From a virus (taxonomy: Duplodnaviria; Caudoviricetes), in the IMG/VR virus record IMGVR_UViG_2974731481_000001, positions 1 through 64,000 of that record: a stretch of 64,000 nucleotides of DNA. One strand, written 5' to 3'. Positions 1 through 64,000 of this stretch are shown in pieces (the stretch's first letter is position 1; the number at the start of each line of letters is the position of its first letter). The notes beneath the pieces are model-generated. The model had not been told where the DNA came from. It saw only the letters and a list, made by a program, of their open reading frames with translations, and did no database searches. The position numbers and the translations under genes are program-made.

Positions 1-42
1 CTACATAGAATTGAATCTTTTTCATTTCTTTTAATTTATAAA

Positions 43-174
43 TTAAAGTTGAGTATTGTATAAACTATCAAGATATTGTTCTTCGTAATCAATATTAATT
101 TTAAGCTCTCCATCGAATTGTGGAATATCACAATTATGTTCTTCCCACAAATGATTAGCCAGAGTATCTATCAT
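43..174 (-). CDS. Small acidic protein, or 3' half of the 188..433 gene
   Basis: Translated by eye: MIDTLANHLWEEHNCDIPQFDGELKINIDYEEQYLDSLYNTQL*; the frame stays open upstream to about 243. Confidence 0.45.
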   Translation of the reverse strand: MIDTLANHLWEEHNCDIPQFDGELKINIDYEEQYLDSLYNTQL

Positions 175-187
175 TGTACGCTGATAG

Positions 188-433
188 TTAATCAACGAAT
201 CTTGATGTTGAATAAGTTCTTGTTTTAAATGAGTTAGCCTCTTTTAAGAACTTATAATCATCATATTGTTTATCTACACAATGTATAGTATAAATTGATA
301 AACATATTGTTAGTATTCTTATTAATGATACATGTGAGAAAGCGAATATTCTATCTTTTCTTGATATCCATGTAAGAATTTCTCCGATAAAAGAAAAGAA
401 TACTATTACACAGATTGCAAATGTTACGTTCAT
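188..433 (-). CDS. Small membrane protein, probably early; may be the 5' half of a frameshifted gene continuing to position 43
   Basis: 81-aa ORF with two hydrophobic segments; leader AATTAGGAGGACTAATT-ATG shared with the 976..1230 gene. Confidence 0.6.
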   Translation of the reverse strand: MNVTFAICVIVFFSFIGEILTWISRKDRIFAFSHVSLIRILTICLSIYTIHCVDKQYDDYKFLKEANSFKTRTYSTSRFVD

Positions 434-975
434 AATTAGTCCTCCTAATTGTTTTAATTATTAATATTTTAATTAATTGTGGCACTTAATTTAATCAACA
501 TATTGTTAATAAGGTTGAGCCCAACCTTTACTTGAATGTAATGACCATAGCAGTATTATTTATATACTAACACAATTAACGAATTTAGTGCTTAAATAAT
601 AAAATAATACTGACAAAGATGTGATTTTAATAGTTTTGGAAATAGTATTATTTGTAGTAGAAAAGAAAAATAAAATGGGTTTAGCAGTATTGATTTTTTA
701 GAGAGAGATAATGAAATTGAAGAGAATGAAAGAAAGGGTGGTGAAGGTGACAGTCCACCACTTACAACCACACTTCTTCCCACTCTCAACAATACTATTC
801 TTACCTTACAAAAACTTATTACTGCAAATAATAAAATAACCCGTGAGATAAATCTCCTTCTACTATTCCTATTATGAATGCTAATGTAAACATTGCACTA
901 AATAGTCCTACTATTGTCCAAATAAATAGTTTGCAAACGACTGAAAATACTTTTTTCATAGTGATATAATTTATA

Positions 976-1230
976 TTAATCGTTTTCAAATTGATCAAAA
1001 TGAATAATGTGTTTATCTTTATCTGATTTAATTATTACACAATCTACAAAAGTAATACAACTATCATTATTCCAATGACGAATTGAAGCATTACCTTCAC
1101 TTTGTGCTAAACCAAGAAAATATTGGCACATTTCATCAAACACTTCTTGTGCTTTTTGTTTATTAGTAGTTGCTATTTTAGCAAAACTTCTTATTGAAGA
1201 AGTATGTTCTACAAATACTGTATAAATCAT
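976..1230 (-). CDS. Hypothetical protein (putative early gene)
   Basis: 84-aa ORF with natural composition and leader AATTAGAAGGACTAATT-ATG. Confidence 0.7.
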   Translation of the reverse strand: MIYTVFVEHTSSIRSFAKIATTNKQKAQEVFDEMCQYFLGLAQSEGNASIRHWNNDSCITFVDCVIIKSDKDKHIIHFDQFEND

Positions 1231-1350
1231 AATTAGTCCTTCTAATTTTATTGTTAATACTCTTATTTGACTTCTAATTGATGTGTTTCAGAGTTCATAA
1301 AGTCTTACTGAACGCTTAATTGTAATCTAATTACAGATTTCACACCAAGA

Positions 1351-1419
1351 CTTGTTTTGTTGAGAACGAGCAACTCTTGTTTTGTTGAGAATGAGATGCT
1401 AGTTCTGTTGATGAATGAG
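1351..1419. repeat. Three near-tandem copies of a 20-bp motif CTTGTTYTGTTGAGAAYGAG
   Basis: Copies at 1351-1370, 1376-1395 and 1399-1419 (degenerate). Confidence 0.85.
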
Positions 1420-1506
1420 AAGACCCAAGAGATGATGGAAATAGTGCAGATTTTCTCTACACTATTTCCAGACATCATCTAGGACAGCATGAGCTGCCAC
1501 CACACA

Positions 1507-1935
1507 TTAAAGTGCAGTAGCAGCATCAAGCTGACGAAGTGCTCGGTCACTAAGTTTAACCTTAGCAACATCAGTGAGATAGCAATCACGCTCAGCAGCA
1601 ACAGCATTATCACCTTCGCCAATCACCTCACCAGCAGCAACACGCTGACGGTTCAAGGTAATCTGTGCATTGAAGAGGATAACACCGAACTCCTTCTGAC
1701 CAAATGCATGGTCAAGAGTAGCGCGATACATGGCAATATCATCACTAGCCTCGCAAAGCTGAGCAGTCAGCTTAGAACGATGGATAGAAATGGTCTTGAC
1801 ATCAGCTTCAGCAAAGTTGCCTTCATCATCACGAGCAAAGCCTTTGATAGCCTTGTCGAGTGTGAGTTGAACACTTGCAGAATTCTCATCTACGAACACC
1901 TTTACTCCCTTGATTGTAACTACGATAGTTTCCAT
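1507..1935 (-). CDS. Hypothetical protein, probably highly expressed early gene
   Basis: 142-aa ORF with strongly biased codons; the overlapping plus-strand ORF is its shadow. Confidence 0.8.
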   Translation of the reverse strand: METIVVTIKGVKVFVDENSASVQLTLDKAIKGFARDDEGNFAEADVKTISIHRSKLTAQLCEASDDIAMYRATLDHAFGQKEFGVILFNAQITLNRQRVAAGEVIGEGDNAVAAERDCYLTDVAKVKLSDRALRQLDAATAL

Positions 1936-2044
1936 TTCTGAATACTTTCGCCTAGCATAAGTCGCTCCTTAAGCAGCTTTACTAATGTTACACCCTGATT
2001 CGCTAGGAAAATCAAGATGAGCAACAGTCCTTCTATTGCCAAAA

Positions 2045-2102
2045 CTTGTATTGTTGAGTTCGAGAATTGGTGGAACACCAATCTTGTTCTGTTGAGAATG
2101 AG
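2045..2102. repeat. Two more copies of the 20-bp CTTGTTYTGTTGAGAAYGAG motif
   Basis: 2045-2064 CTTGTATTGTTGAGTTCGAG; 2083-2102 CTTGTTCTGTTGAGAATGAG. Confidence 0.8.
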
Positions 2103-2379
2103 TGGTGGGGGCACTTCAATCGCTACTTTTATCCCCAGGGGTTCTAGTACATAGCTTCACTCTCACAACTTTAAATTTATCTCTCTTCATTTTCAACCTT
2201 TATATCTTATTTTCTTTTATCTTTTATTTTATCTCTAAAACTAACCTTTATAACTTTCTTTATACAACATCACTTACAACTTTATCAGCTTAACTTCAGG
2301 TTTTCTTTATTATTTCTTTTATATTCAAATGTAGAACAACTTATAACATTATGTATAATATTAATTCAAATATATACAA

Positions 2380-2418
2380 AAATAATAGCCTCAGTTTCAC
2401 AACTAAGACTATTAAAAA
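2380..2418 (-). terminator. Putative intrinsic terminator
   Basis: Minus strand reads AATAGTCTTAGTT-GTGA-AACTGAGGCTATT followed by ATTTTT. Confidence 0.55.
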
Positions 2419-2580
2419 ATTAAGATTCATCATAGACTAAAAATACTAAACCTTAATTATGAGAAAACCTAAATCTATTAACATTTTAAACATCTTAATT
2501 AGACAATAACTAATAGTTTTAGTATTATTTATATTACTATAATTATTAAGTATATTAGAGTTTATTAGAGTATTACTCTG

Positions 2581-2612
2581 CAAAGATAAAGATTTTATTT
2601 CATACTTGCAAA
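2581..2612 (-). promoter_or_regulatory. Bacteroidota primary-sigma promoter, leftward
   Basis: Minus strand TTTG (2612-2609), 20-nt spacer, TATCTTTG (2588-2581); matches the -33/-7 consensus. Confidence 0.7.
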
Positions 2613-2760
2613 TAATTTACATATATTTAACAATAAATTTATTATAGTGTTACTTTTTATATTATTGATAGTACTGGTTATAATGTTACTTATATTGATA
2701 GTATTTTTAAGACTTTTAATTGTGAAATTAAGTTAAAATTAGAAAATAGTAGAATATTAT

Positions 2761-2792
2761 CTTGAATATCTTGAATATAATGTGTATCTTTG
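2761..2792 (+). promoter_or_regulatory. Bacteroidota primary-sigma promoter driving the late region
   Basis: CTTG (2761-2764), 20-nt spacer, TATCTTTG (2785-2792). Confidence 0.7.
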
Positions 2793-2965
2793 CTTCTAGA
2801 ATATGTTATAATACTAAATAATATATTATATTATATAAATAAAGTATATATGAATAGTATTAAAAATTGGATTAAAACTTGTACTCGTTATAATACTCCT
2901 TCTTGGGTTACAACTTGTACTTCTAAATTAAATTATTTAATAACTTTTTAATTAAACATTGTACT

Positions 2966-3508
2966 ATGTTAAAGTTTGAAGTAAATGGTAAACATGGTTC
3001 TATTATTATGAATCTACCTACTAAGTTATCAGAGATTACTCCTGAGTATCTTAATGAAGTTACATCTAATGTAGTTGTAGCTGACAATTATTCTTTAATT
3101 GGTATTCTTTATCGTGAATCTTTAGCTAGTGTTATGCTTGCTAACAATCGTAAACAAAAGAATATTACTACAGCTATTGTTCCTGTCTTTGTTAAGGCTG
3201 GTACTACCGATACAGAATACATTAAGAATATGTCTTGTGGAGATAAGATAATTATTGCTCCTAGTGATATAGCTATAGGACATCATGTTAGTTGTCCTAA
3301 AAATATGATTACTGTTAATAATATTCTTGAATATTGTAATGGTGATAAAGAAGCATATAAGAGTGCTATTTGTGTTTCACAGCCTTGCTATTATCTTGAA
3401 TTTAAGATTGTTCCTAATTGCAATATTCACGGTAATTATAAAGAAGAAAATGGTTCTTATAAGAATCCTTTTATTGAGTTTGGTTCTAGTACTAATGCAC
3501 AGAGGTAA
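2966..3508 (+). CDS. Hypothetical protein
   Basis: 180-aa ORF, first long gene after the promoter. Confidence 0.8.
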   Translation: MLKFEVNGKHGSIIMNLPTKLSEITPEYLNEVTSNVVVADNYSLIGILYRESLASVMLANNRKQKNITTAIVPVFVKAGTTDTEYIKNMSCGDKIIIAPSDIAIGHHVSCPKNMITVNNILEYCNGDKEAYKSAICVSQPCYYLEFKIVPNCNIHGNYKEENGSYKNPFIEFGSSTNAQR

Positions 3509-3522
3509 TCAAATCACATTCC

Positions 3523-3560
3523 TTCTACGGGGGAGTTAGAATAAACTAGTTCCCTCGTAG
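3523..3560 (+). other. Intergenic hairpin containing the TACGGGGGAG element
   Basis: CTACGGGGGAG...TTCCCTCGTAG imperfect inverted repeat; no clear U-tract. Confidence 0.55.
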
Positions 3561-3583
3561 ATAATAAAATTTAGGATTATTAT

Positions 3584-4087
3584 ATGGCTGATACTTATAA
3601 ATTTCCTGGTGGCGGTTATGATGTCATAGTATTTAAAAAACAAGATGTTCTAGATTGCATTGATAAAAATATTTTAGATAAAGATGTTGCATTAGCTTTT
3701 ATAGAGCAATTAGAAGTTGACGCTGCTAATTTTCTTAAAGAGGGTCGTTGGACTGGTATTCCTTTTATTGGTAATATTCGTATTCCTAAACTTAGACAAT
3801 TAGAAGAAAGTCCTGAACAACAGGCTCTTATTGCTGAAGCTAAAAAAAATCTTGATGCTGATAAATATATTTTATTTAGAACACAACTTGGTAAAGAAAA
3901 TAGTAAGCATATTAAACAAGAACGTTATTATAGATATATAACTAGTATTGCTATTTCACATAACAGAAGACTTTATAAAAAATTATGTGAAGAAAAAGGT
4001 GAGTATTTTGCTCGTATTTATTTATATGCTTCTTATAATATCACTTCATTAGATAATGAATATATAATTCTTGATAACGATGAATAA
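3584..4087 (+). CDS. Putative IHF/HU-like DNA-binding protein
   Basis: Segment FLKEGRWTGIPFIGNIRI resembles the HU/IHF L..G..V.I.GFG.F pattern; crAss-like phages carry IHF-like genes. Confidence 0.45.
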   Translation: MADTYKFPGGGYDVIVFKKQDVLDCIDKNILDKDVALAFIEQLEVDAANFLKEGRWTGIPFIGNIRIPKLRQLEESPEQQALIAEAKKNLDADKYILFRTQLGKENSKHIKQERYYRYITSIAISHNRRLYKKLCEEKGEYFARIYLYASYNITSLDNEYIILDNDE

Positions 4088-4694
4088 CAAACTTTTGATA
4101 GATAGTCTTATTGAAATCGATGATAGTGGTATGCCTAAACCTCCGACTACACGAAATCTTTTAGATAGAGATGTTCGTGAGTTATATCGCAGAGACAACT
4201 CTAAAGATAAACATAGATATATTGCTGAGTGCATGGTTATCTATTATTTAGGTGATCCTAAAAGTCCTGCTAGACAATCTGGTCTTAGTGATCCAGAAGC
4301 TCTTAAAATGGCTATTGACCAAGCTGGACTTGAAAAAGATTATATTCCTGATGTTCTTGTTCTTCGTTTGATTAAACGATATTATGAACAGAATATCACA
4401 GAAGCAGGTAAAGTAGTTGAAAATCTTCTTAAAGCAATTCATAATATTGGATTGAGTATTGATGTTGTTAATAACCTTCTTAACGAAAAACTTCATTCGA
4501 CTATTAGTCTTGATGAAATTACTACTATCATGAATATGGTAGATTTAGTTAGAAAAACAGCAGGAGATATTCCTTCTACAGTTAAGAAACTCGAAGAAGC
4601 TAAACAAAATTTAATGTATGAAAAAGAAACTGAATTATCTCGTGGTGGTGGTGCTGTCCTATCTTCAATGGATGCTGAAGACTACACAGATTAA
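4080..4694 (+). CDS. Helical hypothetical protein (possible terminase small subunit)
   Basis: About 204-aa ORF upstream of terL; function inferred from position only. Confidence 0.5.
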   Translation: MNNKLLIDSLIEIDDSGMPKPPTTRNLLDRDVRELYRRDNSKDKHRYIAECMVIYYLGDPKSPARQSGLSDPEALKMAIDQAGLEKDYIPDVLVLRLIKRYYEQNITEAGKVVENLLKAIHNIGLSIDVVNNLLNEKLHSTISLDEITTIMNMVDLVRKTAGDIPSTVKKLEEAKQNLMYEKETELSRGGGAVLSSMDAEDYTD

Positions 4695-4926
4695 ATTGAT
4701 ACATATTCTTGGTGGTTACACTAAAGATGAATATAGAATACTTTCTAGTACTGTTCATAACAAAGCTTATGAAAACGGTACAAAATATGGTTTTGAATGT
4801 GGAATTAAATATTTAGCTAAACAATTAGAACATATAACTATACAAAATTATGGTTGTTCTAAACAAGATTGGATAGATAAAATATATTCTAAAATACAAG
4901 AAGCTCTAAAAGGAAATGTTAAATAA
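4618..4926 (+). CDS. Hypothetical protein (true start probably near 4672)
   Basis: ORF fills the gap between neighbours with natural composition. Confidence 0.55.
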   Translation: MKKKLNYLVVVVLSYLQWMLKTTQIKLIHILGGYTKDEYRILSSTVHNKAYENGTKYGFECGIKYLAKQLEHITIQNYGCSKQDWIDKIYSKIQEALKGNVK

Positions 4927-5068
4927 AAAGATTATCTTTAGTTCTGGTGACCGTTGTAAAGTTTGTGCTACTCCTGTCTGGTATTATTCAAAACAATGGT
5001 ATAAAAGAGATAATAAATATTATGTAACTTGTCCTACTTGTAATAACGAAATTCAAATAACAGAATAG
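4916..5068 (+). CDS. 50-aa zinc-ribbon protein (below the ORF-track cutoff)
   Basis: MLNKKIIFSSGDRCKVCATPVWYYSKQWYKRDNKYYVTCPTCNNEIQITE*, two CxxC pairs, abuts the next ATG. Confidence 0.7.
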   Translation: MLNKKIIFSSGDRCKVCATPVWYYSKQWYKRDNKYYVTCPTCNNEIQITE

Positions 5069-5069
5069 T

Positions 5070-6065
5070 ATGCGAGATAGTAGATACGATAATAACTTTC
5101 TTTATTTTGAAGAAGGTCCACATAAATATACTGATACTAATGGAAATGAGTATAAATCAGTAACTACTCTTATTCACGATAATTATGTTCCTCATTTTGA
5201 TAAAAAATTCTGGTTACATAAGAAAGCAAAAGAACTTGGTATTAGTGAAAAACAATTAGAAAAACAATGGCAAGCAATTACTGATGAAGCTTGTGCTAGA
5301 GGTACAGCTACTCATAATGGCATAGAAGATGCTATTAAAGATGTCAGTATGTTTAAAGATGCTATTAAATATTTAAATCAAGTTGAAAATGGTCGTGTTG
5401 TTACTGTTGCTGATATTCCTAATTTCTCTGCAAAGCCTCTTGATGTTGATGCTTTTAAAGAAGCTACTAACAATAAATACCCTGAAATCTATAGGGTATT
5501 TCAGTTTTATACTGAACGAGGCTATACAATATATTCAGAAATTGGTGCATATCTTATTGATTATCTTATTTCTGGAACTATTGATATCTTATGTTATCGT
5601 TCTACTGATTTTGTAATACTTGATTGGAAGACTAATCGTAACGGTCTTCAATTTGAAAGTGGTTATTTTAAAAAGGATAAGACTACTAAGCCTCATCAAC
5701 TTACTAATGAATATATTAGTAAAAGGGAATATATGCTTCCTCCACTTAACTATCTTCCTAATTGCAATGGTAGCCATTATACTATGCAATTATCTATGTA
5801 TGCTAAGATGGTTGAACTTATTCTTGATATTCCTTGTGTTGGATTAGGTTTATGTCATATAGGTAGTCCTTTTGTTAAAAACAAATACGGAATGCCTTAT
5901 CGTGATATTAATAATCAGTATCCTATTGACCCAGAAGGTGAAGAAACAGTTAAGTGGTTTAGGATTGCTTATCGTAGAAGAGAAGCTGAGGCTGTTCTTA
6001 ATGATAGAATGGTATATTTAAAAAGTCAAAGAAAAGAATCTAATCAACAATTAAGTTTATTTTAA
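5070..6065 (+). CDS. PD-(D/E)XK family nuclease (RecB/lambda-exonuclease-like)
   Basis: Motifs GTATH, SE, ISGTIDIL, ILDWKT, YTMQLSMY. Confidence 0.85.
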   Translation: MRDSRYDNNFLYFEEGPHKYTDTNGNEYKSVTTLIHDNYVPHFDKKFWLHKKAKELGISEKQLEKQWQAITDEACARGTATHNGIEDAIKDVSMFKDAIKYLNQVENGRVVTVADIPNFSAKPLDVDAFKEATNNKYPEIYRVFQFYTERGYTIYSEIGAYLIDYLISGTIDILCYRSTDFVILDWKTNRNGLQFESGYFKKDKTTKPHQLTNEYISKREYMLPPLNYLPNCNGSHYTMQLSMYAKMVELILDIPCVGLGLCHIGSPFVKNKYGMPYRDINNQYPIDPEGEETVKWFRIAYRRREAEAVLNDRMVYLKSQRKESNQQLSLF

Positions 6066-6069
6066 TGGT

Positions 6070-6687
6070 ATGAAAACTAGTTTACTCACAAAGTGTGCTG
6101 CTTATGATTTTGAAAAGCTGTTCAAAAAGAAAGGATATGCTTGGTTTACTAAAGGCAATTACAATCTTAATATTGTAGGTGTTCGTAGTAATAACAATAA
6201 CAAAGTTACAAATCAATATGATGATATTCTTATTGTAGATTACAATACAGGAAATGGTCATAAACGAGTTTGTTATACTATTACTACAGAACCTGGTAAG
6301 TATTATATGCAGAATCTTGGTAATCCTAAAGGTACTGCTATTCTTGTTCCTGGACAATATCGTGGTTGTTGGCAAATAGGATTACATCGTGGTAAATATA
6401 AAGCTCTTTGTCAAAAGAAAGAAGTTAAAGTTTATCGCGATGGTAATAAAAATATGACTTACGATATGACTTCTGAAAGTATTAATAAAGGTATTTTCGG
6501 AATTAATATTCATAGGTCTAATGAATCTTGGACACGTAATACTATAGATAAATATTCTGCTGGTTGTCAAGTATTTAATAATCCTATTGAATTTAATGCT
6601 TTTATGCGTTTGTGTGAAGAACAACGTAAACTTTATGGTAATAGTTTTACTTATACTTTAATTAACGAAGATGATATGAGCGTATGA
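6070..6687 (+). CDS. Putative endolysin / peptidoglycan-active enzyme (YkuD-like His-Cys motif)
   Basis: GINIH...SAGCQV resembles the L,D-transpeptidase HxxxSxGC signature; directly followed by spanin-like genes. Confidence 0.6.
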   Translation: MKTSLLTKCAAYDFEKLFKKKGYAWFTKGNYNLNIVGVRSNNNNKVTNQYDDILIVDYNTGNGHKRVCYTITTEPGKYYMQNLGNPKGTAILVPGQYRGCWQIGLHRGKYKALCQKKEVKVYRDGNKNMTYDMTSESINKGIFGINIHRSNESWTRNTIDKYSAGCQVFNNPIEFNAFMRLCEEQRKLYGNSFTYTLINEDDMSV

Positions 6688-6995
6688 TAGGTATGTATGA
6701 TAGTAATGATCCTGAAGAAGTTGTAACTAGTAGTCTTACTAGTATCATTGTAGCATTAGTTATTTTAGCAGGAACTATTTTTGGTTATATTGCTATATAT
6801 AAACATTATACAGAAGATAAAAACATAGTTACAAGTTCTACAATAGAATATGTAGATTCTATTAAAAAAGAAAATAATAAACTTATTCTTGAAGTTAATA
6901 ATTTAGATAGTCTTAAAAATGCGAAAATTATTGAAGTCAAAAGTCTTGATAATGATAGCACTGTTAAGTTGTTCTATAAACTTATACGCGAATGA
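6684..6995 (+). CDS. Putative inner-membrane spanin-like protein
   Basis: N-terminal TM helix plus coiled coil; overlaps the next gene. Confidence 0.5.
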   Translation: MIGMYDSNDPEEVVTSSLTSIIVALVILAGTIFGYIAIYKHYTEDKNIVTSSTIEYVDSIKKENNKLILEVNNLDSLKNAKIIEVKSLDNDSTVKLFYKLIRE

Positions 6996-7302
6996 TTATC
7001 ACATTTCTTTTACGGGGGAGGTAGTTCAAGAAGATTCTGTTCTTATTTCATATAATGATTTAAAGGCTGTTAATGGTAAACTTATTGAATTAAAATATGA
7101 GAAAGAAACTAATAATATTCTTAGAACAATTATTCGGAATGATAGTCTTATTATTGATACTCTTACTATTGACAATCTTAGATTAACTTCTGAAGTTAAA
7201 ACATTAAATAAGTCAAATAAGAAATATAAGAAACAACGTAATACTGGATTTGGTATTGGAATAGTTAGTATTATTACTACAATTCTTATGTTAATAAAAT
7301 AA
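6919..7302 (+). CDS. Putative spanin-like protein (lipobox-like N-terminus, C-terminal TM)
   Basis: MRKLLKSKVLIMIALLSC, coiled coil, C-terminal GFGIGIVSIITTILMLIK. Confidence 0.5.
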   Translation: MRKLLKSKVLIMIALLSCSINLYANDYHISFTGEVVQEDSVLISYNDLKAVNGKLIELKYEKETNNILRTIIRNDSLIIDTLTIDNLRLTSEVKTLNKSNKKYKKQRNTGFGIGIVSIITTILMLIK

Positions 7303-7308
7303 ACTGTT

Positions 7309-9591
7309 ATGGCAGATAATAATACAGTTGAAGAACTTATTCGCACTTATCCTTTTCTTAACTACATCAATGAGGATAAATCACATTATAAGCATGCAAA
7401 AGATGCAGGCTATGATGATCCTTATGATTTATTTCTTATTGGTGATAGTGGAGGTTTTCTTCTTAATATAAATGCTGGCGATAAATTTGTTAATACTCAT
7501 TTACTTACTGAGATGGCAGATTTTTATCGTAAAAATAAAAAGTATACATTCTTTAAAGAAGATAGTATCCCTCATAGACAATTAAGAAAAAGAGAAGAAT
7601 ATAGAAGAAGATATGGTTTTACTGCTCCTTGTTGGTTAAGGAATGGTGAACTAGTTGATTGTCATATTACTGGACATCATTATAATTTTCTAAATTATAC
7701 TATGATGGAACAGCTTGATACTAGTAAAATTAAATCTAGTGATAAAGCAAGTACTGGTTCTAAATATTATGATTTTAGTAAATTTATTGATGCTCAGTTT
7801 TGGACATTTCAAGTAATTGATTTTGCTAGACGTAACGGTTTTCATCTTATTATAGACAAAACTCGTCGTGGTGGATTCTCTTACATTATGGCTTCAAAGA
7901 GTTCTAATACTCTTAATCTTCTTCCTCGTAAAGTTGTAATTCATGTTGCAGCTGATAAAAAGTTCTTAACTGCTACTGGTGGTTTAACAGACTTTACAAT
8001 TAACAACCTTCGTTTCTTTGAAACTAAAACTCCTTTTGTTAAAGGTATTCTATCTACTGATAAAGAAAACTTTAGATTAGGATTTAAACTTCCTAATGGT
8101 ATTGTTTCTCCAAAAGCTTGGAATTCTGCTCTTTTTAGTGTATCTGCTATGAATAATCCTAACTGTGCTATTGGTAAGGATGCTGTTGAAGTAGATGTTG
8201 AAGAGTTGTCAGAGATGGAAAACTTTGATGAGTTTATGTCTGTAACTGAACCTGCTATGCGAACTGGTTCTTATGTTACAGGTTTTCTTTGTGCTTGGGG
8301 TACAGCAACAGCTGGTAATATGCAAGTTTTTGAACAAAATTTTTATTCTCCAAAATCTTTCAATTTTATGCCTTTTGAAAATGTTTGGGATAAAGATTGT
8401 CGTAATGAAATTTGTGGTTATTTTAAAGCTTATCCTTGGGGACTTCAAGGTCAAATAGGAGACCAGTATGCTATGGATGAAGATGGTAATTCTAATCTAG
8501 AAGTTGGTCTTCGTATTGCATTTGAAGAAAGAAAAAAGAAAAAAGAAACAGCTAAAACATTTGCTGATTATATTAACTATCTTGGTCAGTATGCTATGAT
8601 GCCTGCTGAGTCATTTAGTTCTGCTACAGAAAATCTTTTTAGTAGTGAAGAACTTATGGCTTGGGAAGAAAGACTTAGAATAGATAATGCTTTTAAATTT
8701 TATAGTGATGGTTGGTTGTTTGAAAAGAATGGTATTGTAGAGTTTAAAACTAATGCACGAATAGAAGTAGAAGGTGGTAAGCATAATGTAGATTATTGGG
8801 ATTGGATTGAAGGTGTTCCTCGTAAAGGACATGAACATCCTCATGGTTGTATTCGTAAATGGTTTAATCCTATGAAAATACAGTATACTGAAAAAGATGG
8901 TAAAGTAGTTACTGGAACTCCTCCTGGCTTATATTCTATTAGCTATGACCCTGTAGGTGTAAATAAAGAAAATAAAGCTATCACTCTTAAGCACTCTCAC
9001 AATAGTATTGAAGTTTGGATGAATCCTCATCCTTGTAATAATTTCAAAAGTGCTCTTGTTGCTGCTTATTATGGACGTCCTGAAAAGTTGGAAGAAGCTG
9101 ATTTAGTTTGTTTACGACTTGCTAAATATTATAATTGTATTGGTACAACTGGTGTCGAGATTAACCGAGGTGAAACTGTTAGTAACTTTACTAAATGGAA
9201 AGCACTAAAGTATCTTATGAAAGATCCTGTTGAAATTTGGGATACTAGTCTTAAAGCTTCATCTGCTGCTAGCTATGGTGTTAATATGGGTGATGGTCCA
9301 AAGAAACTTGAAGGTCTTCGTTTGCTAAAAGAAATGTTGTATTCTGTAGTAGGTAAAGATGAACTAGGTAGAGATGTTAAACTTTATCAAACTATATATT
9401 GTTATCAACATATTCTTGAACTTAAAAAGTGGAATGCTTTAGGTAACTTTGACCGTGTTTCTTCTATGATTGTAAGAGCACTTCAGTGGAAACTTGAAGA
9501 TATTAGAGCAACTAAGGCTCTTGCTCACAGAAAGAAACTTAAAGATAGTGATGAATATTCTAAAGATATTTTACATAGAAATTGGTTTTAA
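7309..9591 (+). CDS. terL: Terminase large subunit
   Basis: Walker A-like KTRRGGFSY, Walker B-like VDVEE, nuclease-domain SYDP, EINRG and FDRVSS; position before portal. Confidence 0.93.
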   Translation: MADNNTVEELIRTYPFLNYINEDKSHYKHAKDAGYDDPYDLFLIGDSGGFLLNINAGDKFVNTHLLTEMADFYRKNKKYTFFKEDSIPHRQLRKREEYRRRYGFTAPCWLRNGELVDCHITGHHYNFLNYTMMEQLDTSKIKSSDKASTGSKYYDFSKFIDAQFWTFQVIDFARRNGFHLIIDKTRRGGFSYIMASKSSNTLNLLPRKVVIHVAADKKFLTATGGLTDFTINNLRFFETKTPFVKGILSTDKENFRLGFKLPNGIVSPKAWNSALFSVSAMNNPNCAIGKDAVEVDVEELSEMENFDEFMSVTEPAMRTGSYVTGFLCAWGTATAGNMQVFEQNFYSPKSFNFMPFENVWDKDCRNEICGYFKAYPWGLQGQIGDQYAMDEDGNSNLEVGLRIAFEERKKKKETAKTFADYINYLGQYAMMPAESFSSATENLFSSEELMAWEERLRIDNAFKFYSDGWLFEKNGIVEFKTNARIEVEGGKHNVDYWDWIEGVPRKGHEHPHGCIRKWFNPMKIQYTEKDGKVVTGTPPGLYSISYDPVGVNKENKAITLKHSHNSIEVWMNPHPCNNFKSALVAAYYGRPEKLEEADLVCLRLAKYYNCIGTTGVEINRGETVSNFTKWKALKYLMKDPVEIWDTSLKASSAASYGVNMGDGPKKLEGLRLLKEMLYSVVGKDELGRDVKLYQTIYCYQHILELKKWNALGNFDRVSSMIVRALQWKLEDIRATKALAHRKKLKDSDEYSKDILHRNWF
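9567..9591 (+). repeat. 25-bp terL 3' end, repeated exactly at 10279-10303 and degenerately at 11137-11155
   Basis: TATTTTACATAGAAATTGGTTTTAA read at both positions. Confidence 0.9.
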
Positions 9592-9594
9592 ATT

Positions 9595-10251
9595 ATGTCT
9601 ACAAAAAATACAAATAATAGTATAAAAACTATTAAAGGACGTTTACCTTTTAGAGAAGTTGTAGTATATCCTTCACAAGAACAACAACGTAAAGCTGCTG
9701 TTAGAAGAACTTTAGCTGCTACAACACCTAATACTAATTTTAATAATGCTATAGATTTAACTTATAATGAAAGAAAAAAGTTAAATGATATGCAAAAAGC
9801 TAATTGGTTTGAACAATTAATTAATGGTTATATTAGATTTCCTTATAATTGTATAAATACAGCTACTGGATGGATTACAAATAATAAACAAACTATTGCT
9901 AGAAATAAAAATCTTTATGATAATCCTGAAAAATATGGATATAAAGAAGTAAGTTTTAACGAAGCACAACCTGGAGATTTAATGCAATATATTAGTGATA
10001 ATGTTCCTTGGCATTCAGGTGTGTTGGTATCAAAAGATGATATTGATAAAAATAGTAAAAAATTACTTAATATAAAAAATAGAAAACATTATACATCTTT
10101 TTATGTTAAGTCTAGTTCGGGAGATGATAAACTTAATCCTATTAGACATTATAGTTTAGAAGAAATTGGTAAGGAAAATTCAGATTTAGATTCAATGCCA
10201 AAATTTTATAGATATACTTATCCTAATTCTGGAGTTAAATTTATTAAATAA
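9595..10251 (+). CDS. Inserted gene A: NlpC/P60 (papain-like) peptidase-like protein
   Basis: YNCINTAT ... AQPGDLM ... WHSGVLV gives the Cys / GD / His pattern. Confidence 0.55.
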   Translation: MSTKNTNNSIKTIKGRLPFREVVVYPSQEQQRKAAVRRTLAATTPNTNFNNAIDLTYNERKKLNDMQKANWFEQLINGYIRFPYNCINTATGWITNNKQTIARNKNLYDNPEKYGYKEVSFNEAQPGDLMQYISDNVPWHSGVLVSKDDIDKNSKKLLNIKNRKHYTSFYVKSSSGDDKLNPIRHYSLEEIGKENSDLDSMPKFYRYTYPNSGVKFIK

Positions 10252-10307
10252 TATATTATTCTACCAAATTATAAAGCGTATTTTACATAGAAATTGGTTT
10301 TAATGTT

Positions 10308-11138
10308 ATGAATAAACCTAATAAAAAAATTAAATTGTCTTTATTAGATAAAATAAAGCATAATGTATCTACTCTTTTAATGGATATAGGAAGAGGACAA
10401 TTATCTACTATTCCTAGTACCGATTATAAACATATAGGTTATGATGGAGGTACTGCTCAAAGAACATATTTTATGGATAGAGATAGTCAGAAAAGAATAT
10501 TTCTTAGAGATGGATATATTGAAGATACTTCTAAAAATTATGGTCTTGTTAAAAAAGCTGTAAATAATAGAAATATTCCAATATATCAAAGAGCTCCTGA
10601 TGATGAAAAAAGAGAAAATCTTATACCTATAGGTAATGTATATAATTATTGGTATGGTAAACCAGAAGCTGACTTAATTCATGCAGGTTCTTATCCTACA
10701 GCTATTTATATAAATCCTAATACTAAAAAAATATATCAAAAAGCTTGGGATTTAAATGATTATGGAGATAGTGCTGGAGGTAATGGTGCTAGTTCTAAAT
10801 ATACAGGATTTAGAAAATTTAAAGCTAACTTATCTGATAAATTAGGTTCTCCTGTAGTAGTAACATCAGGTATTTCAGAAGTAGGAGATATTAACGCTTT
10901 ATATAAACGTTCTGATACAAAAGACATAATAAAAATGGTAGATGATTTTTATGAATCTAAAGGTTTGAAAAGATTTACTAATGTTAAAGAAGAACAACTG
11001 AATGATATTAGTGGTAAACCAATGATAGATATAAATGGAAAACCTATTATATTTGAATCTAGTTATCAAGATTATGCTCTTCCTGAAGTTATAATAACAG
11101 GTAAACGTAAAAGAAAAACATTAAGTGGAAAATATTAA
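10308..11138 (+). CDS. Inserted gene B: hypothetical protein, possibly virion cargo
   Basis: 276-aa ORF with C-terminal LPEVIITGKRKRK. Confidence 0.75.
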   Translation: MNKPNKKIKLSLLDKIKHNVSTLLMDIGRGQLSTIPSTDYKHIGYDGGTAQRTYFMDRDSQKRIFLRDGYIEDTSKNYGLVKKAVNNRNIPIYQRAPDDEKRENLIPIGNVYNYWYGKPEADLIHAGSYPTAIYINPNTKKIYQKAWDLNDYGDSAGGNGASSKYTGFRKFKANLSDKLGSPVVVTSGISEVGDINALYKRSDTKDIIKMVDDFYESKGLKRFTNVKEEQLNDISGKPMIDINGKPIIFESSYQDYALPEVIITGKRKRKTLSGKY

Positions 11139-11156
11139 ATAAAAATTGATTTTAAT

Positions 11157-11855
11157 ATGGCTAAAAAATCTATTAAAACTCAGAAAGGTTATAATGATGA
11201 TTGGTCTGATAAAGTTGAACCTTATACTTCTGCATTAGGTCTTGCAGGAGATGTTGTAGGGTTAGGAACAGCAGCTACAGGAATAGGTGCTATACCAGGA
11301 GCCATTATAGCAGGACTCACTAATATTCCTAATACGATTATAGACGGATATCAATTCGGTAGAGATATTTATAGAGGTATAAATGATGGTTGGGACGAAA
11401 ATGGAAAATCAGTTTTATGGAATGGAGCAGAACTAGCATTAGATTATCTTCCAGTAAAAGCATTAAAATATTTAAATAAAGCCAAAACAGCTAGTGTTGC
11501 TTCAGCTAAAACATATAGTGCTGCAGAAAGAAAAGCACATTCTACTTATAGAAGAGTTGGAACTGGTGCTGGAAGAGTTCAAGCACAAAAGGCATTTAAA
11601 TCTAAAATTAGATACAATAAAGCTAGAGATCAAGCTTTTACACAAGCAGTTGATTATTTATCAAAAAGAGGTATAAGACCAATACAAGGAGATTACTTTA
11701 ATAAAAAACTTATAGAAGAAATGGCAACTAGAGGTTTTGGTGTATCAGCTAATGATGCTATACAATCTGCTAAAAATACAATTAGACAAAATCAAATAAT
11801 TTCTAATGCTATTTCTTGTACAAATAACGCTAGACATACACTTAAATTAAAATGA
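11157..11855 (+). CDS. Inserted gene C: Gly-zipper hydrophobic N-terminus and basic C-terminus
   Basis: ALGLAGDVVGLGTAATGIGAIPGAIIAG; N-terminal SIKTQKG resembles gene A SIKTIKG. Confidence 0.75.
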   Translation: MAKKSIKTQKGYNDDWSDKVEPYTSALGLAGDVVGLGTAATGIGAIPGAIIAGLTNIPNTIIDGYQFGRDIYRGINDGWDENGKSVLWNGAELALDYLPVKALKYLNKAKTASVASAKTYSAAERKAHSTYRRVGTGAGRVQAQKAFKSKIRYNKARDQAFTQAVDYLSKRGIRPIQGDYFNKKLIEEMATRGFGVSANDAIQSAKNTIRQNQIISNAISCTNNARHTLKLK

Positions 11856-11862
11856 TAATATT

Positions 11863-14277
11863 ATGCTACCAAATTATCAAGCTTATTTTCCTCAACAAAG
11901 AGTTGATGGTGCTACCAAACAAAAACCTGAATGGTATGCTAATTGTATTGACTATGTGATTAATGCTGGTCTTGCTTGTAATGACAGAAGTAAAGATGAA
12001 ACTATGTTGAGTATTCAACGTGGTATGATTCCTGATGATTATTATAAGAAGACTCTTAATCCTTATAATAGTACAAATGAAAAGTATACTCGTTTTCCTG
12101 CTACTATGCGTAATCTTGATATAATGAACGATATTATTCGTCGTTATGTTTCAGAATATTTTAAAGGAGTACACGAGTTTATTGTTGGTGCTAATAATCC
12201 AGAAATAGTTCTTAATAAAAATGCTAAACTTAAAGAAGAGATTGGTAAGTTAGCTCAACAAGCATTTCAAGCAGAGTTTGAAAAACAATATAAAGCTATG
12301 GTTCAGAAAGCTCAACAACAAGGTCAAGATCCTAGTACTATTGACCCACAAGAAGCAATGCCTGATCCAGAACAATTTGTTAGAGAATTTAATGAAAAAT
12401 ATATAGATGACGAAAGTAAACAAGCACAAGATGTTCTTGATTATATTCGTGCTATAACAGAAGATAATTTAATTTATCTATCTGCTTTCTTTAATTATTC
12501 TGCACTTGGTGAATGCTATAGCTATGCAGATGTTCGAGGAAATAAATTCATTAAAGAAAATGTTCCTGTACTTGAAGCTTATCCTGTTCCTAATGATAAA
12601 TTCTTTGTAGAGGATTATGATATGTTTGCTCGTAAGATGCTTCTTTCATATCAACAAATTATGGATATGTTTGATGATAATCTTACTGATAAAGACAGAA
12701 AATTCCTTGAAACATATTATGCTAAAGATAATACTACAGGTCCTGTAACAATGTTATCTTATAGTCAAATGTTTGAAAGTTATCCAGATGTTTGTGGAAA
12801 GTTTGGAAAAGAAGAACGTGAACTATTTAAGAAAGATCCTGTTAGAGTTTCTGAAGTTAATAGTAATCTTTATGAAGTTTGGCATGTTGTTTGGCGGGGT
12901 GAAGTTAAACAAGGTATTCTTACTTATATTAATGAAATAGGAATGCAAACTACTCGTATTGTAGACGAAGATTATAAATTAAATAAAGAAGCTGGAGATA
13001 TTAGCATTGAGTGGGCTTATGAACCTCAAGTTTATGAAGGTTATCGTATAGGTCATCGTTATGCTTCTATTTATCCAATTAAAGCTAGACCTATAGCATT
13101 TAATCGAGGTGGTAAACTTCCTTATAATGGTATTATGGAAATTCTACCTTATATGGGTAAGTTTAGTATAATTAAACTTATTACTCCTTATCAGATAATG
13201 CGAAACATATTCGCTTATCATAGAGAAATGGTTATAGCAAAAAATAAGATGCTTATTCTCTTGTTACCTGAATCTCTTATTGCTTCTAATACAGAAGATA
13301 AATTGTATAAAATGGCAGCAGATGGAGTATTGCTTGTAGATGATGATGAAGATTCTAACGGTGTTAAGATGCAACAAATTCGTATGCTTAATGCTAGCAT
13401 GGGAGATTATATTCGTCAGATTACAGACCTTATGGAAGCTACTAAACTTGAAGCTCGTGAAATGGTAGATATGAATATGCAACGTTATGGTGATATCGCT
13501 CAATCTGCTGGAGCTGCTACTACACAAGAAGCAATTACTCGTTCTTCTATGGGTATGGTTATTCTTGTTCAAATGTTTGATGAGTTCCGTAAGCATGATT
13601 ATAATCGTGATCTTGATTATTGCAAACTTGCTTATATAGATGGTCTTGATACTTCGTATTGGGATGCTCTTGGACAACGTAGATTTATTAGTCTTGATGT
13701 AAATAGTTTTGTAGCATCTGATTATTCTACTACTGTTCGTAATGACCAAAAAGAACTTGATAAACTTCAACAACTTCGTCAATGGGCATTTAGTGCTGCA
13801 CAAAATGGCGACCTTGATATGGCACTTGCTGCTATATCTGGAGACAATGTGACACAAATTAAAGCAACAGTGGAGAAGTTTATGGAGATTAAACGTCAAC
13901 ACGAAGAACAGATGCAACAAATGGATCAGATGTTGAAACAAGAGGAGTTACAAAACAAGATTGCTGAAATTCAAGCTAAAGGTGAAGAAGATAGAAAAAC
14001 AGAAGAACTTAAGTATTATTACGAAATGCAACTTAAGTATGTTGATGTTGATATGTCTTTAATGGGTACAGCTTCGCAAGATGATGGAGCTAAGACTCGA
14101 CTTCAACAAATAGCTGAAGCAAATAAAAATCAAATAGAGCAACAAAAACTTCAACTTACTCGCCAACAAATGCAAGCTGATTTATATAATAAAGCTGCTG
14201 ATAGACAAGTTAAAAGAGAAGATATGGTTTCTAAAGAAAAGATTGCTAAGATGAATAAAAATAGATATGATAAATAA
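11863..14277 (+). CDS. Portal protein
   Basis: 804 aa, N-terminal FPQQRV...WY..CID, Q/E-rich coiled-coil C-terminus; canonical terL-portal-X-MCP order. Confidence 0.9.
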   Translation: MLPNYQAYFPQQRVDGATKQKPEWYANCIDYVINAGLACNDRSKDETMLSIQRGMIPDDYYKKTLNPYNSTNEKYTRFPATMRNLDIMNDIIRRYVSEYFKGVHEFIVGANNPEIVLNKNAKLKEEIGKLAQQAFQAEFEKQYKAMVQKAQQQGQDPSTIDPQEAMPDPEQFVREFNEKYIDDESKQAQDVLDYIRAITEDNLIYLSAFFNYSALGECYSYADVRGNKFIKENVPVLEAYPVPNDKFFVEDYDMFARKMLLSYQQIMDMFDDNLTDKDRKFLETYYAKDNTTGPVTMLSYSQMFESYPDVCGKFGKEERELFKKDPVRVSEVNSNLYEVWHVVWRGEVKQGILTYINEIGMQTTRIVDEDYKLNKEAGDISIEWAYEPQVYEGYRIGHRYASIYPIKARPIAFNRGGKLPYNGIMEILPYMGKFSIIKLITPYQIMRNIFAYHREMVIAKNKMLILLLPESLIASNTEDKLYKMAADGVLLVDDDEDSNGVKMQQIRMLNASMGDYIRQITDLMEATKLEAREMVDMNMQRYGDIAQSAGAATTQEAITRSSMGMVILVQMFDEFRKHDYNRDLDYCKLAYIDGLDTSYWDALGQRRFISLDVNSFVASDYSTTVRNDQKELDKLQQLRQWAFSAAQNGDLDMALAAISGDNVTQIKATVEKFMEIKRQHEEQMQQMDQMLKQEELQNKIAEIQAKGEEDRKTEELKYYYEMQLKYVDVDMSLMGTASQDDGAKTRLQQIAEANKNQIEQQKLQLTRQQMQADLYNKAADRQVKREDMVSKEKIAKMNKNRYDK

Positions 14278-14302
14278 GTAGTACATTCCCAAACTACTCT
14301 TT

Positions 14303-14350
14303 GTCCTCCTCATAATGTTAATCATTATCGAGGAGGACTCTTATTTTATT
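14303..14350 (+). terminator. Intrinsic terminator after portal
   Basis: GTCCTCCTC...GAGGAGGAC stem followed by TCTTATTTTATTT. Confidence 0.65.
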
Positions 14351-14600
14351 TAAAATTATTTTGGTTTATTTGAGCGTACTTCTGATTAAGGGTGGATAAC
14401 TTATAAGCAGACTAAAAGATAATGTAACAGACAAAGCAAAAAGTGGCAAATTCAGGGTATTTTTATACCTTATTTATATACGCACATAAGAGCCATATTA
14501 CTGGTATTTAGAGTGCAATTATTGTTAGCAGTATTAATTTTCTATATAATTTTGTTAATACTATTTAAGATATTAATGATGTTAAAAAGATTGAGATTTG

Positions 14601-14632
14601 TTTGGTACATATAGATAAAAGTAGTATCTTTG
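14601..14632 (+). promoter_or_regulatory. Bacteroidota primary-sigma promoter for the capsid operon
   Basis: TTTG (14601-14604), 20-nt spacer, TATCTTTG (14625-14632): perfect consensus. Confidence 0.8.
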
Positions 14633-14681
14633 CATCATCTAAAGTTAAGCAAATAACAAATATTAATCTAAAAGTAAAATT

Positions 14682-16004
14682 ATGGCTGTAGCTGATATTG
14701 ATTTCGAAGGTACTAGTGGAAACGGAACTGGTTCTGGCACTGGTAATGGTAACGAAGGTAATGGCGGTCAAGGTAATGGCGGTCAGGAAGATGTTACTAA
14801 TCTCAATGGTGGTAGCAATGCTGATATTACAGGTCAAGATGGTAATCATGGCGGTGATGGAGGTAATGGTGACCAAGGAGGTAATCAAGGTAGTGAAGGT
14901 AATAACGGAGGAGAGAACGATGGTAGCTCTTCTACGGGGGAGCTTTCAGAAGGTGATACTATTGAATTCGATGGTACTACTTACACTGTAGATGCTTCTG
15001 GTAATCTTGTTGATGATAAAGGTAATGTCTTTAAAGAAGCTAAAGATGTAGCTGATTGGTTGAAGTCTGTTGAAGTTGAGGGTAACGGAGAAGGTTCTGA
15101 TACAATCTCTCTTGCTTCAATTCAAGAAGCTCTCGGTATTATCGTTACAGATGCTGAAGGAAAAAATATAGAATTTACTGATGATGCAGCAGGAGTCAAG
15201 GCTTATGTTGATGCTGTTATTGATTTAAAGTCTAAAGACCTTCAGCAAGCAGCAGTTAATAAACTGTATGCTGATAATCCTCTTCTTAAACAGTTTACTG
15301 ATTATGTTCAGTTGACCGGTACTGCTAAAGGTTTTGGTGAAATTCCTGATCGTAGTGGTATTCAACTTGATAAAGAGAATGAGGATCAACTTAAAGCAGT
15401 TATTCGTATGGCTGCAAAAGAGTTTGGTAATAAGAGTCTTAATGAAAATTATATTAAATATCTTAAGGATAGTGGTGGTCTTTATGATGAGGCTAAAGTT
15501 CAACTTCAGGCACTTGTTGAAAAAGATGTTGCTGTTCGTAGGGATATTGAGGCTCGTGCTCAAGCTCAACGTGATACAGAAGCAAAAGCTGTAAGTGATT
15601 ATTGGAATAAAGTTAACAATGTTATCAATAGTAGAATTATTGCTGGATACAAACTTCCTGAAAGTTTTACTAAGGAAGTAAATGGACAAAAGGTGATTAT
15701 AACACCTAATGATTTCTATAATTATCTCTCTAAAGCAACAGAAACTGATACTGATGGTAATAAAGTTACAGGTTATCAAAGGGATTTAAATAAACTTACT
15801 GATGACGAATATCTCAATCGTGAATTACTTGATGCTTGGTTAATGTTTACTGGTGGAACTTATAAAGATTTGATTGCTATGGCTGTAAATGAAGATAAAG
15901 TTCGTCAACTTCGTGTTAAATCTAAAGAACAACGTTCTACAAAAACAGTAAAGGTTATTAAGAAGCAAGGTGGTAAAGTAGATATGAACGATATTGTTCT
16001 TTAA
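14682..16004 (+). CDS. Conserved gene upstream of MCP (putative scaffolding/assembly protein)
   Basis: 440 aa with acidic Gly/Asn-rich disordered N-terminus; lies between portal and MCP. Confidence 0.7.
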   Translation: MAVADIDFEGTSGNGTGSGTGNGNEGNGGQGNGGQEDVTNLNGGSNADITGQDGNHGGDGGNGDQGGNQGSEGNNGGENDGSSSTGELSEGDTIEFDGTTYTVDASGNLVDDKGNVFKEAKDVADWLKSVEVEGNGEGSDTISLASIQEALGIIVTDAEGKNIEFTDDAAGVKAYVDAVIDLKSKDLQQAAVNKLYADNPLLKQFTDYVQLTGTAKGFGEIPDRSGIQLDKENEDQLKAVIRMAAKEFGNKSLNENYIKYLKDSGGLYDEAKVQLQALVEKDVAVRRDIEARAQAQRDTEAKAVSDYWNKVNNVINSRIIAGYKLPESFTKEVNGQKVIITPNDFYNYLSKATETDTDGNKVTGYQRDLNKLTDDEYLNRELLDAWLMFTGGTYKDLIAMAVNEDKVRQLRVKSKEQRSTKTVKVIKKQGGKVDMNDIVL

Positions 16005-16039
16005 ATCCTTTTAATTATTTAATTTTATATTAAAGTATT

Positions 16040-17515
16040 ATGTACAAACTTAGAGAAGTATCTCGTGGCAATTATGATGACCGTGGTTACTCTAATGAAG
16101 AGACCATTGCTCATCTTATGCTCGCTAAGCCAGAGGAGATTAACAATGTTCTTACTTATACTTATGGTATGGACGATGACCGTTTCCCTCTGACATTTTT
16201 AACTGAAGGTCAAGGTAATGCTGGTGTAGTTGATATTGCTACAGTTCAGTGGACTTGGAAGACTATGGGACGTATGAAGTTTAATGACTTTGTGCTTTAT
16301 TTTAACAATGCTAATACAACTCCTGGTAAGGGTGGTGCTATGTTTGAGGTTGAGTTTAAGACTCACTGGCTTATTGAACAGTATGGTCTTATTGCTCCTG
16401 ATGGCGTTACTCAGGTTCGTATTATGAAAGACCTTGGTGAAGGTCCTCATGGTGGTTATCTTTATCGTCTTAAGCTGACTAATCCTAATCCTAATGCTTA
16501 TGTTGATCCTGAGAATCTTAAGCCTGGTAAGTATTGGTCTATGACTGCTCCTACAATTAGTGAAAGTTACTCTAAGGGTAATCGTTCTAATGTAATGGGT
16601 CCTGGTAAGATGCAAAGTCAGCTTGAGTTCCACCGTTATTCTAAGGAAATTGCTGGTAACATTTCTAATGTTGTTGTAACTTATGAGTTCAAAACTAAGA
16701 GTGGTGGTACTACTAATCTTTGGATTAATGAGGAAATGCGTCAACATGATATTCAGTGTCGTATTATGGATGAAGAGCGTCTTTGGCTTGCTGAATATAA
16801 CCGTGACGTTAATGGTGAAATTCATCTTATTGACCCTGATAATGGTCAGCCTATTCCTCATACTGCTGGTATGCAGCAGATTTGTCGTGAGTCTAACTAT
16901 GACACTTATGGTGAAGTTCTTACTCTGAATAAAATTGAGCGCACTATTGGTGATGTTCTCGACAAAGATACTGATACTGGTGCTATGGAAGTAGTTCTTG
17001 CTTGTGGTAAGGGCTTTTCACAGGATTTCGATATGGCTATTCGTAATGATGCTCGTGCAGAAGGTTTTGCTACTCCTCTTGGTGATAAGATGATTGAGGA
17101 CTTTGAAGGTGGTCTTTCTTATGGTAAGTACTTCCGTCGTTATAAGACTGTAGATGGTCATATTATTACTCTTAAACATCTGCCTTTCCTTGATAATGGT
17201 ACTGTTGCAGAGAATGCTAAGGCTAATGGTATGGTTCATCCTCGTTCAGGTCTTCCTATTACTTCTCACCAGGCATTCCTTATTGACCTTTCAACTTATC
17301 AAGGTGTTCGTAATGTTCGTAAGGTTCGTCAGAAGGGTCAGATTTATAAGGCTGGTGTTCTGAAAGGTCTTACTGATATTCCTGCTTCTTGGGGTGCAGT
17401 TCCTACCAATGCTATTTCTACTGAGATTGATATGTCTCGTTATGAAGTTAAGAATAGCTATGGTCTTCAGGTTAATAACGCAACTAAGATGTTCCAGTTG
17501 AAGTGTGTACTCTAA
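16040..17515 (+). CDS. Major capsid protein
   Basis: 491 aa, very strong codon bias, crAss-type size and position. Confidence 0.88.
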   Translation: MYKLREVSRGNYDDRGYSNEETIAHLMLAKPEEINNVLTYTYGMDDDRFPLTFLTEGQGNAGVVDIATVQWTWKTMGRMKFNDFVLYFNNANTTPGKGGAMFEVEFKTHWLIEQYGLIAPDGVTQVRIMKDLGEGPHGGYLYRLKLTNPNPNAYVDPENLKPGKYWSMTAPTISESYSKGNRSNVMGPGKMQSQLEFHRYSKEIAGNISNVVVTYEFKTKSGGTTNLWINEEMRQHDIQCRIMDEERLWLAEYNRDVNGEIHLIDPDNGQPIPHTAGMQQICRESNYDTYGEVLTLNKIERTIGDVLDKDTDTGAMEVVLACGKGFSQDFDMAIRNDARAEGFATPLGDKMIEDFEGGLSYGKYFRRYKTVDGHIITLKHLPFLDNGTVAENAKANGMVHPRSGLPITSHQAFLIDLSTYQGVRNVRKVRQKGQIYKAGVLKGLTDIPASWGAVPTNAISTEIDMSRYEVKNSYGLQVNNATKMFQLKCVL

Positions 17516-17544
17516 TTAGTAATAATAATTAAAATTATAGAACA

Positions 17545-18639
17545 ATGAATCTTAATATACCTACAAATCAGGGTGGTTCTGAGAATGTTCCTGAGGAGAA
17601 GCAAATAACTGCGGCACCTCATGATGAAAGTCTTGATAAAGAATATATAGACAAGCGTACTGTTACCATTAGTCTTGTTCATAACTATTCTAATTATCGT
17701 AAGGTAAATATGAAAGTTCTTGGACAGCGTAAGGAAACTATTGGTAGTTCTGTTTCATCTTGTCGAGTTCTTGCATCTCATAAGGGTGAAGTTGAAGCTT
17801 ATTTTCCTGCACTTATTGGTCTTTCTCCTAATAATCCTGATTTTATTACTCGTGTTAAAGCTTGGCTCAGTAATATTCAGTTTGTAATTAACGAAGAAGA
17901 TAAAAGTCTTAATACTACCTTTATTTGGAATAGGAAAAGTGATTATCTTGAGTTTAAAGCTAAAGAAGATGAAATTGATGAAGAGTATTCTCGTGTAGAC
18001 CGTGCTAACACTTCTGCAATTAAGGAAGCTGTTAAACGTCGTGTTGAAGCTCTTGATACTTTGGAGAGTCTTAAATATCAATATGGACATCCTCAGAATC
18101 TTGAAGAATATCTTATGTATCGTCATTGTCTTCTTTATCGTGATGTAGCAAAAGATATTGCTCTTATTAATTCCGATCCTAATCTTCGTTTCTATATTAA
18201 GGATGAAGCTAAGGAAGCAGAAAAGCAGAAGAAGCTGACAGAAGAGAAGATGAAAGCTATGCGTAACTTTATTGAACTTAATGCTAGTCCTAGCAAGTTT
18301 AATGCTGTATTTATAGCTATGATTGCTTCTCGTAATGAAAGTGTTTCTGAAGCTTTGCTTAAAGATAATAATGAAAAGACTACTATGCTTATGGACTATG
18401 TTAATAATGCTCCTGAGAAGTTTAATAAACTTTTTGGTGATAAGAATGTAGTTACTAAGGCATTTATTGAAACTTTGATTGTACGTGGTGAACTTGTACG
18501 AGCTGAGTTTAATCAACAGATTTCTACAGCTGATGGTATTTTTATTGGTAGCAATATGAATGAAGCAGTAGCTTATTTTAACAATCCTAACAATAAAGAT
18601 ATTAAGGCTGTTTACGAAAATAAACTGAAACTCTTTTAA
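17545..18639 (+). CDS. Conserved protein downstream of MCP
   Basis: 364-aa helical ORF in the capsid operon. Confidence 0.75.
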   Translation: MNLNIPTNQGGSENVPEEKQITAAPHDESLDKEYIDKRTVTISLVHNYSNYRKVNMKVLGQRKETIGSSVSSCRVLASHKGEVEAYFPALIGLSPNNPDFITRVKAWLSNIQFVINEEDKSLNTTFIWNRKSDYLEFKAKEDEIDEEYSRVDRANTSAIKEAVKRRVEALDTLESLKYQYGHPQNLEEYLMYRHCLLYRDVAKDIALINSDPNLRFYIKDEAKEAEKQKKLTEEKMKAMRNFIELNASPSKFNAVFIAMIASRNESVSEALLKDNNEKTTMLMDYVNNAPEKFNKLFGDKNVVTKAFIETLIVRGELVRAEFNQQISTADGIFIGSNMNEAVAYFNNPNNKDIKAVYENKLKLF

Positions 18640-18650
18640 TTGTTAAAGAT

Positions 18651-19511
18651 ATGACTATAGCTGAAATGCATGTTTGGTTTCGTCAGTATGCTCAACAAAT
18701 GGGTATGCAGAATGTTCGTGCTATTCTTCCTGAGCAGATCGATTTGCTTATCAATTCAAGCATTACAGATACTGTTAATCAAATAATTACTCAGAACATT
18801 GGTGTTACTAATGATAGAATAATTACTGATAATAGTAAAATAGGTCAAATCAACGCTCTTAGAAGTCTTTACAAAGTTAAGATTGTACAGGCTCTTCCTA
18901 TAACTGGTAGTGGTTCATCTGTTAGAGCTCCTTTTGTCAAAGGCGAAGAAACTCATATATTTAGGATGTATGCTGATATAAAGAACTTTGATCATGGTGG
19001 TTCTGGAAATACTGGTAAATTTGATTATTTATATTTAGTAGATTTATCTATTAATTATAGTAATCTTAGTGATTCTTCTGGTTCTCCTACTATTGTTACA
19101 AATTACTTTCCTGTACGTCTTATAGATGATGCATATCTTGCAGATACTCTTAATGACTTTATTCTTCGTCCTCGTCTTCGCACTCCAGTTGCAGTTATTT
19201 ATAATGACCAACTCGATATTTATATAGATAATCTAGAAAATTCACGGCTTCCTACAAATCTTAATCCTTATAGACTTCGTGTTAGTTATATTGCAAAGCC
19301 TGCTGTAGTTAAATATGCGTCTGATTTGGGTGGAATAGATATTGATTGTAATCTTCCAGAGTATATGCATGTTGACATTCTTAAACATGCTGTTGATTTG
19401 TATCGTATTGCTATTTCTGGTACTCTGAGTGCTAGTCAGCAAGCTGAACAAAACCAACAAAGAGAGAATACCCGAAATAATTACAGAAATGAGGGTAATC
19501 AACAACAATAA
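18651..19511 (+). CDS. Putative neck/ring (head-tail connector) protein
   Basis: N-terminal MTIAEMH..F and C-terminal C.LPE.MH.DI...AV pattern typical of crAss ring proteins (recalled, not searched). Confidence 0.55.
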   Translation: MTIAEMHVWFRQYAQQMGMQNVRAILPEQIDLLINSSITDTVNQIITQNIGVTNDRIITDNSKIGQINALRSLYKVKIVQALPITGSGSSVRAPFVKGEETHIFRMYADIKNFDHGGSGNTGKFDYLYLVDLSINYSNLSDSSGSPTIVTNYFPVRLIDDAYLADTLNDFILRPRLRTPVAVIYNDQLDIYIDNLENSRLPTNLNPYRLRVSYIAKPAVVKYASDLGGIDIDCNLPEYMHVDILKHAVDLYRIAISGTLSASQQAEQNQQRENTRNNYRNEGNQQQ

Positions 19512-19530
19512 ACTTATAATATAAATAGAT

Positions 19531-20409
19531 ATGAAACAACTTTTGATTGTAAGCAACACAACTCTTAATGGTGGTGCTGCAACTCCTAAAGATCTTAGTT
19601 CTATGGCTAAGGGTGCTATTGGTTTCTATCATCTCGATGACGATACTGCTTGGCTTAGTACTGCTGCTACTAAGAACTTTGCTATCGCTCTCGGTTATGG
19701 AACCAAGGCTAATGCTTTTGTTATTCCTGAAGTTGACTTTAGTTCTCTGACTCTTCAGAAAGCTACTAGTCAGGCTGCTGCTACTTTTACTGCTAAGGTA
19801 ACTATTAGTTCAGTAGCTGTTGGTAAGGAATATACAATTATGATTGTAAAGAAAGGTGTAGTTTTCCATGAACGTAATACTTGGACTGCAACTTCTCTTG
19901 CAAAGTCTACTACTGTAGCAGATGTAGCTGCTGATTTGGTTAAGCAGATTAATGCTAGTAAAGAAACTTCTGGTATGACTGCTTCTAATGAAGGTGGAGT
20001 TATTACTCTTACTGCTGCTCAGCCTGGTGTTGACTTTGAAATTGTTTGTGCTGATGAACTTACTGGTATAAAGCCAACAGCTGTAACTAATGGTATTGCT
20101 GCTATTCTTGATAAGGCTTATGTTGAGGATTTGGCTTCTCGTTGTGCTGCTGGTAAAGGTTTCAATTACACTGCTGAAGATGCTCATGAGATGTATCCTG
20201 GTTATCCTGAGGCTGTAGCTGATACCACTTACACTTTGTATACTCTTCGTTTCAAAGTAGGTCGTTCTGCAGCCAAACAACGTGATGAGCAAATATATCA
20301 AATAGTTCATATTGCCGTGCCATCAAGTGCAACAACCCTTATTGGTAATCTTGATACTATTCTTGGTGTAGGCACTACTCCTGCTCCTTCAGTAGAGGAC
20401 GGTGATTAA
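19531..20409 (+). CDS. Abundant structural protein (auxiliary capsid-like)
   Basis: 292 aa, Ala/Thr-rich, codon bias like MCP. Confidence 0.6.
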   Translation: MKQLLIVSNTTLNGGAATPKDLSSMAKGAIGFYHLDDDTAWLSTAATKNFAIALGYGTKANAFVIPEVDFSSLTLQKATSQAAATFTAKVTISSVAVGKEYTIMIVKKGVVFHERNTWTATSLAKSTTVADVAADLVKQINASKETSGMTASNEGGVITLTAAQPGVDFEIVCADELTGIKPTAVTNGIAAILDKAYVEDLASRCAAGKGFNYTAEDAHEMYPGYPEAVADTTYTLYTLRFKVGRSAAKQRDEQIYQIVHIAVPSSATTLIGNLDTILGVGTTPAPSVEDGD

Positions 20410-20426
20410 TCTTAAATAAACTACAG

Positions 20427-20478
20427 GTTCAAGTGACACGCTCTTCTACGGGCGTGCTGCTTGAACTCATTTTGTTTT
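20427..20478 (+). terminator. Hairpin/terminator with a degenerate TACGGG element at its apex
   Basis: GTTCAAGTGACACGCTC-TTCTAC-GGGCGTGCTGCTTGAAC followed by TCATTTTGTTTT. Confidence 0.6.
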
Positions 20479-20483
20479 AAGAT

Positions 20484-21107
20484 ATGAACGACTTACAGAC
20501 AGTTAATGAAATTATCAACACTGCTGTTAAGGACTCATCTTATACTACAGTTATTATTTCTTGTGGAGTATTTATTCTTTATACTCTTATTAACAAAGTG
20601 ATAGAACTGTATAAAGCTAAAAACAGAAATAAGCCAATGCTTGAAATGGCTTCTGCTATAAAACAAGTTAGTGAGAATGTAGTTAAACTTAATCAAGTTT
20701 TAGATAAAACTTTTCAAGATGCTGAAATAAAAGAAGCTAATAGAATAACTAATATTATTGCTGCTAGCTTTAACTCTTTTAAGTCTGAGATAATTACTAT
20801 AGCTATAGATATAATAGTTCATAATAATATTGAAGCTAATAGAGAATCAGTTAAACAATCTATTTATAGAACTGTTAGTACTGAATATTATAAAGTTTAT
20901 TCAATTTTTTCAGCATACGAACACGATAAAGTTAATGTTGCTACAAAATTAAAAGAAGAGTGGATTGACGCTGTGACTGAGGAGGTTCTTCAGATTATTT
21001 ATAACGGTCAAGATGCTACAGATAGAATCAGACAAATAAATAATAAACTTTCGATAGATACTGAAGAATATTCCATATATATAAACAATAAGGTTTTTAA
21101 TCATTAA
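20484..21107 (+). CDS. Single-TM coiled-coil membrane protein (holin candidate)
   Basis: TM segment TTVIISCGVFILYTLI followed by helical domain. Confidence 0.55.
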   Translation: MNDLQTVNEIINTAVKDSSYTTVIISCGVFILYTLINKVIELYKAKNRNKPMLEMASAIKQVSENVVKLNQVLDKTFQDAEIKEANRITNIIAASFNSFKSEIITIAIDIIVHNNIEANRESVKQSIYRTVSTEYYKVYSIFSAYEHDKVNVATKLKEEWIDAVTEEVLQIIYNGQDATDRIRQINNKLSIDTEEYSIYINNKVFNH

Positions 21108-21119
21108 TAAGATGTTCTT

Positions 21120-21353
21120 ATGTATAATGATGAACTTCGTAAAACTATCATAACTGACCTTGAGAGCAAAGAACTCAGTATTGTTAATACTGCTGTAGTT
21201 CTAGCCTCTCAAGGCTATGTTGTAAATCGAGCTAAGTATATTAAGCTTGATTGGGCAAGCATTATTCTTAATGCTTTTGAAAATATCAATGTGTTTAGTG
21301 AAAAACAACAACATAAAATAGAACTTCTTTATAATAAACTTTCTACGTTATGA
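21120..21353 (+). CDS. Hypothetical protein
   Basis: 77-aa ORF, ATGA-coupled to the next gene. Confidence 0.7.
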   Translation: MYNDELRKTIITDLESKELSIVNTAVVLASQGYVVNRAKYIKLDWASIILNAFENINVFSEKQQHKIELLYNKLSTL

Positions 21354-22111
21354 GTGAACTAATAAAAGTAGAACCAGAATATATTTATGTTACAGTTCCT
21401 GCTGAATATATTTGTGTTTATCATCGTATTCTTGCAATGATGGCAGATTACGGTGAAGAAATGTTGAAAGATTGTAAAGCTAGTTGTACTGATAAAAACA
21501 ACAACGTAATTGAATGTTTTAATATGTTTAATTCTGCTGTTGCTGCAAGAAAACTTGGTAAAGACAAATTAGCTAAAACTCTTATTAAGTATATTAAAGC
21601 TAAAATAAATCAGATTTATAAAGGTCTTGATAATTCTACAAGTTTTGTTTTTCCTATTGACGAAAATGGAGAAATTAAAGCATTTGTTAGTTGTGGTGAA
21701 CGACCTAAGTTTGAAATTAATCCTGATGACGGAATGCTTTATGAGCATAAGTTTAATAATGGTTTTGATGAACATTTTCATTTAGGTCCTGAAGATGAAT
21801 CTCCAGATGGTGATGAACCAGAACCTCCTACACAAGAAGTTGGACTTGTAGTTGAATTTATACCTTCTTATGAGAAAAATGAAGATGATACTTATTCTCC
21901 TTGTGGTGATCTTATAATTCGATATAATGGAAAATCTCTTGATCCTAATATAGTTAGTAAAGATTACTATTTTGACGATACTGAAATATCGAATTGGCAT
22001 GATGTTATTTTAACTGAAGCTGATATTAAAGTACATAATTTTAAAGTAGTAGTTGTATATAATGAAGAAATAAAAATTGCTAATGTTAATTTAATATTTA
22101 CAACAATATAA
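21350..22111 (+). CDS. Putative tail-fibre attachment/hub protein
   Basis: 253 aa, directly upstream of the fibre genes, Pro/acidic linker between two domains. Confidence 0.5.
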   Translation: MSELIKVEPEYIYVTVPAEYICVYHRILAMMADYGEEMLKDCKASCTDKNNNVIECFNMFNSAVAARKLGKDKLAKTLIKYIKAKINQIYKGLDNSTSFVFPIDENGEIKAFVSCGERPKFEINPDDGMLYEHKFNNGFDEHFHLGPEDESPDGDEPEPPTQEVGLVVEFIPSYEKNEDDTYSPCGDLIIRYNGKSLDPNIVSKDYYFDDTEISNWHDVILTEADIKVHNFKVVVVYNEEIKIANVNLIFTTI

Positions 22112-22115
22112 TAAT

Positions 22116-23522
22116 ATGGAATCAGTTATAGAAAAATTAGGTAAAGTTTCTGTTACTGTAGAAAAAGATTATCATAATTCTGAAAAAGAATATAATAAAC
22201 TTACTATAGTAGAAGAACAAGGAGCTTTTAAAACTTATATAAGTCGCAAGCCTGTACCTATTGGAATAGAACTTACTAATCGTGAATATTGGATTCCTTT
22301 TAGTGGTGTTCTTGAATCAATTACTTTTGATTATCTTAAATTTAAGCGTGATTATGCTTCAGGTAATGCGCTTGAAGACAATTCTATTATTACTCGTCAT
22401 ATTCTTGATAGAAATATAGAACGTATTAAGATTGCACTTAAAGCTATTTCTGAAGAAGAAATTAATGATGATGCAGTAATTGAACGTACTATTAAAGATA
22501 GAAATGTAACAAGCAATAAAATTGCTCAAGAAAATATTCTTACTGAACATTTTGCTAAGAAGTCAGTTGTTACTGCTATTCTTGCTGATTATGCGGTAAC
22601 TGCTATTAAATTAGCAGATAATTCTGTTACAACTCGCACTATAGTAAATGAAAATGTAACAGATACTAAATTAGCAAATGACGCTGTTACAACAAGAAGC
22701 ATAAGTAAAGAAAGTATTACTCAAGAAAAATTAGCAAATAATTCTATTGCTACTCGAAGTTTAATTGATGAAAATGTAACAAAAGAAAAATTGGCTATTA
22801 ATAGTGTTAGTGAATCTAAGATTGTTGATAAAAATGTAACTAATCGTAAAATTGCTGATAGCACTATTGAAATAGAAAAACTTTCTGCTACTTTACGTGA
22901 AACAATTAAAGCTGCTACAGGTGTTCCTGGAGATTTAGCTAATGATATTACGAAACTGATGCGTAAAGTATTTCCTCTTGAAGTTATAGTTAATATTACG
23001 CCTACTGCTCTTCAAGAAAAAGGTACTAGTACAGAAATTACTATTACTTGGAGTGCTAAAGTTGAAGGTGAAATTGTGAATCCAGCTAGTGTATTTGTCA
23101 ATGAACAAGATGTAACTGAACAAACTTCTTATAAAGAAACTGTTTCTGATAGTAAAAACTTTAATATAGAAATTACAGCAGAAGGTCGTGTAACATCTAT
23201 TACTAAAAGTATTACTTATGTTTATCCTATATTTACTGGATTTAATGCTGCTACAGAATTTACAGAAAGTTTACCAGATTCTCTTACTAAACTAGAATTA
23301 CGTTCTTCTCTTGGTATAATTACTGATACTAAAAGTAATACTAGTACTTCTAATTATTATTGGATTGTTAGTCCTTATAAAGTTAATAATGTAGTTACTA
23401 GTGGAATCAGTATTATTAATGATTTTATTTATACAACAGCAGAATATAAAGGAACTACTTATCATTGTTATAGATTAAATGCTCCTAGTTCTACTGATAC
23501 ATTTATATTTACAATATCTTAA
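22116..23522 (+). CDS. Tail fibre protein with 10-residue repeats
   Basis: Roughly 17 periodic repeats of type NSVTTRTIVN / ENVTDTKLAN (about 22370-22885), beta-rich C-terminal domain. Confidence 0.75.
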   Translation: MESVIEKLGKVSVTVEKDYHNSEKEYNKLTIVEEQGAFKTYISRKPVPIGIELTNREYWIPFSGVLESITFDYLKFKRDYASGNALEDNSIITRHILDRNIERIKIALKAISEEEINDDAVIERTIKDRNVTSNKIAQENILTEHFAKKSVVTAILADYAVTAIKLADNSVTTRTIVNENVTDTKLANDAVTTRSISKESITQEKLANNSIATRSLIDENVTKEKLAINSVSESKIVDKNVTNRKIADSTIEIEKLSATLRETIKAATGVPGDLANDITKLMRKVFPLEVIVNITPTALQEKGTSTEITITWSAKVEGEIVNPASVFVNEQDVTEQTSYKETVSDSKNFNIEITAEGRVTSITKSITYVYPIFTGFNAATEFTESLPDSLTKLELRSSLGIITDTKSNTSTSNYYWIVSPYKVNNVVTSGISIINDFIYTTAEYKGTTYHCYRLNAPSSTDTFIFTIS

Positions 23523-23534
23523 AGTTAATATATT

Positions 23535-25928
23535 ATGGCTAAAATTCCAATTATACTTGAAGCTGGTAGAGCTGATGGTAAATTAGCAACTTCTAATGCA
23601 ATATTTGATGAAAATAAAGGTATGTTTCAATCAGAACTTAATGATATTCAAGATACATTAAATTCTGATAATCCCAATAAACCTCTTTCTGCTAAACAAG
23701 GTAAAGTTCTTAAAGAATTACTTAATTCTAAAGTAATAGAAATAGGGGCTGTACCTATTGATACAGAACCTACTGAAGGTAATACAACTCATATAGTTAA
23801 TTCTGATGGTTTAGCTAAAGAATTTAATAAATGTAATACTACAATAATTGATACAAATAGAATTAAAGATGGTGCAGTAACATCAGAGAAAATTGCTACA
23901 AGCGCATTTGATGATACCCTTTCTGTAAGCGGAAAGATTGCTCCTTCTGATGTAGTTGGCGAAAAAATTACCGAGTTAGAATCAGATACAAATACTAAGA
24001 TTACCGAGTTGCGTCGAGATTTAGGTGAGGTTGAAGAGGAAATTTATGAATATTTAGAACAACCTTTAGTTAAAGATGGAACTTTGGAGCAAATGCTTAT
24101 TTTCAAAAATACTGGAGTAATTGGTCAGGCTTCAAACGCATCATATAAATTGGATTATTATCCTGTAAAAGCTGGTGACAAGATAATATACAATATTCGT
24201 GAATCTTTGTCAGTTTCATTTGCAGTGCTTGCTTTTAGTCAAGAAGTACCCGCTGCACTTGTTAAGACCACTGTTCTGGAAGTTGGAACTAATGCTATGA
24301 ATGAATACAGCAATTCTATTGTTATTGCACATGATGGATATCTGATACATTGTAATAGGCAGGTTGAATCTGTAAGTATTAATAAAGTAACTATTAACAA
24401 GAGCAATTCTATAGTCAAGGAGATGAAGGAAGATATTGTCAAGTTAGAGGATGATATGTTTGGCATTGAAGGTGCCGTATATATCAAAAAACTTGAAGAA
24501 GTATTGCCAACTAATAATTGGAAAACTCTTGACTCTCCTATTCCTGCTGGAATAATTACAAATATTACATTTAATGGAGGAACATTTGACAACCTCTTTG
24601 TTAGAGATACACAAAGCCAAACTATTACAATCACACCAGACAAATTACCCTATGTTGCAAAATATGATATAGTAAGTATATATGGATTGGTAGGTAAATG
24701 GTGTATTTATCGTGATAAAGAAAATGTTCCAACAAGACTTGACTCTGTAGAAAAAGATACAGTGGTACTTAAAGATGTAAGCGGTAATTACGAAACTGAT
24801 GCCAATCTTATTTATCATATTAAAGATGCTAAAAGTAAAACACTGTTTGCAATTTCTAATAAAGGAGAGGTTGTTATACCGAAGTTTGATAGTTACACGA
24901 AACATAGTATTGAGGATGTAGTTAAAGAAACTATTGATAAACAAGGTATTAATTCTAAGTTTATTAAAATGGTAAACTATTACATTCCTGGTATGACCAT
25001 AAATATGATAAAGGAAATTATAGACACAATGAGTTCTGTTAATTTAAATGTCTTTCAATTTCCTTTGCATAATGTTATCCTTGATGATATGACATTCAAT
25101 GCGAATGGAAGAGTTTATGATTTTTCTAATATAGAAATGGATACACCGATAACTCAGAATCAGTTTGAAGAACTTGTGAATTACGCAAGAGATAGAGGAG
25201 TTGAAATTCTGTGTGATAGTATAAGGGTGTTGACTCATGCGAATAGATTACTTGATTTGTTTCCAGAGTTAAGATATGGAAACAGTAGATATGACCTCAA
25301 TTTTTCTAATAAAGATGCAATCAATGTGGCTCTTGCCTATGTCGAAAAATATGCAAGTTTTGCATCTTCTATAGGATGTAGATATTTCCATCTTGATGGA
25401 GATGAATTTGGCATAGTACCATCCAATAATAGACCATATCCTGAAGGTTATAAATATCTTCATGATAGAGGAGAGTATGATTATATGTATTTAATCAACA
25501 AGTTGTCATTTATGCTAAAGAAATATAACATGACCTCTTTGATTTGGAATGACCCTGTATGTGTAAATGGTGTCAATTATCCAAGACTGAGCGATAATAT
25601 AATTATTGACTATTGGGAAAACGGTAATGGTATGGGTGGAAATCCTATTGGTCCAAAAATCATTGAAGATAACGGATATAAAATGATTAACTCTAAACAA
25701 GAGTTGTATTGGACTTATGCAGAGGGAGGACCAAAAACTACTCTTGATGTCATTGCAAACTACAATCCATATAAAATGGCAGGTGGACTTATTTGCAAAA
25801 ATGTTGTAGGGTGCAAAATGAATGTATGGGGTGATGGAGCAACTGCATCAGATGCCCGATACATACTGGACACCACATTACCACTTGTTAAAGCCTATGG
25901 AAATAGATTGTTGAATTTAAATTTATAA
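23535..25928 (+). CDS. Tail fibre / receptor-binding protein with C-terminal GH20-like hexosaminidase domain
   Basis: Fibre N-terminus (PLSAKQGKVLK, DGAVTSEKIA); C-terminus has ELVNYARDRGVEIL, YFHLDGDE (25389-25406), IWND, IDYW, GYKMINS, VVGCKMNVWGD in GH20 order. Confidence 0.75.
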   Translation: MAKIPIILEAGRADGKLATSNAIFDENKGMFQSELNDIQDTLNSDNPNKPLSAKQGKVLKELLNSKVIEIGAVPIDTEPTEGNTTHIVNSDGLAKEFNKCNTTIIDTNRIKDGAVTSEKIATSAFDDTLSVSGKIAPSDVVGEKITELESDTNTKITELRRDLGEVEEEIYEYLEQPLVKDGTLEQMLIFKNTGVIGQASNASYKLDYYPVKAGDKIIYNIRESLSVSFAVLAFSQEVPAALVKTTVLEVGTNAMNEYSNSIVIAHDGYLIHCNRQVESVSINKVTINKSNSIVKEMKEDIVKLEDDMFGIEGAVYIKKLEEVLPTNNWKTLDSPIPAGIITNITFNGGTFDNLFVRDTQSQTITITPDKLPYVAKYDIVSIYGLVGKWCIYRDKENVPTRLDSVEKDTVVLKDVSGNYETDANLIYHIKDAKSKTLFAISNKGEVVIPKFDSYTKHSIEDVVKETIDKQGINSKFIKMVNYYIPGMTINMIKEIIDTMSSVNLNVFQFPLHNVILDDMTFNANGRVYDFSNIEMDTPITQNQFEELVNYARDRGVEILCDSIRVLTHANRLLDLFPELRYGNSRYDLNFSNKDAINVALAYVEKYASFASSIGCRYFHLDGDEFGIVPSNNRPYPEGYKYLHDRGEYDYMYLINKLSFMLKKYNMTSLIWNDPVCVNGVNYPRLSDNIIIDYWENGNGMGGNPIGPKIIEDNGYKMINSKQELYWTYAEGGPKTTLDVIANYNPYKMAGGLICKNVVGCKMNVWGDGATASDARYILDTTLPLVKAYGNRLLNLNL

Positions 25929-25932
25929 AGAT

Positions 25933-26841
25933 ATGAGTAGTTGCTTAAATTTAAAATTAAAAGAAGAAGCGTCTGCTTCTTCACTTATTTATGGTTCGGT
26001 AAGAATGACTGCTGTAGGTAGCGGCTCGGGTGCGAGAAATGGCATTTATATAAATGCTAATAACTCATTTGTGAGAACATCATCTGAAACTACCAACGTC
26101 CAAGGTCTTACAAAAGTATTATTTGAACCTACGATAAATGAGATTGTAGAAATTGGCAATAACAATAATATTGTAGCAATAGAAAATGTCCCTACAGGAC
26201 AAACAGCTTTAATATCAGCAGACTTAAAAATAGATGTTGAAGATTTGACAAGTTCTATTAAAGACTTATTCAAGTATAATGAGTATATGCACAAAGTACA
26301 TTATTTGAATCAGTCATATTTCAAAGAATTAACAAGTCTTGAGGCTGTTGCAGGTTACAATCTTGATTTATCCGAAATTAAAAATAACAAGACAATAAAG
26401 ACTCTTGGAATAATTCCTGCTTTTGAGGGTCACAATGAGTACACCATTAAGGAAATTAGTGGATTAACTAATCTTGAATCCCTTAATATCAGTAATAGAT
26501 TATTAGGTGTGTTTGATACATATTTATATGGAAGTTTCAAAGATATAGGAAATCTTGTAAAATTGACAGACCTAAAAATTGAAAGTTGCAGAACCTTTAT
26601 ATATATGTCTCTTGAAGATATGCTTGAGGAAATGTATAGAAATGGAAGATTGTCTGGTAACCTTCATATTTCATTGAATAAACCTGCTCTTAACTATAAA
26701 GGGTTATCATATTCTGTCGGAACATTTACAAAGGAATTGGATGTAGAATTTAAATCCGAGTCTACATTTATAGTTGTTAAAGACCAAAATGGAGCTATTG
26801 AAGAAAGTTTCGATGGTGTATCTTGGTCACATGGGAATTAG
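25933..26841 (+). CDS. Leucine-rich-repeat-like protein accompanying the fibre module
   Basis: ISGLTNLESLNIS and IGNLVKLTDLKIE LRR-like units. Confidence 0.6.
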   Translation: MSSCLNLKLKEEASASSLIYGSVRMTAVGSGSGARNGIYINANNSFVRTSSETTNVQGLTKVLFEPTINEIVEIGNNNNIVAIENVPTGQTALISADLKIDVEDLTSSIKDLFKYNEYMHKVHYLNQSYFKELTSLEAVAGYNLDLSEIKNNKTIKTLGIIPAFEGHNEYTIKEISGLTNLESLNISNRLLGVFDTYLYGSFKDIGNLVKLTDLKIESCRTFIYMSLEDMLEEMYRNGRLSGNLHISLNKPALNYKGLSYSVGTFTKELDVEFKSESTFIVVKDQNGAIEESFDGVSWSHGN

Positions 26842-26892
26842 GAATTAGTAGAATAATTCGGTAAGTTTTTGAACAATGCTAAATAAAATATA

Positions 26893-27084
26893 ATAAGAAT
26901 TAGTAAGACTATCCCAAAACTGATTGAGAATATAGGCATGGATAAGATAACACATTTCTTTGCAGGAGCAACAATAGCATTATCAGTAACTTTGATACTG
27001 TGCTTTATAGGAAATATTTCCAATGTTATTCCATATTCTATCATAGGAACAAACGTTGCAGTTATTTGTAGTATAGTTAAATAA
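26893..27084 (+). pseudogene. Truncated membrane-protein remnant (DK..HF..G type)
   Basis: Reads ...KLIENIGMDKITHFFAGATIALSVTLILCFIGNISNVIPYSIIGTNVAVICSIVK*; short, no good upstream start. Confidence 0.4.
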
Positions 27085-27094
27085 AATTATAATT

Positions 27095-27257
27095 ATGACT
27101 CTAGAAGAATATAAACTTCTTATAGAAAATAATATAATGCTAAAACAAATTTTTAGCTTATATTGCATCAAGAGATAGTCCTAATACTGATTTTAAAGAA
27201 TTTGCAATTAACGTAGTTATTAATTTTATATCAAATAATACTGATGGACTTAAATAA
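27095..27257 (+). pseudogene. Small gene apparently broken by a +1 frameshift in a T5 run
   Basis: Removing one T at 27150-27154 gives MTLEEYKLLIENNIMLKQILAYIASRDSPNTDFKEFAINVVINFISNNTDGLK*. Confidence 0.45.
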
Positions 27258-27277
27258 TGTTAAAATATTATTTATCT

Positions 27278-27309
27278 TTTGATAATAATGATTCTAATAT
27301 TTATATTTG
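27278..27309 (+). promoter_or_regulatory. Bacteroidota primary-sigma promoter
   Basis: TTTG (27278-27281), 20-nt spacer, TATATTTG (27302-27309). Confidence 0.75.
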
Positions 27310-27321
27310 CAAATAATTCTA

Positions 27322-27468
27322 ATGATGGAAGATATGTTTAAAACTCGTAAAAGTCTTGCTACGACTAAAGGTAAAGATACTTCTCATAGAGCTAAGCCTC
27401 TTGTAGCAGGAGCTGGTTATATGGGTGGACGAAAACCTTATCAAAATGGTAGAAAAGTCAGTAAATAA
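27322..27468 (+). CDS. 48-aa basic protein (below the ORF-track cutoff)
   Basis: MMEDMFKTRKSLATTKGKDTSHRAKPLVAGAGYMGGRKPYQNGRKVSK*, directly after the promoter, typical codon usage. Confidence 0.6.
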   Translation: MMEDMFKTRKSLATTKGKDTSHRAKPLVAGAGYMGGRKPYQNGRKVSK

Positions 27469-27817
27469 GAATCAAATGAAACTCTTCGTGCTAGTATCAA
27501 AGGTGCTTCCTATGATACTAGCACTTTGTCATTTACTTAATTGTATATTTGGTTATTTTAATTGGAATAATGTAATACTTGGTTATATATCTGGTATATC
27601 TATTTTAACTATAGTTTATTTATATTTTATAAGTTATTTAATTAAACTTTGTGAATATCATAGAATGTTTCTACATTATTGTGTTATAATAGATATTATT
27701 AATATATACGATTATTACATTGGCATTCCTATAACTAATATACAATTAATGTTTTTATATATTATTATAAGTATAATAATTATGTTTATTATATTATATT
27801 TAAAATTTTTCAAATAA
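27425..27817 (+). CDS. Four-TM membrane protein (start may be the ATG at 27476)
   Basis: Four hydrophobic segments with a CEYHR motif. Confidence 0.7.
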   Translation: MDENLIKMVEKSVNKNQMKLFVLVSKVLPMILALCHLLNCIFGYFNWNNVILGYISGISILTIVYLYFISYLIKLCEYHRMFLHYCVIIDIINIYDYYIGIPITNIQLMFLYIIISIIIMFIILYLKFFK

Positions 27818-27824
27818 TGTTATT

Positions 27825-28112
27825 ATGAATCCTATAACAAAGAAATTAATTCTTAAGATTCTTAAAGATACTTATAATAGAATTGAAAATGATACTTGTG
27901 GCTTAGATGAAGAAGAACTTTTAGATTTAAGTAATAAACTTATTCATGTTAAATTAAATATTGAACAAACTTGTAAACATCTTAATTGTTCTCGTTCTAC
28001 ACTTAATAGAATGATATTTGATGGTCGAGTTCCTAAACCTAATAAAGAATCTGGTGGTAAAGAATATTGGTATCAAGATGAACTTGATGATTATATAAAA
28101 AATAATAAGTAA
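27825..28112 (+). CDS. AlpA/excisionase-like HTH DNA-binding protein
   Basis: LNIEQTCKHLNCSRSTLNRMIFDGRVPKP...WYQDELD. Confidence 0.8.
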   Translation: MNPITKKLILKILKDTYNRIENDTCGLDEEELLDLSNKLIHVKLNIEQTCKHLNCSRSTLNRMIFDGRVPKPNKESGGKEYWYQDELDDYIKNNK

Positions 28113-28132
28113 ATACTGTTATTTTTGCTATA

Positions 28133-28180
28133 AAAATTAACGCTCTAATTTATTAAAAGTTAGAGCGTTAATTTTATTTT
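28133..28180 (+). terminator. Intrinsic terminator, possibly bidirectional
   Basis: AAAATTAACGCTCTAA...TTAGAGCGTTAATTTT followed by ATTTT. Confidence 0.75.
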
Positions 28181-28188
28181 GACACATA

Positions 28189-28220
28189 TTTATCCTATTG
28201 CTATAATTGGTGTATCTTTG
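28189..28220 (+). promoter_or_regulatory. Promoter with perfect -7 and degenerate -33 element
   Basis: TTTA (28189-28192), 20-nt spacer, TATCTTTG (28213-28220). Confidence 0.6.
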
Positions 28221-28293
28221 CGTTGTAATAAAGATAATGTAGCTACAATCTAAATTACAATGTAAGTTTAATCTATTTAATTTTCTAACAATT

Positions 28294-29274
28294 ATGGCAG
28301 ATTCTAAAGTTTTTATGTTTCCTGATGGTAATCAAAACGGAAATTCTTCTATCGATCCTGCTCTTCTTTTAGCACTTAATAATGGTGGTATGGGAGGTAA
28401 TGGTAACTGGATGTGGGTTATCTTCTTGTTCTTCTTATTCCCTTTGCTTCGTCGTGGCGGTTTTTGGGGCAATGATGATAATGGTTATGGCAATAGTGGT
28501 AATTGTAATGGTTTTGGTTATCTCGGTAATATGATTAATAACAATGATGGTCGTCAGCTTCTTGATGCAGCTATTAACCGTAACGGTGCTTCTATTGATA
28601 AATTAGCTAGTATGTTCGGTTGTAGTAAGGACGCTATTATCGGTGCTATTAATGGTGTTCAGCAAGCAATTTGTGGTGTTAATAGTAATATAGCAGATGT
28701 TAAATATGCTATGAGTTTGGGTAATAAGGATATTATTCATCAACTTGCTTCTTGCTGCTGTGATATTCGTGAATCTATTACTCGTGGTAATTATGACAAT
28801 CAGCTTCAAACTATAAATCAGACTAATCAACTTCAGCAAGCTATTAATAATATTGCTACAAGTCAAGAAAAAGGTTTTTCAAGTGTTAATTATGAAACTC
28901 AACGCCAGACTTGTGATATTACAAATGAGATTAAAAATCTTAGTACTCAAATTACTACTCAGTTTGGAGAACTTTCTACACGTGCTCTTCAAGATAAACT
29001 TGATGCAGAAAGAGATAAAACTACAGCTCTTATGAATCAGTTGTCTAATGAACATCAAACTGCTCTTATCGGACAACAAATTGCTACTGCTACAAATCCT
29101 CTCGTTTCTGCTATAGCAAATGTTACTCGTGAAGTTGATTCAATTAAGTGCAAACTTCCTGAAACAACTACTGTTCCAAATCCTCCTGGAATATTAGTTC
29201 CTAATTGTGTAGCTTATAATTCTTTTATTCCTAATCTTTTTGGTTTTAATCAACCTGGTTCTATTTGGTCTTAA
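28294..29274 (+). CDS. Gly-rich, single-TM, long coiled-coil protein with CCC motif (function unknown)
   Basis: GGMGGNGNWMWVIFLFFLF, QLASCCCD, QTCDI, Asn/Gln-rich heptads, Pro-rich tail. Confidence 0.85.
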   Translation: MADSKVFMFPDGNQNGNSSIDPALLLALNNGGMGGNGNWMWVIFLFFLFPLLRRGGFWGNDDNGYGNSGNCNGFGYLGNMINNNDGRQLLDAAINRNGASIDKLASMFGCSKDAIIGAINGVQQAICGVNSNIADVKYAMSLGNKDIIHQLASCCCDIRESITRGNYDNQLQTINQTNQLQQAINNIATSQEKGFSSVNYETQRQTCDITNEIKNLSTQITTQFGELSTRALQDKLDAERDKTTALMNQLSNEHQTALIGQQIATATNPLVSAIANVTREVDSIKCKLPETTTVPNPPGILVPNCVAYNSFIPNLFGFNQPGSIWS

Positions 29275-29289
29275 ATAGGAGGACATATT

Positions 29290-29634
29290 ATGACACAATG
29301 GCTTAAATTTGTTAATCAAGGTAGTATTCCTGCTATTCAAACAGTTGCTGTAAATACAGTTGGTACTGTTACAACACTCAGTTTTAATAATCATCCTTAT
29401 CGTCAAACTAATCGTTTTTATGGTTTCTTTGTAATAAGAATTGATCAAGATACTAGTGGAATTACAAGTACTAATACAGTACAATTTGATACACAGGGAG
29501 TTGGTGGAAGCGCAATAGATGTTTATCAGGCTAATGGTCAGATAGCAACTATTAATGAATTAACAAGTCTTGGACAATCTGTTTATCTGTGCTTCTACGA
29601 TAGAGATAATAATAGAGTTCAAATAATTAGTTAA
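29290..29634 (+). CDS. Small beta-rich protein, accessory operon gene 2
   Basis: 114 aa, preceded by AGGAGGAC. Confidence 0.8.
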   Translation: MTQWLKFVNQGSIPAIQTVAVNTVGTVTTLSFNNHPYRQTNRFYGFFVIRIDQDTSGITSTNTVQFDTQGVGGSAIDVYQANGQIATINELTSLGQSVYLCFYDRDNNRVQIIS

Positions 29635-29638
29635 GTTT

Positions 29639-30127
29639 ATGTTATCCGCATTACAACAAGGTAGTCTTGTTCATATTATTGATAAGACTAAAGGAATAAA
29701 ATATTTAGTAGGTGAAGTTATTAGTCGTACTGAACCAAATCCAGATTATACTAATCCAAATCTTGGTATGACTCCTCAGTCTTTCTTTGATTTATCAGTT
29801 AAAGTTGGTGATGAAAAGTATGAATTTAAACATCTTAATTCTACACTTACAACTGCTAATAATGGTAGTATTATAGTTAGTGAGAATAAAGAGGGTCTTT
29901 TATCTACAGTTGAAGCTATTCTTTATACTAGTAAAAAGATTATTGAACCTGAAAATATAGAATATCACACTCAAGCAGTTGCTGATTGTGAAGCTATAAT
30001 GAAGAAACTTAATCCTACTTTTGCTAAAGAGAAAGAACGTGATGCTCGTATTGAAAGTCTTGAAAGTAAAGTAAGTGGTATGGATGATAAGCTTGACAAA
30101 ATTTTTAATCTTATAAATAAACAATAA
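29639..30127 (+). CDS. Accessory operon gene 3 (beta N-domain, C-terminal coiled coil)
   Basis: 162 aa, ends LNPTFAKEKERDARIESLE...LDKI. Confidence 0.8.
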   Translation: MLSALQQGSLVHIIDKTKGIKYLVGEVISRTEPNPDYTNPNLGMTPQSFFDLSVKVGDEKYEFKHLNSTLTTANNGSIIVSENKEGLLSTVEAILYTSKKIIEPENIEYHTQAVADCEAIMKKLNPTFAKEKERDARIESLESKVSGMDDKLDKIFNLINKQ

Positions 30128-30128
30128 T

Positions 30129-30386
30129 ATGGGAAAGATTATGATAATTGAAGAGAAAGCCGACAAAATAGTTGACAAACTCGAAATGATGAAAGACTGT
30201 GTTGAGGAGATGATTGATTGTTTTGCTGAAGCAATGGAAGGTCATCGTTATCCTGAAGAGGATGATGAATGGGATGACGAGTATGAAGTAAAGCGTCGTC
30301 ATGATTCTCATGGTGGTAGTTATCGTGGTATACGTAGAGGTATGCGTAGTACTGGAAGTTATGGTGGTGGAACATCTAGATACTAG
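30129..30386 (+). CDS. Accessory operon gene 4 (acidic helix, Arg/Gly/Tyr low-complexity tail)
   Basis: 85 aa, ends HGGSYRGIRRGMRSTGSYGGGTSRY. Confidence 0.75.
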   Translation: MGKIMIIEEKADKIVDKLEMMKDCVEEMIDCFAEAMEGHRYPEEDDEWDDEYEVKRRHDSHGGSYRGIRRGMRSTGSYGGGTSRY

Positions 30387-30390
30387 TCTT

Positions 30391-30813
30391 ATGAAGCGCG
30401 AAGGTCTTGATACATTTGACGTTCTTCCTCAAGATATGATTGATTATCTTACTAATTATGGTAGGCATTTCAATAAGAAGTTGATGAAGTTCGCAGTTAG
30501 CAAGATGAAACGCAAAGATTCTTCTACAGGAGTACTTACTAAAATAGTACCTCTGTCTAAAGAAGAAGTCGATGCTCTTCTTGAAACTTATGGCATTAAA
30601 CTTAAGAATAATCAACTTTATGATTATGTTTATGTTGCCAATATGTGTAAAGCTGATTTCCTAAAGAGCAGTGTTCCTGATGACCAACATTTAGCTATGT
30701 ATGTTAAAGATGTAATAGACGATGAAGATGCTTGTGACGGTCTTACATTTACTCGTTGGCTTGCTTCTACTCGTCGTCAAGGTATAGCAATAGATTGGGA
30801 AGCTATGTTATGA
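30391..30813 (+). CDS. Accessory operon gene 5 (helical protein)
   Basis: ATG at 30391; YLTNYGRHF, YVANMCKADF, YVKDVIDDED. Confidence 0.8.
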   Translation: MKREGLDTFDVLPQDMIDYLTNYGRHFNKKLMKFAVSKMKRKDSSTGVLTKIVPLSKEEVDALLETYGIKLKNNQLYDYVYVANMCKADFLKSSVPDDQHLAMYVKDVIDDEDACDGLTFTRWLASTRRQGIAIDWEAML

Positions 30814-31220
30814 TTACTCAAGAATTTATAATTGATAGAAGATATTGGAAAGTGTATGTATATTATGATGTAACTTCAAAAAATGCTACTGAAATTGTTA
30901 CCAAACTTCATGAAATAGGATTGCCAAGAAGTTATATCGCAAGTGCCTATGCAACACTTAATTCTAATAAACTTAATCAAGGTTTAACTCAAACTAATAA
31001 TAGATATAAAACATCTGTTATAGTTTTTACAAAAACTTCTAATGCTAGTCAATTTATAAATTCTTTTGTTCATGAAATAGGTCATTTATCTAATCATATA
31101 GCTGTAACTTATAATCTTGATTTAAACGGAGAAGAAGTTCAATACATAGCTGGAGATATTGCTCAACAAATGTTCAAACGATGTCATACTCTAATGTGTG
31201 ATTATTGTAGAGAATACTAA
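30810..31220 (+). CDS. Accessory operon gene 6: HExxH zincin-like metallopeptidase
   Basis: ATGA-coupled start at 30810; FVHEIGH with downstream EE. Confidence 0.75.
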   Translation: MITQEFIIDRRYWKVYVYYDVTSKNATEIVTKLHEIGLPRSYIASAYATLNSNKLNQGLTQTNNRYKTSVIVFTKTSNASQFINSFVHEIGHLSNHIAVTYNLDLNGEEVQYIAGDIAQQMFKRCHTLMCDYCREY

Positions 31221-31226
31221 TTTATT

Positions 31227-31264
31227 AAGGTCTGTTAGTTATAATACTGGCAGACCTTTTTTAT
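31227..31264 (+). terminator. Intrinsic terminator closing the accessory operon
   Basis: AAGGTCTGTTAGT...ACTGGCAGACCTT followed by a T run. Confidence 0.8.
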
Positions 31265-31347
31265 TATTTATTTAACAATAGTTTCTTGTTTATTTGAATC
31301 TTATTTTATATCTTTATATCCGATTTAATATAAATTTAATTAGTGAT

Positions 31348-31665
31348 ATGGAATATATAAGTCAAATAATTAATATAACTATTGAAAGTTTTGATTTTGG
31401 TTTTTGTGTTGCTGTAAACATTTTAACTTATCTTATAATCAAACTTATTGATGAGTTTAATGGTTCTCATAAAGTAGCAACTTGGACTAAACGTGGTGTT
31501 ATGCTTGTTGCAGTTATTATTATAAGTATAGCATATTATGTTACTGGAAATAATCCTAAATTGATTATTAACAGTGCTATTCTTGCTCCTGTATTTTGGT
31601 CTTGGATTGGTAAACCTATTTGTGATAAACTTAATATTGGTTATCGTAAAGATGATGATAAATAA
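31348..31665 (+). CDS. Three-TM membrane protein (holin candidate)
   Basis: 105 aa, three hydrophobic helices, charged C-terminus; preceded by promoter-like CTTG-N20-TATCTTTA (31285-31316). Confidence 0.6.
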   Translation: MEYISQIINITIESFDFGFCVAVNILTYLIIKLIDEFNGSHKVATWTKRGVMLVAVIIISIAYYVTGNNPKLIINSAILAPVFWSWIGKPICDKLNIGYRKDDDK

Positions 31666-31806
31666 ATAATTCTATAACTCTCCTACGTTTTTATATATTT
31701 TTATTGCGTATATGACAAAGGATTGATTTAGAGTGGATTAATTTATCATTTAACCAATTTTGAAGGCTTAGAGTCTGATTCTACAGCCGTATAAGGGCTA
31801 TATTGA

Positions 31807-31838
31807 TTTGGTTATATCAAAGTAAATAATTATATTTG
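31807..31838 (+). promoter_or_regulatory. Bacteroidota primary-sigma promoter for the tail/cargo operon
   Basis: TTTG (31807-31810), 20-nt spacer, TATATTTG (31831-31838). Confidence 0.75.
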
Positions 31839-32025
31839 TAGTCAGAAATGATGCTGATAGAGATGCTACTACTGAAGTTGATATAGAAACTAAAAGTAAT
31901 TATCTCCCCCGTAAAGAAGCTGATGGATATATAGTTACTCACTTAAACATAATTGTAAAGATAACACTGAATGTCACATCTCTTCTACGGGGGAGCTTTA
32001 TTTTAATAATAATAATCTTAATGAT

Positions 32026-32724
32026 ATGGCTAGTTTAGCAATGCTTGTGTCTGAATTTGCTCACAGTGTAGGTGAACCTAATAACAAGGCACTTAGAGAA
32101 AATATTAAACTTCTTATCATACATACTCGTAATGAAATAATTCGTCGTAGTTATGAAAATCATGGATATGTTGATAAAGTTCTTACACAACGTTTTAAAG
32201 TAAGTCTTACTGATGTTTACGATGGTGAAATTCAATTACCTGAAGATTGGGATACTGATTTTACTGATGTAGATATTACTAAGATTAAACGTACTACACA
32301 AAAAGTTCCTCGTCCTGTAAGGTTGATTAATAATCTTCCTTTTGATAGAGTTAGCTCTGTTGGATTTAAAACTAGTAAAGAGTTTCCTTATATAAAAGAA
32401 ACTTCTGCTCGTTTTAGAAGTGCTGTACCAGGGCTTAAAGGTTTAGCTTGTTATGATTACATTAATGGTTATATTTATCTATTTCCAAGTAATAATAAAG
32501 CTATTGAAATAAATACTATTTGTATTGAAGGAGCTTTTGAACATCCTAATGAAATTGAAGTTGCTAATGGTGAAACAAGTAGCTTTGATGTTATGATGGA
32601 TGAAAATGAATGGCTTTTGTCTGAAGATATGATTGGGCAAATTAAAGAAATTATATATAAAAGAGATTTGCTTAATCAAGTTAGACAAACTAATGAAATT
32701 CCTAATACTATCAAGTTTAATTAA
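32026..32724 (+). CDS. Putative tail ring/structural protein
   Basis: 232 aa, first gene of the tail operon; YINGYIY...FEHP pattern. Confidence 0.55.
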   Translation: MASLAMLVSEFAHSVGEPNNKALRENIKLLIIHTRNEIIRRSYENHGYVDKVLTQRFKVSLTDVYDGEIQLPEDWDTDFTDVDITKIKRTTQKVPRPVRLINNLPFDRVSSVGFKTSKEFPYIKETSARFRSAVPGLKGLACYDYINGYIYLFPSNNKAIEINTICIEGAFEHPNEIEVANGETSSFDVMMDENEWLLSEDMIGQIKEIIYKRDLLNQVRQTNEIPNTIKFN

Positions 32725-32733
32725 TAATGTACT

Positions 32734-33690
32734 ATGGGAATAAAAGAAACACCTACTAATATTAAAGTGTATTATAACAGCATGAAAAATGCTATTACAC
32801 TTAAACATAAAGAAGCAGTAGAAGCCTTTGATTCTTTACGTAGTCTTATGTCTGTTAGTTATGAAGAAATTAAATCTTGTATAGATGTTTATAAAAACAA
32901 CTTTAAAGTTAATCTTAATGATTATCCTGAATTTGTTGAAGACAGATATATTGATGGAACGTTTCTTAAAGTAGCTAAAGGAATGTTTATTAATAGAAAT
33001 AATAATTATCAACTTGTATCTGATTTATTTGATCTTTATAATTATGCTAAACAACAAAAAGAAAAGCATGATTTAATGCAGCAAATAGAAGTATATGAAA
33101 AGATGCTTCAAACTTCTCTTAAAGAATATACTAATATTCTTAGAATTTATATGACTGAAGTACATAAGAAAATGATTCTTAATGGTGAAGGTTATGTATT
33201 TGGAGAAAATATAGGTTGGATTTGTATTAATAGATGTTTGATTGGAAAGCATAGACCTAAACTTGATTATGCTGCTACTAAAAAGAAAAAAGAAGAACTT
33301 ATAAAAGCAGGTAAACGTATTTATAATCAAAAGGAAGCTGACTGGTGTAAACGTAATGGTATTGAATATAAAGCGGAAGATTATAGAGTATTTGTTAATA
33401 AAGAATATTGCTATGAAATTCCTTTGCTTAATTGTAAACTTCCAAACGGTACTAAATATAAACTTGATATTGCAGATTACAGGCATTCTTCTGTTCGAGG
33501 AAAATCTAATGAAGATTTGATTAGAGAATGTCAAGGTGATACTAATAAAATTTGTGAGTTACAAGTTGATTTAAAAACTAAACTTACAATGTGTGATACA
33601 ACTGATAAAATTTTATATACTAAATTTATAAGAAATGAAGCTCAACAACCAAGTACCACTCCAAAGGCTTGTCGGAAAAATAGACAATGA
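32734..33690 (+). CDS. Putative IHF-like protein of the crAss tail module
   Basis: MILNGEGYVFGENIGWICI resembles the HU/IHF core; IHF-Ttub-Tstab order is conserved in crAss-like phages. Confidence 0.45.
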   Translation: MGIKETPTNIKVYYNSMKNAITLKHKEAVEAFDSLRSLMSVSYEEIKSCIDVYKNNFKVNLNDYPEFVEDRYIDGTFLKVAKGMFINRNNNYQLVSDLFDLYNYAKQQKEKHDLMQQIEVYEKMLQTSLKEYTNILRIYMTEVHKKMILNGEGYVFGENIGWICINRCLIGKHRPKLDYAATKKKKEELIKAGKRIYNQKEADWCKRNGIEYKAEDYRVFVNKEYCYEIPLLNCKLPNGTKYKLDIADYRHSSVRGKSNEDLIRECQGDTNKICELQVDLKTKLTMCDTTDKILYTKFIRNEAQQPSTTPKACRKNRQ

Positions 33691-34381
33691 CTTTAATATA
33701 AGCGAATCTGATTGGATTCCAAGAGTTGCTGCATGGACTATTGATGCTCTATCTCAAATGAAAGTTCTTCCTATGGAACGAAAACGTAGAAGACTTGAAG
33801 TTAGTGGTAGAATAGCAACATTTCCTTGTGAATTAAATGCAAGTGAAATTAAAGTTTTTGATAAAAACGGATGTGAAATTGAACATCTAGATAAAAGTAA
33901 GAGTTCTTGTAATTGTAGTGCAAGTAGAGCACAACAAGTACAAGAAATTGCTGTTTTTGATAGTAGCAATAAAACAGGCGTAAACTTTATGGAAGTTGCT
34001 AAAGTCAATAATAGTGCTGGTAAAAACTTTGTATTAGAGTGTAATAATATCGAACTTAATTTTGATACTGATTATATTGAAGTAGAAACTTTTGAAGTAG
34101 CTACATATTATGATGAGTATTACGATTGTGACGTTCCTTATATATACGAAGATGGTCTTTTACTTGAAGCTCTTGCTTGGTATTGTTTATTTAAATATTT
34201 AAGTAGAGGAAGTAAACATCCAGTATATGATTTGAAGTCTAATAGTCTTGTTACTAATCCTTGGCTTCAATGGAATACTCTTCGACCTAAAGCAGCTAAT
34301 AGTGTTAAAAAAGCTATTAGTGCTGATTTAAGCGGTTGGAATAACTTTTTTTATAATAGTACATTTAACCCTAGAGGATAA
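33635..34381 (+). CDS. Tail tubular protein (P22 gp4-like)
   Basis: 248 aa directly upstream of the tail stabilisation gene. Confidence 0.6.
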   Translation: MKLNNQVPLQRLVGKIDNDFNISESDWIPRVAAWTIDALSQMKVLPMERKRRRLEVSGRIATFPCELNASEIKVFDKNGCEIEHLDKSKSSCNCSASRAQQVQEIAVFDSSNKTGVNFMEVAKVNNSAGKNFVLECNNIELNFDTDYIEVETFEVATYYDEYYDCDVPYIYEDGLLLEALAWYCLFKYLSRGSKHPVYDLKSNSLVTNPWLQWNTLRPKAANSVKKAISADLSGWNNFFYNSTFNPRG

Positions 34382-34382
34382 T

Positions 34383-37300
34383 ATGAAAGTTATACCTAAA
34401 TTAAATTTAAATCAAAATCCACAGAATTGTGAAGAAGGTTCTCTTGTTTTTGCTAAAAACATGAAACTTGATTCTGATGGTTCTCTTACTACTGATTTTG
34501 GTTCAGAAGATTTACAAAATTGTACATCTGATGATGTAAACTTTGTAGGTCATATTGTAGGTCTTGATAATAAAATTTATTTATTTAGTCATAAATATAA
34601 TGATAATATATATGAATATGATGAAATAACTAAAAAAGCTAAAAGACTTACAACAGGTTGGAATTATAATGGAGGAGAAATAGATGGTTGTGTTAGTACA
34701 AATATAAGTGGAGAAAAGATTTTAAGTATAGCTGAGTGTGATCCTACAGGTGCTAAAAATATTCCACTTAAACATATAAATTTATCTTTTTGTAAAGATA
34801 CAGATGATGAAAGTTTGTATACACAAGCTCCTCGCGTTCCTATATGTAATCTTACACTAAATACTACTTATGCTAAAACCATTCCTAACGGAACTTATGT
34901 TTTCTTTATTAGATATAAAATTCGTAAGGATTGTTATACTAATTGGTATCTTTGTAGTTGTCCTATTTTTGGTGGAACTTCTACTAAAATTACAACTTTA
35001 CAAGGAGGTATAAGTTATATAAATCATCATACAGATGCTGCTAAATCTTTTGTATTTGATGTTAGTTTTATAAATTCTAATGCTAAAAATCTTTATAAAA
35101 GTTTTCAATTAGGATTTATATTAACTCATGATGATTCTACAAATGCTAGAAGTTGGAAAGAGTTTAATATGAATACTACTAAAATTTATTTTGATTATGA
35201 AGGTATAGAAGAAATTAACATAGATGATTTATTATCTTCAACATATGAACTTTATAATGTGCGAAATATAACTAATTTTAAAAATAAATTATATATTAGT
35301 AATTATAAAGAAAGTAATATTAACGAAGATACTTCAGATATAAGTAGAGAAATAGTAGCTGAATTTGTACATAGTGATCCTAATGGTACTGGTAAAATAA
35401 ATTATCATAATTTAACTTTTAATGGAAATAAATTATCATATAATAACAATGTTGGTTATTATGATAAAACTGAATCAGGTTATTCTTTATCTCGTTTATT
35501 AGCATCATATCATTTTAATTATGAATGTTCAAAACTATATAAAGGAGAAACTATAGAAAAAAATAAAATTGCTAGTTTTGATATTAAATGGGATGCTGAT
35601 GATAATCCTGATTTATGTACTGTATATAATATATTTAATGATAGTTATATAAGCGGTGCTATTTTTGGATATACAGAAGAACGTTTATTTAATGAAGGAA
35701 AAATAGGTATTATTCAACATTATAGTGGTAATGGACTATGGTTATATGATAGAGATACTAGTAAACCTCATCAATGGGATGATCTAGGATTTACTTTTAT
35801 TTATGGTTCTACTTCGGAGAAAGATTCTGATAGCCTTATTGAAGCAAGAAATGGTGTTTTTCTATTTAATAAAGATACTAAAATATTTGATAAAGAAGGA
35901 GGTAGTGATTTTAATTATTGGGTTACTAGAAATAAAGGTTTTTCAAATGAAGCTAGAGCTTTTATTAAAAAAAATATTAAAGATGAAATAGAACATAAAA
36001 GTAGATTAATTTATTGTTACTTAGAATTATCATCTGGAGCAGAAACATATCCTATTGATTTTTATAGTTATATGAATAAAGATACTTATATAGGTTTTAC
36101 AAATCTTACTAATTACGGAATCGAAAACGCAAATAGTTCAAATTTGTATAATAGTATAAAATCTAAAATAAAAGAAGTTATTTTTGATGCTATAAAAAAT
36201 AATATAGTAGGTATTGATGAAAATGGTACTATAATACTTAAATTAGGAAGTTCTTATATAAGAGCTTCTACTGCAACTGTTATATTTAAAGCTATAAAGT
36301 TTACAATAGATGATGATGATATAATAGATGATGAGAATCATTTTAATAAAAGATTTTATATTAATGCTAAAATTACAGAATGGAAATCTATTTGTAATTT
36401 TAATTTAGCAGAATCTGTTATTAAAATTGATGACACTATTACAGATTCTTTAATACAAAAACCTACATTAATGCCATTTTCTACATATGATATTTATGCA
36501 CATTATATAGATGATTATCATATTATAACTAATGGAACATTTGTAAATGAGATAACAACAGATAATGCTAAAAGTAATATAGATACTATTGATTTACAAT
36601 ATATTGTACATTCTCTTGCAGGAATTAATGCTGCTACACCATATAAAGCTTTCTTTTTATCTATTGTAAATGTAGGTAATCAAGTAATGGAGTGTTTTAA
36701 CTATAGAAAAAAAGGTACTAACAATATAGTAAATTGTCTTGAAATTGATTGTTTGTTATATAATATAAATACAAATATAACAATAAAAGATGGTAATGGT
36801 AATACTATAACAACACAAGCGAAATATTATTCAAGTGGTTCTTCTCATCCTACTTTAGCATTTGGTAATTGCGGATTTATATCGTGGAATGATAGTAGCA
36901 ATCACGGAAATAAAACATTATATGCTGTAATTGAACGTAATACAACAACAGATAAAAATCCTATACTAACAAAAGCAACTCCTTATATACCTTTAAAAGA
37001 TGCCAGTAGAACTAAAGTAAAAAATGGTTTTTATAATTCATATTTTTGCCTTGTTAAAAAACCAGATTTTGATTTAGCATCTTCTTGTTATGTATCTGGT
37101 AAAGATGTATATAAAGCTGATAGAAATATAACACTTAGTCTTAGTGAATTTACAGGTTATATGCAAATTCAAAATAGTGTAACATATTTCCTAAGAAGTA
37201 ATTTTAATCTTAATTATCTTAGTTTAACAAAAGATATTAATGACCAAATTTTTAGTATAGGTAATCCTAGTTCAGGAATAAAACAAGTTGCTAAAGTTAT

Positions 37301-38645
37301 AAATTCTGCTACTTTAAGTTTTATATATGAACTTAAAGGTATGTATAAAGATTTTAGAAATAAAACTTTTAAAAAACATGATGATGATATAACAAAAATT
37401 AATTTTGATAATACAGTTAGAGTAAGTAATGTTCTTTCTGATGAAACATTTAATAATTCAGTATTTAAATTTAATTCTATGGATTATTATAATGTTCCAA
37501 CAGATAGAGGTATTATTGTTAAATTGTTTGCTATAGCTAACAATATATTTGTCCATACAAAAGGTTCACTATATAAATTTGACGCTAATCAAACTATTAC
37601 AGCAAATAATTCTGATATATCTTTAACAGAGTCTGAACCTTTTGAACATGGTATTACTCAAGTATGTGATTCTCAATATGGTTATGCAGGTCTTGATACA
37701 AAACAATCTGGATGTATTACATTTGATTCTTATGTATTTTATGATAAACAAAGTAATCATATATTTGCATATTCTGGTAATTCACAACTTGCTTTAATAG
37801 ATGATACTATTTATAAATTATTAGATTATTATAAACCTATTGATTGTAGAATGATACATGATGAAAAGAATACTCGTATTCTTATTAATTTTGTATTAAA
37901 TACAAATAAAGAAATAACAATTAGTTTTAATTATAAAAGAAAATCTTTTATATCGTTACATGATATTACCTTAGCAAAAGCATTTAACAGTAGAAATATC
38001 TGTTATTCTTATTATAACGGATTTGAGTCTTTATTTAACGAAAAGACTATAAATTCAGTTAATATTTATGGAAATGCTACTAAAGATAGTTATTTAACAG
38101 ATGCACCTGATGAAGGAACTTATAAAGATTGTAAATTTTCTATATCTATTATTATGTTTCCTAATGAAGATAATCAAAGAACAAGTGTAGATAGTGTGCA
38201 ATATGTAGCTGATTTAGTTAAACAAAATATTATTGAAAATACAGCTAAAACAAAACATGTAATGGATATTGCTAGAAATACTAGAATAAATCCTGTAAAA
38301 GAATTTTTTATTACAACTGATGAATGTAAATCCACATCTGTTATAACAAATGTAAACGATGAAGCTAGACCTAATAATCTACTTGATTATAAAGGATTTA
38401 AATACAATCTTGGTTTTTGGACTTCTAATTATTTTAGAAATAAACTTAATGTAAACAATGTTTATCAATATCCTGAGCAACAAGGTATAGAATATAATCC
38501 TGATGGTAGTATAAAAAAACAAAGAATACCTAATAGTGACAATTATAGTCTTGTTTATGGTAAATATTTCATCTTAACATTTGGTTTTATTAATGATAAG
38601 CCTATTAAATTTGAAAATGTTTTAGTTAATAATTCTTTATATTAA
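34383..38645 (+). CDS. Tail stabilisation / muzzle protein (P22 gp10-like)
   Basis: 1420 aa beta-rich, N-terminal LNLN..P......FAKNM, conserved position. Confidence 0.75.
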   Translation: MKVIPKLNLNQNPQNCEEGSLVFAKNMKLDSDGSLTTDFGSEDLQNCTSDDVNFVGHIVGLDNKIYLFSHKYNDNIYEYDEITKKAKRLTTGWNYNGGEIDGCVSTNISGEKILSIAECDPTGAKNIPLKHINLSFCKDTDDESLYTQAPRVPICNLTLNTTYAKTIPNGTYVFFIRYKIRKDCYTNWYLCSCPIFGGTSTKITTLQGGISYINHHTDAAKSFVFDVSFINSNAKNLYKSFQLGFILTHDDSTNARSWKEFNMNTTKIYFDYEGIEEINIDDLLSSTYELYNVRNITNFKNKLYISNYKESNINEDTSDISREIVAEFVHSDPNGTGKINYHNLTFNGNKLSYNNNVGYYDKTESGYSLSRLLASYHFNYECSKLYKGETIEKNKIASFDIKWDADDNPDLCTVYNIFNDSYISGAIFGYTEERLFNEGKIGIIQHYSGNGLWLYDRDTSKPHQWDDLGFTFIYGSTSEKDSDSLIEARNGVFLFNKDTKIFDKEGGSDFNYWVTRNKGFSNEARAFIKKNIKDEIEHKSRLIYCYLELSSGAETYPIDFYSYMNKDTYIGFTNLTNYGIENANSSNLYNSIKSKIKEVIFDAIKNNIVGIDENGTIILKLGSSYIRASTATVIFKAIKFTIDDDDIIDDENHFNKRFYINAKITEWKSICNFNLAESVIKIDDTITDSLIQKPTLMPFSTYDIYAHYIDDYHIITNGTFVNEITTDNAKSNIDTIDLQYIVHSLAGINAATPYKAFFLSIVNVGNQVMECFNYRKKGTNNIVNCLEIDCLLYNINTNITIKDGNGNTITTQAKYYSSGSSHPTLAFGNCGFISWNDSSNHGNKTLYAVIERNTTTDKNPILTKATPYIPLKDASRTKVKNGFYNSYFCLVKKPDFDLASSCYVSGKDVYKADRNITLSLSEFTGYMQIQNSVTYFLRSNFNLNYLSLTKDINDQIFSIGNPSSGIKQVAKVINSATLSFIYELKGMYKDFRNKTFKKHDDDITKINFDNTVRVSNVLSDETFNNSVFKFNSMDYYNVPTDRGIIVKLFAIANNIFVHTKGSLYKFDANQTITANNSDISLTESEPFEHGITQVCDSQYGYAGLDTKQSGCITFDSYVFYDKQSNHIFAYSGNSQLALIDDTIYKLLDYYKPIDCRMIHDEKNTRILINFVLNTNKEITISFNYKRKSFISLHDITLAKAFNSRNICYSYYNGFESLFNEKTINSVNIYGNATKDSYLTDAPDEGTYKDCKFSISIIMFPNEDNQRTSVDSVQYVADLVKQNIIENTAKTKHVMDIARNTRINPVKEFFITTDECKSTSVITNVNDEARPNNLLDYKGFKYNLGFWTSNYFRNKLNVNNVYQYPEQQGIEYNPDGSIKKQRIPNSDNYSLVYGKYFILTFGFINDKPIKFENVLVNNSLY

Positions 38646-38654
38646 TATAATATT

Positions 38655-40844
38655 ATGACTAGATATAAATTAAGAAATGGTGGTCGTAGACCAAAAGCTC
38701 CTTTTGGTAGTGAAGAGGCTGCAATTTTGTCATCTGCTGGTATAAATGTAGCAGGTACTCTTGCTGCTGCTAATATAGGAGCTAAAGCAACAAAAGATGC
38801 TGCTAAACAACAAGCAACTGCTACAATAAATGCTGCTACTAAACAAGCTAATTCTATTAAAGAACAAGCTAATAGAGCTAGAGAACTTCAGCAAGAATCT
38901 CAAGAATTTACTAAAGAACAAAATGCTGAAAATCGTGAACTTCAAAAAGACATTCAAATGAATCTTCAAATTCTTACAGGTCAACAAAATGTTAATGATA
39001 GACTTGAAGCTGCAAAAATACAAGTTCGTAATGGTGGCAGTATGAGAAGAAAAATTGCTAAACAAAATCCTAACATTCTTCTACGGGGGAGCTATAGTCA
39101 AACTAATATGCCTTTTGCTGTTACTGATGGCGGAGGAGTTATACCTTTGGGTTCTACACCTGAAGGTTTTGACTTATATGAACTTTATGGTAATGACCAT
39201 GAGCATTATCATAAAGCACAAGGTGGAAAAAATAAAACTGGTGTTGGTTTAAAATTTGCTAATGGCAAAACTATAGAAGGTGAAGGTAATCAAAATAGTA
39301 ATCAAGGAGAATATGTTTTGGTTACACCTGATGATGCTATGTTTATAAGTAAACATAGCATTAAAGGTTTTAATCCAGCTACAGCTGTTAATAATGGAAT
39401 GCATCCGTTAGAAGCATTTGTTACACAAGAGCAAATAAAAGCTGCTAATAATATTTCTGATAGTGGTAAAACACCTCGTAGAAGTTTACGTTATATTGGT
39501 GGTGGTACTTCTAATTCTTCTGATTTTATGTATTTGCCTCAACAAACTCCTACTTTATCTATGGATGCTATGGCTCCTATTGCAACAGGTGTTGCTTATG
39601 GAAAAATAAATGGTATGTTTGATAAAAAAGGACAAGAAAAAATAGAAGAAAATAAAGCTAAATGTGGAACTAGTATTCGTAAAAAATTAGCTTGCGGTGG
39701 TCGTCCTAAAGCTGATTATGGTTGGGAAAATGCAATAGGTGCTGGTATAACAACTTTAGGTAACTTAGGTGGTGCTTGGATAACAAATGCTGCTAATAAT
39801 AGGGCTATGGGTTATATCAGTGCTGCTAATGCTCAAGCTGCTGGTATGTTAGCAGATGCTTATAGACAAATGCATGGTATTGATATAAATAGTATTCGTC
39901 GTGAAAATTATGCTGCTGCTCATGCTATGGCTCAACTTAGAGCTCCTATTGTAAATACTGCTGCTCAACGTACAGCACAAGAACGTATATTGCAACGGAA
40001 ACTTGAAAATGCTAGACGTTATAGTATTAGTGGGGCTGCTGCTCAAGATAGAATGACGTTAGCAGAAACTGATTACAACGATAATATTGGAAAAATAGAA
40101 GCTGATGCTGATAGAATTAGAGAACAAATTAAACAACATAATATTGATTCTATTAACGAAACAGCAAGATTGAATGCTCAACTTGATACACAAGCAAACA
40201 ATCAATATGCTAGTGCTTATCTTAATGCATTACAATATAATAATGATATAGAAAATCAAAAGATTGCTGGTATTGCTCAAGCACAGGCTAATGCTATCAC
40301 AGGTAATGCTCAAGCTGCAGCAAATACTTCACAAGCTAATGCACAAGCTTGGGGTTCTGCTATTACTAATTCAGCACAAGCTGTCGGAAATAGTGTCGAA
40401 AGTTATCTTAAGACACAAGCTGATAGACGTAATGTTTTACTTGGTGTAGATAATGAACAAGCATATCGTGCTGCAATGTCACCTGATGGTAGTAAAGCAG
40501 AAGCTCGTAGTCTTTATAATATGTGGGTAAATGGTACTGCAGAACAAAAGAAATGGGCTGCTGATTTAAATGCTAAATGGCATGGTAGTTTTAGAGGTTC
40601 TACTAAAAAAGATGATACATCTAATACAATACCTTATCAATATGGACAAGGTTCTGGTCCTATTTCACTAAAATCTATTTCTAATCCAATAGAACGTAGA
40701 GCTGTTAGTTTAGTACAAGCAAATAGAGCTAGACTTGCAAATGGTTCTGCTCCTATTGAAGCAGTAGTTCCTTTATCTTCAGTAGTATTTAATCCTACTA
40801 TGAATCCTAATAATCTTTGGTTGTTTAATTCTTATAATCGTTAA
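38655..40844 (+). CDS. Putative ejected/cargo virion protein
   Basis: 729 aa Ala/Gln-rich helical, Gly-rich hydrophobic segments, repeated basic-xGG motifs. Confidence 0.65.
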   Translation: MTRYKLRNGGRRPKAPFGSEEAAILSSAGINVAGTLAAANIGAKATKDAAKQQATATINAATKQANSIKEQANRARELQQESQEFTKEQNAENRELQKDIQMNLQILTGQQNVNDRLEAAKIQVRNGGSMRRKIAKQNPNILLRGSYSQTNMPFAVTDGGGVIPLGSTPEGFDLYELYGNDHEHYHKAQGGKNKTGVGLKFANGKTIEGEGNQNSNQGEYVLVTPDDAMFISKHSIKGFNPATAVNNGMHPLEAFVTQEQIKAANNISDSGKTPRRSLRYIGGGTSNSSDFMYLPQQTPTLSMDAMAPIATGVAYGKINGMFDKKGQEKIEENKAKCGTSIRKKLACGGRPKADYGWENAIGAGITTLGNLGGAWITNAANNRAMGYISAANAQAAGMLADAYRQMHGIDINSIRRENYAAAHAMAQLRAPIVNTAAQRTAQERILQRKLENARRYSISGAAAQDRMTLAETDYNDNIGKIEADADRIREQIKQHNIDSINETARLNAQLDTQANNQYASAYLNALQYNNDIENQKIAGIAQAQANAITGNAQAAANTSQANAQAWGSAITNSAQAVGNSVESYLKTQADRRNVLLGVDNEQAYRAAMSPDGSKAEARSLYNMWVNGTAEQKKWAADLNAKWHGSFRGSTKKDDTSNTIPYQYGQGSGPISLKSISNPIERRAVSLVQANRARLANGSAPIEAVVPLSSVVFNPTMNPNNLWLFNSYNR

Positions 40845-40850
40845 TATATT

Positions 40851-42086
40851 ATGCCACAATATAGATTACCTGAAATGAGTATTGCTCAAATGCAATATAC
40901 TCCTGCTACTTTTCAAGGAGTTAGTTTTACACCTCAAGCTCCTGATATGAATATTCTTGCTCGTTCCTTAGCTCAAGCTGAGGAACGGCATAATACTGCT
41001 ATAGAAAAGAAAAGTGAAATAGATAAAACTTTAGCAGGACTTGAAGCTAAACTTCATAATGATAAAGAAACACAACAATGGTTTGCTAATTATAAAGATA
41101 ACATAGAAAGACAAATTCAAGATGAAGTGAATAATGGCAATTATGGTAGTGCTATTCGTGTTGCTACAGGACTTGCTGGTAGTATTCTTAGAGACCCTGC
41201 AATACAAGGTAGAATAAGAGCTGAAGAATCATATCAACAAGAGGTTAAAACACAACAAGCACGTAGAGATAAAGGTGAAATTAGTCAAAATACTTATGAT
41301 TGGTGGTTAGCTTCTAATCCTTATAAATATCAAGATAATTATGATTCTGAAGGAAATATAATTGGTGGTACAGAATATGTTGCTGAAACTCGTCCTGTTG
41401 CTGATATTAATTGGGCAGCACAAGCTCAAGCAGCATTTAAGATGATTACTCCTTATAAGAATAGTAAATCAGCTCAATCATCTAAATCTTCTAGTAGTAC
41501 AACAGATGGAAACGGAAGTTCTTCTTCTAAATCTAGTGGTTCATCACATCAAGTAGAAAAAGTAAGCAAACAAGATATTCTTGATAACATAGAAGAATTA
41601 TTGTCTGCAACTCCTGATGGATATAGACAAGCAGAACAAGCTTTTGATGTTGCTAATTTTGAAACTAATAAAATGATTCAACAATATCAAGAACTTATTG
41701 CTAAAAATCCAGATAGTGAAGAAGCTAGAATAATGGGACAAAAACTAGAAGCTCGTAGAAAACTTATGTATCAAAACGGTAGTCCTATTAATTATAAAGA
41801 ATATTATGCAAGAATGATTACTAATAATCTTTATGCTGATAAGTTAGCTTATGAATGGCATACTGATGCGACATCTTCTTCTACATCTAGTTCTAATCAT
41901 AAAACAACTCCACAACAAACAACTCCAAGTATTGTAGGTAGTCGTATTCCAACTCCTGGTTCAACTTTTGATTTTGCTACAGGTTTATGGTATGGTCCTA
42001 ATGTTAGACAACAAACAGATACAGAAAGTGCTCAACAAGAAGTTGGTGGTGCTGCATCTGGAATAACTAGTAGATTTGGTGGATAA
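40851..42086 (+). CDS. Putative ejected/cargo virion protein
   Basis: 411 aa helical with Ser-rich tracts. Confidence 0.65.
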   Translation: MPQYRLPEMSIAQMQYTPATFQGVSFTPQAPDMNILARSLAQAEERHNTAIEKKSEIDKTLAGLEAKLHNDKETQQWFANYKDNIERQIQDEVNNGNYGSAIRVATGLAGSILRDPAIQGRIRAEESYQQEVKTQQARRDKGEISQNTYDWWLASNPYKYQDNYDSEGNIIGGTEYVAETRPVADINWAAQAQAAFKMITPYKNSKSAQSSKSSSSTTDGNGSSSSKSSGSSHQVEKVSKQDILDNIEELLSATPDGYRQAEQAFDVANFETNKMIQQYQELIAKNPDSEEARIMGQKLEARRKLMYQNGSPINYKEYYARMITNNLYADKLAYEWHTDATSSSTSSSNHKTTPQQTTPSIVGSRIPTPGSTFDFATGLWYGPNVRQQTDTESAQQEVGGAASGITSRFGG

Positions 42087-42104
42087 TTTAAAATATAAAA
42101 TATT

Positions 42105-44009
42105 ATGAAAATAGGTTTTGGTAATTATACGTATTTTGATCCAAATGCTGATGATAAGAAAACTTATAAAACAGCAACTTATGCTCAAAAACAGCAATAT
42201 GCTTTCAATCAAGAAAAGTTTAATCAACTTATAGCAAATCGTCAATATAATGATGCTGCAGATTATGCAGCAATGTTTCATTTTAGTGATCCTAAAACTC
42301 AGAAAGAACATGAGAATGATATTATAAATCTTCGTCGTAATGGTAGAGTATTAGGCGCTATTTATTCTAGAATCGATGATCCTAATGCTTTAGCTCAAAT
42401 TGAATTTTATGATAAAGTATTTGTTAATGGTGGTCTTGAACAACTAACAGGTAATGAATACGCAGATAAGTTTATAGATTATAAACGTAGATTAGGAAGT
42501 ACTATACAAAATGGAGAAGTTAAAGATGAAGCTACAAGATTATCTATAACTTTTCAACCAGAAAAACAATATGGTATTTTTGGTATAGATTGGCTTGCTG
42601 AAGATAATAAAAAGAATATAGATAATTTTTATACTCAAAGTGGTTTAAATGAACAACAACTAAAAGCAGCAGGTGTTAAAGTAACACATAAAGATGGTAA
42701 AACTACATTAGATTTTGATAAAAGTAATGAACTTGCTAATCAAATTATTTTTAATTTGCCTAGTGATACAGAACGTATAGGTGATGCTCCTCTTAGAACA
42801 TCAGGAGAAAACGTTAGCATTTTAGGTTATAATGCTAAAGGAGAATCTTTAGTAGAAAAAACTCATGTAGGTTTTACAAGTAGTTCTTCTATAGGATATA
42901 ATAGAAGTTTTGAACCAATGCAAACACTTATAGATAATGCAAAAGCTTCTAAAGAATCTTATTTTAAGAAAACTGACTTATCTGAAAAAGATTATTCTTC
43001 TACTATAGGTCCAGCAATTGACGATAACCTTGAAGCATTAAAAGCTGCATATGCTGCAGGCGAAATAGATGCTACAACATTCAATCGTCAGTTTAAAATT
43101 CTTGGTAGTAATGTTATAGCTGCTGTTCAATCTTTGGGTAGTGGTAACTATGAAATGTATACTAATAGTTATAACGAAGAACTTACTGATGAAACATTAG
43201 TATCAGTAGAAAATAAACAAAGGTCAGATCTTGTTAATCTTATTAATGTAATTAATCCTAAAGATTTACAATTATTATCTATGTGTAGTAATGGTAAAAT
43301 AGGAACTCTTGTAAATATTAATACAACAAATTTAACAAAGGATCAAATAGAACGTTTAAATGATACAGAAATACCTGAAGAAGTATATAGTAAACCTCGT
43401 GTTCAAATATTTATTCCTGGTTTTATGCAAGAACAAGCTCAAGCTAAAATTAATGCAAATACTTCAAGTAGAAGTGTACAAGAAGCTAATTCTATGCTTG
43501 ATTGGAATTATACTTACAAATGTACTAACGGTACTGAAATAATGCCTGATGGTAAAGGAGGTTTTGTTAAAAACAATAAACCTATTGATAAAAATGAAGC
43601 TATTAAGGAAATTAACAAAGATATGATTATTCAAGATGCTGTAAGTAATCTTAAATTTAATTATCTTAGTTGGAATGGCAATCTTATTTCAGATAAAGAT
43701 AATTCATTACTTGGTGCTGAAGAATATGAAAAGATGACACGTCTTATTTCAGTACGTGCTGGTAATGAACTTAATCCAGGAGTTTCTCTTGCGAAGACTA
43801 ATGGTTCTGATTATACAGTTGACGAACTATTTAATATGAAAGGTCTTTCTACAAGTCAATATATATATAATGAAGAAAATGGAGAAATATCTCAAAGTTT
43901 GCCTTATCAAGTTAGTTCAAAAATAAAAGATATATATTCTATATATGATGCTATTATGAAAGAACTTCAATATTATTATATAGATCCTGATTTTAAAATT
44001 AAGAAATAA
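42105..44009 (+). CDS. Putative ejected/cargo virion protein
   Basis: 634-aa ORF in the cargo block. Confidence 0.65.
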   Translation: MKIGFGNYTYFDPNADDKKTYKTATYAQKQQYAFNQEKFNQLIANRQYNDAADYAAMFHFSDPKTQKEHENDIINLRRNGRVLGAIYSRIDDPNALAQIEFYDKVFVNGGLEQLTGNEYADKFIDYKRRLGSTIQNGEVKDEATRLSITFQPEKQYGIFGIDWLAEDNKKNIDNFYTQSGLNEQQLKAAGVKVTHKDGKTTLDFDKSNELANQIIFNLPSDTERIGDAPLRTSGENVSILGYNAKGESLVEKTHVGFTSSSSIGYNRSFEPMQTLIDNAKASKESYFKKTDLSEKDYSSTIGPAIDDNLEALKAAYAAGEIDATTFNRQFKILGSNVIAAVQSLGSGNYEMYTNSYNEELTDETLVSVENKQRSDLVNLINVINPKDLQLLSMCSNGKIGTLVNINTTNLTKDQIERLNDTEIPEEVYSKPRVQIFIPGFMQEQAQAKINANTSSRSVQEANSMLDWNYTYKCTNGTEIMPDGKGGFVKNNKPIDKNEAIKEINKDMIIQDAVSNLKFNYLSWNGNLISDKDNSLLGAEEYEKMTRLISVRAGNELNPGVSLAKTNGSDYTVDELFNMKGLSTSQYIYNEENGEISQSLPYQVSSKIKDIYSIYDAIMKELQYYYIDPDFKIKK

Positions 44010-44012
44010 ACT

Positions 44013-47000
44013 ATGGATGTATTAAATTTTATAAATAACGGAGGTCAAAAGACTATTCCTAATCCTAATTATAATCCAAAGTCTAAAAAGAACATTCAGC
44101 CTCCTACTATAACAGTAGCTGATTTGGACCCTGAAAGAAATAGTGCTGTTGATATGGCTGTATATGATTTCAATAGACAATATTCTATTGGAGCAAAAGA
44201 AGCTGATGTTTATAGAAAAGCAGGTCTTAACTGGAATCCTTGGGAGAATCTTGATAAACAAATAGTAGAACAGCAAGGAGCATTATCTAAATTTGGTAAT
44301 GCCCTTGCTCAAACTGTTGTATCTGAAGTAGGACTTGGTACACTTATTGGTATTACTGATTTATTTGATATGATAGGTCAGGCTGTAGGTTTGAGTGACC
44401 CTAATTATCAAAATGCTGCTAGTAAATATCTTACAGAAAAACAAGAAGAATTTAAAGAAGCTACTAAAATTTGGGTTGACCCAGATAAAAATATAGCAAA
44501 TGGTGGTTTAACTGATGCTGGTTGGTGGGCTTCTAATATTCCAAGTATTGCTAGTTCTTTAACTCTTCTTATTCCTAGTACAGGAGTTACAAAAGGTTTA
44601 TCTTGGGCAGGTAAAGCAAGTAAATTATCTAGATTTACTCGAAATGCTGTTCGTGCTCTTAGTGGTGCAGAACGTAGATTAAAGTATGCTAGAGAACTTA
44701 GAGCTGCTGGTGCTACTGCTGAAGAAATACAAGCAGCATCTAAACTTACTAAAATGCAACGTTTTCTTAATTCTAGTAGTACAATTTCTGCTATTAATCT
44801 ATTTTTAGAAAATGGTACAACTGCTGCTCTTAGTCGTGCTATGGAAAATTATCAAGAAGCTAGACAAACATATAATGATATGTATGCTAATGCTTCTGAA
44901 ACATTTAAAAATATGAGCGATGAAGAATATGCAAAAGTTGTTGAAAGAAGTCAAGATATTATCACAGCTAATGGTGTAGATTCTAATGATAGAGATGCTG
45001 TAGCTAAAGCTATTGCTAAAGAATCTGCTGATAAAACTTTTCAAATAGACTGGCTTAATGTTGGTTGGGATGTATTACAAATGTATGGTCTTCGTAATGC
45101 TTGGAAAGGATTAAAGAATGCTCCTGATAATCCTGTTGCTGTACGTAGAGCTAATTTAGATGCTGCTAAATATTTTGGTAAATCTGCTGATGAAATAGCT
45201 AAACTTAAAGCTCAACGTACTTTTAGTGAAAAATTTGGTGAAAAGTTATCAGACTTTATGTATAGTAGCAAACTTACTATTGGAGCTAAACTTTCTGAAG
45301 GTGCTGAAGAAGCACTTAACTATGTAGCTCAACAAGAAGGTATGAGTTTTGGTAAAGTTCTTCTTGGACAAGAACAAAAATCAAACTTTGATACTCGTCT
45401 TGCTAAATATATTCAATCTCCTGAAATGTATGATGCTGCTTTTTGGGGAGTTATTGGTGGTGTTGTATTTCAAGGGTTAGGTAGTCAATTTAGACGTTTA
45501 TCTAATAAACTTACAGAAAATAAGCGTGCCAATAATGAATCTAAACAATCACTTCCTTGGTATCAACTTGATGAACTTCCAGAAATTAAGCGTCGTAAAG
45601 CTGAAATTGAAGCTCGTGGTATAGACTTTGAAACTTATGCTTCACATCTTAAAAAGATTGAAGAAGATAATATAGATATTTATCATCCTAATACTGATGG
45701 TACAGAACGTAAGTTTGAAACTGAATCTGAAAAACAAGCTGCTAAAGAAAAACTTAAAAACGAGTATATAACTAAGATGACACTTAGAGCTATGAATAGT
45801 GGTAATCTTGATATGTTCAAAGAGTTTATGGCTAATGATGATGTTCGTAAAGGCATGGTAGCTCGTGGTATATTTGGAACAGCTTCTGAAACTAAGTCTG
45901 AACAAGATATTGAAAATGAATCTAAAACTTATATCGAAAACGCATTACGTCAAATAAATCAAGTTGAAGAACAATATGATGAAGAAATAGCAGCTCTTGA
46001 TAGTGCTGCTACATCTATTAATAGCGGTAAACTAAATGATGAAGATGGACTTAATGATCGTAAGAAAAGATTAAAGGCTAGTACTTTTGATACTATTCCT
46101 GTTGAATATCTTCAAATAATGGCAGTTGAAAATGTAAAAGCTAGAACTGAAATTGTTAATCTTAGAACAGAAGAAGCTGCTACGGAACAACGTATTGCTG
46201 AATTACTTAATACTCCTGGTGTTCAAGAAAATCTTGATGAAAATGTAGATTATAGAAATAGTCTTAAACTCGCTGTTATTACTAGAGAATTAGGTCAACT
46301 TCGTGCTGAACGTACTAGTCTTATGCAAGATGAATCTAAAAATCTTAGTAATACACTTGCTATAGAAAATATAGATAAGAATATTTCTGCTCTTGAAGAT
46401 CAACTTAATGATGTAGAACTTGTATATGCTACAGGTATCGCATTACAGTTTGTTTCAGATGGTAATGGTAAGTATCATCAAGAAGCTACTGCTGAATCTG
46501 TTGCTTATCAAGATGCAATGATTACTAGAAGTGTTGGTAAAGAACTTGGTGAAGTATTAAACATTCCTGGACTTGAATATCTTAGTGAACGTAGTAGAAC
46601 TACTCTTGGTGATGAAAAAATAGCACAAGAAAAGATTGCTGACCAAAATGTACAATCTGCTATTAGTACACTTAGAAATGTAAGTCCTGAACTTTCATCT
46701 GCTTATCAAGAAATTGCTGCTATTCAAACACGTCTTGATTTTGCAAATAATGATATTGTTCGTACTGTAGATCAAGTTAAACATCAAGCTGCTATTTTAA
46801 ATAACACTATGAATGAAGCTCGTAAGACTGCTATTATCGGTGCTAATAAAATATTGCTTGATATGTATCGTAAGTATGGAAATAAAGTATTAGATGCAAT
46901 CTATGACAAATATCATATCAAAGGTAGTGATACTCAATTTGACAGAACTACTGCTAATATGACTAATGAAGAAAAGCAAAATCTATCTGATGCTATTGAT

Positions 47001-50000
47001 GTACTTGATTTAACAAATGATAGTAATAAAGCATTATTCGATGTAATTCTTGAACGTTTTGCTATGGAAGATGCAATTCGTGCTTCAAGAAAAGAAGAAA
47101 CTAATAATGAAGAAAGTCAGAGTTCTGTAATAATTGAAGACACGATTTCAGACACCGAAAATGCTAAGGCGGACAATTCATCGTCTTACACTACGAAAGC
47201 CGTCAGCGGTCAAGGAAACGAGCAAATTAGCGGTGTTGGCACTCCAATTAACCCACAAGAAATCGAAAACCGAACTCCTACTTATTATACTAAATTTTAT
47301 GGAGATAAAAAGGGTAATTTTACTAGTGGACGTCATGCTAACACAGATGAAGACAATTCTTCTATAGCAGTTTATGATAATGAAGATGGAACATTTACTC
47401 TTGATGTTAGAGGAAATAAACAAAATCTTAATGATACAAGATTCTTCTCTAATGCTGATGAAGTAGATTTAACTCGTCTATTTGAAGTAAAAAGTAAACC
47501 TATTGCTGTACGTAATAAAAAAGGTAAGTTTGTTATAAGTGAACCAGGTCGTCTTGTTAATACTGATACTGCAGAATATCAGCAAAGACAAGAAGAAAAG
47601 GCTCAACAAGAACAAGTACAACAAGAAGGTAGTCAAGAAGTTCAAAATGAAGAAACTTCTGGTACACAAGCTGCTCCTGCTACAACAGAATCTGCTCCTG
47701 CTACTGAAACTCCTGCTACTACTCCTAGTGAAGAAGGTTTAACAAGTGTTACACAACCTACAACCTCTTCTACGGGGGAGCAAAAGCAAAACTCAAATAC
47801 TAATATTTTTGATAGTGTTGGTACAACTTCTGAAATGAATCCTAAAAAATTAAAAGATAATAATTCTATTGGTAAAACCAATCAAATTATTGCGGCTAAT
47901 TGGGATGCATATAAAGAAGAATATGATGAATATAAACGTACTGGAAATAAGTCAAAGATGAGTAGTACAAGAAATGTTAAACCTGAAGATACTATTAAAT
48001 TCTTTGAAGATTATTATGCTCATCAACAAAAATTAGTAGATGCTAAGCCTGTTACTACAGAAAAAACTAAATCATTTGAAGAAGTAGTTAATCAAGCTCC
48101 TGATTGGGATACAATAAATAACGATGCTCTAAGTAAATTTATACCTGCTGCTAAAGCTAATCATGATATTGATTTAGAGGCCATGGCTAATAAACTAATT
48201 AGTGAATATGTAGCAAAAGGTGCTGATAGAACTATTGCTGAACTTGGTGTAACTAAGGCTAAAGAAATAATTCAACGTCAACTTGCTAGACTTAAAGCAA
48301 ATAATAAAGAAATTACAATGCGTTCATCTATTGATGAAGTTCTTATTGCACAGTCTACAATCACTGAAGTAATTAGTGATACTGAAGCAGTAAAAGCATA
48401 TAAAGAAGCAGTTAAACAAATGATTGCTCAATATGCTAAAGAAGTAGGACTTGAAGAACTTGATGGTAAACTTTATATTAATCTTGAAGATTTATTACGT
48501 TATACTAATACAAGTACTAATGATAGAACTACTTCTGCTGCATTATTTGAGTCTATGAAACAATGGCTTAGTAGTTTTGAAGCTAAAGAAAAGTATATAG
48601 TTACTGATGAGGCTGAAACTAATAAAGAAAACTTCATAGAAAATACACAAAAGAGTGCTGAAGAACGTTATCTTGAAAGACTTGCTGATACTAGTGTTCA
48701 ACGAGTAGATATTCAGACTTATGTTCATAATCTAACTGACCCTAATGATGTTAATACTTTTTATGATGCATTAGATGCTTTACAACCTGGTATGGGTTTA
48801 GCTACTAAAGTAGTTGGAAGTATTATTCATGTATTAGATGGACAAAATAGAGTTGTTGGTACTATGCCAATACCTAGAGTAAATGTTACTACTGGAGCTT
48901 ATGAAATGTATAACGATGGTTGGAAAACTGATGTTGATGTTCGTAATGGCTCTACAGTAAGTGCTCTTAAAGATTTGTTTACACAATGGCTTACTTCTAA
49001 AGACGCTAACGCTAAACAACTTAATTCTATTATTTTCCAGTTAGCATATACTAATCCAAATATTGAAACAAAAAATAAATTATATTCACAACTTGAAAAT
49101 AATCCTTTATGGCAAGCAGCTAAAAGTAGAAGATTTATGGCTGATAATGCTACTACTAAAGAACTTGCTAATGGATTAGTTAAACTTTGGAAGTTTGCTA
49201 AACCTTCAAGTAACGCATCTACTACAGTACAAAATATTCAAATTAAACGTTCTATTAATGCTTGGTTTGATAAACTTAAGCATAGTTATGATGCAGTTTC
49301 TGCTCTTGCTAATGGCGGTGGTTTAAATGTTTCAGTTGCTACAATAAGTGATGGTGAACTAGTTAGAGCTGGCGAAACTAAAGCTGAAGCTGAAGCTAAC
49401 GCATTACCTGTAGATAAAGCTATTGCTGGTGGAGTAAATCCTACTATACATAAGATTGCAGTATCTGATTCTATTATCGACGGTCAACTCAATGTAGCAG
49501 GTGCTCCTAATCTTAAATTTCCTGGTGTTGGTAAAGGTAATACTTTTGTAATTCTTCCTAATAGAAGTGGTCGTCCTGGTTATGCACATGCTTATCCTGC
49601 TGAAGTAACTGCAGATTATATAGGTCAAGATGCTAAAGATATACTTAAAGCTGTTCATAACGAAATAACTAAAGTTATAAATGACTATAATAATGATAAA
49701 ACTGCTGATAATTATAATAAACTAAAGACTTTCTTTAAGCAATTATTATATAATAAAGACGGTAATAGAAGTTTATTTGATGGTGTAGTTTATTCTGAAA
49801 CTAGTAATGGATTTAGTATCGGTATTCCTGGTACTAATATGTATGTTAAATTCCATGAAACTGGTCGTTATGGTGGTCCTGCTATTTACGCTTTTGTTGG
49901 TGAAGATAATAAGAATATACCTTATGATAAACCTAGACTTCATCAAGCTATCAATAATATAATTAATAATATGAAGTTTAAACTTAGTTATGCTTATATT

Positions 50001-52262
50001 GCTAGTGATAATGTTTCAGACCAACCTATGAACGGTTTTGCTAATCGTATTAATTGTAAGTTTGAAATAAACATTGGTGATAAGTCTTGGAACTATGATT
50101 CATTTAATGAGTTTATTCTTAATAATAATCTTGTTAAACTGAATACTAAACCAGCATCTGATGGTCGTAGTAATTATGAACGTAGAGGTCAAAGAAGTCA
50201 AGCTGCTAATCAAGTATTTGAAATAAAGATTACTAAAGCAACTACCACCCCCGTAGAAAATAATGCACAACAGCAAGTTTCTTCTGCTCCTGCTACACAA
50301 AGCACACCTACTCTTAGTATTTCAGATAAAGCAATGAATATACTTAATGGTACTACTTCTACTACTAACAAAGGTGTTGCTCTCGTAGAACTGTTTTTTG
50401 ACAAAAATAAGTTAAACTTGTTAGAAAGTTTGGATATATTACCAAAAAGTATTACTTTTGACCCTGAATATAATAATAAACCTGGTAATGAAAATTACAA
50501 TGCAGAAGTTAATCCTCGTACTGGTGAAGTAACTATTGGTCAAAAATGGGTTAATATATTCAATAATCCTATTACTAGACCACAAGCTATTCGTAAACTT
50601 ATACATGAACAACTACATTATAAACTTCATAATAAGCGTGGTTATGTTCGTAGTGCTAAAGAAATATATAACGAATTTAAAGCAGCACTTGATGCTGAAG
50701 GTGTTCCAGCAGATGGACACATGCGAGCTTATTTGTTTGAACATCTTCCTGAAGATGAAGCTCTTGAAGAGTTTTTAGTTGAAACTTTAACTAGTCAAGA
50801 ACTTGCTAATAAACTTAATAGCATTGATGCTCAAGGTTATGATAAGAAAAGTTCTAGAAATCTTTTACAGAAAGTATTAGAACTTATGAGTAAAGTTTTT
50901 GGTTGGGGAGTTCGTAAAGGTAGTCTTTATGAAAAAGAACTTTATACTCTTCGTCAAAACTTTAATGAAAATTCTAATAAAAAAGATTATACTATAACTG
51001 GTGATGCTGAATATTCTGTTACAAAAAAAGATAATATAAAAATTTTCACAATTAAAGGTTATCCTACAAATAAAATTAGTAAAACTAGTGATAAAATTAA
51101 ATATGCATCTTATACTTTACAGTCTGATTTAATAATTAACGAAAATTATGAATATTTTAATGAAATAGATACATTTGTAGTTAAAACTATAAGAGAAAAT
51201 GAATCTAATGGTATAGTAGTAGCTGATGGTATTATAATGTTAAAAGATGGCACTAAATTTGAAGTTACTGTTAAATTAAAAAATAATCCTTTAACTAATA
51301 ATACACAAGATATTCTTGATGGTAAAGTCACAGTTGATACATATAAGAATCAAAATGGAACAAATACTACCACACAAGCACCAGTTGCTACTCCTACTGT
51401 AGTTCCTCCTATAACTTCTAGTAAACCTAGTCAGTTTGGAACTAAAAATAGTAGTAGACTTCGTGGTAAATTTAAAAGTAGTGTTACTGAAATTAGTAAT
51501 AATGATTCAACTTATTCTAATGAAATGCAAACTATAAAAGAACAAGCTATTGCTAATGGAACTTTTATGAAAGCTCCTAATGGTAAACCTACTAATCTTA
51601 CTGAAAGACAGTGGCTGCAAGTTAGAACTAAGAATTTTATTAATTGGTTTGGTGATTGGATTAACGATTCTGCTAATGCTTCAAAAGTAGTAGATGAAAA
51701 TGGTGAACCTTTAGTCGTTTATCATGGTACTACTACTCCAGATATTACTAAATTTGATTTAGCTAAAACACAAAGTGGTGAAGCATTTTGGTTTGCTAAT
51801 ATGGAAGCACAAAAAGGAGTATTCTATTCAAATCAAGATGATGAAAATCTGATAATGATGCCTTTATTTGTAAATATGAAAACACCACTATTAAATGATG
51901 CTGATTCTATGGAATCTTATGCCACAGATGAAACTCATGATGGAGGTCTGGTATTAGGAAAAATAGGTGATTTAAAAAATAGTTTTTCAGAAGAAGAATA
52001 TCAGGAATTATTAAACAAAGGTTTAAATGATGATAGTTATTTAGCTGCTGGAAATGTTGCAAATCCAAATCAATTAAAATCAGCTACTGATAATATAGGT
52101 GCTTTTTCTACTATTAATGATAATATTCGTCATAGTTCTATAACAGAACATACTGCTAAAGTAGCTTCTATTTCTACCTTTACAGACAGATTGCCAGTAT
52201 CACAACAAGCCAAATTTGCCACTATGGTAGGTCAAGGTAACATTAAAATATCTTGTATGTAG
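44013..52262 (+). CDS. Giant polyvalent virion protein with zincin and ART-PolyVal-like domains
   Basis: 2749 aa; HEQLH (50604-50618) with EEFLVE; C-terminal KAPNGKPTNL...NWFGDW...SKVVDENGEPLVVYHGT...NQLKSATDN. Confidence 0.8.
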   Translation: MDVLNFINNGGQKTIPNPNYNPKSKKNIQPPTITVADLDPERNSAVDMAVYDFNRQYSIGAKEADVYRKAGLNWNPWENLDKQIVEQQGALSKFGNALAQTVVSEVGLGTLIGITDLFDMIGQAVGLSDPNYQNAASKYLTEKQEEFKEATKIWVDPDKNIANGGLTDAGWWASNIPSIASSLTLLIPSTGVTKGLSWAGKASKLSRFTRNAVRALSGAERRLKYARELRAAGATAEEIQAASKLTKMQRFLNSSSTISAINLFLENGTTAALSRAMENYQEARQTYNDMYANASETFKNMSDEEYAKVVERSQDIITANGVDSNDRDAVAKAIAKESADKTFQIDWLNVGWDVLQMYGLRNAWKGLKNAPDNPVAVRRANLDAAKYFGKSADEIAKLKAQRTFSEKFGEKLSDFMYSSKLTIGAKLSEGAEEALNYVAQQEGMSFGKVLLGQEQKSNFDTRLAKYIQSPEMYDAAFWGVIGGVVFQGLGSQFRRLSNKLTENKRANNESKQSLPWYQLDELPEIKRRKAEIEARGIDFETYASHLKKIEEDNIDIYHPNTDGTERKFETESEKQAAKEKLKNEYITKMTLRAMNSGNLDMFKEFMANDDVRKGMVARGIFGTASETKSEQDIENESKTYIENALRQINQVEEQYDEEIAALDSAATSINSGKLNDEDGLNDRKKRLKASTFDTIPVEYLQIMAVENVKARTEIVNLRTEEAATEQRIAELLNTPGVQENLDENVDYRNSLKLAVITRELGQLRAERTSLMQDESKNLSNTLAIENIDKNISALEDQLNDVELVYATGIALQFVSDGNGKYHQEATAESVAYQDAMITRSVGKELGEVLNIPGLEYLSERSRTTLGDEKIAQEKIADQNVQSAISTLRNVSPELSSAYQEIAAIQTRLDFANNDIVRTVDQVKHQAAILNNTMNEARKTAIIGANKILLDMYRKYGNKVLDAIYDKYHIKGSDTQFDRTTANMTNEEKQNLSDAIDVLDLTNDSNKALFDVILERFAMEDAIRASRKEETNNEESQSSVIIEDTISDTENAKADNSSSYTTKAVSGQGNEQISGVGTPINPQEIENRTPTYYTKFYGDKKGNFTSGRHANTDEDNSSIAVYDNEDGTFTLDVRGNKQNLNDTRFFSNADEVDLTRLFEVKSKPIAVRNKKGKFVISEPGRLVNTDTAEYQQRQEEKAQQEQVQQEGSQEVQNEETSGTQAAPATTESAPATETPATTPSEEGLTSVTQPTTSSTGEQKQNSNTNIFDSVGTTSEMNPKKLKDNNSIGKTNQIIAANWDAYKEEYDEYKRTGNKSKMSSTRNVKPEDTIKFFEDYYAHQQKLVDAKPVTTEKTKSFEEVVNQAPDWDTINNDALSKFIPAAKANHDIDLEAMANKLISEYVAKGADRTIAELGVTKAKEIIQRQLARLKANNKEITMRSSIDEVLIAQSTITEVISDTEAVKAYKEAVKQMIAQYAKEVGLEELDGKLYINLEDLLRYTNTSTNDRTTSAALFESMKQWLSSFEAKEKYIVTDEAETNKENFIENTQKSAEERYLERLADTSVQRVDIQTYVHNLTDPNDVNTFYDALDALQPGMGLATKVVGSIIHVLDGQNRVVGTMPIPRVNVTTGAYEMYNDGWKTDVDVRNGSTVSALKDLFTQWLTSKDANAKQLNSIIFQLAYTNPNIETKNKLYSQLENNPLWQAAKSRRFMADNATTKELANGLVKLWKFAKPSSNASTTVQNIQIKRSINAWFDKLKHSYDAVSALANGGGLNVSVATISDGELVRAGETKAEAEANALPVDKAIAGGVNPTIHKIAVSDSIIDGQLNVAGAPNLKFPGVGKGNTFVILPNRSGRPGYAHAYPAEVTADYIGQDAKDILKAVHNEITKVINDYNNDKTADNYNKLKTFFKQLLYNKDGNRSLFDGVVYSETSNGFSIGIPGTNMYVKFHETGRYGGPAIYAFVGEDNKNIPYDKPRLHQAINNIINNMKFKLSYAYIASDNVSDQPMNGFANRINCKFEINIGDKSWNYDSFNEFILNNNLVKLNTKPASDGRSNYERRGQRSQAANQVFEIKITKATTTPVENNAQQQVSSAPATQSTPTLSISDKAMNILNGTTSTTNKGVALVELFFDKNKLNLLESLDILPKSITFDPEYNNKPGNENYNAEVNPRTGEVTIGQKWVNIFNNPITRPQAIRKLIHEQLHYKLHNKRGYVRSAKEIYNEFKAALDAEGVPADGHMRAYLFEHLPEDEALEEFLVETLTSQELANKLNSIDAQGYDKKSSRNLLQKVLELMSKVFGWGVRKGSLYEKELYTLRQNFNENSNKKDYTITGDAEYSVTKKDNIKIFTIKGYPTNKISKTSDKIKYASYTLQSDLIINENYEYFNEIDTFVVKTIRENESNGIVVADGIIMLKDGTKFEVTVKLKNNPLTNNTQDILDGKVTVDTYKNQNGTNTTTQAPVATPTVVPPITSSKPSQFGTKNSSRLRGKFKSSVTEISNNDSTYSNEMQTIKEQAIANGTFMKAPNGKPTNLTERQWLQVRTKNFINWFGDWINDSANASKVVDENGEPLVVYHGTTTPDITKFDLAKTQSGEAFWFANMEAQKGVFYSNQDDENLIMMPLFVNMKTPLLNDADSMESYATDETHDGGLVLGKIGDLKNSFSEEEYQELLNKGLNDDSYLAAGNVANPNQLKSATDNIGAFSTINDNIRHSSITEHTAKVASISTFTDRLPVSQQAKFATMVGQGNIKISCM

Positions 52263-52340
52263 TATTGTTCATCTAACAAAATAAAGTCGCTCAAATCGAC
52301 CAAAAATATATTATAGTTAATTTAATTTATTAATACTATT

Positions 52341-55300
52341 ATGAGTTGTAAAATTCAAGTTAATCACAGTAGTATTACAGAACAACTTAGAAATGAGGTT
52401 GGAACGAATGAAGTTTTGTTCCAATCTTATTTCTCTGAAGTTATATCTGAAGATGAATTTACTTCAGAGTTTAACGATTGGTGTAATACTCGTCTTGGTA
52501 AAACATTTGACGTTAATAATAGCGATACAGCTGCTGAGGCAGTAGAAGCTATCAAACGTTATTATAATGAAAATCATCCAGACATTAATTATTCTTCTCG
52601 TATCCAAAATGATGCTACTAATGTAGGTCATTTTGGATATAACAGTATTGCGTCTAGAGAGTTTGCTAAACGAGTTGCTGCTAACTTTATGTTAGACTTC
52701 TATCATCAACTTGCTCATGATTTTCATGAAAAGATTGAAGGTAGTAAAAAAGCATATTTTGCAGATGCTGTTACAGGACGTATGGAAGAAATAATAGCAG
52801 AACGTCTATCAGCTATTACTAATATGTCTGAAGATGATATCTATGAAATAATTGATGAAGGAAATATTTCTAAACTTGAAGAATTGTTTGGTGATAATAC
52901 TTCTATTCAGAATAAAAATCTTCTTGCAGTATACAAAGAAATGATTGCTAATAGAGAAGGTTTCTTTACTGAAGTGTTTAGAGATAGTCGTCTTGGAGAT
53001 TTACGTTTTGAGTCAGATGATGATATGTCAGAAACTGGTACATATGAATCAACTGATGAACAACAAGAAGGAGATGATAATACTCCAACTAATGAAGATG
53101 AGAATAAATCTCAAACAGATGATAAGAATAATTCTATTAAAGAACTTAATGAAAAACTTGGAGACTATAATAACTTTATGACTCATGTTGATATGAGTGT
53201 TAGAAGTTATCTTAATAGTCTTAAAAAGCTTAATAGTGAAATAGGTTTTGATGGTCATTATGATTTCGATTTAAATAATGACCTTGGTTTACCTGATACT
53301 ATGAATGCTGATGAATGTTGTGCAGTTCTTTATAGTTATGGAGATTTTACTAATCTAAAATCTATGATTGTTAGTATTCGTGAAATAGCTAAAAACATTC
53401 CTGGTTTTACTGCTTTCCATCAAATGGCAGATTATCTTGAAGAAAATGGAGATTTTGCTTATGAGATATATCGTACATTTGGTAAGACTGTAATTAGTAA
53501 ACTAGAAACTGTAATGGACGGAGATAAAGGTAAAAGTAGAACTAGTAATAGGTCTGCTGATAAACTTACAAGTCTTCGTTTTGAGTATCTCAATAGTGCA
53601 AAAGCTACAAGTATTCTTCTTGATGATATAAGTAGTAAAAATATTTATAATGAATTATATCAAGATATTCAAAGTTTTAAGAGTCTATATGAAGATTCTA
53701 AAACAATGTCTACTGAAGAAGCAATGGATATTGCTGATTTGATGGCTATAAACGATGAACTTGATAAACAAAAGAAAGATCTTGTTGCTAAGATTTCTTC
53801 ACAACTTCGTAGATATTATCCTACTATAGAAGATACCGCTATTGCTAATTACATTTCAAACGCACATGATGAAGATGTAGTTGGCAATCTTCTTAATTTA
53901 GCTCAACGACTTAAAGAAACTATTGATGCTAGTTATCTTACACAGCAACAATATAATAGTCGTAAAGCAGAACTTGGTAGAGCTTGGGCTTTTAATAAAA
54001 AACTTGCACAAGATAAAGCAGAAGGTCTTCGTATGTCAGAAGAACCTAAAGATATGACTGATTTATATGCTGTAGATTATGTTGATCCTGCTACTCAAGC
54101 AGCAGCATTTAATCTTGCTAACGAATTAGTTAAATATACTATGGTTAAAACTGAACTTAACTCTCGTAATGTTCACGGTAACCAATCTTCTGATGTGATT
54201 AATAATAGTATGATAACAAACGTTATTAATACGCTTAAATCACAAACTGCTCTTGAAAACTTTGGTAAATATAAAGGACAATCTCGTCAATATGATTTCA
54301 GTAACATTATGATTGAACATTGGAATTATAAAAAAGATGAGAATGGTAATATATTAAAGGATAAAGATGGTAATCCTATTAAAGATGGAAAACAACCTAT
54401 AAATTACGGTTTGTTTACTCAAAATCCTGAAACAAAAGAACTTACTCCTACTCCTTATGCACAGCGTTTGATTAGAACAAGACTATTTAGTGGTGCTAGT
54501 GACATTATTACATCAAGTAATGTTCTTTATTCAGAAATGAGTAAAGGCGATTATGTTGCTACATCATTTCTTAATTTCTTTAATGTAGAAGAAAGCACAG
54601 AACCTGTTTCTGATAAAATTAGTATAAAGTTTGCTAATTACTTTATGCGTATTCCTTCAGATGCTCCTAAAAACTTTATTATGACTGCACCTAAATATAG
54701 TGTTGGTGAAAGTCGTGTTGGAGCTAATGATGGTTTATTTAGAATTGAGAATAAAGTTGAGGCTGATAAGAAGATTTATCAGCAAATAAACGGTATTGCT
54801 ACAGTTGGAGAAGAATATGCTGCTCTTGAAGGTAATGCAGTTAAACGTTCTCTTAATCAACTTATTCATAATGTAACTTCAAGAAACATAAATAACATTG
54901 TTCTTCAAAATAAGAAAGCTATATTTGAAGAAAACCCTAAAGTTGGAGATAAAGTTAATGTAACTTTTGATTATACTTCTAAAGACGGAGTATCAACACA
55001 ATATGTTCTTGAAGGAACTCTTGCTAATGAAAACGGTAGACTTGTATTACAAGCACCAGAATTTAAAGGTTTTGTTGGTGATACAAAATCTTCTGATGTT
55101 AATACAAGTTTATTTAATCATTTCCAAAAGAAACTTATTAAGAGTGGTGACATAAAGCGTAGTATTAATACAAATCATCCTATTTATCAACAATTCCGTC
55201 AAGTATTTGTACAAGAACTTAATGATGCTGCTACGGCACTTGATAGATTCTTTGTTACAAAAAATGGTATGGTTAAATTAGATGATAATATTGATTCTCC

Positions 55301-58300
55301 TACCTATGGTCAACCTATATTTAGAGAAGGATTTGATAATAGTAAAGCTACTACAAGAAAATTGTATGCTGGCTATCATGTTGGTAAAGGAAAGAATATT
55401 CTTTCTATTGATGACAATGGTAAAGCTCATTTAACAGGTGCTGTATTTACTAGTGATAGATTTAAGATTACTAAAACTAATAAAGATGGTTCTGTTACTG
55501 AACGAAACTATGGTCAAGAAATATTGGATGAAGCTGTGGATTTCCTTTACGGGGGAGCTAATGGAAAGTATGTCCAAACTACTCGTAGTGATAATGGTGT
55601 TAGTGTAGTACTTAACGATGAACAAGAAGCTGCTATTGAACAAAAGCTTACTGAGTTTATTAATGATTATGTAGCAGATACTCAAGATAGAATGGAACAA
55701 TATGAAGATTTTATTCCTTCTTATCTTATGAGTGACAATAATGTTGCTGAATTTGCTCTTAATCATCATCTTATGTATATCAACTTCAATGACTTATTTG
55801 AGGGTGATACTAAGTTTTATAAAGATACACAAACATTCCTTAAGCGTGCTAAAGAAGCACAAGGTTCAGGTGTTCCTTATGGTATTGTAGATTATAATAT
55901 GGATTTATCTGCACCTAGAACTACTATTCCTAGTCATTTGAATACAAAAACTTTTGAACGTACTCTTGCTGATGGTAGTAAAGCAGTTTTAAATCAAAAA
56001 GCTTATGATGATGCTATAGCACAAGGAATGTCAGAAAAAGAGGCTAAACGAGTAGCAAATATGATTACTCAAACTAATAAGTTTAGAGGAGTAACTATTA
56101 AAAATACTATTCGTACAAGCCAAGAAGTAGCAGTTAAAGGTGAAAATGGTGCTAAACAAGATGGTGCTGTCACTAAGAAACTTATTGAAGCTCTTCGTGC
56201 TTCAGGTATGACAGTAAAAGATGCTACAGATAAAGCTCGTCAAATGATATTGGGCTATCATGGTACTACTGTAAATGATGCTCAATCTTACATTACATTT
56301 GAAGAGTGGGTTCGTCGTGTATCTGCCCGTGGTCAACTTGAAAAGTATATGCCTTTAATTGAGGCTATTCTTGATGAAAGTAAACCATTAGATGCTAAAA
56401 CTATAGGTGAATTTGTTCAAGTACAAAAGAATTTCTATTATGATCAACATTATAATGCTGAATTAGGAGTTATTGCTCCTCGTCAGATTAAGAATGCTGA
56501 ATTTGTTCTTGTTCCTCGTCTTATTGAAGGTACTCAACTTGAACAAGTTTATAATCTCATGCGAGATAATGGTATTGACCAATTGAATACTGAAGAAACT
56601 TCTAAAGCAGGTAAAGCTAATGTATTAACTCTTTGGGATAACGATGGTAATCTTACTCAAGAAAACATTGATGACTTTAATGCTAATGCAGCTCAAGCGA
56701 CTGAATTGTATAATTATAATTATCTGTATACTCAACAAGAAACTCCTCAGCATCTTGATGCAGAGAATAAAGCTGGTATTCAAATTATGAAGAAGATTCT
56801 TGATAATATTGATTCTACTAGTCCTCTTTGGGAAACTAAACAACATTTCTTCCGTCTTTATTCTGAAAACATCAAAGACAGTTTTGCTGAATTAATGGAT
56901 GAATTCCAACTTGAAACTGATGAAAACGGTAATCTTAAACTTGATAAAGATGGAAATATTCAAGGTTTAGATTATCAATTATTTTTTACTAGATTGCAAG
57001 AAGAAGTTGCTCGACTAGGACTTGATAGTAATATGTTAGATTATGTTACACTTGATGATACTCAAGTAAGTGATAAATCTAATAATAGTCCTCTTACTGG
57101 AGCTATTACTAAAATGCCTACTTATATGAGTAATGTTTCAACAAAACTTGAAAGTATTGCTCAAAGTTTGTTTAATAGTAGAATTACTCGTCAGAAACTT
57201 CCTGGTTTCCATGCTGCTCAGATTACTAATGTAGGATGGCACGCTATGAGTGATACTGTTCAAAAGAGAACTTATAGTAAAGACCTTAAGTACCATCCTG
57301 ATGGTAAACCTTATGTGGAAATAATGCTTCCTAAAAGTGCTTTTAATCTTAAATATGAAAAGTCTGATGGAACTTTAAAAACTGATGAAGAACTTCTTGA
57401 AGAAATTCAAAATGCAAAAATTGATGAAGTAATTGGTTATCGTATTCCTACTGAAGGTAAACAATCAGTATGTATAATGAAAGTTGTTGGTTTTACTGAT
57501 GACGCTCTCGGTTCTACTATTGTTGTACCTGATGACTGGGTTTCTCAAACAGGTTCTGATTTTGATATTGACTCTGTATATGGTATTAACTATTCTACTT
57601 ACATTGATGAAAATGGTGTAGTTCAAAAGAAAGAATATCATAAAGAAGCTACTAATACTGATTGGTTACGTTATCTTACAAAGAAGAAAAAAGATACTAT
57701 TTTTAATGCAGTCTTTAAATCTGTAATGAAAGAAGAAGCTGATGCTTATCATAATGTTACAGATAAAGTAAGACCTATAATTAAAGAAGTACAAGCTCCT
57801 TATGTAGAAGAACGTAAAGCAGAAGGTAGTAAAGTTAATGGTCGAGAAAGTTTTATTAATCAGATTAATGCTGTTATTAAACGTCTTAACCAAGAACTTG
57901 AAGATGCTTCTTATACTGAAGAAGAAAAAGCTAATATTCAAGAATTTATTGATAAATGTGATACTCTTGCTACAATTCTTGATATAGAAAAGAAAACTCT
58001 AAGTACTAAAAAAGAAGAACGAGTTAATACTTTTATTGATAAGTATAAAAAAGAATTTAATAAGGCTGCTAAAGATAATAATATCACAACATATGATAAT
58101 ATAAATAGTATTCCTTCAGAACAGCGTAATACCAGAGATGCTAGAAATAATGAAATTCTTGCATCTATGATTGAAATTCTTTCTCATCCTGCTGCTTTGG
58201 AAGAAAACTTATCTCGTTCTAACTTCGATGATATCATTGATGCTCGCGACCAAGCAATTGATAAAAATATCGCTAAACGTCGTAAAGCTCGTAGTCCTTA

Positions 58301-61300
58301 TAATTTCTTAGACCAAGCTGATTATCAAGAAGATGTAATGAGTGGTGCTAAACTTAAAGCATTTAGTGTTACTCGTGATACTTTCTGTTCTATTTGTAAT
58401 ACAGTTCGTCCTAGATTATTTGAAAGTCATCAAGTTAAGGTTGTATATAGAGTAGTAGATGGTTATACTCTTAAGAATCTTAAAAAGTCTTTTAAAAATG
58501 TAGAAGAAATACAAGATGGTGTATTTGTGGTTACTCATGATACTTTTGGTTGGAGTAAAAATAACAAAAATGCTGCTGGTAAAATTCTTACTGCATATTC
58601 ATCTCAGACTACTGCTCATATTCTTGATGCTGTAAAGGAAGGAGCTATTCCTAATGTTAATGATTTGACTTTCCAAGTATATAAATTATTTCCTGATTTA
58701 GGTAGTGATTATAATACTGGTGTATCATTCATTATGCAACCTGGTATTAGTCGAATTGTAGCAGCTTATAATAGTAGTAAATCTATTTATAGTAGAGGTA
58801 AAAAGAATCCTATTCATGCTGCTATAAAGAGTGTTGCTAAAGAGCTTCTTGCTATGGATGGTATTAAAGTTACTGATAGAATGAGTGTAGATACTGTAAT
58901 TAATATGTTACAGCGTTATAATTCTGAACTTTCTTCAATATTCGGTGCAGGTGGTCAAAAATATAAAATTAGTTTAGAAGATAAAGAGGTTGCTAAACTT
59001 CTTATTTCAGGTAGTAGACTTAAAGAACGTCTTAAAAGTGAAGGTGTATTTGAAGGAAGCTCCCCCGTAGAAGAGAAGAGAAAGTTGCTTTTTGACCTTG
59101 GTACTATACTTCAGTATAATAAACTTTCACATTTAGGAAATTCTATTTCTGCTTATGCTAGAGTTTGTAATCCTGATAAGTTTGGTGCTAAGCAAACTAT
59201 ATTCTCTACTAATAAAGTATTTAGAGATATTAAGGATATTATAGCAGATGAAAATCCTGCTATGTATATTCCTGGTGCTACTAAAAATGATAGTAATAAA
59301 CATTTCCTTGAAGCTATTTATCCTGGTATAAGAGGAAGTCTTGAAGAGTTTATTCAAAGTTCTGATATGAATTCTGCTTATCCTCCTCTTCATTATTTCT
59401 TAAAATACGCTACTGCTACTTCTATTAAAGTAAATAGAACTCTGTTTGAAACACAAGACCCACGTTTTGTTGAAGAAATAATGAAACTTACTAATTCATT
59501 TAGTGGTGCTTATGCTAGAATGGATGAGAAAACTTATAAAGATTTTCAGAATTATGTTCTTAATTATCTTTATGGTAATACTCAAGCAGTTTCTTCTGCT
59601 ATAACTTATGTACCTGGTCAAGGTTTTATGGTAGTAGCAGATAGTAATAAAGAAGATGAACGTCGTAGAATATTTGGTTATGGTAAAGACCCTGATTTAC
59701 GTGTTCAAGATGAAAACGGAGATTTGATAGAATTTAGAGTAAAAGATATTAATAATCCTACTCAAAAGGAAATTGATGCTTTTGCTACTCTCAGTCCTGC
59801 TCAAAAAATTACTTGGATTCAAGGTCATTTTAGAGAAAGCGGTGTATTTAAATATATTAAAACTACTCTCTTTAATGAACGTCAATATAGAGCAAACAAA
59901 GCAGGTTCTCAAACTATAGAATTTGTTGAAGGAAATGCTAATATTGAAACTGTTTATAACGAATTTGAAAAGTGTTTCTTTAATGATAATCCTTTAGTTG
60001 CATTAGCAGCTCTTGATATAGTCAAATATGCTTTTGCTGTTGAAGGTTTTAAAATAAAAAGAAATGGTGTTAGTAAAGTTATTAAAAATTCAACATTATA
60101 TGAAGATCCTAAATTAGGAGGTACTGGTATTGTAACTGAATTAAATCATGCTATTGGTACTATAGCTGACGGTTCTATTGATATGTATATGCTTCGTGAC
60201 AGATTTGTTAGAAGTCATTCTACAATGTATCAAATAGAAACACATCGTGTTGAAAAGAATGATAAAAAGCAATATGAGTTATATCGTATGGACCATGGTA
60301 TAATTCATATTGAAATGCAATATGCTGATTCTACTGCACAAGAACTTGCTGAAAAGTATGGAATGATATATAAAGTAGGTGAGAAAAATAACTATGGTGT
60401 AAATAGATATGTAAAACTTCGTTTTGGTAAAGATACAGTTTTATATAAAATTAAAGAATACTATGGTGAAATAATTGCTTATCCTCTTAATACTCTTGAA
60501 GAAAATGAAACTGATGATTGGTCTGTAAATGTTCAAAACAATAAATATCCTGATAGTTCTTATTATGAGGAAATAATTGATGAATGGTATCATCCTGCTG
60601 AAGGAAGTACAACTACTTCTTTAAAGCAAATTATTGAATCTAAAAAAGACAGTCTTGCTAATCATAGATTTGTTAATAAAAATAGAACTACAATGTCTAC
60701 TTATGCTACAACATTTGATATAAATACTAAGAAAACAGTTGACACTGGTGGTTTTGAAGATGTAATAGATAAAGTTAATTCTTATTTTGCTCAGAATCCT
60801 AAAGGTAGACTTTATCTTAGAAGTGGAGCTTTAGCTAAGTATATAACTCACACTGGTCCTATTAATGGTAGTATTCAAACTATTAATGGTAAGGAATATC
60901 AAATTGTTAAAATGGACTTCAAGCGTTATAACGATATGTATATCGGAGAACGTAATAAAGACCGTGAAATTAAACGTGTTGATCCTCAAGTAAAAGAAAT
61001 AATCGAAAGAGCTAGAGATGGAGGTTATAGAGTAAGTGATGCTTTCTATATAGAACCTTATAAAGCTCCAGCTCCTAAAGATGAAACTCAAGAGGAAGAA
61101 GTTGAAGTAGTAAGACATTCTAGCGTTACTGAACTTGGAACTAATTCTATGAATGCAATGTATCGTAGACAAGTTTCAGAAGGTGACATCGAAGCTGGTA
61201 AAGCACTTAGTAGATTATATGAAAAAGATATTAAAGCTAAGGACGCGTCTGTTAAATTAAATCTTGGAGAAGTTATTAGTACTTCTGCAGAATATGTTAC

Positions 61301-64000
61301 TGTTACAACAAATAAAATTCTTAATGACCTTAAGTATTTTATTCAAGATGAAACTGGTGTATATCATTCAGTTAACGATCCTGAAACTATAAATCTGATT
61401 CGTAATAATCCTGATGAAAGAGCTCGTTTCCTTAAAACTCTTCTTGATGCAAGAGCCTTTGTACGAAACTATCGTATGATTAATGACCTTGATATTGATT
61501 CAGAAGATGAAGCACTTAGACGAGATTTGAACAAAATTAAAGATGCTATTAATTCTCTTCGTAATGCTAATATTATAAATTATGCAGAAGAAAGATTTGC
61601 AAATGAATATCTTGCTAAACTTAGTGATAATCCTTTAGTACAACAAGATATTCTTAGTTTGCTTGATGGTTATCATAGTGCTGGTGCTTTTGATGCTTGG
61701 GTTAATGACCTTCAAGAAACATCTAGTCCTCTTCTTCAGATTATAACTAAAGAAGTAATGGGTGATATTAGAGCAAAGGAAATGCAAGCTACTAAACGTG
61801 TTCGTGAGTTTAAAACTAAACTTAATGAACTTAAAAAAGCAGCTAAAGACGCTGGTGTTACTATTGACTGGAAGAACATTATAGATGAAAATGGTAAGTT
61901 TGTTCAAAAATATAATCAAGCATTTACTGAAAAACTTGAAGAACTTCGTAATGCTGTTTATACTGCAAAAGCTGAACATGGAGAAGGTAGTATTGAGCAT
62001 CTAAAAGCTAAGTTTGAGTATGATAAGTGGAAACTTAATCATGTCAATCAACAACTTAAAGATGATTATTATCAGCGTAAACTTGAGTTAGAAGAAAAAA
62101 TGCTTGGTGATGGCACTGCAGATAATTATGGATTCCCTGCTATATATGAAGCTTATAATAAACTTGCTACTAGACGTAGAGAAATTCTAAGCCATATAGT
62201 AAATGGTACTCTTGAAGAACGTTATCAAGAAGAACTTAAAAAGGTTAAACAAGATATTGATAATCTTACTACACCTTATTTCTATGACGCTGCTACAGAT
62301 ACATTTATTGAAAAGTATAGTGTTGACGATCCAGAGAATCCTTTTACGGGGGAGCAAAAGCTAGTCTATAGCATAGATGCAGCTACTGCTCTTAAAGCTC
62401 ATCTTGCTTCAATGAAAGAACTTAGAGATGAATATTATACTCATGATGCTAAGTTTGGCTTTGATGAAGAGCTTGAAAAGAATCTTGATACTATTAGTAA
62501 CTATGAGATGCGTGATACTAATGGACGTATTACTACTCCTATAGTAGAACTTATGAAACATGACGATTATGTTAAAGCTAAAGAATGGGTTGAACATAAT
62601 GCTCGTTATGTTATGTCTCCTGAAACTCAAAAGTTTATCAATGATGCGTTTAAAGTTCTTCGTGAAGGAAAAGATGGTCGTGAAACTTTAGGTCTTCTTG
62701 CAAAACATAAGGATGCTTACGATACACATGGTGTTATTAACGCTATGTTGTTCGATGATGATGAAATTGCTAAAATCAAAGAAGAACAATTAGATAATTA
62801 TAATATTCGTGAAGGTCAGCCTTATGCAGATAGAAGTTTGATTAGCAATGCTCCAACAGATAGTACTCAATTTAAGGCTGCGTTCTATGCTAATATGAAA
62901 TCTAATGGTATTCCTAATCAAGAGTATATTAAATTAGTAAATGAAATTAATTCTATTCTTGCTCCATATTACGAAACAGCAACTAGAACTTTACATACTT
63001 CTGAAATAACTGAAGAAGATCTAGAAAAACTTGCTGAATTATATGATACTATAGAAAAAACAAAGAAAACCATAGATTCTACTAATGGTCGAACTGTTAG
63101 ACGTTATATAAAAGATAATGTTGACTTTGTTGTTGATATGGAAAAATATGAAGAGCAAAAAGAATATGCAAAACAAAAAGGTCCTCGTTATTTAAGACTT
63201 TGGCAAGATGTTAATGAACGTATCGAAGAAGATGATTCTGGCAATTTGATTTTTGTACCTAATCGTAGAATATTTGGTTATGCTGTACCTAAAGGTTATA
63301 AAGCTGATGGCACTGGTGATAATTCTATGGTTGCCAAAAATAAAACTGATGCTCTTGATATTGTTCATAACTATTGTAAAACAGTAAAGACTGAATACTA
63401 TTATAAGAAATATAGAGAAATGAAAGCTAAAACAGAAGCAGAATTTAATGCTTGGTATAAGGCTAATCACATTTATAATCCTTATAATCATACTTATGAA
63501 CCAATTCAATGTTGGACTCGTATGGAAATTGAACCTATGAGCGATGACGGTGAACATGAAGCAGCTGGTATGTGGGTTCCTGCATTTAATCAACTTGAAA
63601 CAAGACCTAAAGACGGAAAAGACAAACATGGTAATCCTGATGGTAGTCCTGATATGACTAATCATAATTATCGTCATGGTATGAGTACTGCTGCTAATTA
63701 TAAGTCTGAAGGTGCTAAATTTGATGATACATTAACTCCTGCAACTCATAAGAATTATGCTGACGGAATAAATTATGATAATAATGCTGTCATGAATCCT
63801 TATGAACAACAAGTTAGTGAGTTTATGCAAGAAACTTTACAACAACTTGCACATACTACTTCTGCAAAACGTTATTTTGATAGAGGTTATATGCCTAGTC
63901 GTGCTAAACGACCTGAACGTGATGCTAAGTTCTATGCAAAAGAAGTTGTTAAGATGCTTGGTTGGATTGAAGGTGCTAGCGGACGTGAAGCTTGGTATGA
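52341..64000 (+). CDS. Virion-packaged RNA polymerase (phi14:2 gp66-like), >3880 aa, runs off the window end
   Basis: ATG at 52341; in-frame GYRIPTEGKQS and QTGSDFDIDS (DFDID at 57558-57572); the same frame reads sensibly at every point spot-checked up to 64000; absent from the ORF track, consistent with no stop being reached. Confidence 0.92.
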   Translation, partial: MSCKIQVNHSSITEQLRNEVGTNEVLFQSYFSEVISEDEFTSEFNDWCNTRLGKTFDVNNSDTAAEAVEAIKRYYNENHPDINYSSRIQNDATNVGHFGYNSIASREFAKRVAANFMLDFYHQLAHDFHEKIEGSKKAYFADAVTGRMEEIIAERLSAITNMSEDDIYEIIDEGNISKLEELFGDNTSIQNKNLLAVYKEMIANREGFFTEVFRDSRLGDLRFESDDDMSETGTYESTDEQQEGDDNTPTNEDENKSQTDDKNNSIKELNEKLGDYNNFMTHVDMSVRSYLNSLKKLNSEIGFDGHYDFDLNNDLGLPDTMNADECCAVLYSYGDFTNLKSMIVSIREIAKNIPGFTAFHQMADYLEENGDFAYEIYRTFGKTVISKLETVMDGDKGKSRTSNRSADKLTSLRFEYLNSAKATSILLDDISSKNIYNELYQDIQSFKSLYEDSKTMSTEEAMDIADLMAINDELDKQKKDLVAKISSQLRRYYPTIEDTAIANYISNAHDEDVVGNLLNLAQRLKETIDASYLTQQQYNSRKAELGRAWAFNKKLAQDKAEGLRMSEEPKDMTDLYAVDYVDPATQAAAFNLANELVKYTMVKTELNSRNVHGNQSSDVINNSMITNVINTLKSQTALENFGKYKGQSRQYDFSNIMIEHWNYKKDENGNILKDKDGNPIKDGKQPINYGLFTQNPETKELTPTPYAQRLIRTRLFSGASDIITSSNVLYSEMSKGDYVATSFLNFFNVEESTEPVSDKISIKFANYFMRIPSDAPKNFIMTAPKYSVGESRVGANDGLFRIENKVEADKKIYQQINGIATVGEEYAALEGNAVKRSLNQLIHNVTSRNINNIVLQNKKAIFEENPKVGDKVNVTFDYTSKDGVSTQYVLEGTLANENGRLVLQAPEFKGFVGDTKSSDVNTSLFNHFQKKLIKSGDIKRSINTNHPIYQQFRQVFVQELNDAATALDRFFVTKNGMVKLDDNIDSPTYGQPIFREGFDNSKATTRKLYAGYHVGKGKNILSIDDNGKAHLTGAVFTSDRFKITKTNKDGSVTERNYGQEILDEAVDFLYGGANGKYVQTTRSDNGVSVVLNDEQEAAIEQKLTEFINDYVADTQDRMEQYEDFIPSYLMSDNNVAEFALNHHLMYINFNDLFEGDTKFYKDTQTFLKRAKEAQGSGVPYGIVDYNMDLSAPRTTIPSHLNTKTFERTLADGSKAVLNQKAYDDAIAQGMSEKEAKRVANMITQTNKFRGVTIKNTIRTSQEVAVKGENGAKQDGAVTKKLIEALRASGMTVKDATDKARQMILGYHGTTVNDAQSYITFEEWVRRVSARGQLEKYMPLIEAILDESKPLDAKTIGEFVQVQKNFYYDQHYNAELGVIAPRQIKNAEFVLVPRLIEGTQLEQVYNLMRDNGIDQLNTEETSKAGKANVLTLWDNDGNLTQENIDDFNANAAQATELYNYNYLYTQQETPQHLDAENKAGIQIMKKILDNIDSTSPLWETKQHFFRLYSENIKDSFAELMDEFQLETDENGNLKLDKDGNIQGLDYQLFFTRLQEEVARLGLDSNMLDYVTLDDTQVSDKSNNSPLTGAITKMPTYMSNVSTKLESIAQSLFNSRITRQKLPGFHAAQITNVGWHAMSDTVQKRTYSKDLKYHPDGKPYVEIMLPKSAFNLKYEKSDGTLKTDEELLEEIQNAKIDEVIGYRIPTEGKQSVCIMKVVGFTDDALGSTIVVPDDWVSQTGSDFDIDSVYGINYSTYIDENGVVQKKEYHKEATNTDWLRYLTKKKKDTIFNAVFKSVMKEEADAYHNVTDKVRPIIKEVQAPYVEERKAEGSKVNGRESFINQINAVIKRLNQELEDASYTEEEKANIQEFIDKCDTLATILDIEKKTLSTKKEERVNTFIDKYKKEFNKAAKDNNITTYDNINSIPSEQRNTRDARNNEILASMIEILSHPAALEENLSRSNFDDIIDARDQAIDKNIAKRRKARSPYNFLDQADYQEDVMSGAKLKAFSVTRDTFCSICNTVRPRLFESHQVKVVYRVVDGYTLKNLKKSFKNVEEIQDGVFVVTHDTFGWSKNNKNAAGKILTAYSSQTTAHILDAVKEGAIPNVNDLTFQVYKLFPDLGSDYNTGVSFIMQPGISRIVAAYNSSKSIYSRGKKNPIHAAIKSVAKELLAMDGIKVTDRMSVDTVINMLQRYNSELSSIFGAGGQKYKISLEDKEVAKLLISGSRLKERLKSEGVFEGSSPVEEKRKLLFDLGTILQYNKLSHLGNSISAYARVCNPDKFGAKQTIFSTNKVFRDIKDIIADENPAMYIPGATKNDSNKHFLEAIYPGIRGSLEEFIQSSDMNSAYPPLHYFLKYATATSIKVNRTLFETQDPRFVEEIMKLTNSFSGAYARMDEKTYKDFQNYVLNYLYGNTQAVSSAITYVPGQGFMVVADSNKEDERRRIFGYGKDPDLRVQDENGDLIEFRVKDINNPTQKEIDAFATLSPAQKITWIQGHFRESGVFKYIKTTLFNERQYRANKAGSQTIEFVEGNANIETVYNEFEKCFFNDNPLVALAALDIVKYAFAVEGFKIKRNGVSKVIKNSTLYEDPKLGGTGIVTELNHAIGTIADGSIDMYMLRDRFVRSHSTMYQIETHRVEKNDKKQYELYRMDHGIIHIEMQYADSTAQELAEKYGMIYKVGEKNNYGVNRYVKLRFGKDTVLYKIKEYYGEIIAYPLNTLEENETDDWSVNVQNNKYPDSSYYEEIIDEWYHPAEGSTTTSLKQIIESKKDSLANHRFVNKNRTTMSTYATTFDINTKKTVDTGGFEDVIDKVNSYFAQNPKGRLYLRSGALAKYITHTGPINGSIQTINGKEYQIVKMDFKRYNDMYIGERNKDREIKRVDPQVKEIIERARDGGYRVSDAFYIEPYKAPAPKDETQEEEVEVVRHSSVTELGTNSMNAMYRRQVSEGDIEAGKALSRLYEKDIKAKDASVKLNLGEVISTSAEYVTVTTNKILNDLKYFIQDETGVYHSVNDPETINLIRNNPDERARFLKTLLDARAFVRNYRMINDLDIDSEDEALRRDLNKIKDAINSLRNANIINYAEERFANEYLAKLSDNPLVQQDILSLLDGYHSAGAFDAWVNDLQETSSPLLQIITKEVMGDIRAKEMQATKRVREFKTKLNELKKAAKDAGVTIDWKNIIDENGKFVQKYNQAFTEKLEELRNAVYTAKAEHGEGSIEHLKAKFEYDKWKLNHVNQQLKDDYYQRKLELEEKMLGDGTADNYGFPAIYEAYNKLATRRREILSHIVNGTLEERYQEELKKVKQDIDNLTTPYFYDAATDTFIEKYSVDDPENPFTGEQKLVYSIDAATALKAHLASMKELRDEYYTHDAKFGFDEELEKNLDTISNYEMRDTNGRITTPIVELMKHDDYVKAKEWVEHNARYVMSPETQKFINDAFKVLREGKDGRETLGLLAKHKDAYDTHGVINAMLFDDDEIAKIKEEQLDNYNIREGQPYADRSLISNAPTDSTQFKAAFYANMKSNGIPNQEYIKLVNEINSILAPYYETATRTLHTSEITEEDLEKLAELYDTIEKTKKTIDSTNGRTVRRYIKDNVDFVVDMEKYEEQKEYAKQKGPRYLRLWQDVNERIEEDDSGNLIFVPNRRIFGYAVPKGYKADGTGDNSMVAKNKTDALDIVHNYCKTVKTEYYYKKYREMKAKTEAEFNAWYKANHIYNPYNHTYEPIQCWTRMEIEPMSDDGEHEAAGMWVPAFNQLETRPKDGKDKHGNPDGSPDMTNHNYRHGMSTAANYKSEGAKFDDTLTPATHKNYADGINYDNNAVMNPYEQQVSEFMQETLQQLAHTTSAKRYFDRGYMPSRAKRPERDAKFYAKEVVKMLGWIEGASGREAWY

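What the first reader, a model, noticed from the sequence alone, without database searches (positions are those of the whole stretch)
3526..62354. Dispersed Y6-TACGGGGGAG element written into genes in all frames and on both strands
Seen: ten exact TACGGGGGAG copies (plus strand 3526, 7011, 14933, 31986, 39082, 47771, 55548, 62345; minus strand 31904, 59060), one TACGGGGGTG (minus, 50246) and a degenerate copy at 20447. They recur roughly every 2.5-11 kb and account for nearly every G5/C5 run I found. A rough estimate at about 30% GC gives about 0.01 chance copies of this 10-mer per window. Inside genes it reads FTGE/STGE, LRGS, YGG or SPVE/TPVE and forces rare codons (ACG, GGG, CGG), so selection acts on the nucleic acid. 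The 5' flank is almost always six pyrimidines, allowing a hairpin with a UACG (UNCG-type) loop; 14925-14944 reads AGCTCTTC-TACG-GGGGAGCT. Inference: an undescribed cis-acting system. Options are binding sites for a phage DNA-organising protein (two IHF-like genes are present), ssDNA hairpin signals for the virion RNAP or for ejection/packaging (N4 vRNAP uses hairpin promoters), or RNA processing/antitermination sites. The three antisense copies favour a DNA-level role.
Basis: partly seen in the sequence, partly recalled or inferred. Interest (0 to 1): 0.9.

Follow-up and report, generated by a model that had tools for sequence, protein, structure and literature searches.

The report
Strand-specific genome word in crAss phages
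A roughly 21-28-base DNA word is written about every 5 kb on each strand of this crAss-like phage and of its whole family (including the prototypical human-gut crAssphage), kept at the same spots even inside genes, which points to an undescribed signal read one DNA strand at a time.

Summary
TACGGGGGAG occurs 10 times in the window and 15 times in the 92.8-kb phage genome, against 0 in shuffles. The full element is about cACAT-YTCTTC-TACGGGGGAG-CTA.

A codon-preserving shuffle gives 0.02 exact copies in ORFs against 9 observed. The element sits at the same codon in orthologous genes of 9-12 of 12 relatives whose proteins are only 30-90% identical.

It is present in all 17 Intestiviridae genomes tested, in lineage-specific variants. 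These include Carjivirus communis and crAss002. It is rare in Bacteroidales genomes.

Same-strand copies avoid each other within about 5 kb, while opposite-strand copies sit at any distance: below 1 kb there are 82 inverted and 3 tandem pairs. Orientation ignores gene direction in intergenic DNA, 38 sense against 46 antisense.

The ssDNA hairpin is not stable and the RNA hairpin is only modest.

Best reading (confidence 0.4): a strand-specific start or entry signal, primer or nick, for phage replication or recombination. Nothing shows this directly. My literature searches found no description of the element.

The parts
3518..3538 (+). Element copy (core 3526-3535), intergenic, 10 nt after the stop of ORF 2966-3508 and 48 nt before the ATG at 3584.
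3547..3567 (-). Degenerate inverted partner (core TACGAGGGAA, 2 mismatches) of the 3526 copy.
7003..7023 (+). Element copy just after the stop of ORF 6684-6995 and about 290 nt upstream of the terminase gene. The same place is occupied in 11 of 12 genomes.
14925..14945 (+). Element copy inside ORF 14682-16004, sense, codon 83, reading SSTGEL. The same codon is occupied in 11 of 12 genomes.
20439..20459 (+). Degenerate copy (TACGGGCGTG), intergenic, 27 nt before the ATG at 20484.
31901..31921 (-). Element copy, intergenic; the minus member of a divergent pair upstream of the two IHF-like genes (32026-33690).
31978..31998 (+). Element copy, intergenic; the plus member of the divergent pair, 30 nt before the ATG at 32026.
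39074..39094 (+). Element copy inside ORF 38655-40844, sense, reading LLRGS. Codons 142/146 are occupied in 7 genomes.
47763..47783 (+). Element copy inside the 2749-aa ORF 44013-52262, sense. The position has turned over among lineages (codons 1213-1327), mostly keeping the sense orientation.
50243..50263 (-). One-mismatch copy (TACGGGGGTG) antisense in the 2749-aa ORF, codon 2077. The same codon is occupied in 10 genomes.
55540..55560 (+). Element copy, sense, in the virion-RNA-polymerase ORF 52341-66203, codon 1069. The same codon is occupied in 11 genomes.
59057..59077 (-). Element copy, antisense, in the virion-RNA-polymerase ORF, codon 2239. The same codon is occupied in 10 genomes.
62337..62357 (+). 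Element copy, sense, in the virion-RNA-polymerase ORF, codon 3334. Only one relative has a nearby sense copy, G008 at codon 3317; G005 (3855) and MH552500 (4319) carry sense copies much further on.

Best explanation
The element is an asymmetric DNA word of about 21-28 nt: a pyrimidine tract, then TAC(G/A), a G run, and a short lineage-specific 3' tail. It is shared by the whole family Intestiviridae and is read one strand at a time by a phage-encoded factor that co-evolves with it. Each copy serves several kb of its own strand. The most likely role is a start or entry point for the phage replication-recombination machinery: a site where a primer is laid down or a nick is made, giving a 3'-OH on that strand for the phage family-B polymerase. 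The candidate reader for the primer version is the phage's divergent DnaG-like primase, which works without any DnaB-type helicase encoded in these genomes. Shown: selection at the DNA level, family-wide positional conservation, strand-specific spacing, independence from transcription direction, and absence from host genomes.
For: (1) Strand logic. In 17 Intestiviridae genomes a relaxed pattern finds 408 sites against 3 in the reversed-sequence controls. 285 of 391 neighbouring pairs are on opposite strands. Below 1 kb there are 82 inverted pairs and 3 tandem pairs. The inverted fraction is 0.95-0.98 below 1 kb, 0.70-0.88 at 1-5 kb and 0.42-0.50 above 5 kb. Label shuffles within single genomes give p of 0.00001 or less to 0.055. 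Close inverted pairs are kept, so a copy on one strand does not replace a copy on the other.

(2) Even spacing. The per-strand coefficient of variation is 0.25-0.5 in most cases against about 0.9 for random placement. The mean spacing of site loci is 3.6-7.5 kb.

(3) Independence from genes. Of intergenic copies, 38 are sense to both neighbours, 46 are antisense to both, and 8 lie at junctions.

(4) Copies sit in intergenic DNA when it is available (94 of 278 against 25.4 expected) and are otherwise written into coding sequence at conserved codons.

(5) Lineage-specific variants, and two variants co-existing within one genome, argue for a phage-encoded reader.

(6) The word is not a host word. 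The 18-mer gives 10 stretches in 596 Gb of prokaryote genomes; 8 of the 10 lie on contigs of phage-genome size (79-97 kb) binned into MAGs, 7 of them on one 93.8-kb contig. TACGGGGG occurs 701 times against 1,744 for the reversed control in 31 Bacteroidales genomes.

(7) Replication module. A DnaB-type helicase (Pfam DnaB_C, E 1e-20) is found in 3 of 3 Suoliviridae genomes, which have no strong dispersed word. It is not found by tblastn in 17 of 17 Intestiviridae genomes, nor in the one Crevaviridae and the one Steigviridae genome, which carry dispersed words of their own.

(8) The phage primase model matches the DnaG RNA-polymerase domain best (Foldseek E 3e-5). It has no Pfam zinc-ribbon hit and only one invariant Cys in its first 145 residues.
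Against: There is no direct evidence of a primer, a nick or binding. The sequencing runs available were contigs only. Known DnaG-type primases read about three bases (recalled), so a 21-28-nt footprint would be unprecedented for a primase. It fits a promoter, a nickase or an initiator protein better. Nick-associated motifs in other phages lie on one strand only (passages of PMC11780129). Some strands have long empty stretches: the maximum same-strand gap is 38 kb in this genome and 37 kb in MH552500. That is awkward if both strands need regular starts. The link to the replication-module type rests on four or five lineages and is confounded by phylogeny. Fpv3 lacks both the DnaB hit and a clear word. 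crAss001 has a cr1_1-like primase (33% identity) and still carries a dispersed word. In-gene copies show a sense bias (117 against 67), which may reflect coding constraints or a link to transcription. The primase model has low confidence (mean pLDDT 58.5, TM 0.26-0.33).
Confidence: 0.4

Rival explanations
1. Transcription signal. The word could be a phage-specific promoter (for instance for the virion RNA polymerase, with RNA starting in the G run), a factor-dependent terminator, or an orientation-dependent roadblock like mycobacteriophage stoperators.
For: The length and asymmetry (21-28 nt) fit a phage-type promoter or a repressor site. 9 sense copies punctuate the 65-kb plus-strand gene block of this genome. 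Half of the sense intergenic copies lie 25-52 nt upstream of a start codon and 11-30 nt after a stop codon. In-gene copies are sense 117 times against 67 antisense. RNA-run contigs change depth near 31.7-32.0 kb, where the divergent pair lies; this is a weak, contig-only hint.
Against: Intergenic copies are antisense to both neighbours as often as sense (46 against 38). Antisense copies inside essential genes (SNF2 codon 169 in 12 of 12 genomes; virion-RNA-polymerase codon 2239 in 10) are conserved across the family. Sense copies inside giant essential ORFs would truncate their mRNAs if they were terminators. No T run follows the motif, and 0 of 11 terminator-like calls in 1-20,000 fall on a copy. 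For phi14:2, no common motif was found upstream of virion-polymerase transcripts, and middle promoters are host-like (passages of 10.1101/2020.03.07.982082).
Confidence: 0.17
2. Chi-like 'self' mark. The word could be recognised on one strand by a translocating helicase-nuclease, of the phage or the host, so that degradation is attenuated on phage DNA but not on host DNA.
For: The properties fit: strand-specific, orientation-dependent, kb reach, both strands, embedded in genes in any frame, and about one per 5 kb. The word is about 30 times denser in the phage than in Bacteroidales genomes. The phage encodes an SF1 helicase, a PD-(D/E)XK nuclease (by annotation of relatives), RecT and a Gam-like protein.
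Against: It is not the host's Chi. TACGGGGG is under-represented against its reversed control in 31 of 31 Bacteroidales genomes taken together (701 against 1,744). Known Chi words are 5-8 nt (recalled), whereas this footprint is 21-28 nt. Avoidance of same-strand neighbours is not expected for a protective mark, where more copies would be better. No phage-specific Chi is known to me (recalled).
Confidence: 0.12
3. Orientation-indifferent binding sites for a DNA-organising or packaging protein, for example the two IHF-like proteins at 32026-33690.
For: Site loci are evenly spaced (coefficient of variation 0.33-0.68 against 0.9-0.95 for random placement). Two IHF-like genes are present by synteny with crAssphage gp52/gp51, and a divergent pair of copies sits just upstream of them.
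Against: If orientation did not matter, close pairs would be redundant and half would be tandem. Observed: 82 inverted against 3 tandem below 1 kb. The spacing of pairs has no preferred distance: 33-976 nt. Pfam and NCBIfam give no hit for the IHF-like ORFs here, so their DNA-binding nature rests on others' annotation. Avoidance of deletion-prone direct repeats could explain part of the alternation, but not why close inverted pairs are kept.
Confidence: 0.08
4. A structured RNA element: a hairpin with a UACG loop acting in processing, stability or antitermination.
For: The pyrimidine tract can pair with the G run through G.U pairs. 10 of 10 window copies fold into that hairpin as RNA. Positions -5 and +8 partly covary: with A at +8, position -5 is T in 152 cases and C in 51; with G at +8 it is C in 22 and T in 21. 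In crAssphage, -6 A pairs with +9 T.
Against: Stability is modest: z-scores of -0.5 to -3.8, and 6 of 10 copies are matched by 24 or more of 200 shuffles. Variants with T at +8 are not compensated (0 of 33 have A at -5). The cr8_1 variant GGGGCGG puts a C-C mismatch in the stem. The loop varies (TACA, TATG, CACG). The analogous crAss001 word CTTCTGGAG cannot form a hairpin. Half of the intergenic copies are antisense. There is no Rfam match.
Confidence: 0.05

Closest known systems
Nick-associated motifs of phages T5, phiKMV and tf/Rembedalsseter (WACTRTGAC, TACTRTGMC; passages of PMC11780129 read)
   Same: A short asymmetric word dispersed through the genome, inside and outside genes, and conserved among relatives that share little nucleotide identity. 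The function is still unknown after decades.
   Different: Those words lie on one strand only, are not evenly spread, and are 9-20 nt long. Here both strands carry the word, same-strand copies keep about 5 kb apart, and the footprint is 21-28 nt. A physical nick has not been tested here.
Single-strand initiation (ssi) signals and the phage G4 complementary-strand origin, where DnaG primes without DnaB on SSB-coated DNA (recalled, no call)
   Same: A strand-specific signal read on single-stranded DNA by a DnaG-type primase acting without a replicative helicase. These phages encode a DnaG-like primase and two SSBs but no detectable DnaB-type helicase.
   Different: ssi signals are multi-hairpin elements of 100 nt or more, one or a few per replicon. 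Here the word is 21-28 nt with no stable DNA hairpin, and there are 15-39 copies per genome.
Chi sites (recalled)
   Same: Asymmetric, orientation-dependent, about one per 5 kb, tolerated in any reading frame, and taxon-specific.
   Different: Chi is 5-8 nt and over-represented in the cell's own genome. This word is long, specific to the phage and rare in Bacteroidales.
Stoperators of cluster A mycobacteriophages (recalled)
   Same: Dozens of asymmetric sites for one phage protein spread over the whole genome, mostly in short intergenic gaps.
   Different: Stoperator orientation follows the direction of transcription. Here intergenic copies are 38 sense against 46 antisense, and two thirds of the copies lie in genes.
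N4 virion-RNA-polymerase hairpin promoters
   Same: A phage with a giant virion RNA polymerase, and a possible hairpin in one strand.
   Different: N4 has three promoters at one genome end, in the sense orientation, with stable DNA hairpins. Here there are about 20 copies on both strands, and the DNA hairpin is predicted to be unstable.
REP/BIME elements (recalled)
   Same: Short dispersed repeats, often found as inverted pairs.
   Different: REPs are extragenic palindromes of bacterial chromosomes. This word is not palindromic, 184 of 278 copies lie in ORFs, and the copies are positionally orthologous instead of mobile.

Membership tests
UNCG-type RNA tetraloop hairpin | C-G closing pair around a UNCG loop, kept across homologues | tested here: not met
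   In the window, C(-1)/TACG/G holds in 7 of the 11 copies; 7011, 31904, 55548 and 62345 have T at -1. Across the family, loops are TACA (Rudgehvirus, G004), TATG (crAss002) and CACG (crAssphage), and position -1 is often T.
UNCG-type RNA tetraloop hairpin | Folding clearly better than shuffled sequence | tested here: inconclusive
   RNA minimum free energy is -2.9 to -11.3 kcal/mol. 4 of 10 copies are matched by 6 or fewer of 200 shuffles; the other 6 are matched by 24-54 of 200.
N4-type ssDNA hairpin promoter | Stable hairpin in single-stranded DNA | tested here: not met
   With DNA parameters, 9 of 10 copies fold at 0 to -0.5 kcal/mol, no better than shuffles. Only 14933 reaches -3.4 kcal/mol.
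Intrinsic (rho-independent) terminator | GC-rich hairpin followed by a T run | tested here: not met
   Positions +10 to +20 show no T run in 152 copies. 0 of 11 terminator-like calls in 1-20,000 coincide with the copies at 3526, 7011 or 14933.
Host Chi site | Over-representation in the host genome | tested here: not met
   TACGGGGG occurs 701 times against 1,744 for the reversed control in 31 Bacteroidales genomes, about 117 Mb. The true host species is unknown.
Phage nick-associated motif (T5, tf, phiKMV type) | Conserved dispersed asymmetric word among relatives with little nucleotide identity | tested here: met
   Relatives align over 14-64% of the genome at 68-74% identity, yet the word is kept at orthologous places.
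Phage nick-associated motif (T5, tf, phiKMV type) | All copies on one strand | tested here: not met
   Exact-core counts are 10 forward and 5 reverse in this genome, and 5/5 to 14/11 in eight of ten relatives; the other two have 3/4 and 0/1.
Phage nick-associated motif (T5, tf, phiKMV type) | A physical single-strand break at the word | not testable with these tools
   Only assembled contigs of public runs were available.
Stoperator-type repressor sites | Orientation tied to the direction of transcription | tested here: not met
   Intergenic copies: 38 sense to both neighbours, 46 antisense to both.
Host sigma-70-like promoter | -35/-10 hexamers at the sites, above chance | tested here: not met
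   120 promoter-like hits in 1-20,000 against 106 +/- 11 in shuffles. One weak hit (9 of 12) overlaps the 3526 copy. The Bacteroidetes-type promoter was not scanned.
REP/REPIN elements | Extragenic, palindromic, mobile copies | tested here: not met
   184 of 278 copies lie in ORFs. The word is asymmetric. Copies are positionally orthologous.
DnaG-family primase (candidate reader, ORF 77614-78843 of the genome) | TOPRIM / RNA-polymerase-domain fold | tested here: inconclusive
   The top Foldseek hits are DnaG RNA-polymerase domains (5w33 at E 3.1e-5; 3b39 at 8e-4), but TM is 0.26-0.33 on a model with mean pLDDT 58.5. tblastn to the cr1_1 primase gives 24% identity at E 1e-7. Pfam, NCBIfam and the PDB sequence and profile searches gave 0 hits.
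DnaG-family primase (candidate reader) | CHC2 zinc ribbon that reads the template | tested here: not met
   There is no Pfam zinc-ribbon hit, whereas the Suoliviridae cr1_1 primase has one. Only one invariant Cys (C39) and no invariant His lie in the first 112 residues of 9 aligned orthologues. The N-terminal 147 residues are modelled below pLDDT 50.

The most novel reading that the evidence does not exclude
Crassvirales genomes may be punctuated by family-specific 'strand words'. Intestiviridae carry the Y-tract-TAC-G-run word. Steigviridae crAss001 carries CTTCTGGAG 29 times. Crevaviridae cr127_1 carries a word of over 30 nt 10 times. Together these would form a previously unrecognised system in which a phage-encoded enzyme starts, or is licensed, on each DNA strand every few kb. 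That would amount to dispersed, helicase-independent initiation of DNA synthesis, or a viral self-mark for a strand-tracking nuclease, operating in the most abundant phages of the human gut.
Probability: 0.35. Interest if true: 0.9.

Novelty: new variant of a known kind. Interest (0 to 1): 0.8.

Why it matters
The element is among the most strongly conserved nucleotide features I found in these genomes, and the family includes the prototypical crAssphage and cultured phages (crAss002, Rudgehvirus jaberico). Very little is known about how these phages replicate, recombine or persist. The element has a fixed sequence, about 15-39 copies per genome on known strands, and a clear spacing rule. That makes it directly testable with native long-read sequencing, end mapping and binding assays. 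If it marks primer or nick sites, it would reveal an unusual replication strategy. If it is a self-mark, it would be a new kind of virus-host discrimination. In practice the word is also a compact, highly specific signature of Intestiviridae DNA: 10 stretches in 596 Gb of prokaryote genomes, 8 of them on contigs of phage-genome size (79-97 kb) mis-binned into MAGs.

Tried and rejected
Host Chi was rejected. TACGGGGG is under-represented in 31 Bacteroidales genomes. The crAss001 word CTTCTGGAG is not enriched in 13 genomes (271 against 244).

A recently mobile mini-element (REP/MITE-like) was rejected. Copies are orthologous codon for codon, with no insertion signature.

A composite dimeric site was rejected. 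Inverted pairs show no preferred spacing: 33-976 nt.

The ssDNA hairpin was rejected on predicted energies.

PHROGs gave 0 families for 10 ORFs next to the sites. Pfam, NCBIfam and PDB sequence searches did not recognise the primase, SNF2, polymerase, UDG, RecT or IHF-like ORFs. Their names therefore rest on the depositors' annotation of MH552500.1 and BK010471.1 and on synteny.

Reads: the look-up of sequencing runs returned only Logan contigs. Read laying on 28000-47999 showed no molecule ends and cannot show RNA or DNA ends; uncovered stretches there mean nothing.

A maximal-order Markov k-mer statistic failed to recover even the positive controls, so I replaced it with a dinucleotide expectation. 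Suoliviridae show only moderately enriched words, for example TTACTTTGG 19 times, which I did not follow up.

Literature: eight searches found no description of the word. I read passages only of 10.1101/2020.03.07.982082, PMC10983915 and PMC11780129. Supplementary file 1 of the phi14:2 preprint lists motif hits in 14 crAss-like genomes and could mention related sites. Papers outside the held library were not searched.

Limits of my counts: ORFs are ATG-started, at least 70 aa, and greedily chosen. The relaxed pattern misses variants; for example it catches 15 of the 31 crAssphage copies. The genomes are related, so pooled p-values overstate independence. Rows dropped before counts: sites whose core only partly overlaps an ORF, and intergenic sites lacking a flanking ORF on one side.
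Full report
**What is in the window**

The core TACGGGGGAG occurs 10 times (8 on +, 2 on -), against 0.00 expected in 100 dinucleotide-preserving shuffles. One further copy has a single mismatch, at 50246(-). Degenerate copies lie at 20447(+) and 3550(-). 11 of the 12 G5/C5 runs in the window belong to these copies.

The window is bases 1-64000 of a 92,815-bp virus record. That record holds 15 exact copies, 10 forward and 5 reverse, with 0 for the reversed-pattern control. It also holds degenerate copies at 68797(-), 82808(+) and 90838(+).

Aligning 152 exact copies from 11 related genomes shows that the conserved stretch runs from about -8 to +12. It reads (A/C)-W-Y-T-C-T-T-C-TACGGGGGAG-C-T-A, and the six 5' positions are almost purely C or T. 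Intergenic copies add CACAT further upstream. The full footprint is therefore about 21-28 nt.

**Selection acts on the DNA**

Within ORFs the word is read as STGE/FTGE, LRGS or YGG when sense, and as SPVE/TPVE when antisense. It uses codons that are otherwise very rare in this genome: GGG 0.75, CGG 0.32 and CCC 0.28 per thousand. Shuffling synonymous codons within each ORF 300 times gives means of 0.023 exact and 0.25 relaxed copies. The observed numbers are 9 and 11.

**Relatives and positional conservation**

The 16-mer TCTTCTACGGGGGAGC gives 99 stretches in IMG/VR. The 80 listed lie on 42 contigs, many of about 90 kb. Ten such records carry 1-25 exact cores each, eight of them 10-25, with reversed controls of 0.

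These genomes, plus MH552500.1 (Wotdevirus murinus; Intestiviridae, Obtuvirinae), align to this genome over only 14-64% of its length at 68-74% identity. Their proteins are 21-92% identical to those of this genome.

Even so, the word sits at the same codon and in the same orientation in the following places:

| Gene and codon | Orientation | Genomes with the word (of 12) |
|---|---|---|
| SNF2 ATPase, codon 169 | antisense | 12 |
| Primase, codon 277 | sense | 11 |
| 440-aa ORF, codon 83 | sense | 11 |
| Site upstream of terminase | sense | 11 |
| Virion RNA polymerase, codon 1069 | sense | 11 |
| Virion RNA polymerase, codon 2239 | antisense | 10 |
| 2749-aa ORF, codon 2077 | antisense | 10 |
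| UDG, codon 61 | sense | 9 |

At these eight places the majority-base fraction is 0.86-0.94 within the word and 0.57-0.73 in the flanks. Where a site has moved, for example codons 1213-1327 of the 2749-aa ORF, the orientation is mostly kept. Gene names come from the depositors' annotation of MH552500.1 and BK010471.1, not from my own family searches.

**Family-wide distribution**

The pattern YYYYYTACRGGGG gives the following counts, with controls of 0 in every case:

| Genome | Copies |
|---|---|
| cr8_1 | 12 |
| cr3_1 | 25 |
| Carjivirus communis (the prototypical crAssphage) | 10 |
| crAss002 | 15 |
| Rudgehvirus jaberico | 26 |

Each lineage has its own version:

- crAssphage: CCATCCTC-(T/C)ACGGGG(G/A)GT, 31 copies.
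- crAss002: CTCCTT-TA(C/T)GGGGGAA, 32 copies.
- Rudgehvirus: TCCTY-TACAGGGG.
- cr8_1: two co-existing forms, GGGGCGG and GGGGGGG.
- G007: GGGGGGG.

The word is absent from one Crevaviridae and four Suoliviridae genomes (0 of 5). It is also essentially absent from crAss001, three more Suoliviridae-type records and Flavobacterium phage Fpv3, with 1 chance-level match in 5 genomes.

It is not a host word. The 18-mer gives 10 stretches in the 596-Gb genome collection; 8 of the 10 lie on contigs of 79-97 kb, 7 of them on one 93.8-kb contig binned into a MAG. TACGGGGG occurs 701 times in 31 Bacteroidales genomes, against 1,744 for its reversed control.

**The spacing rule, which is the most informative result**

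A relaxed pattern finds 408 sites in 17 Intestiviridae genomes and 3 in their reversed sequences.

- Neighbouring sites are on opposite strands in 285 of 391 cases.
- Below 1 kb, 82 pairs are inverted and 3 are tandem.
- The inverted fraction falls with distance: 0.98 and 0.95 below 1 kb, 0.70-0.88 between 1 and 5 kb, and 0.42-0.50 beyond 5 kb.
- Within single genomes, shuffling the strand labels gives p from 0.00001 or less (crAss002: 2 same-strand pairs below 4 kb against 12.7 expected) up to 0.055.
- On a single strand the sites are spaced far more evenly than random, with a coefficient of variation of 0.25-0.5 against about 0.9 in most cases.
- Inverted pairs show no preferred distance: 33-976 nt.

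So same-strand copies are redundant within about 5 kb, while a copy on one strand does not substitute for one on the other. That is the signature of a signal that acts on one strand and has a reach of several kb. An orientation-blind binding site would not keep 82 close inverted pairs.

**Relation to genes**

Sites are 3.7-fold enriched in intergenic DNA: 94 of 278 against 25.4 expected. Their orientation there is unrelated to the flanking genes. 38 are sense to both neighbours, 46 are antisense to both, and 8 lie at convergent or divergent junctions. Inside ORFs, 117 are sense and 67 antisense. That bias may come from coding compatibility. Promoters or terminators serving the genes are therefore unlikely. 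There is no T run after the word, and no terminator-like call falls on a copy.

**Structure**

As RNA, the pyrimidine tract pairs with the G run through G.U pairs around a TACG loop. The energies are -2.9 to -11.3 kcal/mol, and only 4 of 10 copies clearly beat shuffles. As DNA, 9 of 10 copies are essentially unfolded.

Covariation is mixed. A at +8 goes with T at -5 (152 against 51 C). G at +8 goes with C or T equally (22 and 21). T at +8 is never compensated (0 of 33 have A at -5). crAssphage shows A(-6) paired with T(+9), while the cr8_1 variant introduces a C-C mismatch.

The crAss001 analogue cannot form a hairpin at all. I conclude that the sequence itself is read, and that the hairpin is incidental or at most secondary.

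**Other families**

- crAss001 (Steigviridae) carries CTTCTGGAG 29 times, against 2 in the reversed control. 4 copies are intergenic, 12 sense and 13 antisense.
- cr127_1 (Crevaviridae) carries a word of over 30 nt around CCCTTGTGGCC 10 times, on both strands.
- Three Suoliviridae genomes show nothing comparable.

A DnaB-type helicase (Pfam DnaB_C) is found in 3 of 3 Suoliviridae genomes. It is not found by tblastn in the 17 Intestiviridae genomes, cr127_1, crAss001 or Fpv3. This fits a replication role, but it rests on few independent lineages.

The Intestiviridae primase is very divergent. Pfam, NCBIfam and PDB sequence searches give no hits. A low-confidence model (pLDDT 58.5) matches DnaG RNA-polymerase domains best, at E 3e-5 and TM 0.26-0.33. 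Its N-terminal 145 residues have a single invariant Cys, so a canonical zinc ribbon is not evident.

**Interpretation**

What is shown:

- a DNA-level, family-wide, positionally conserved, strand-specific word;
- even per-strand spacing;
- no tie to the direction of transcription;
- no counterpart in the host.

What I infer:

- The word is read by a phage-encoded, co-evolving protein.
- It serves a process that runs along one strand for kilobases.

My lead reading (0.4) is a start or entry point for DNA synthesis or recombination, either a primer or a nick. The rivals are:

- a transcription signal (0.17);
- a Chi-like self-mark (0.12);
- orientation-blind architectural sites (0.08);
- an RNA hairpin (0.05).

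The main weaknesses are the lack of any direct molecular evidence, the length of the footprint for a primase, the one-strand rule of known nick motifs (passages of PMC11780129), and same-strand gaps of up to 38 kb in this genome.

**Novelty**

Eight full-text searches found no description of the word. I read passages of the phi14:2 polymerase preprint and of the crAssphage phage-plasmid preprint; neither mentions it. Supplements were closed, and papers outside the held library were not searched. The closest known kinds are phage nick motifs, ssi signals, Chi and stoperators, and the element fails at least one defining feature of each. I rate it a new variant of a known kind (dispersed genomic punctuation words), with a real chance that it is something categorically new.

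Noticed in passing
L230-L235 (MH675552.1, Bacteroides phage crAss001), whole record: The 9-mer CTTCTGGAG occurs 29 times (2 in the reversed control) on both strands, with a mean spacing of about 3.5 kb. 4 copies are intergenic, 12 sense and 13 antisense. It shares CTTCT...GGAG with the Intestiviridae word and is not enriched in 13 Bacteroidales genomes (271 against 244).
   Followed up: partly
L203-L207 (MT774393.1, cr127_1, Crevaviridae), sites at 1769, 11364, 11912, 19699, 28698, 28879, 42040, 42240, 59333, 82350: A different, longer dispersed word (about TTCGGAACACCTCTCG-CCCTTGTGGCC-ATTA) occurs 10 times on both strands, including three close inverted pairs.
   Followed up: partly
L187:3336-4385 and L187:4777-6033 (genome 83336-84385 and 84777-86033, minus strand): Two adjacent ORFs (349 and 418 aa) with a gap of about 390 nt occupy the place of the single 771-aa family-B DNA polymerase gene of MH552500.1. 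This could be an intron, another insert, or a split gene.
   Followed up: no
L187:7151-8323 and L187:6828-7193 (genome 87151-88323 and 86828-87193, minus strand): The SF1 helicase is read as a 390-aa AAA_30/PIF1-like ORF plus an overlapping 121-aa ORF carrying the UvrD_C_2 domain. This could be a frameshift or a genuinely split helicase.
   Followed up: no
window 9595-11855 and 22116-26841: These blocks of ORFs (218, 276 and 232 aa; 468, 797 and 302 aa) have few or no homologues in the 11 relatives and contain no copy of the word. The longest word-free stretch of the window (20447-31904) spans the second block.
   Followed up: no
L186:2946-3017 (+), L187:9121-9194 (-), L187:9352-9436 (-): Three tRNA genes: Gln(ttg) just downstream of the virion-RNA-polymerase gene, and Lys(ttt) and Leu(taa) in the minus-strand block. 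The window itself has none.
   Followed up: no
window 27825-28112 (+): A small ORF with an HTH_17 (excisionase-type) helix-turn-helix domain (E 2e-6), annotated as 'excisionase' in MH552500.1. It is a possible sequence-specific DNA binder in a phage with no integrase noted.
   Followed up: no
L218-L222 (cr8_1) and L165-L169 (crAssphage): Two sub-variants of the word co-exist in one genome. In cr8_1 they are TACGGGGCGG and TACGGGGGGG. In crAssphage they are TACGGGGGGT-type and CACGGGGAGT-type. Whether they mark two classes of site is unknown.
   Followed up: no
window about 31700-32000: In two bovine-gut RNA-library runs the contig depth falls from about 50 (28238-31737) to about 4-7 (from 32025 on) across the intergenic region that holds the divergent pair. 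This is contig data only, so it is a weak hint of a transcription-unit boundary.
   Followed up: no
L188, L190-L192, L194, L195 (JAFRAK010000011.1, 93,767-bp contig of a 'Bacilli bacterium' MAG): A crAss-sized contig carrying many copies of the word is binned into a bacterial MAG. It is probably a mis-binned Intestiviridae genome.
   Followed up: no
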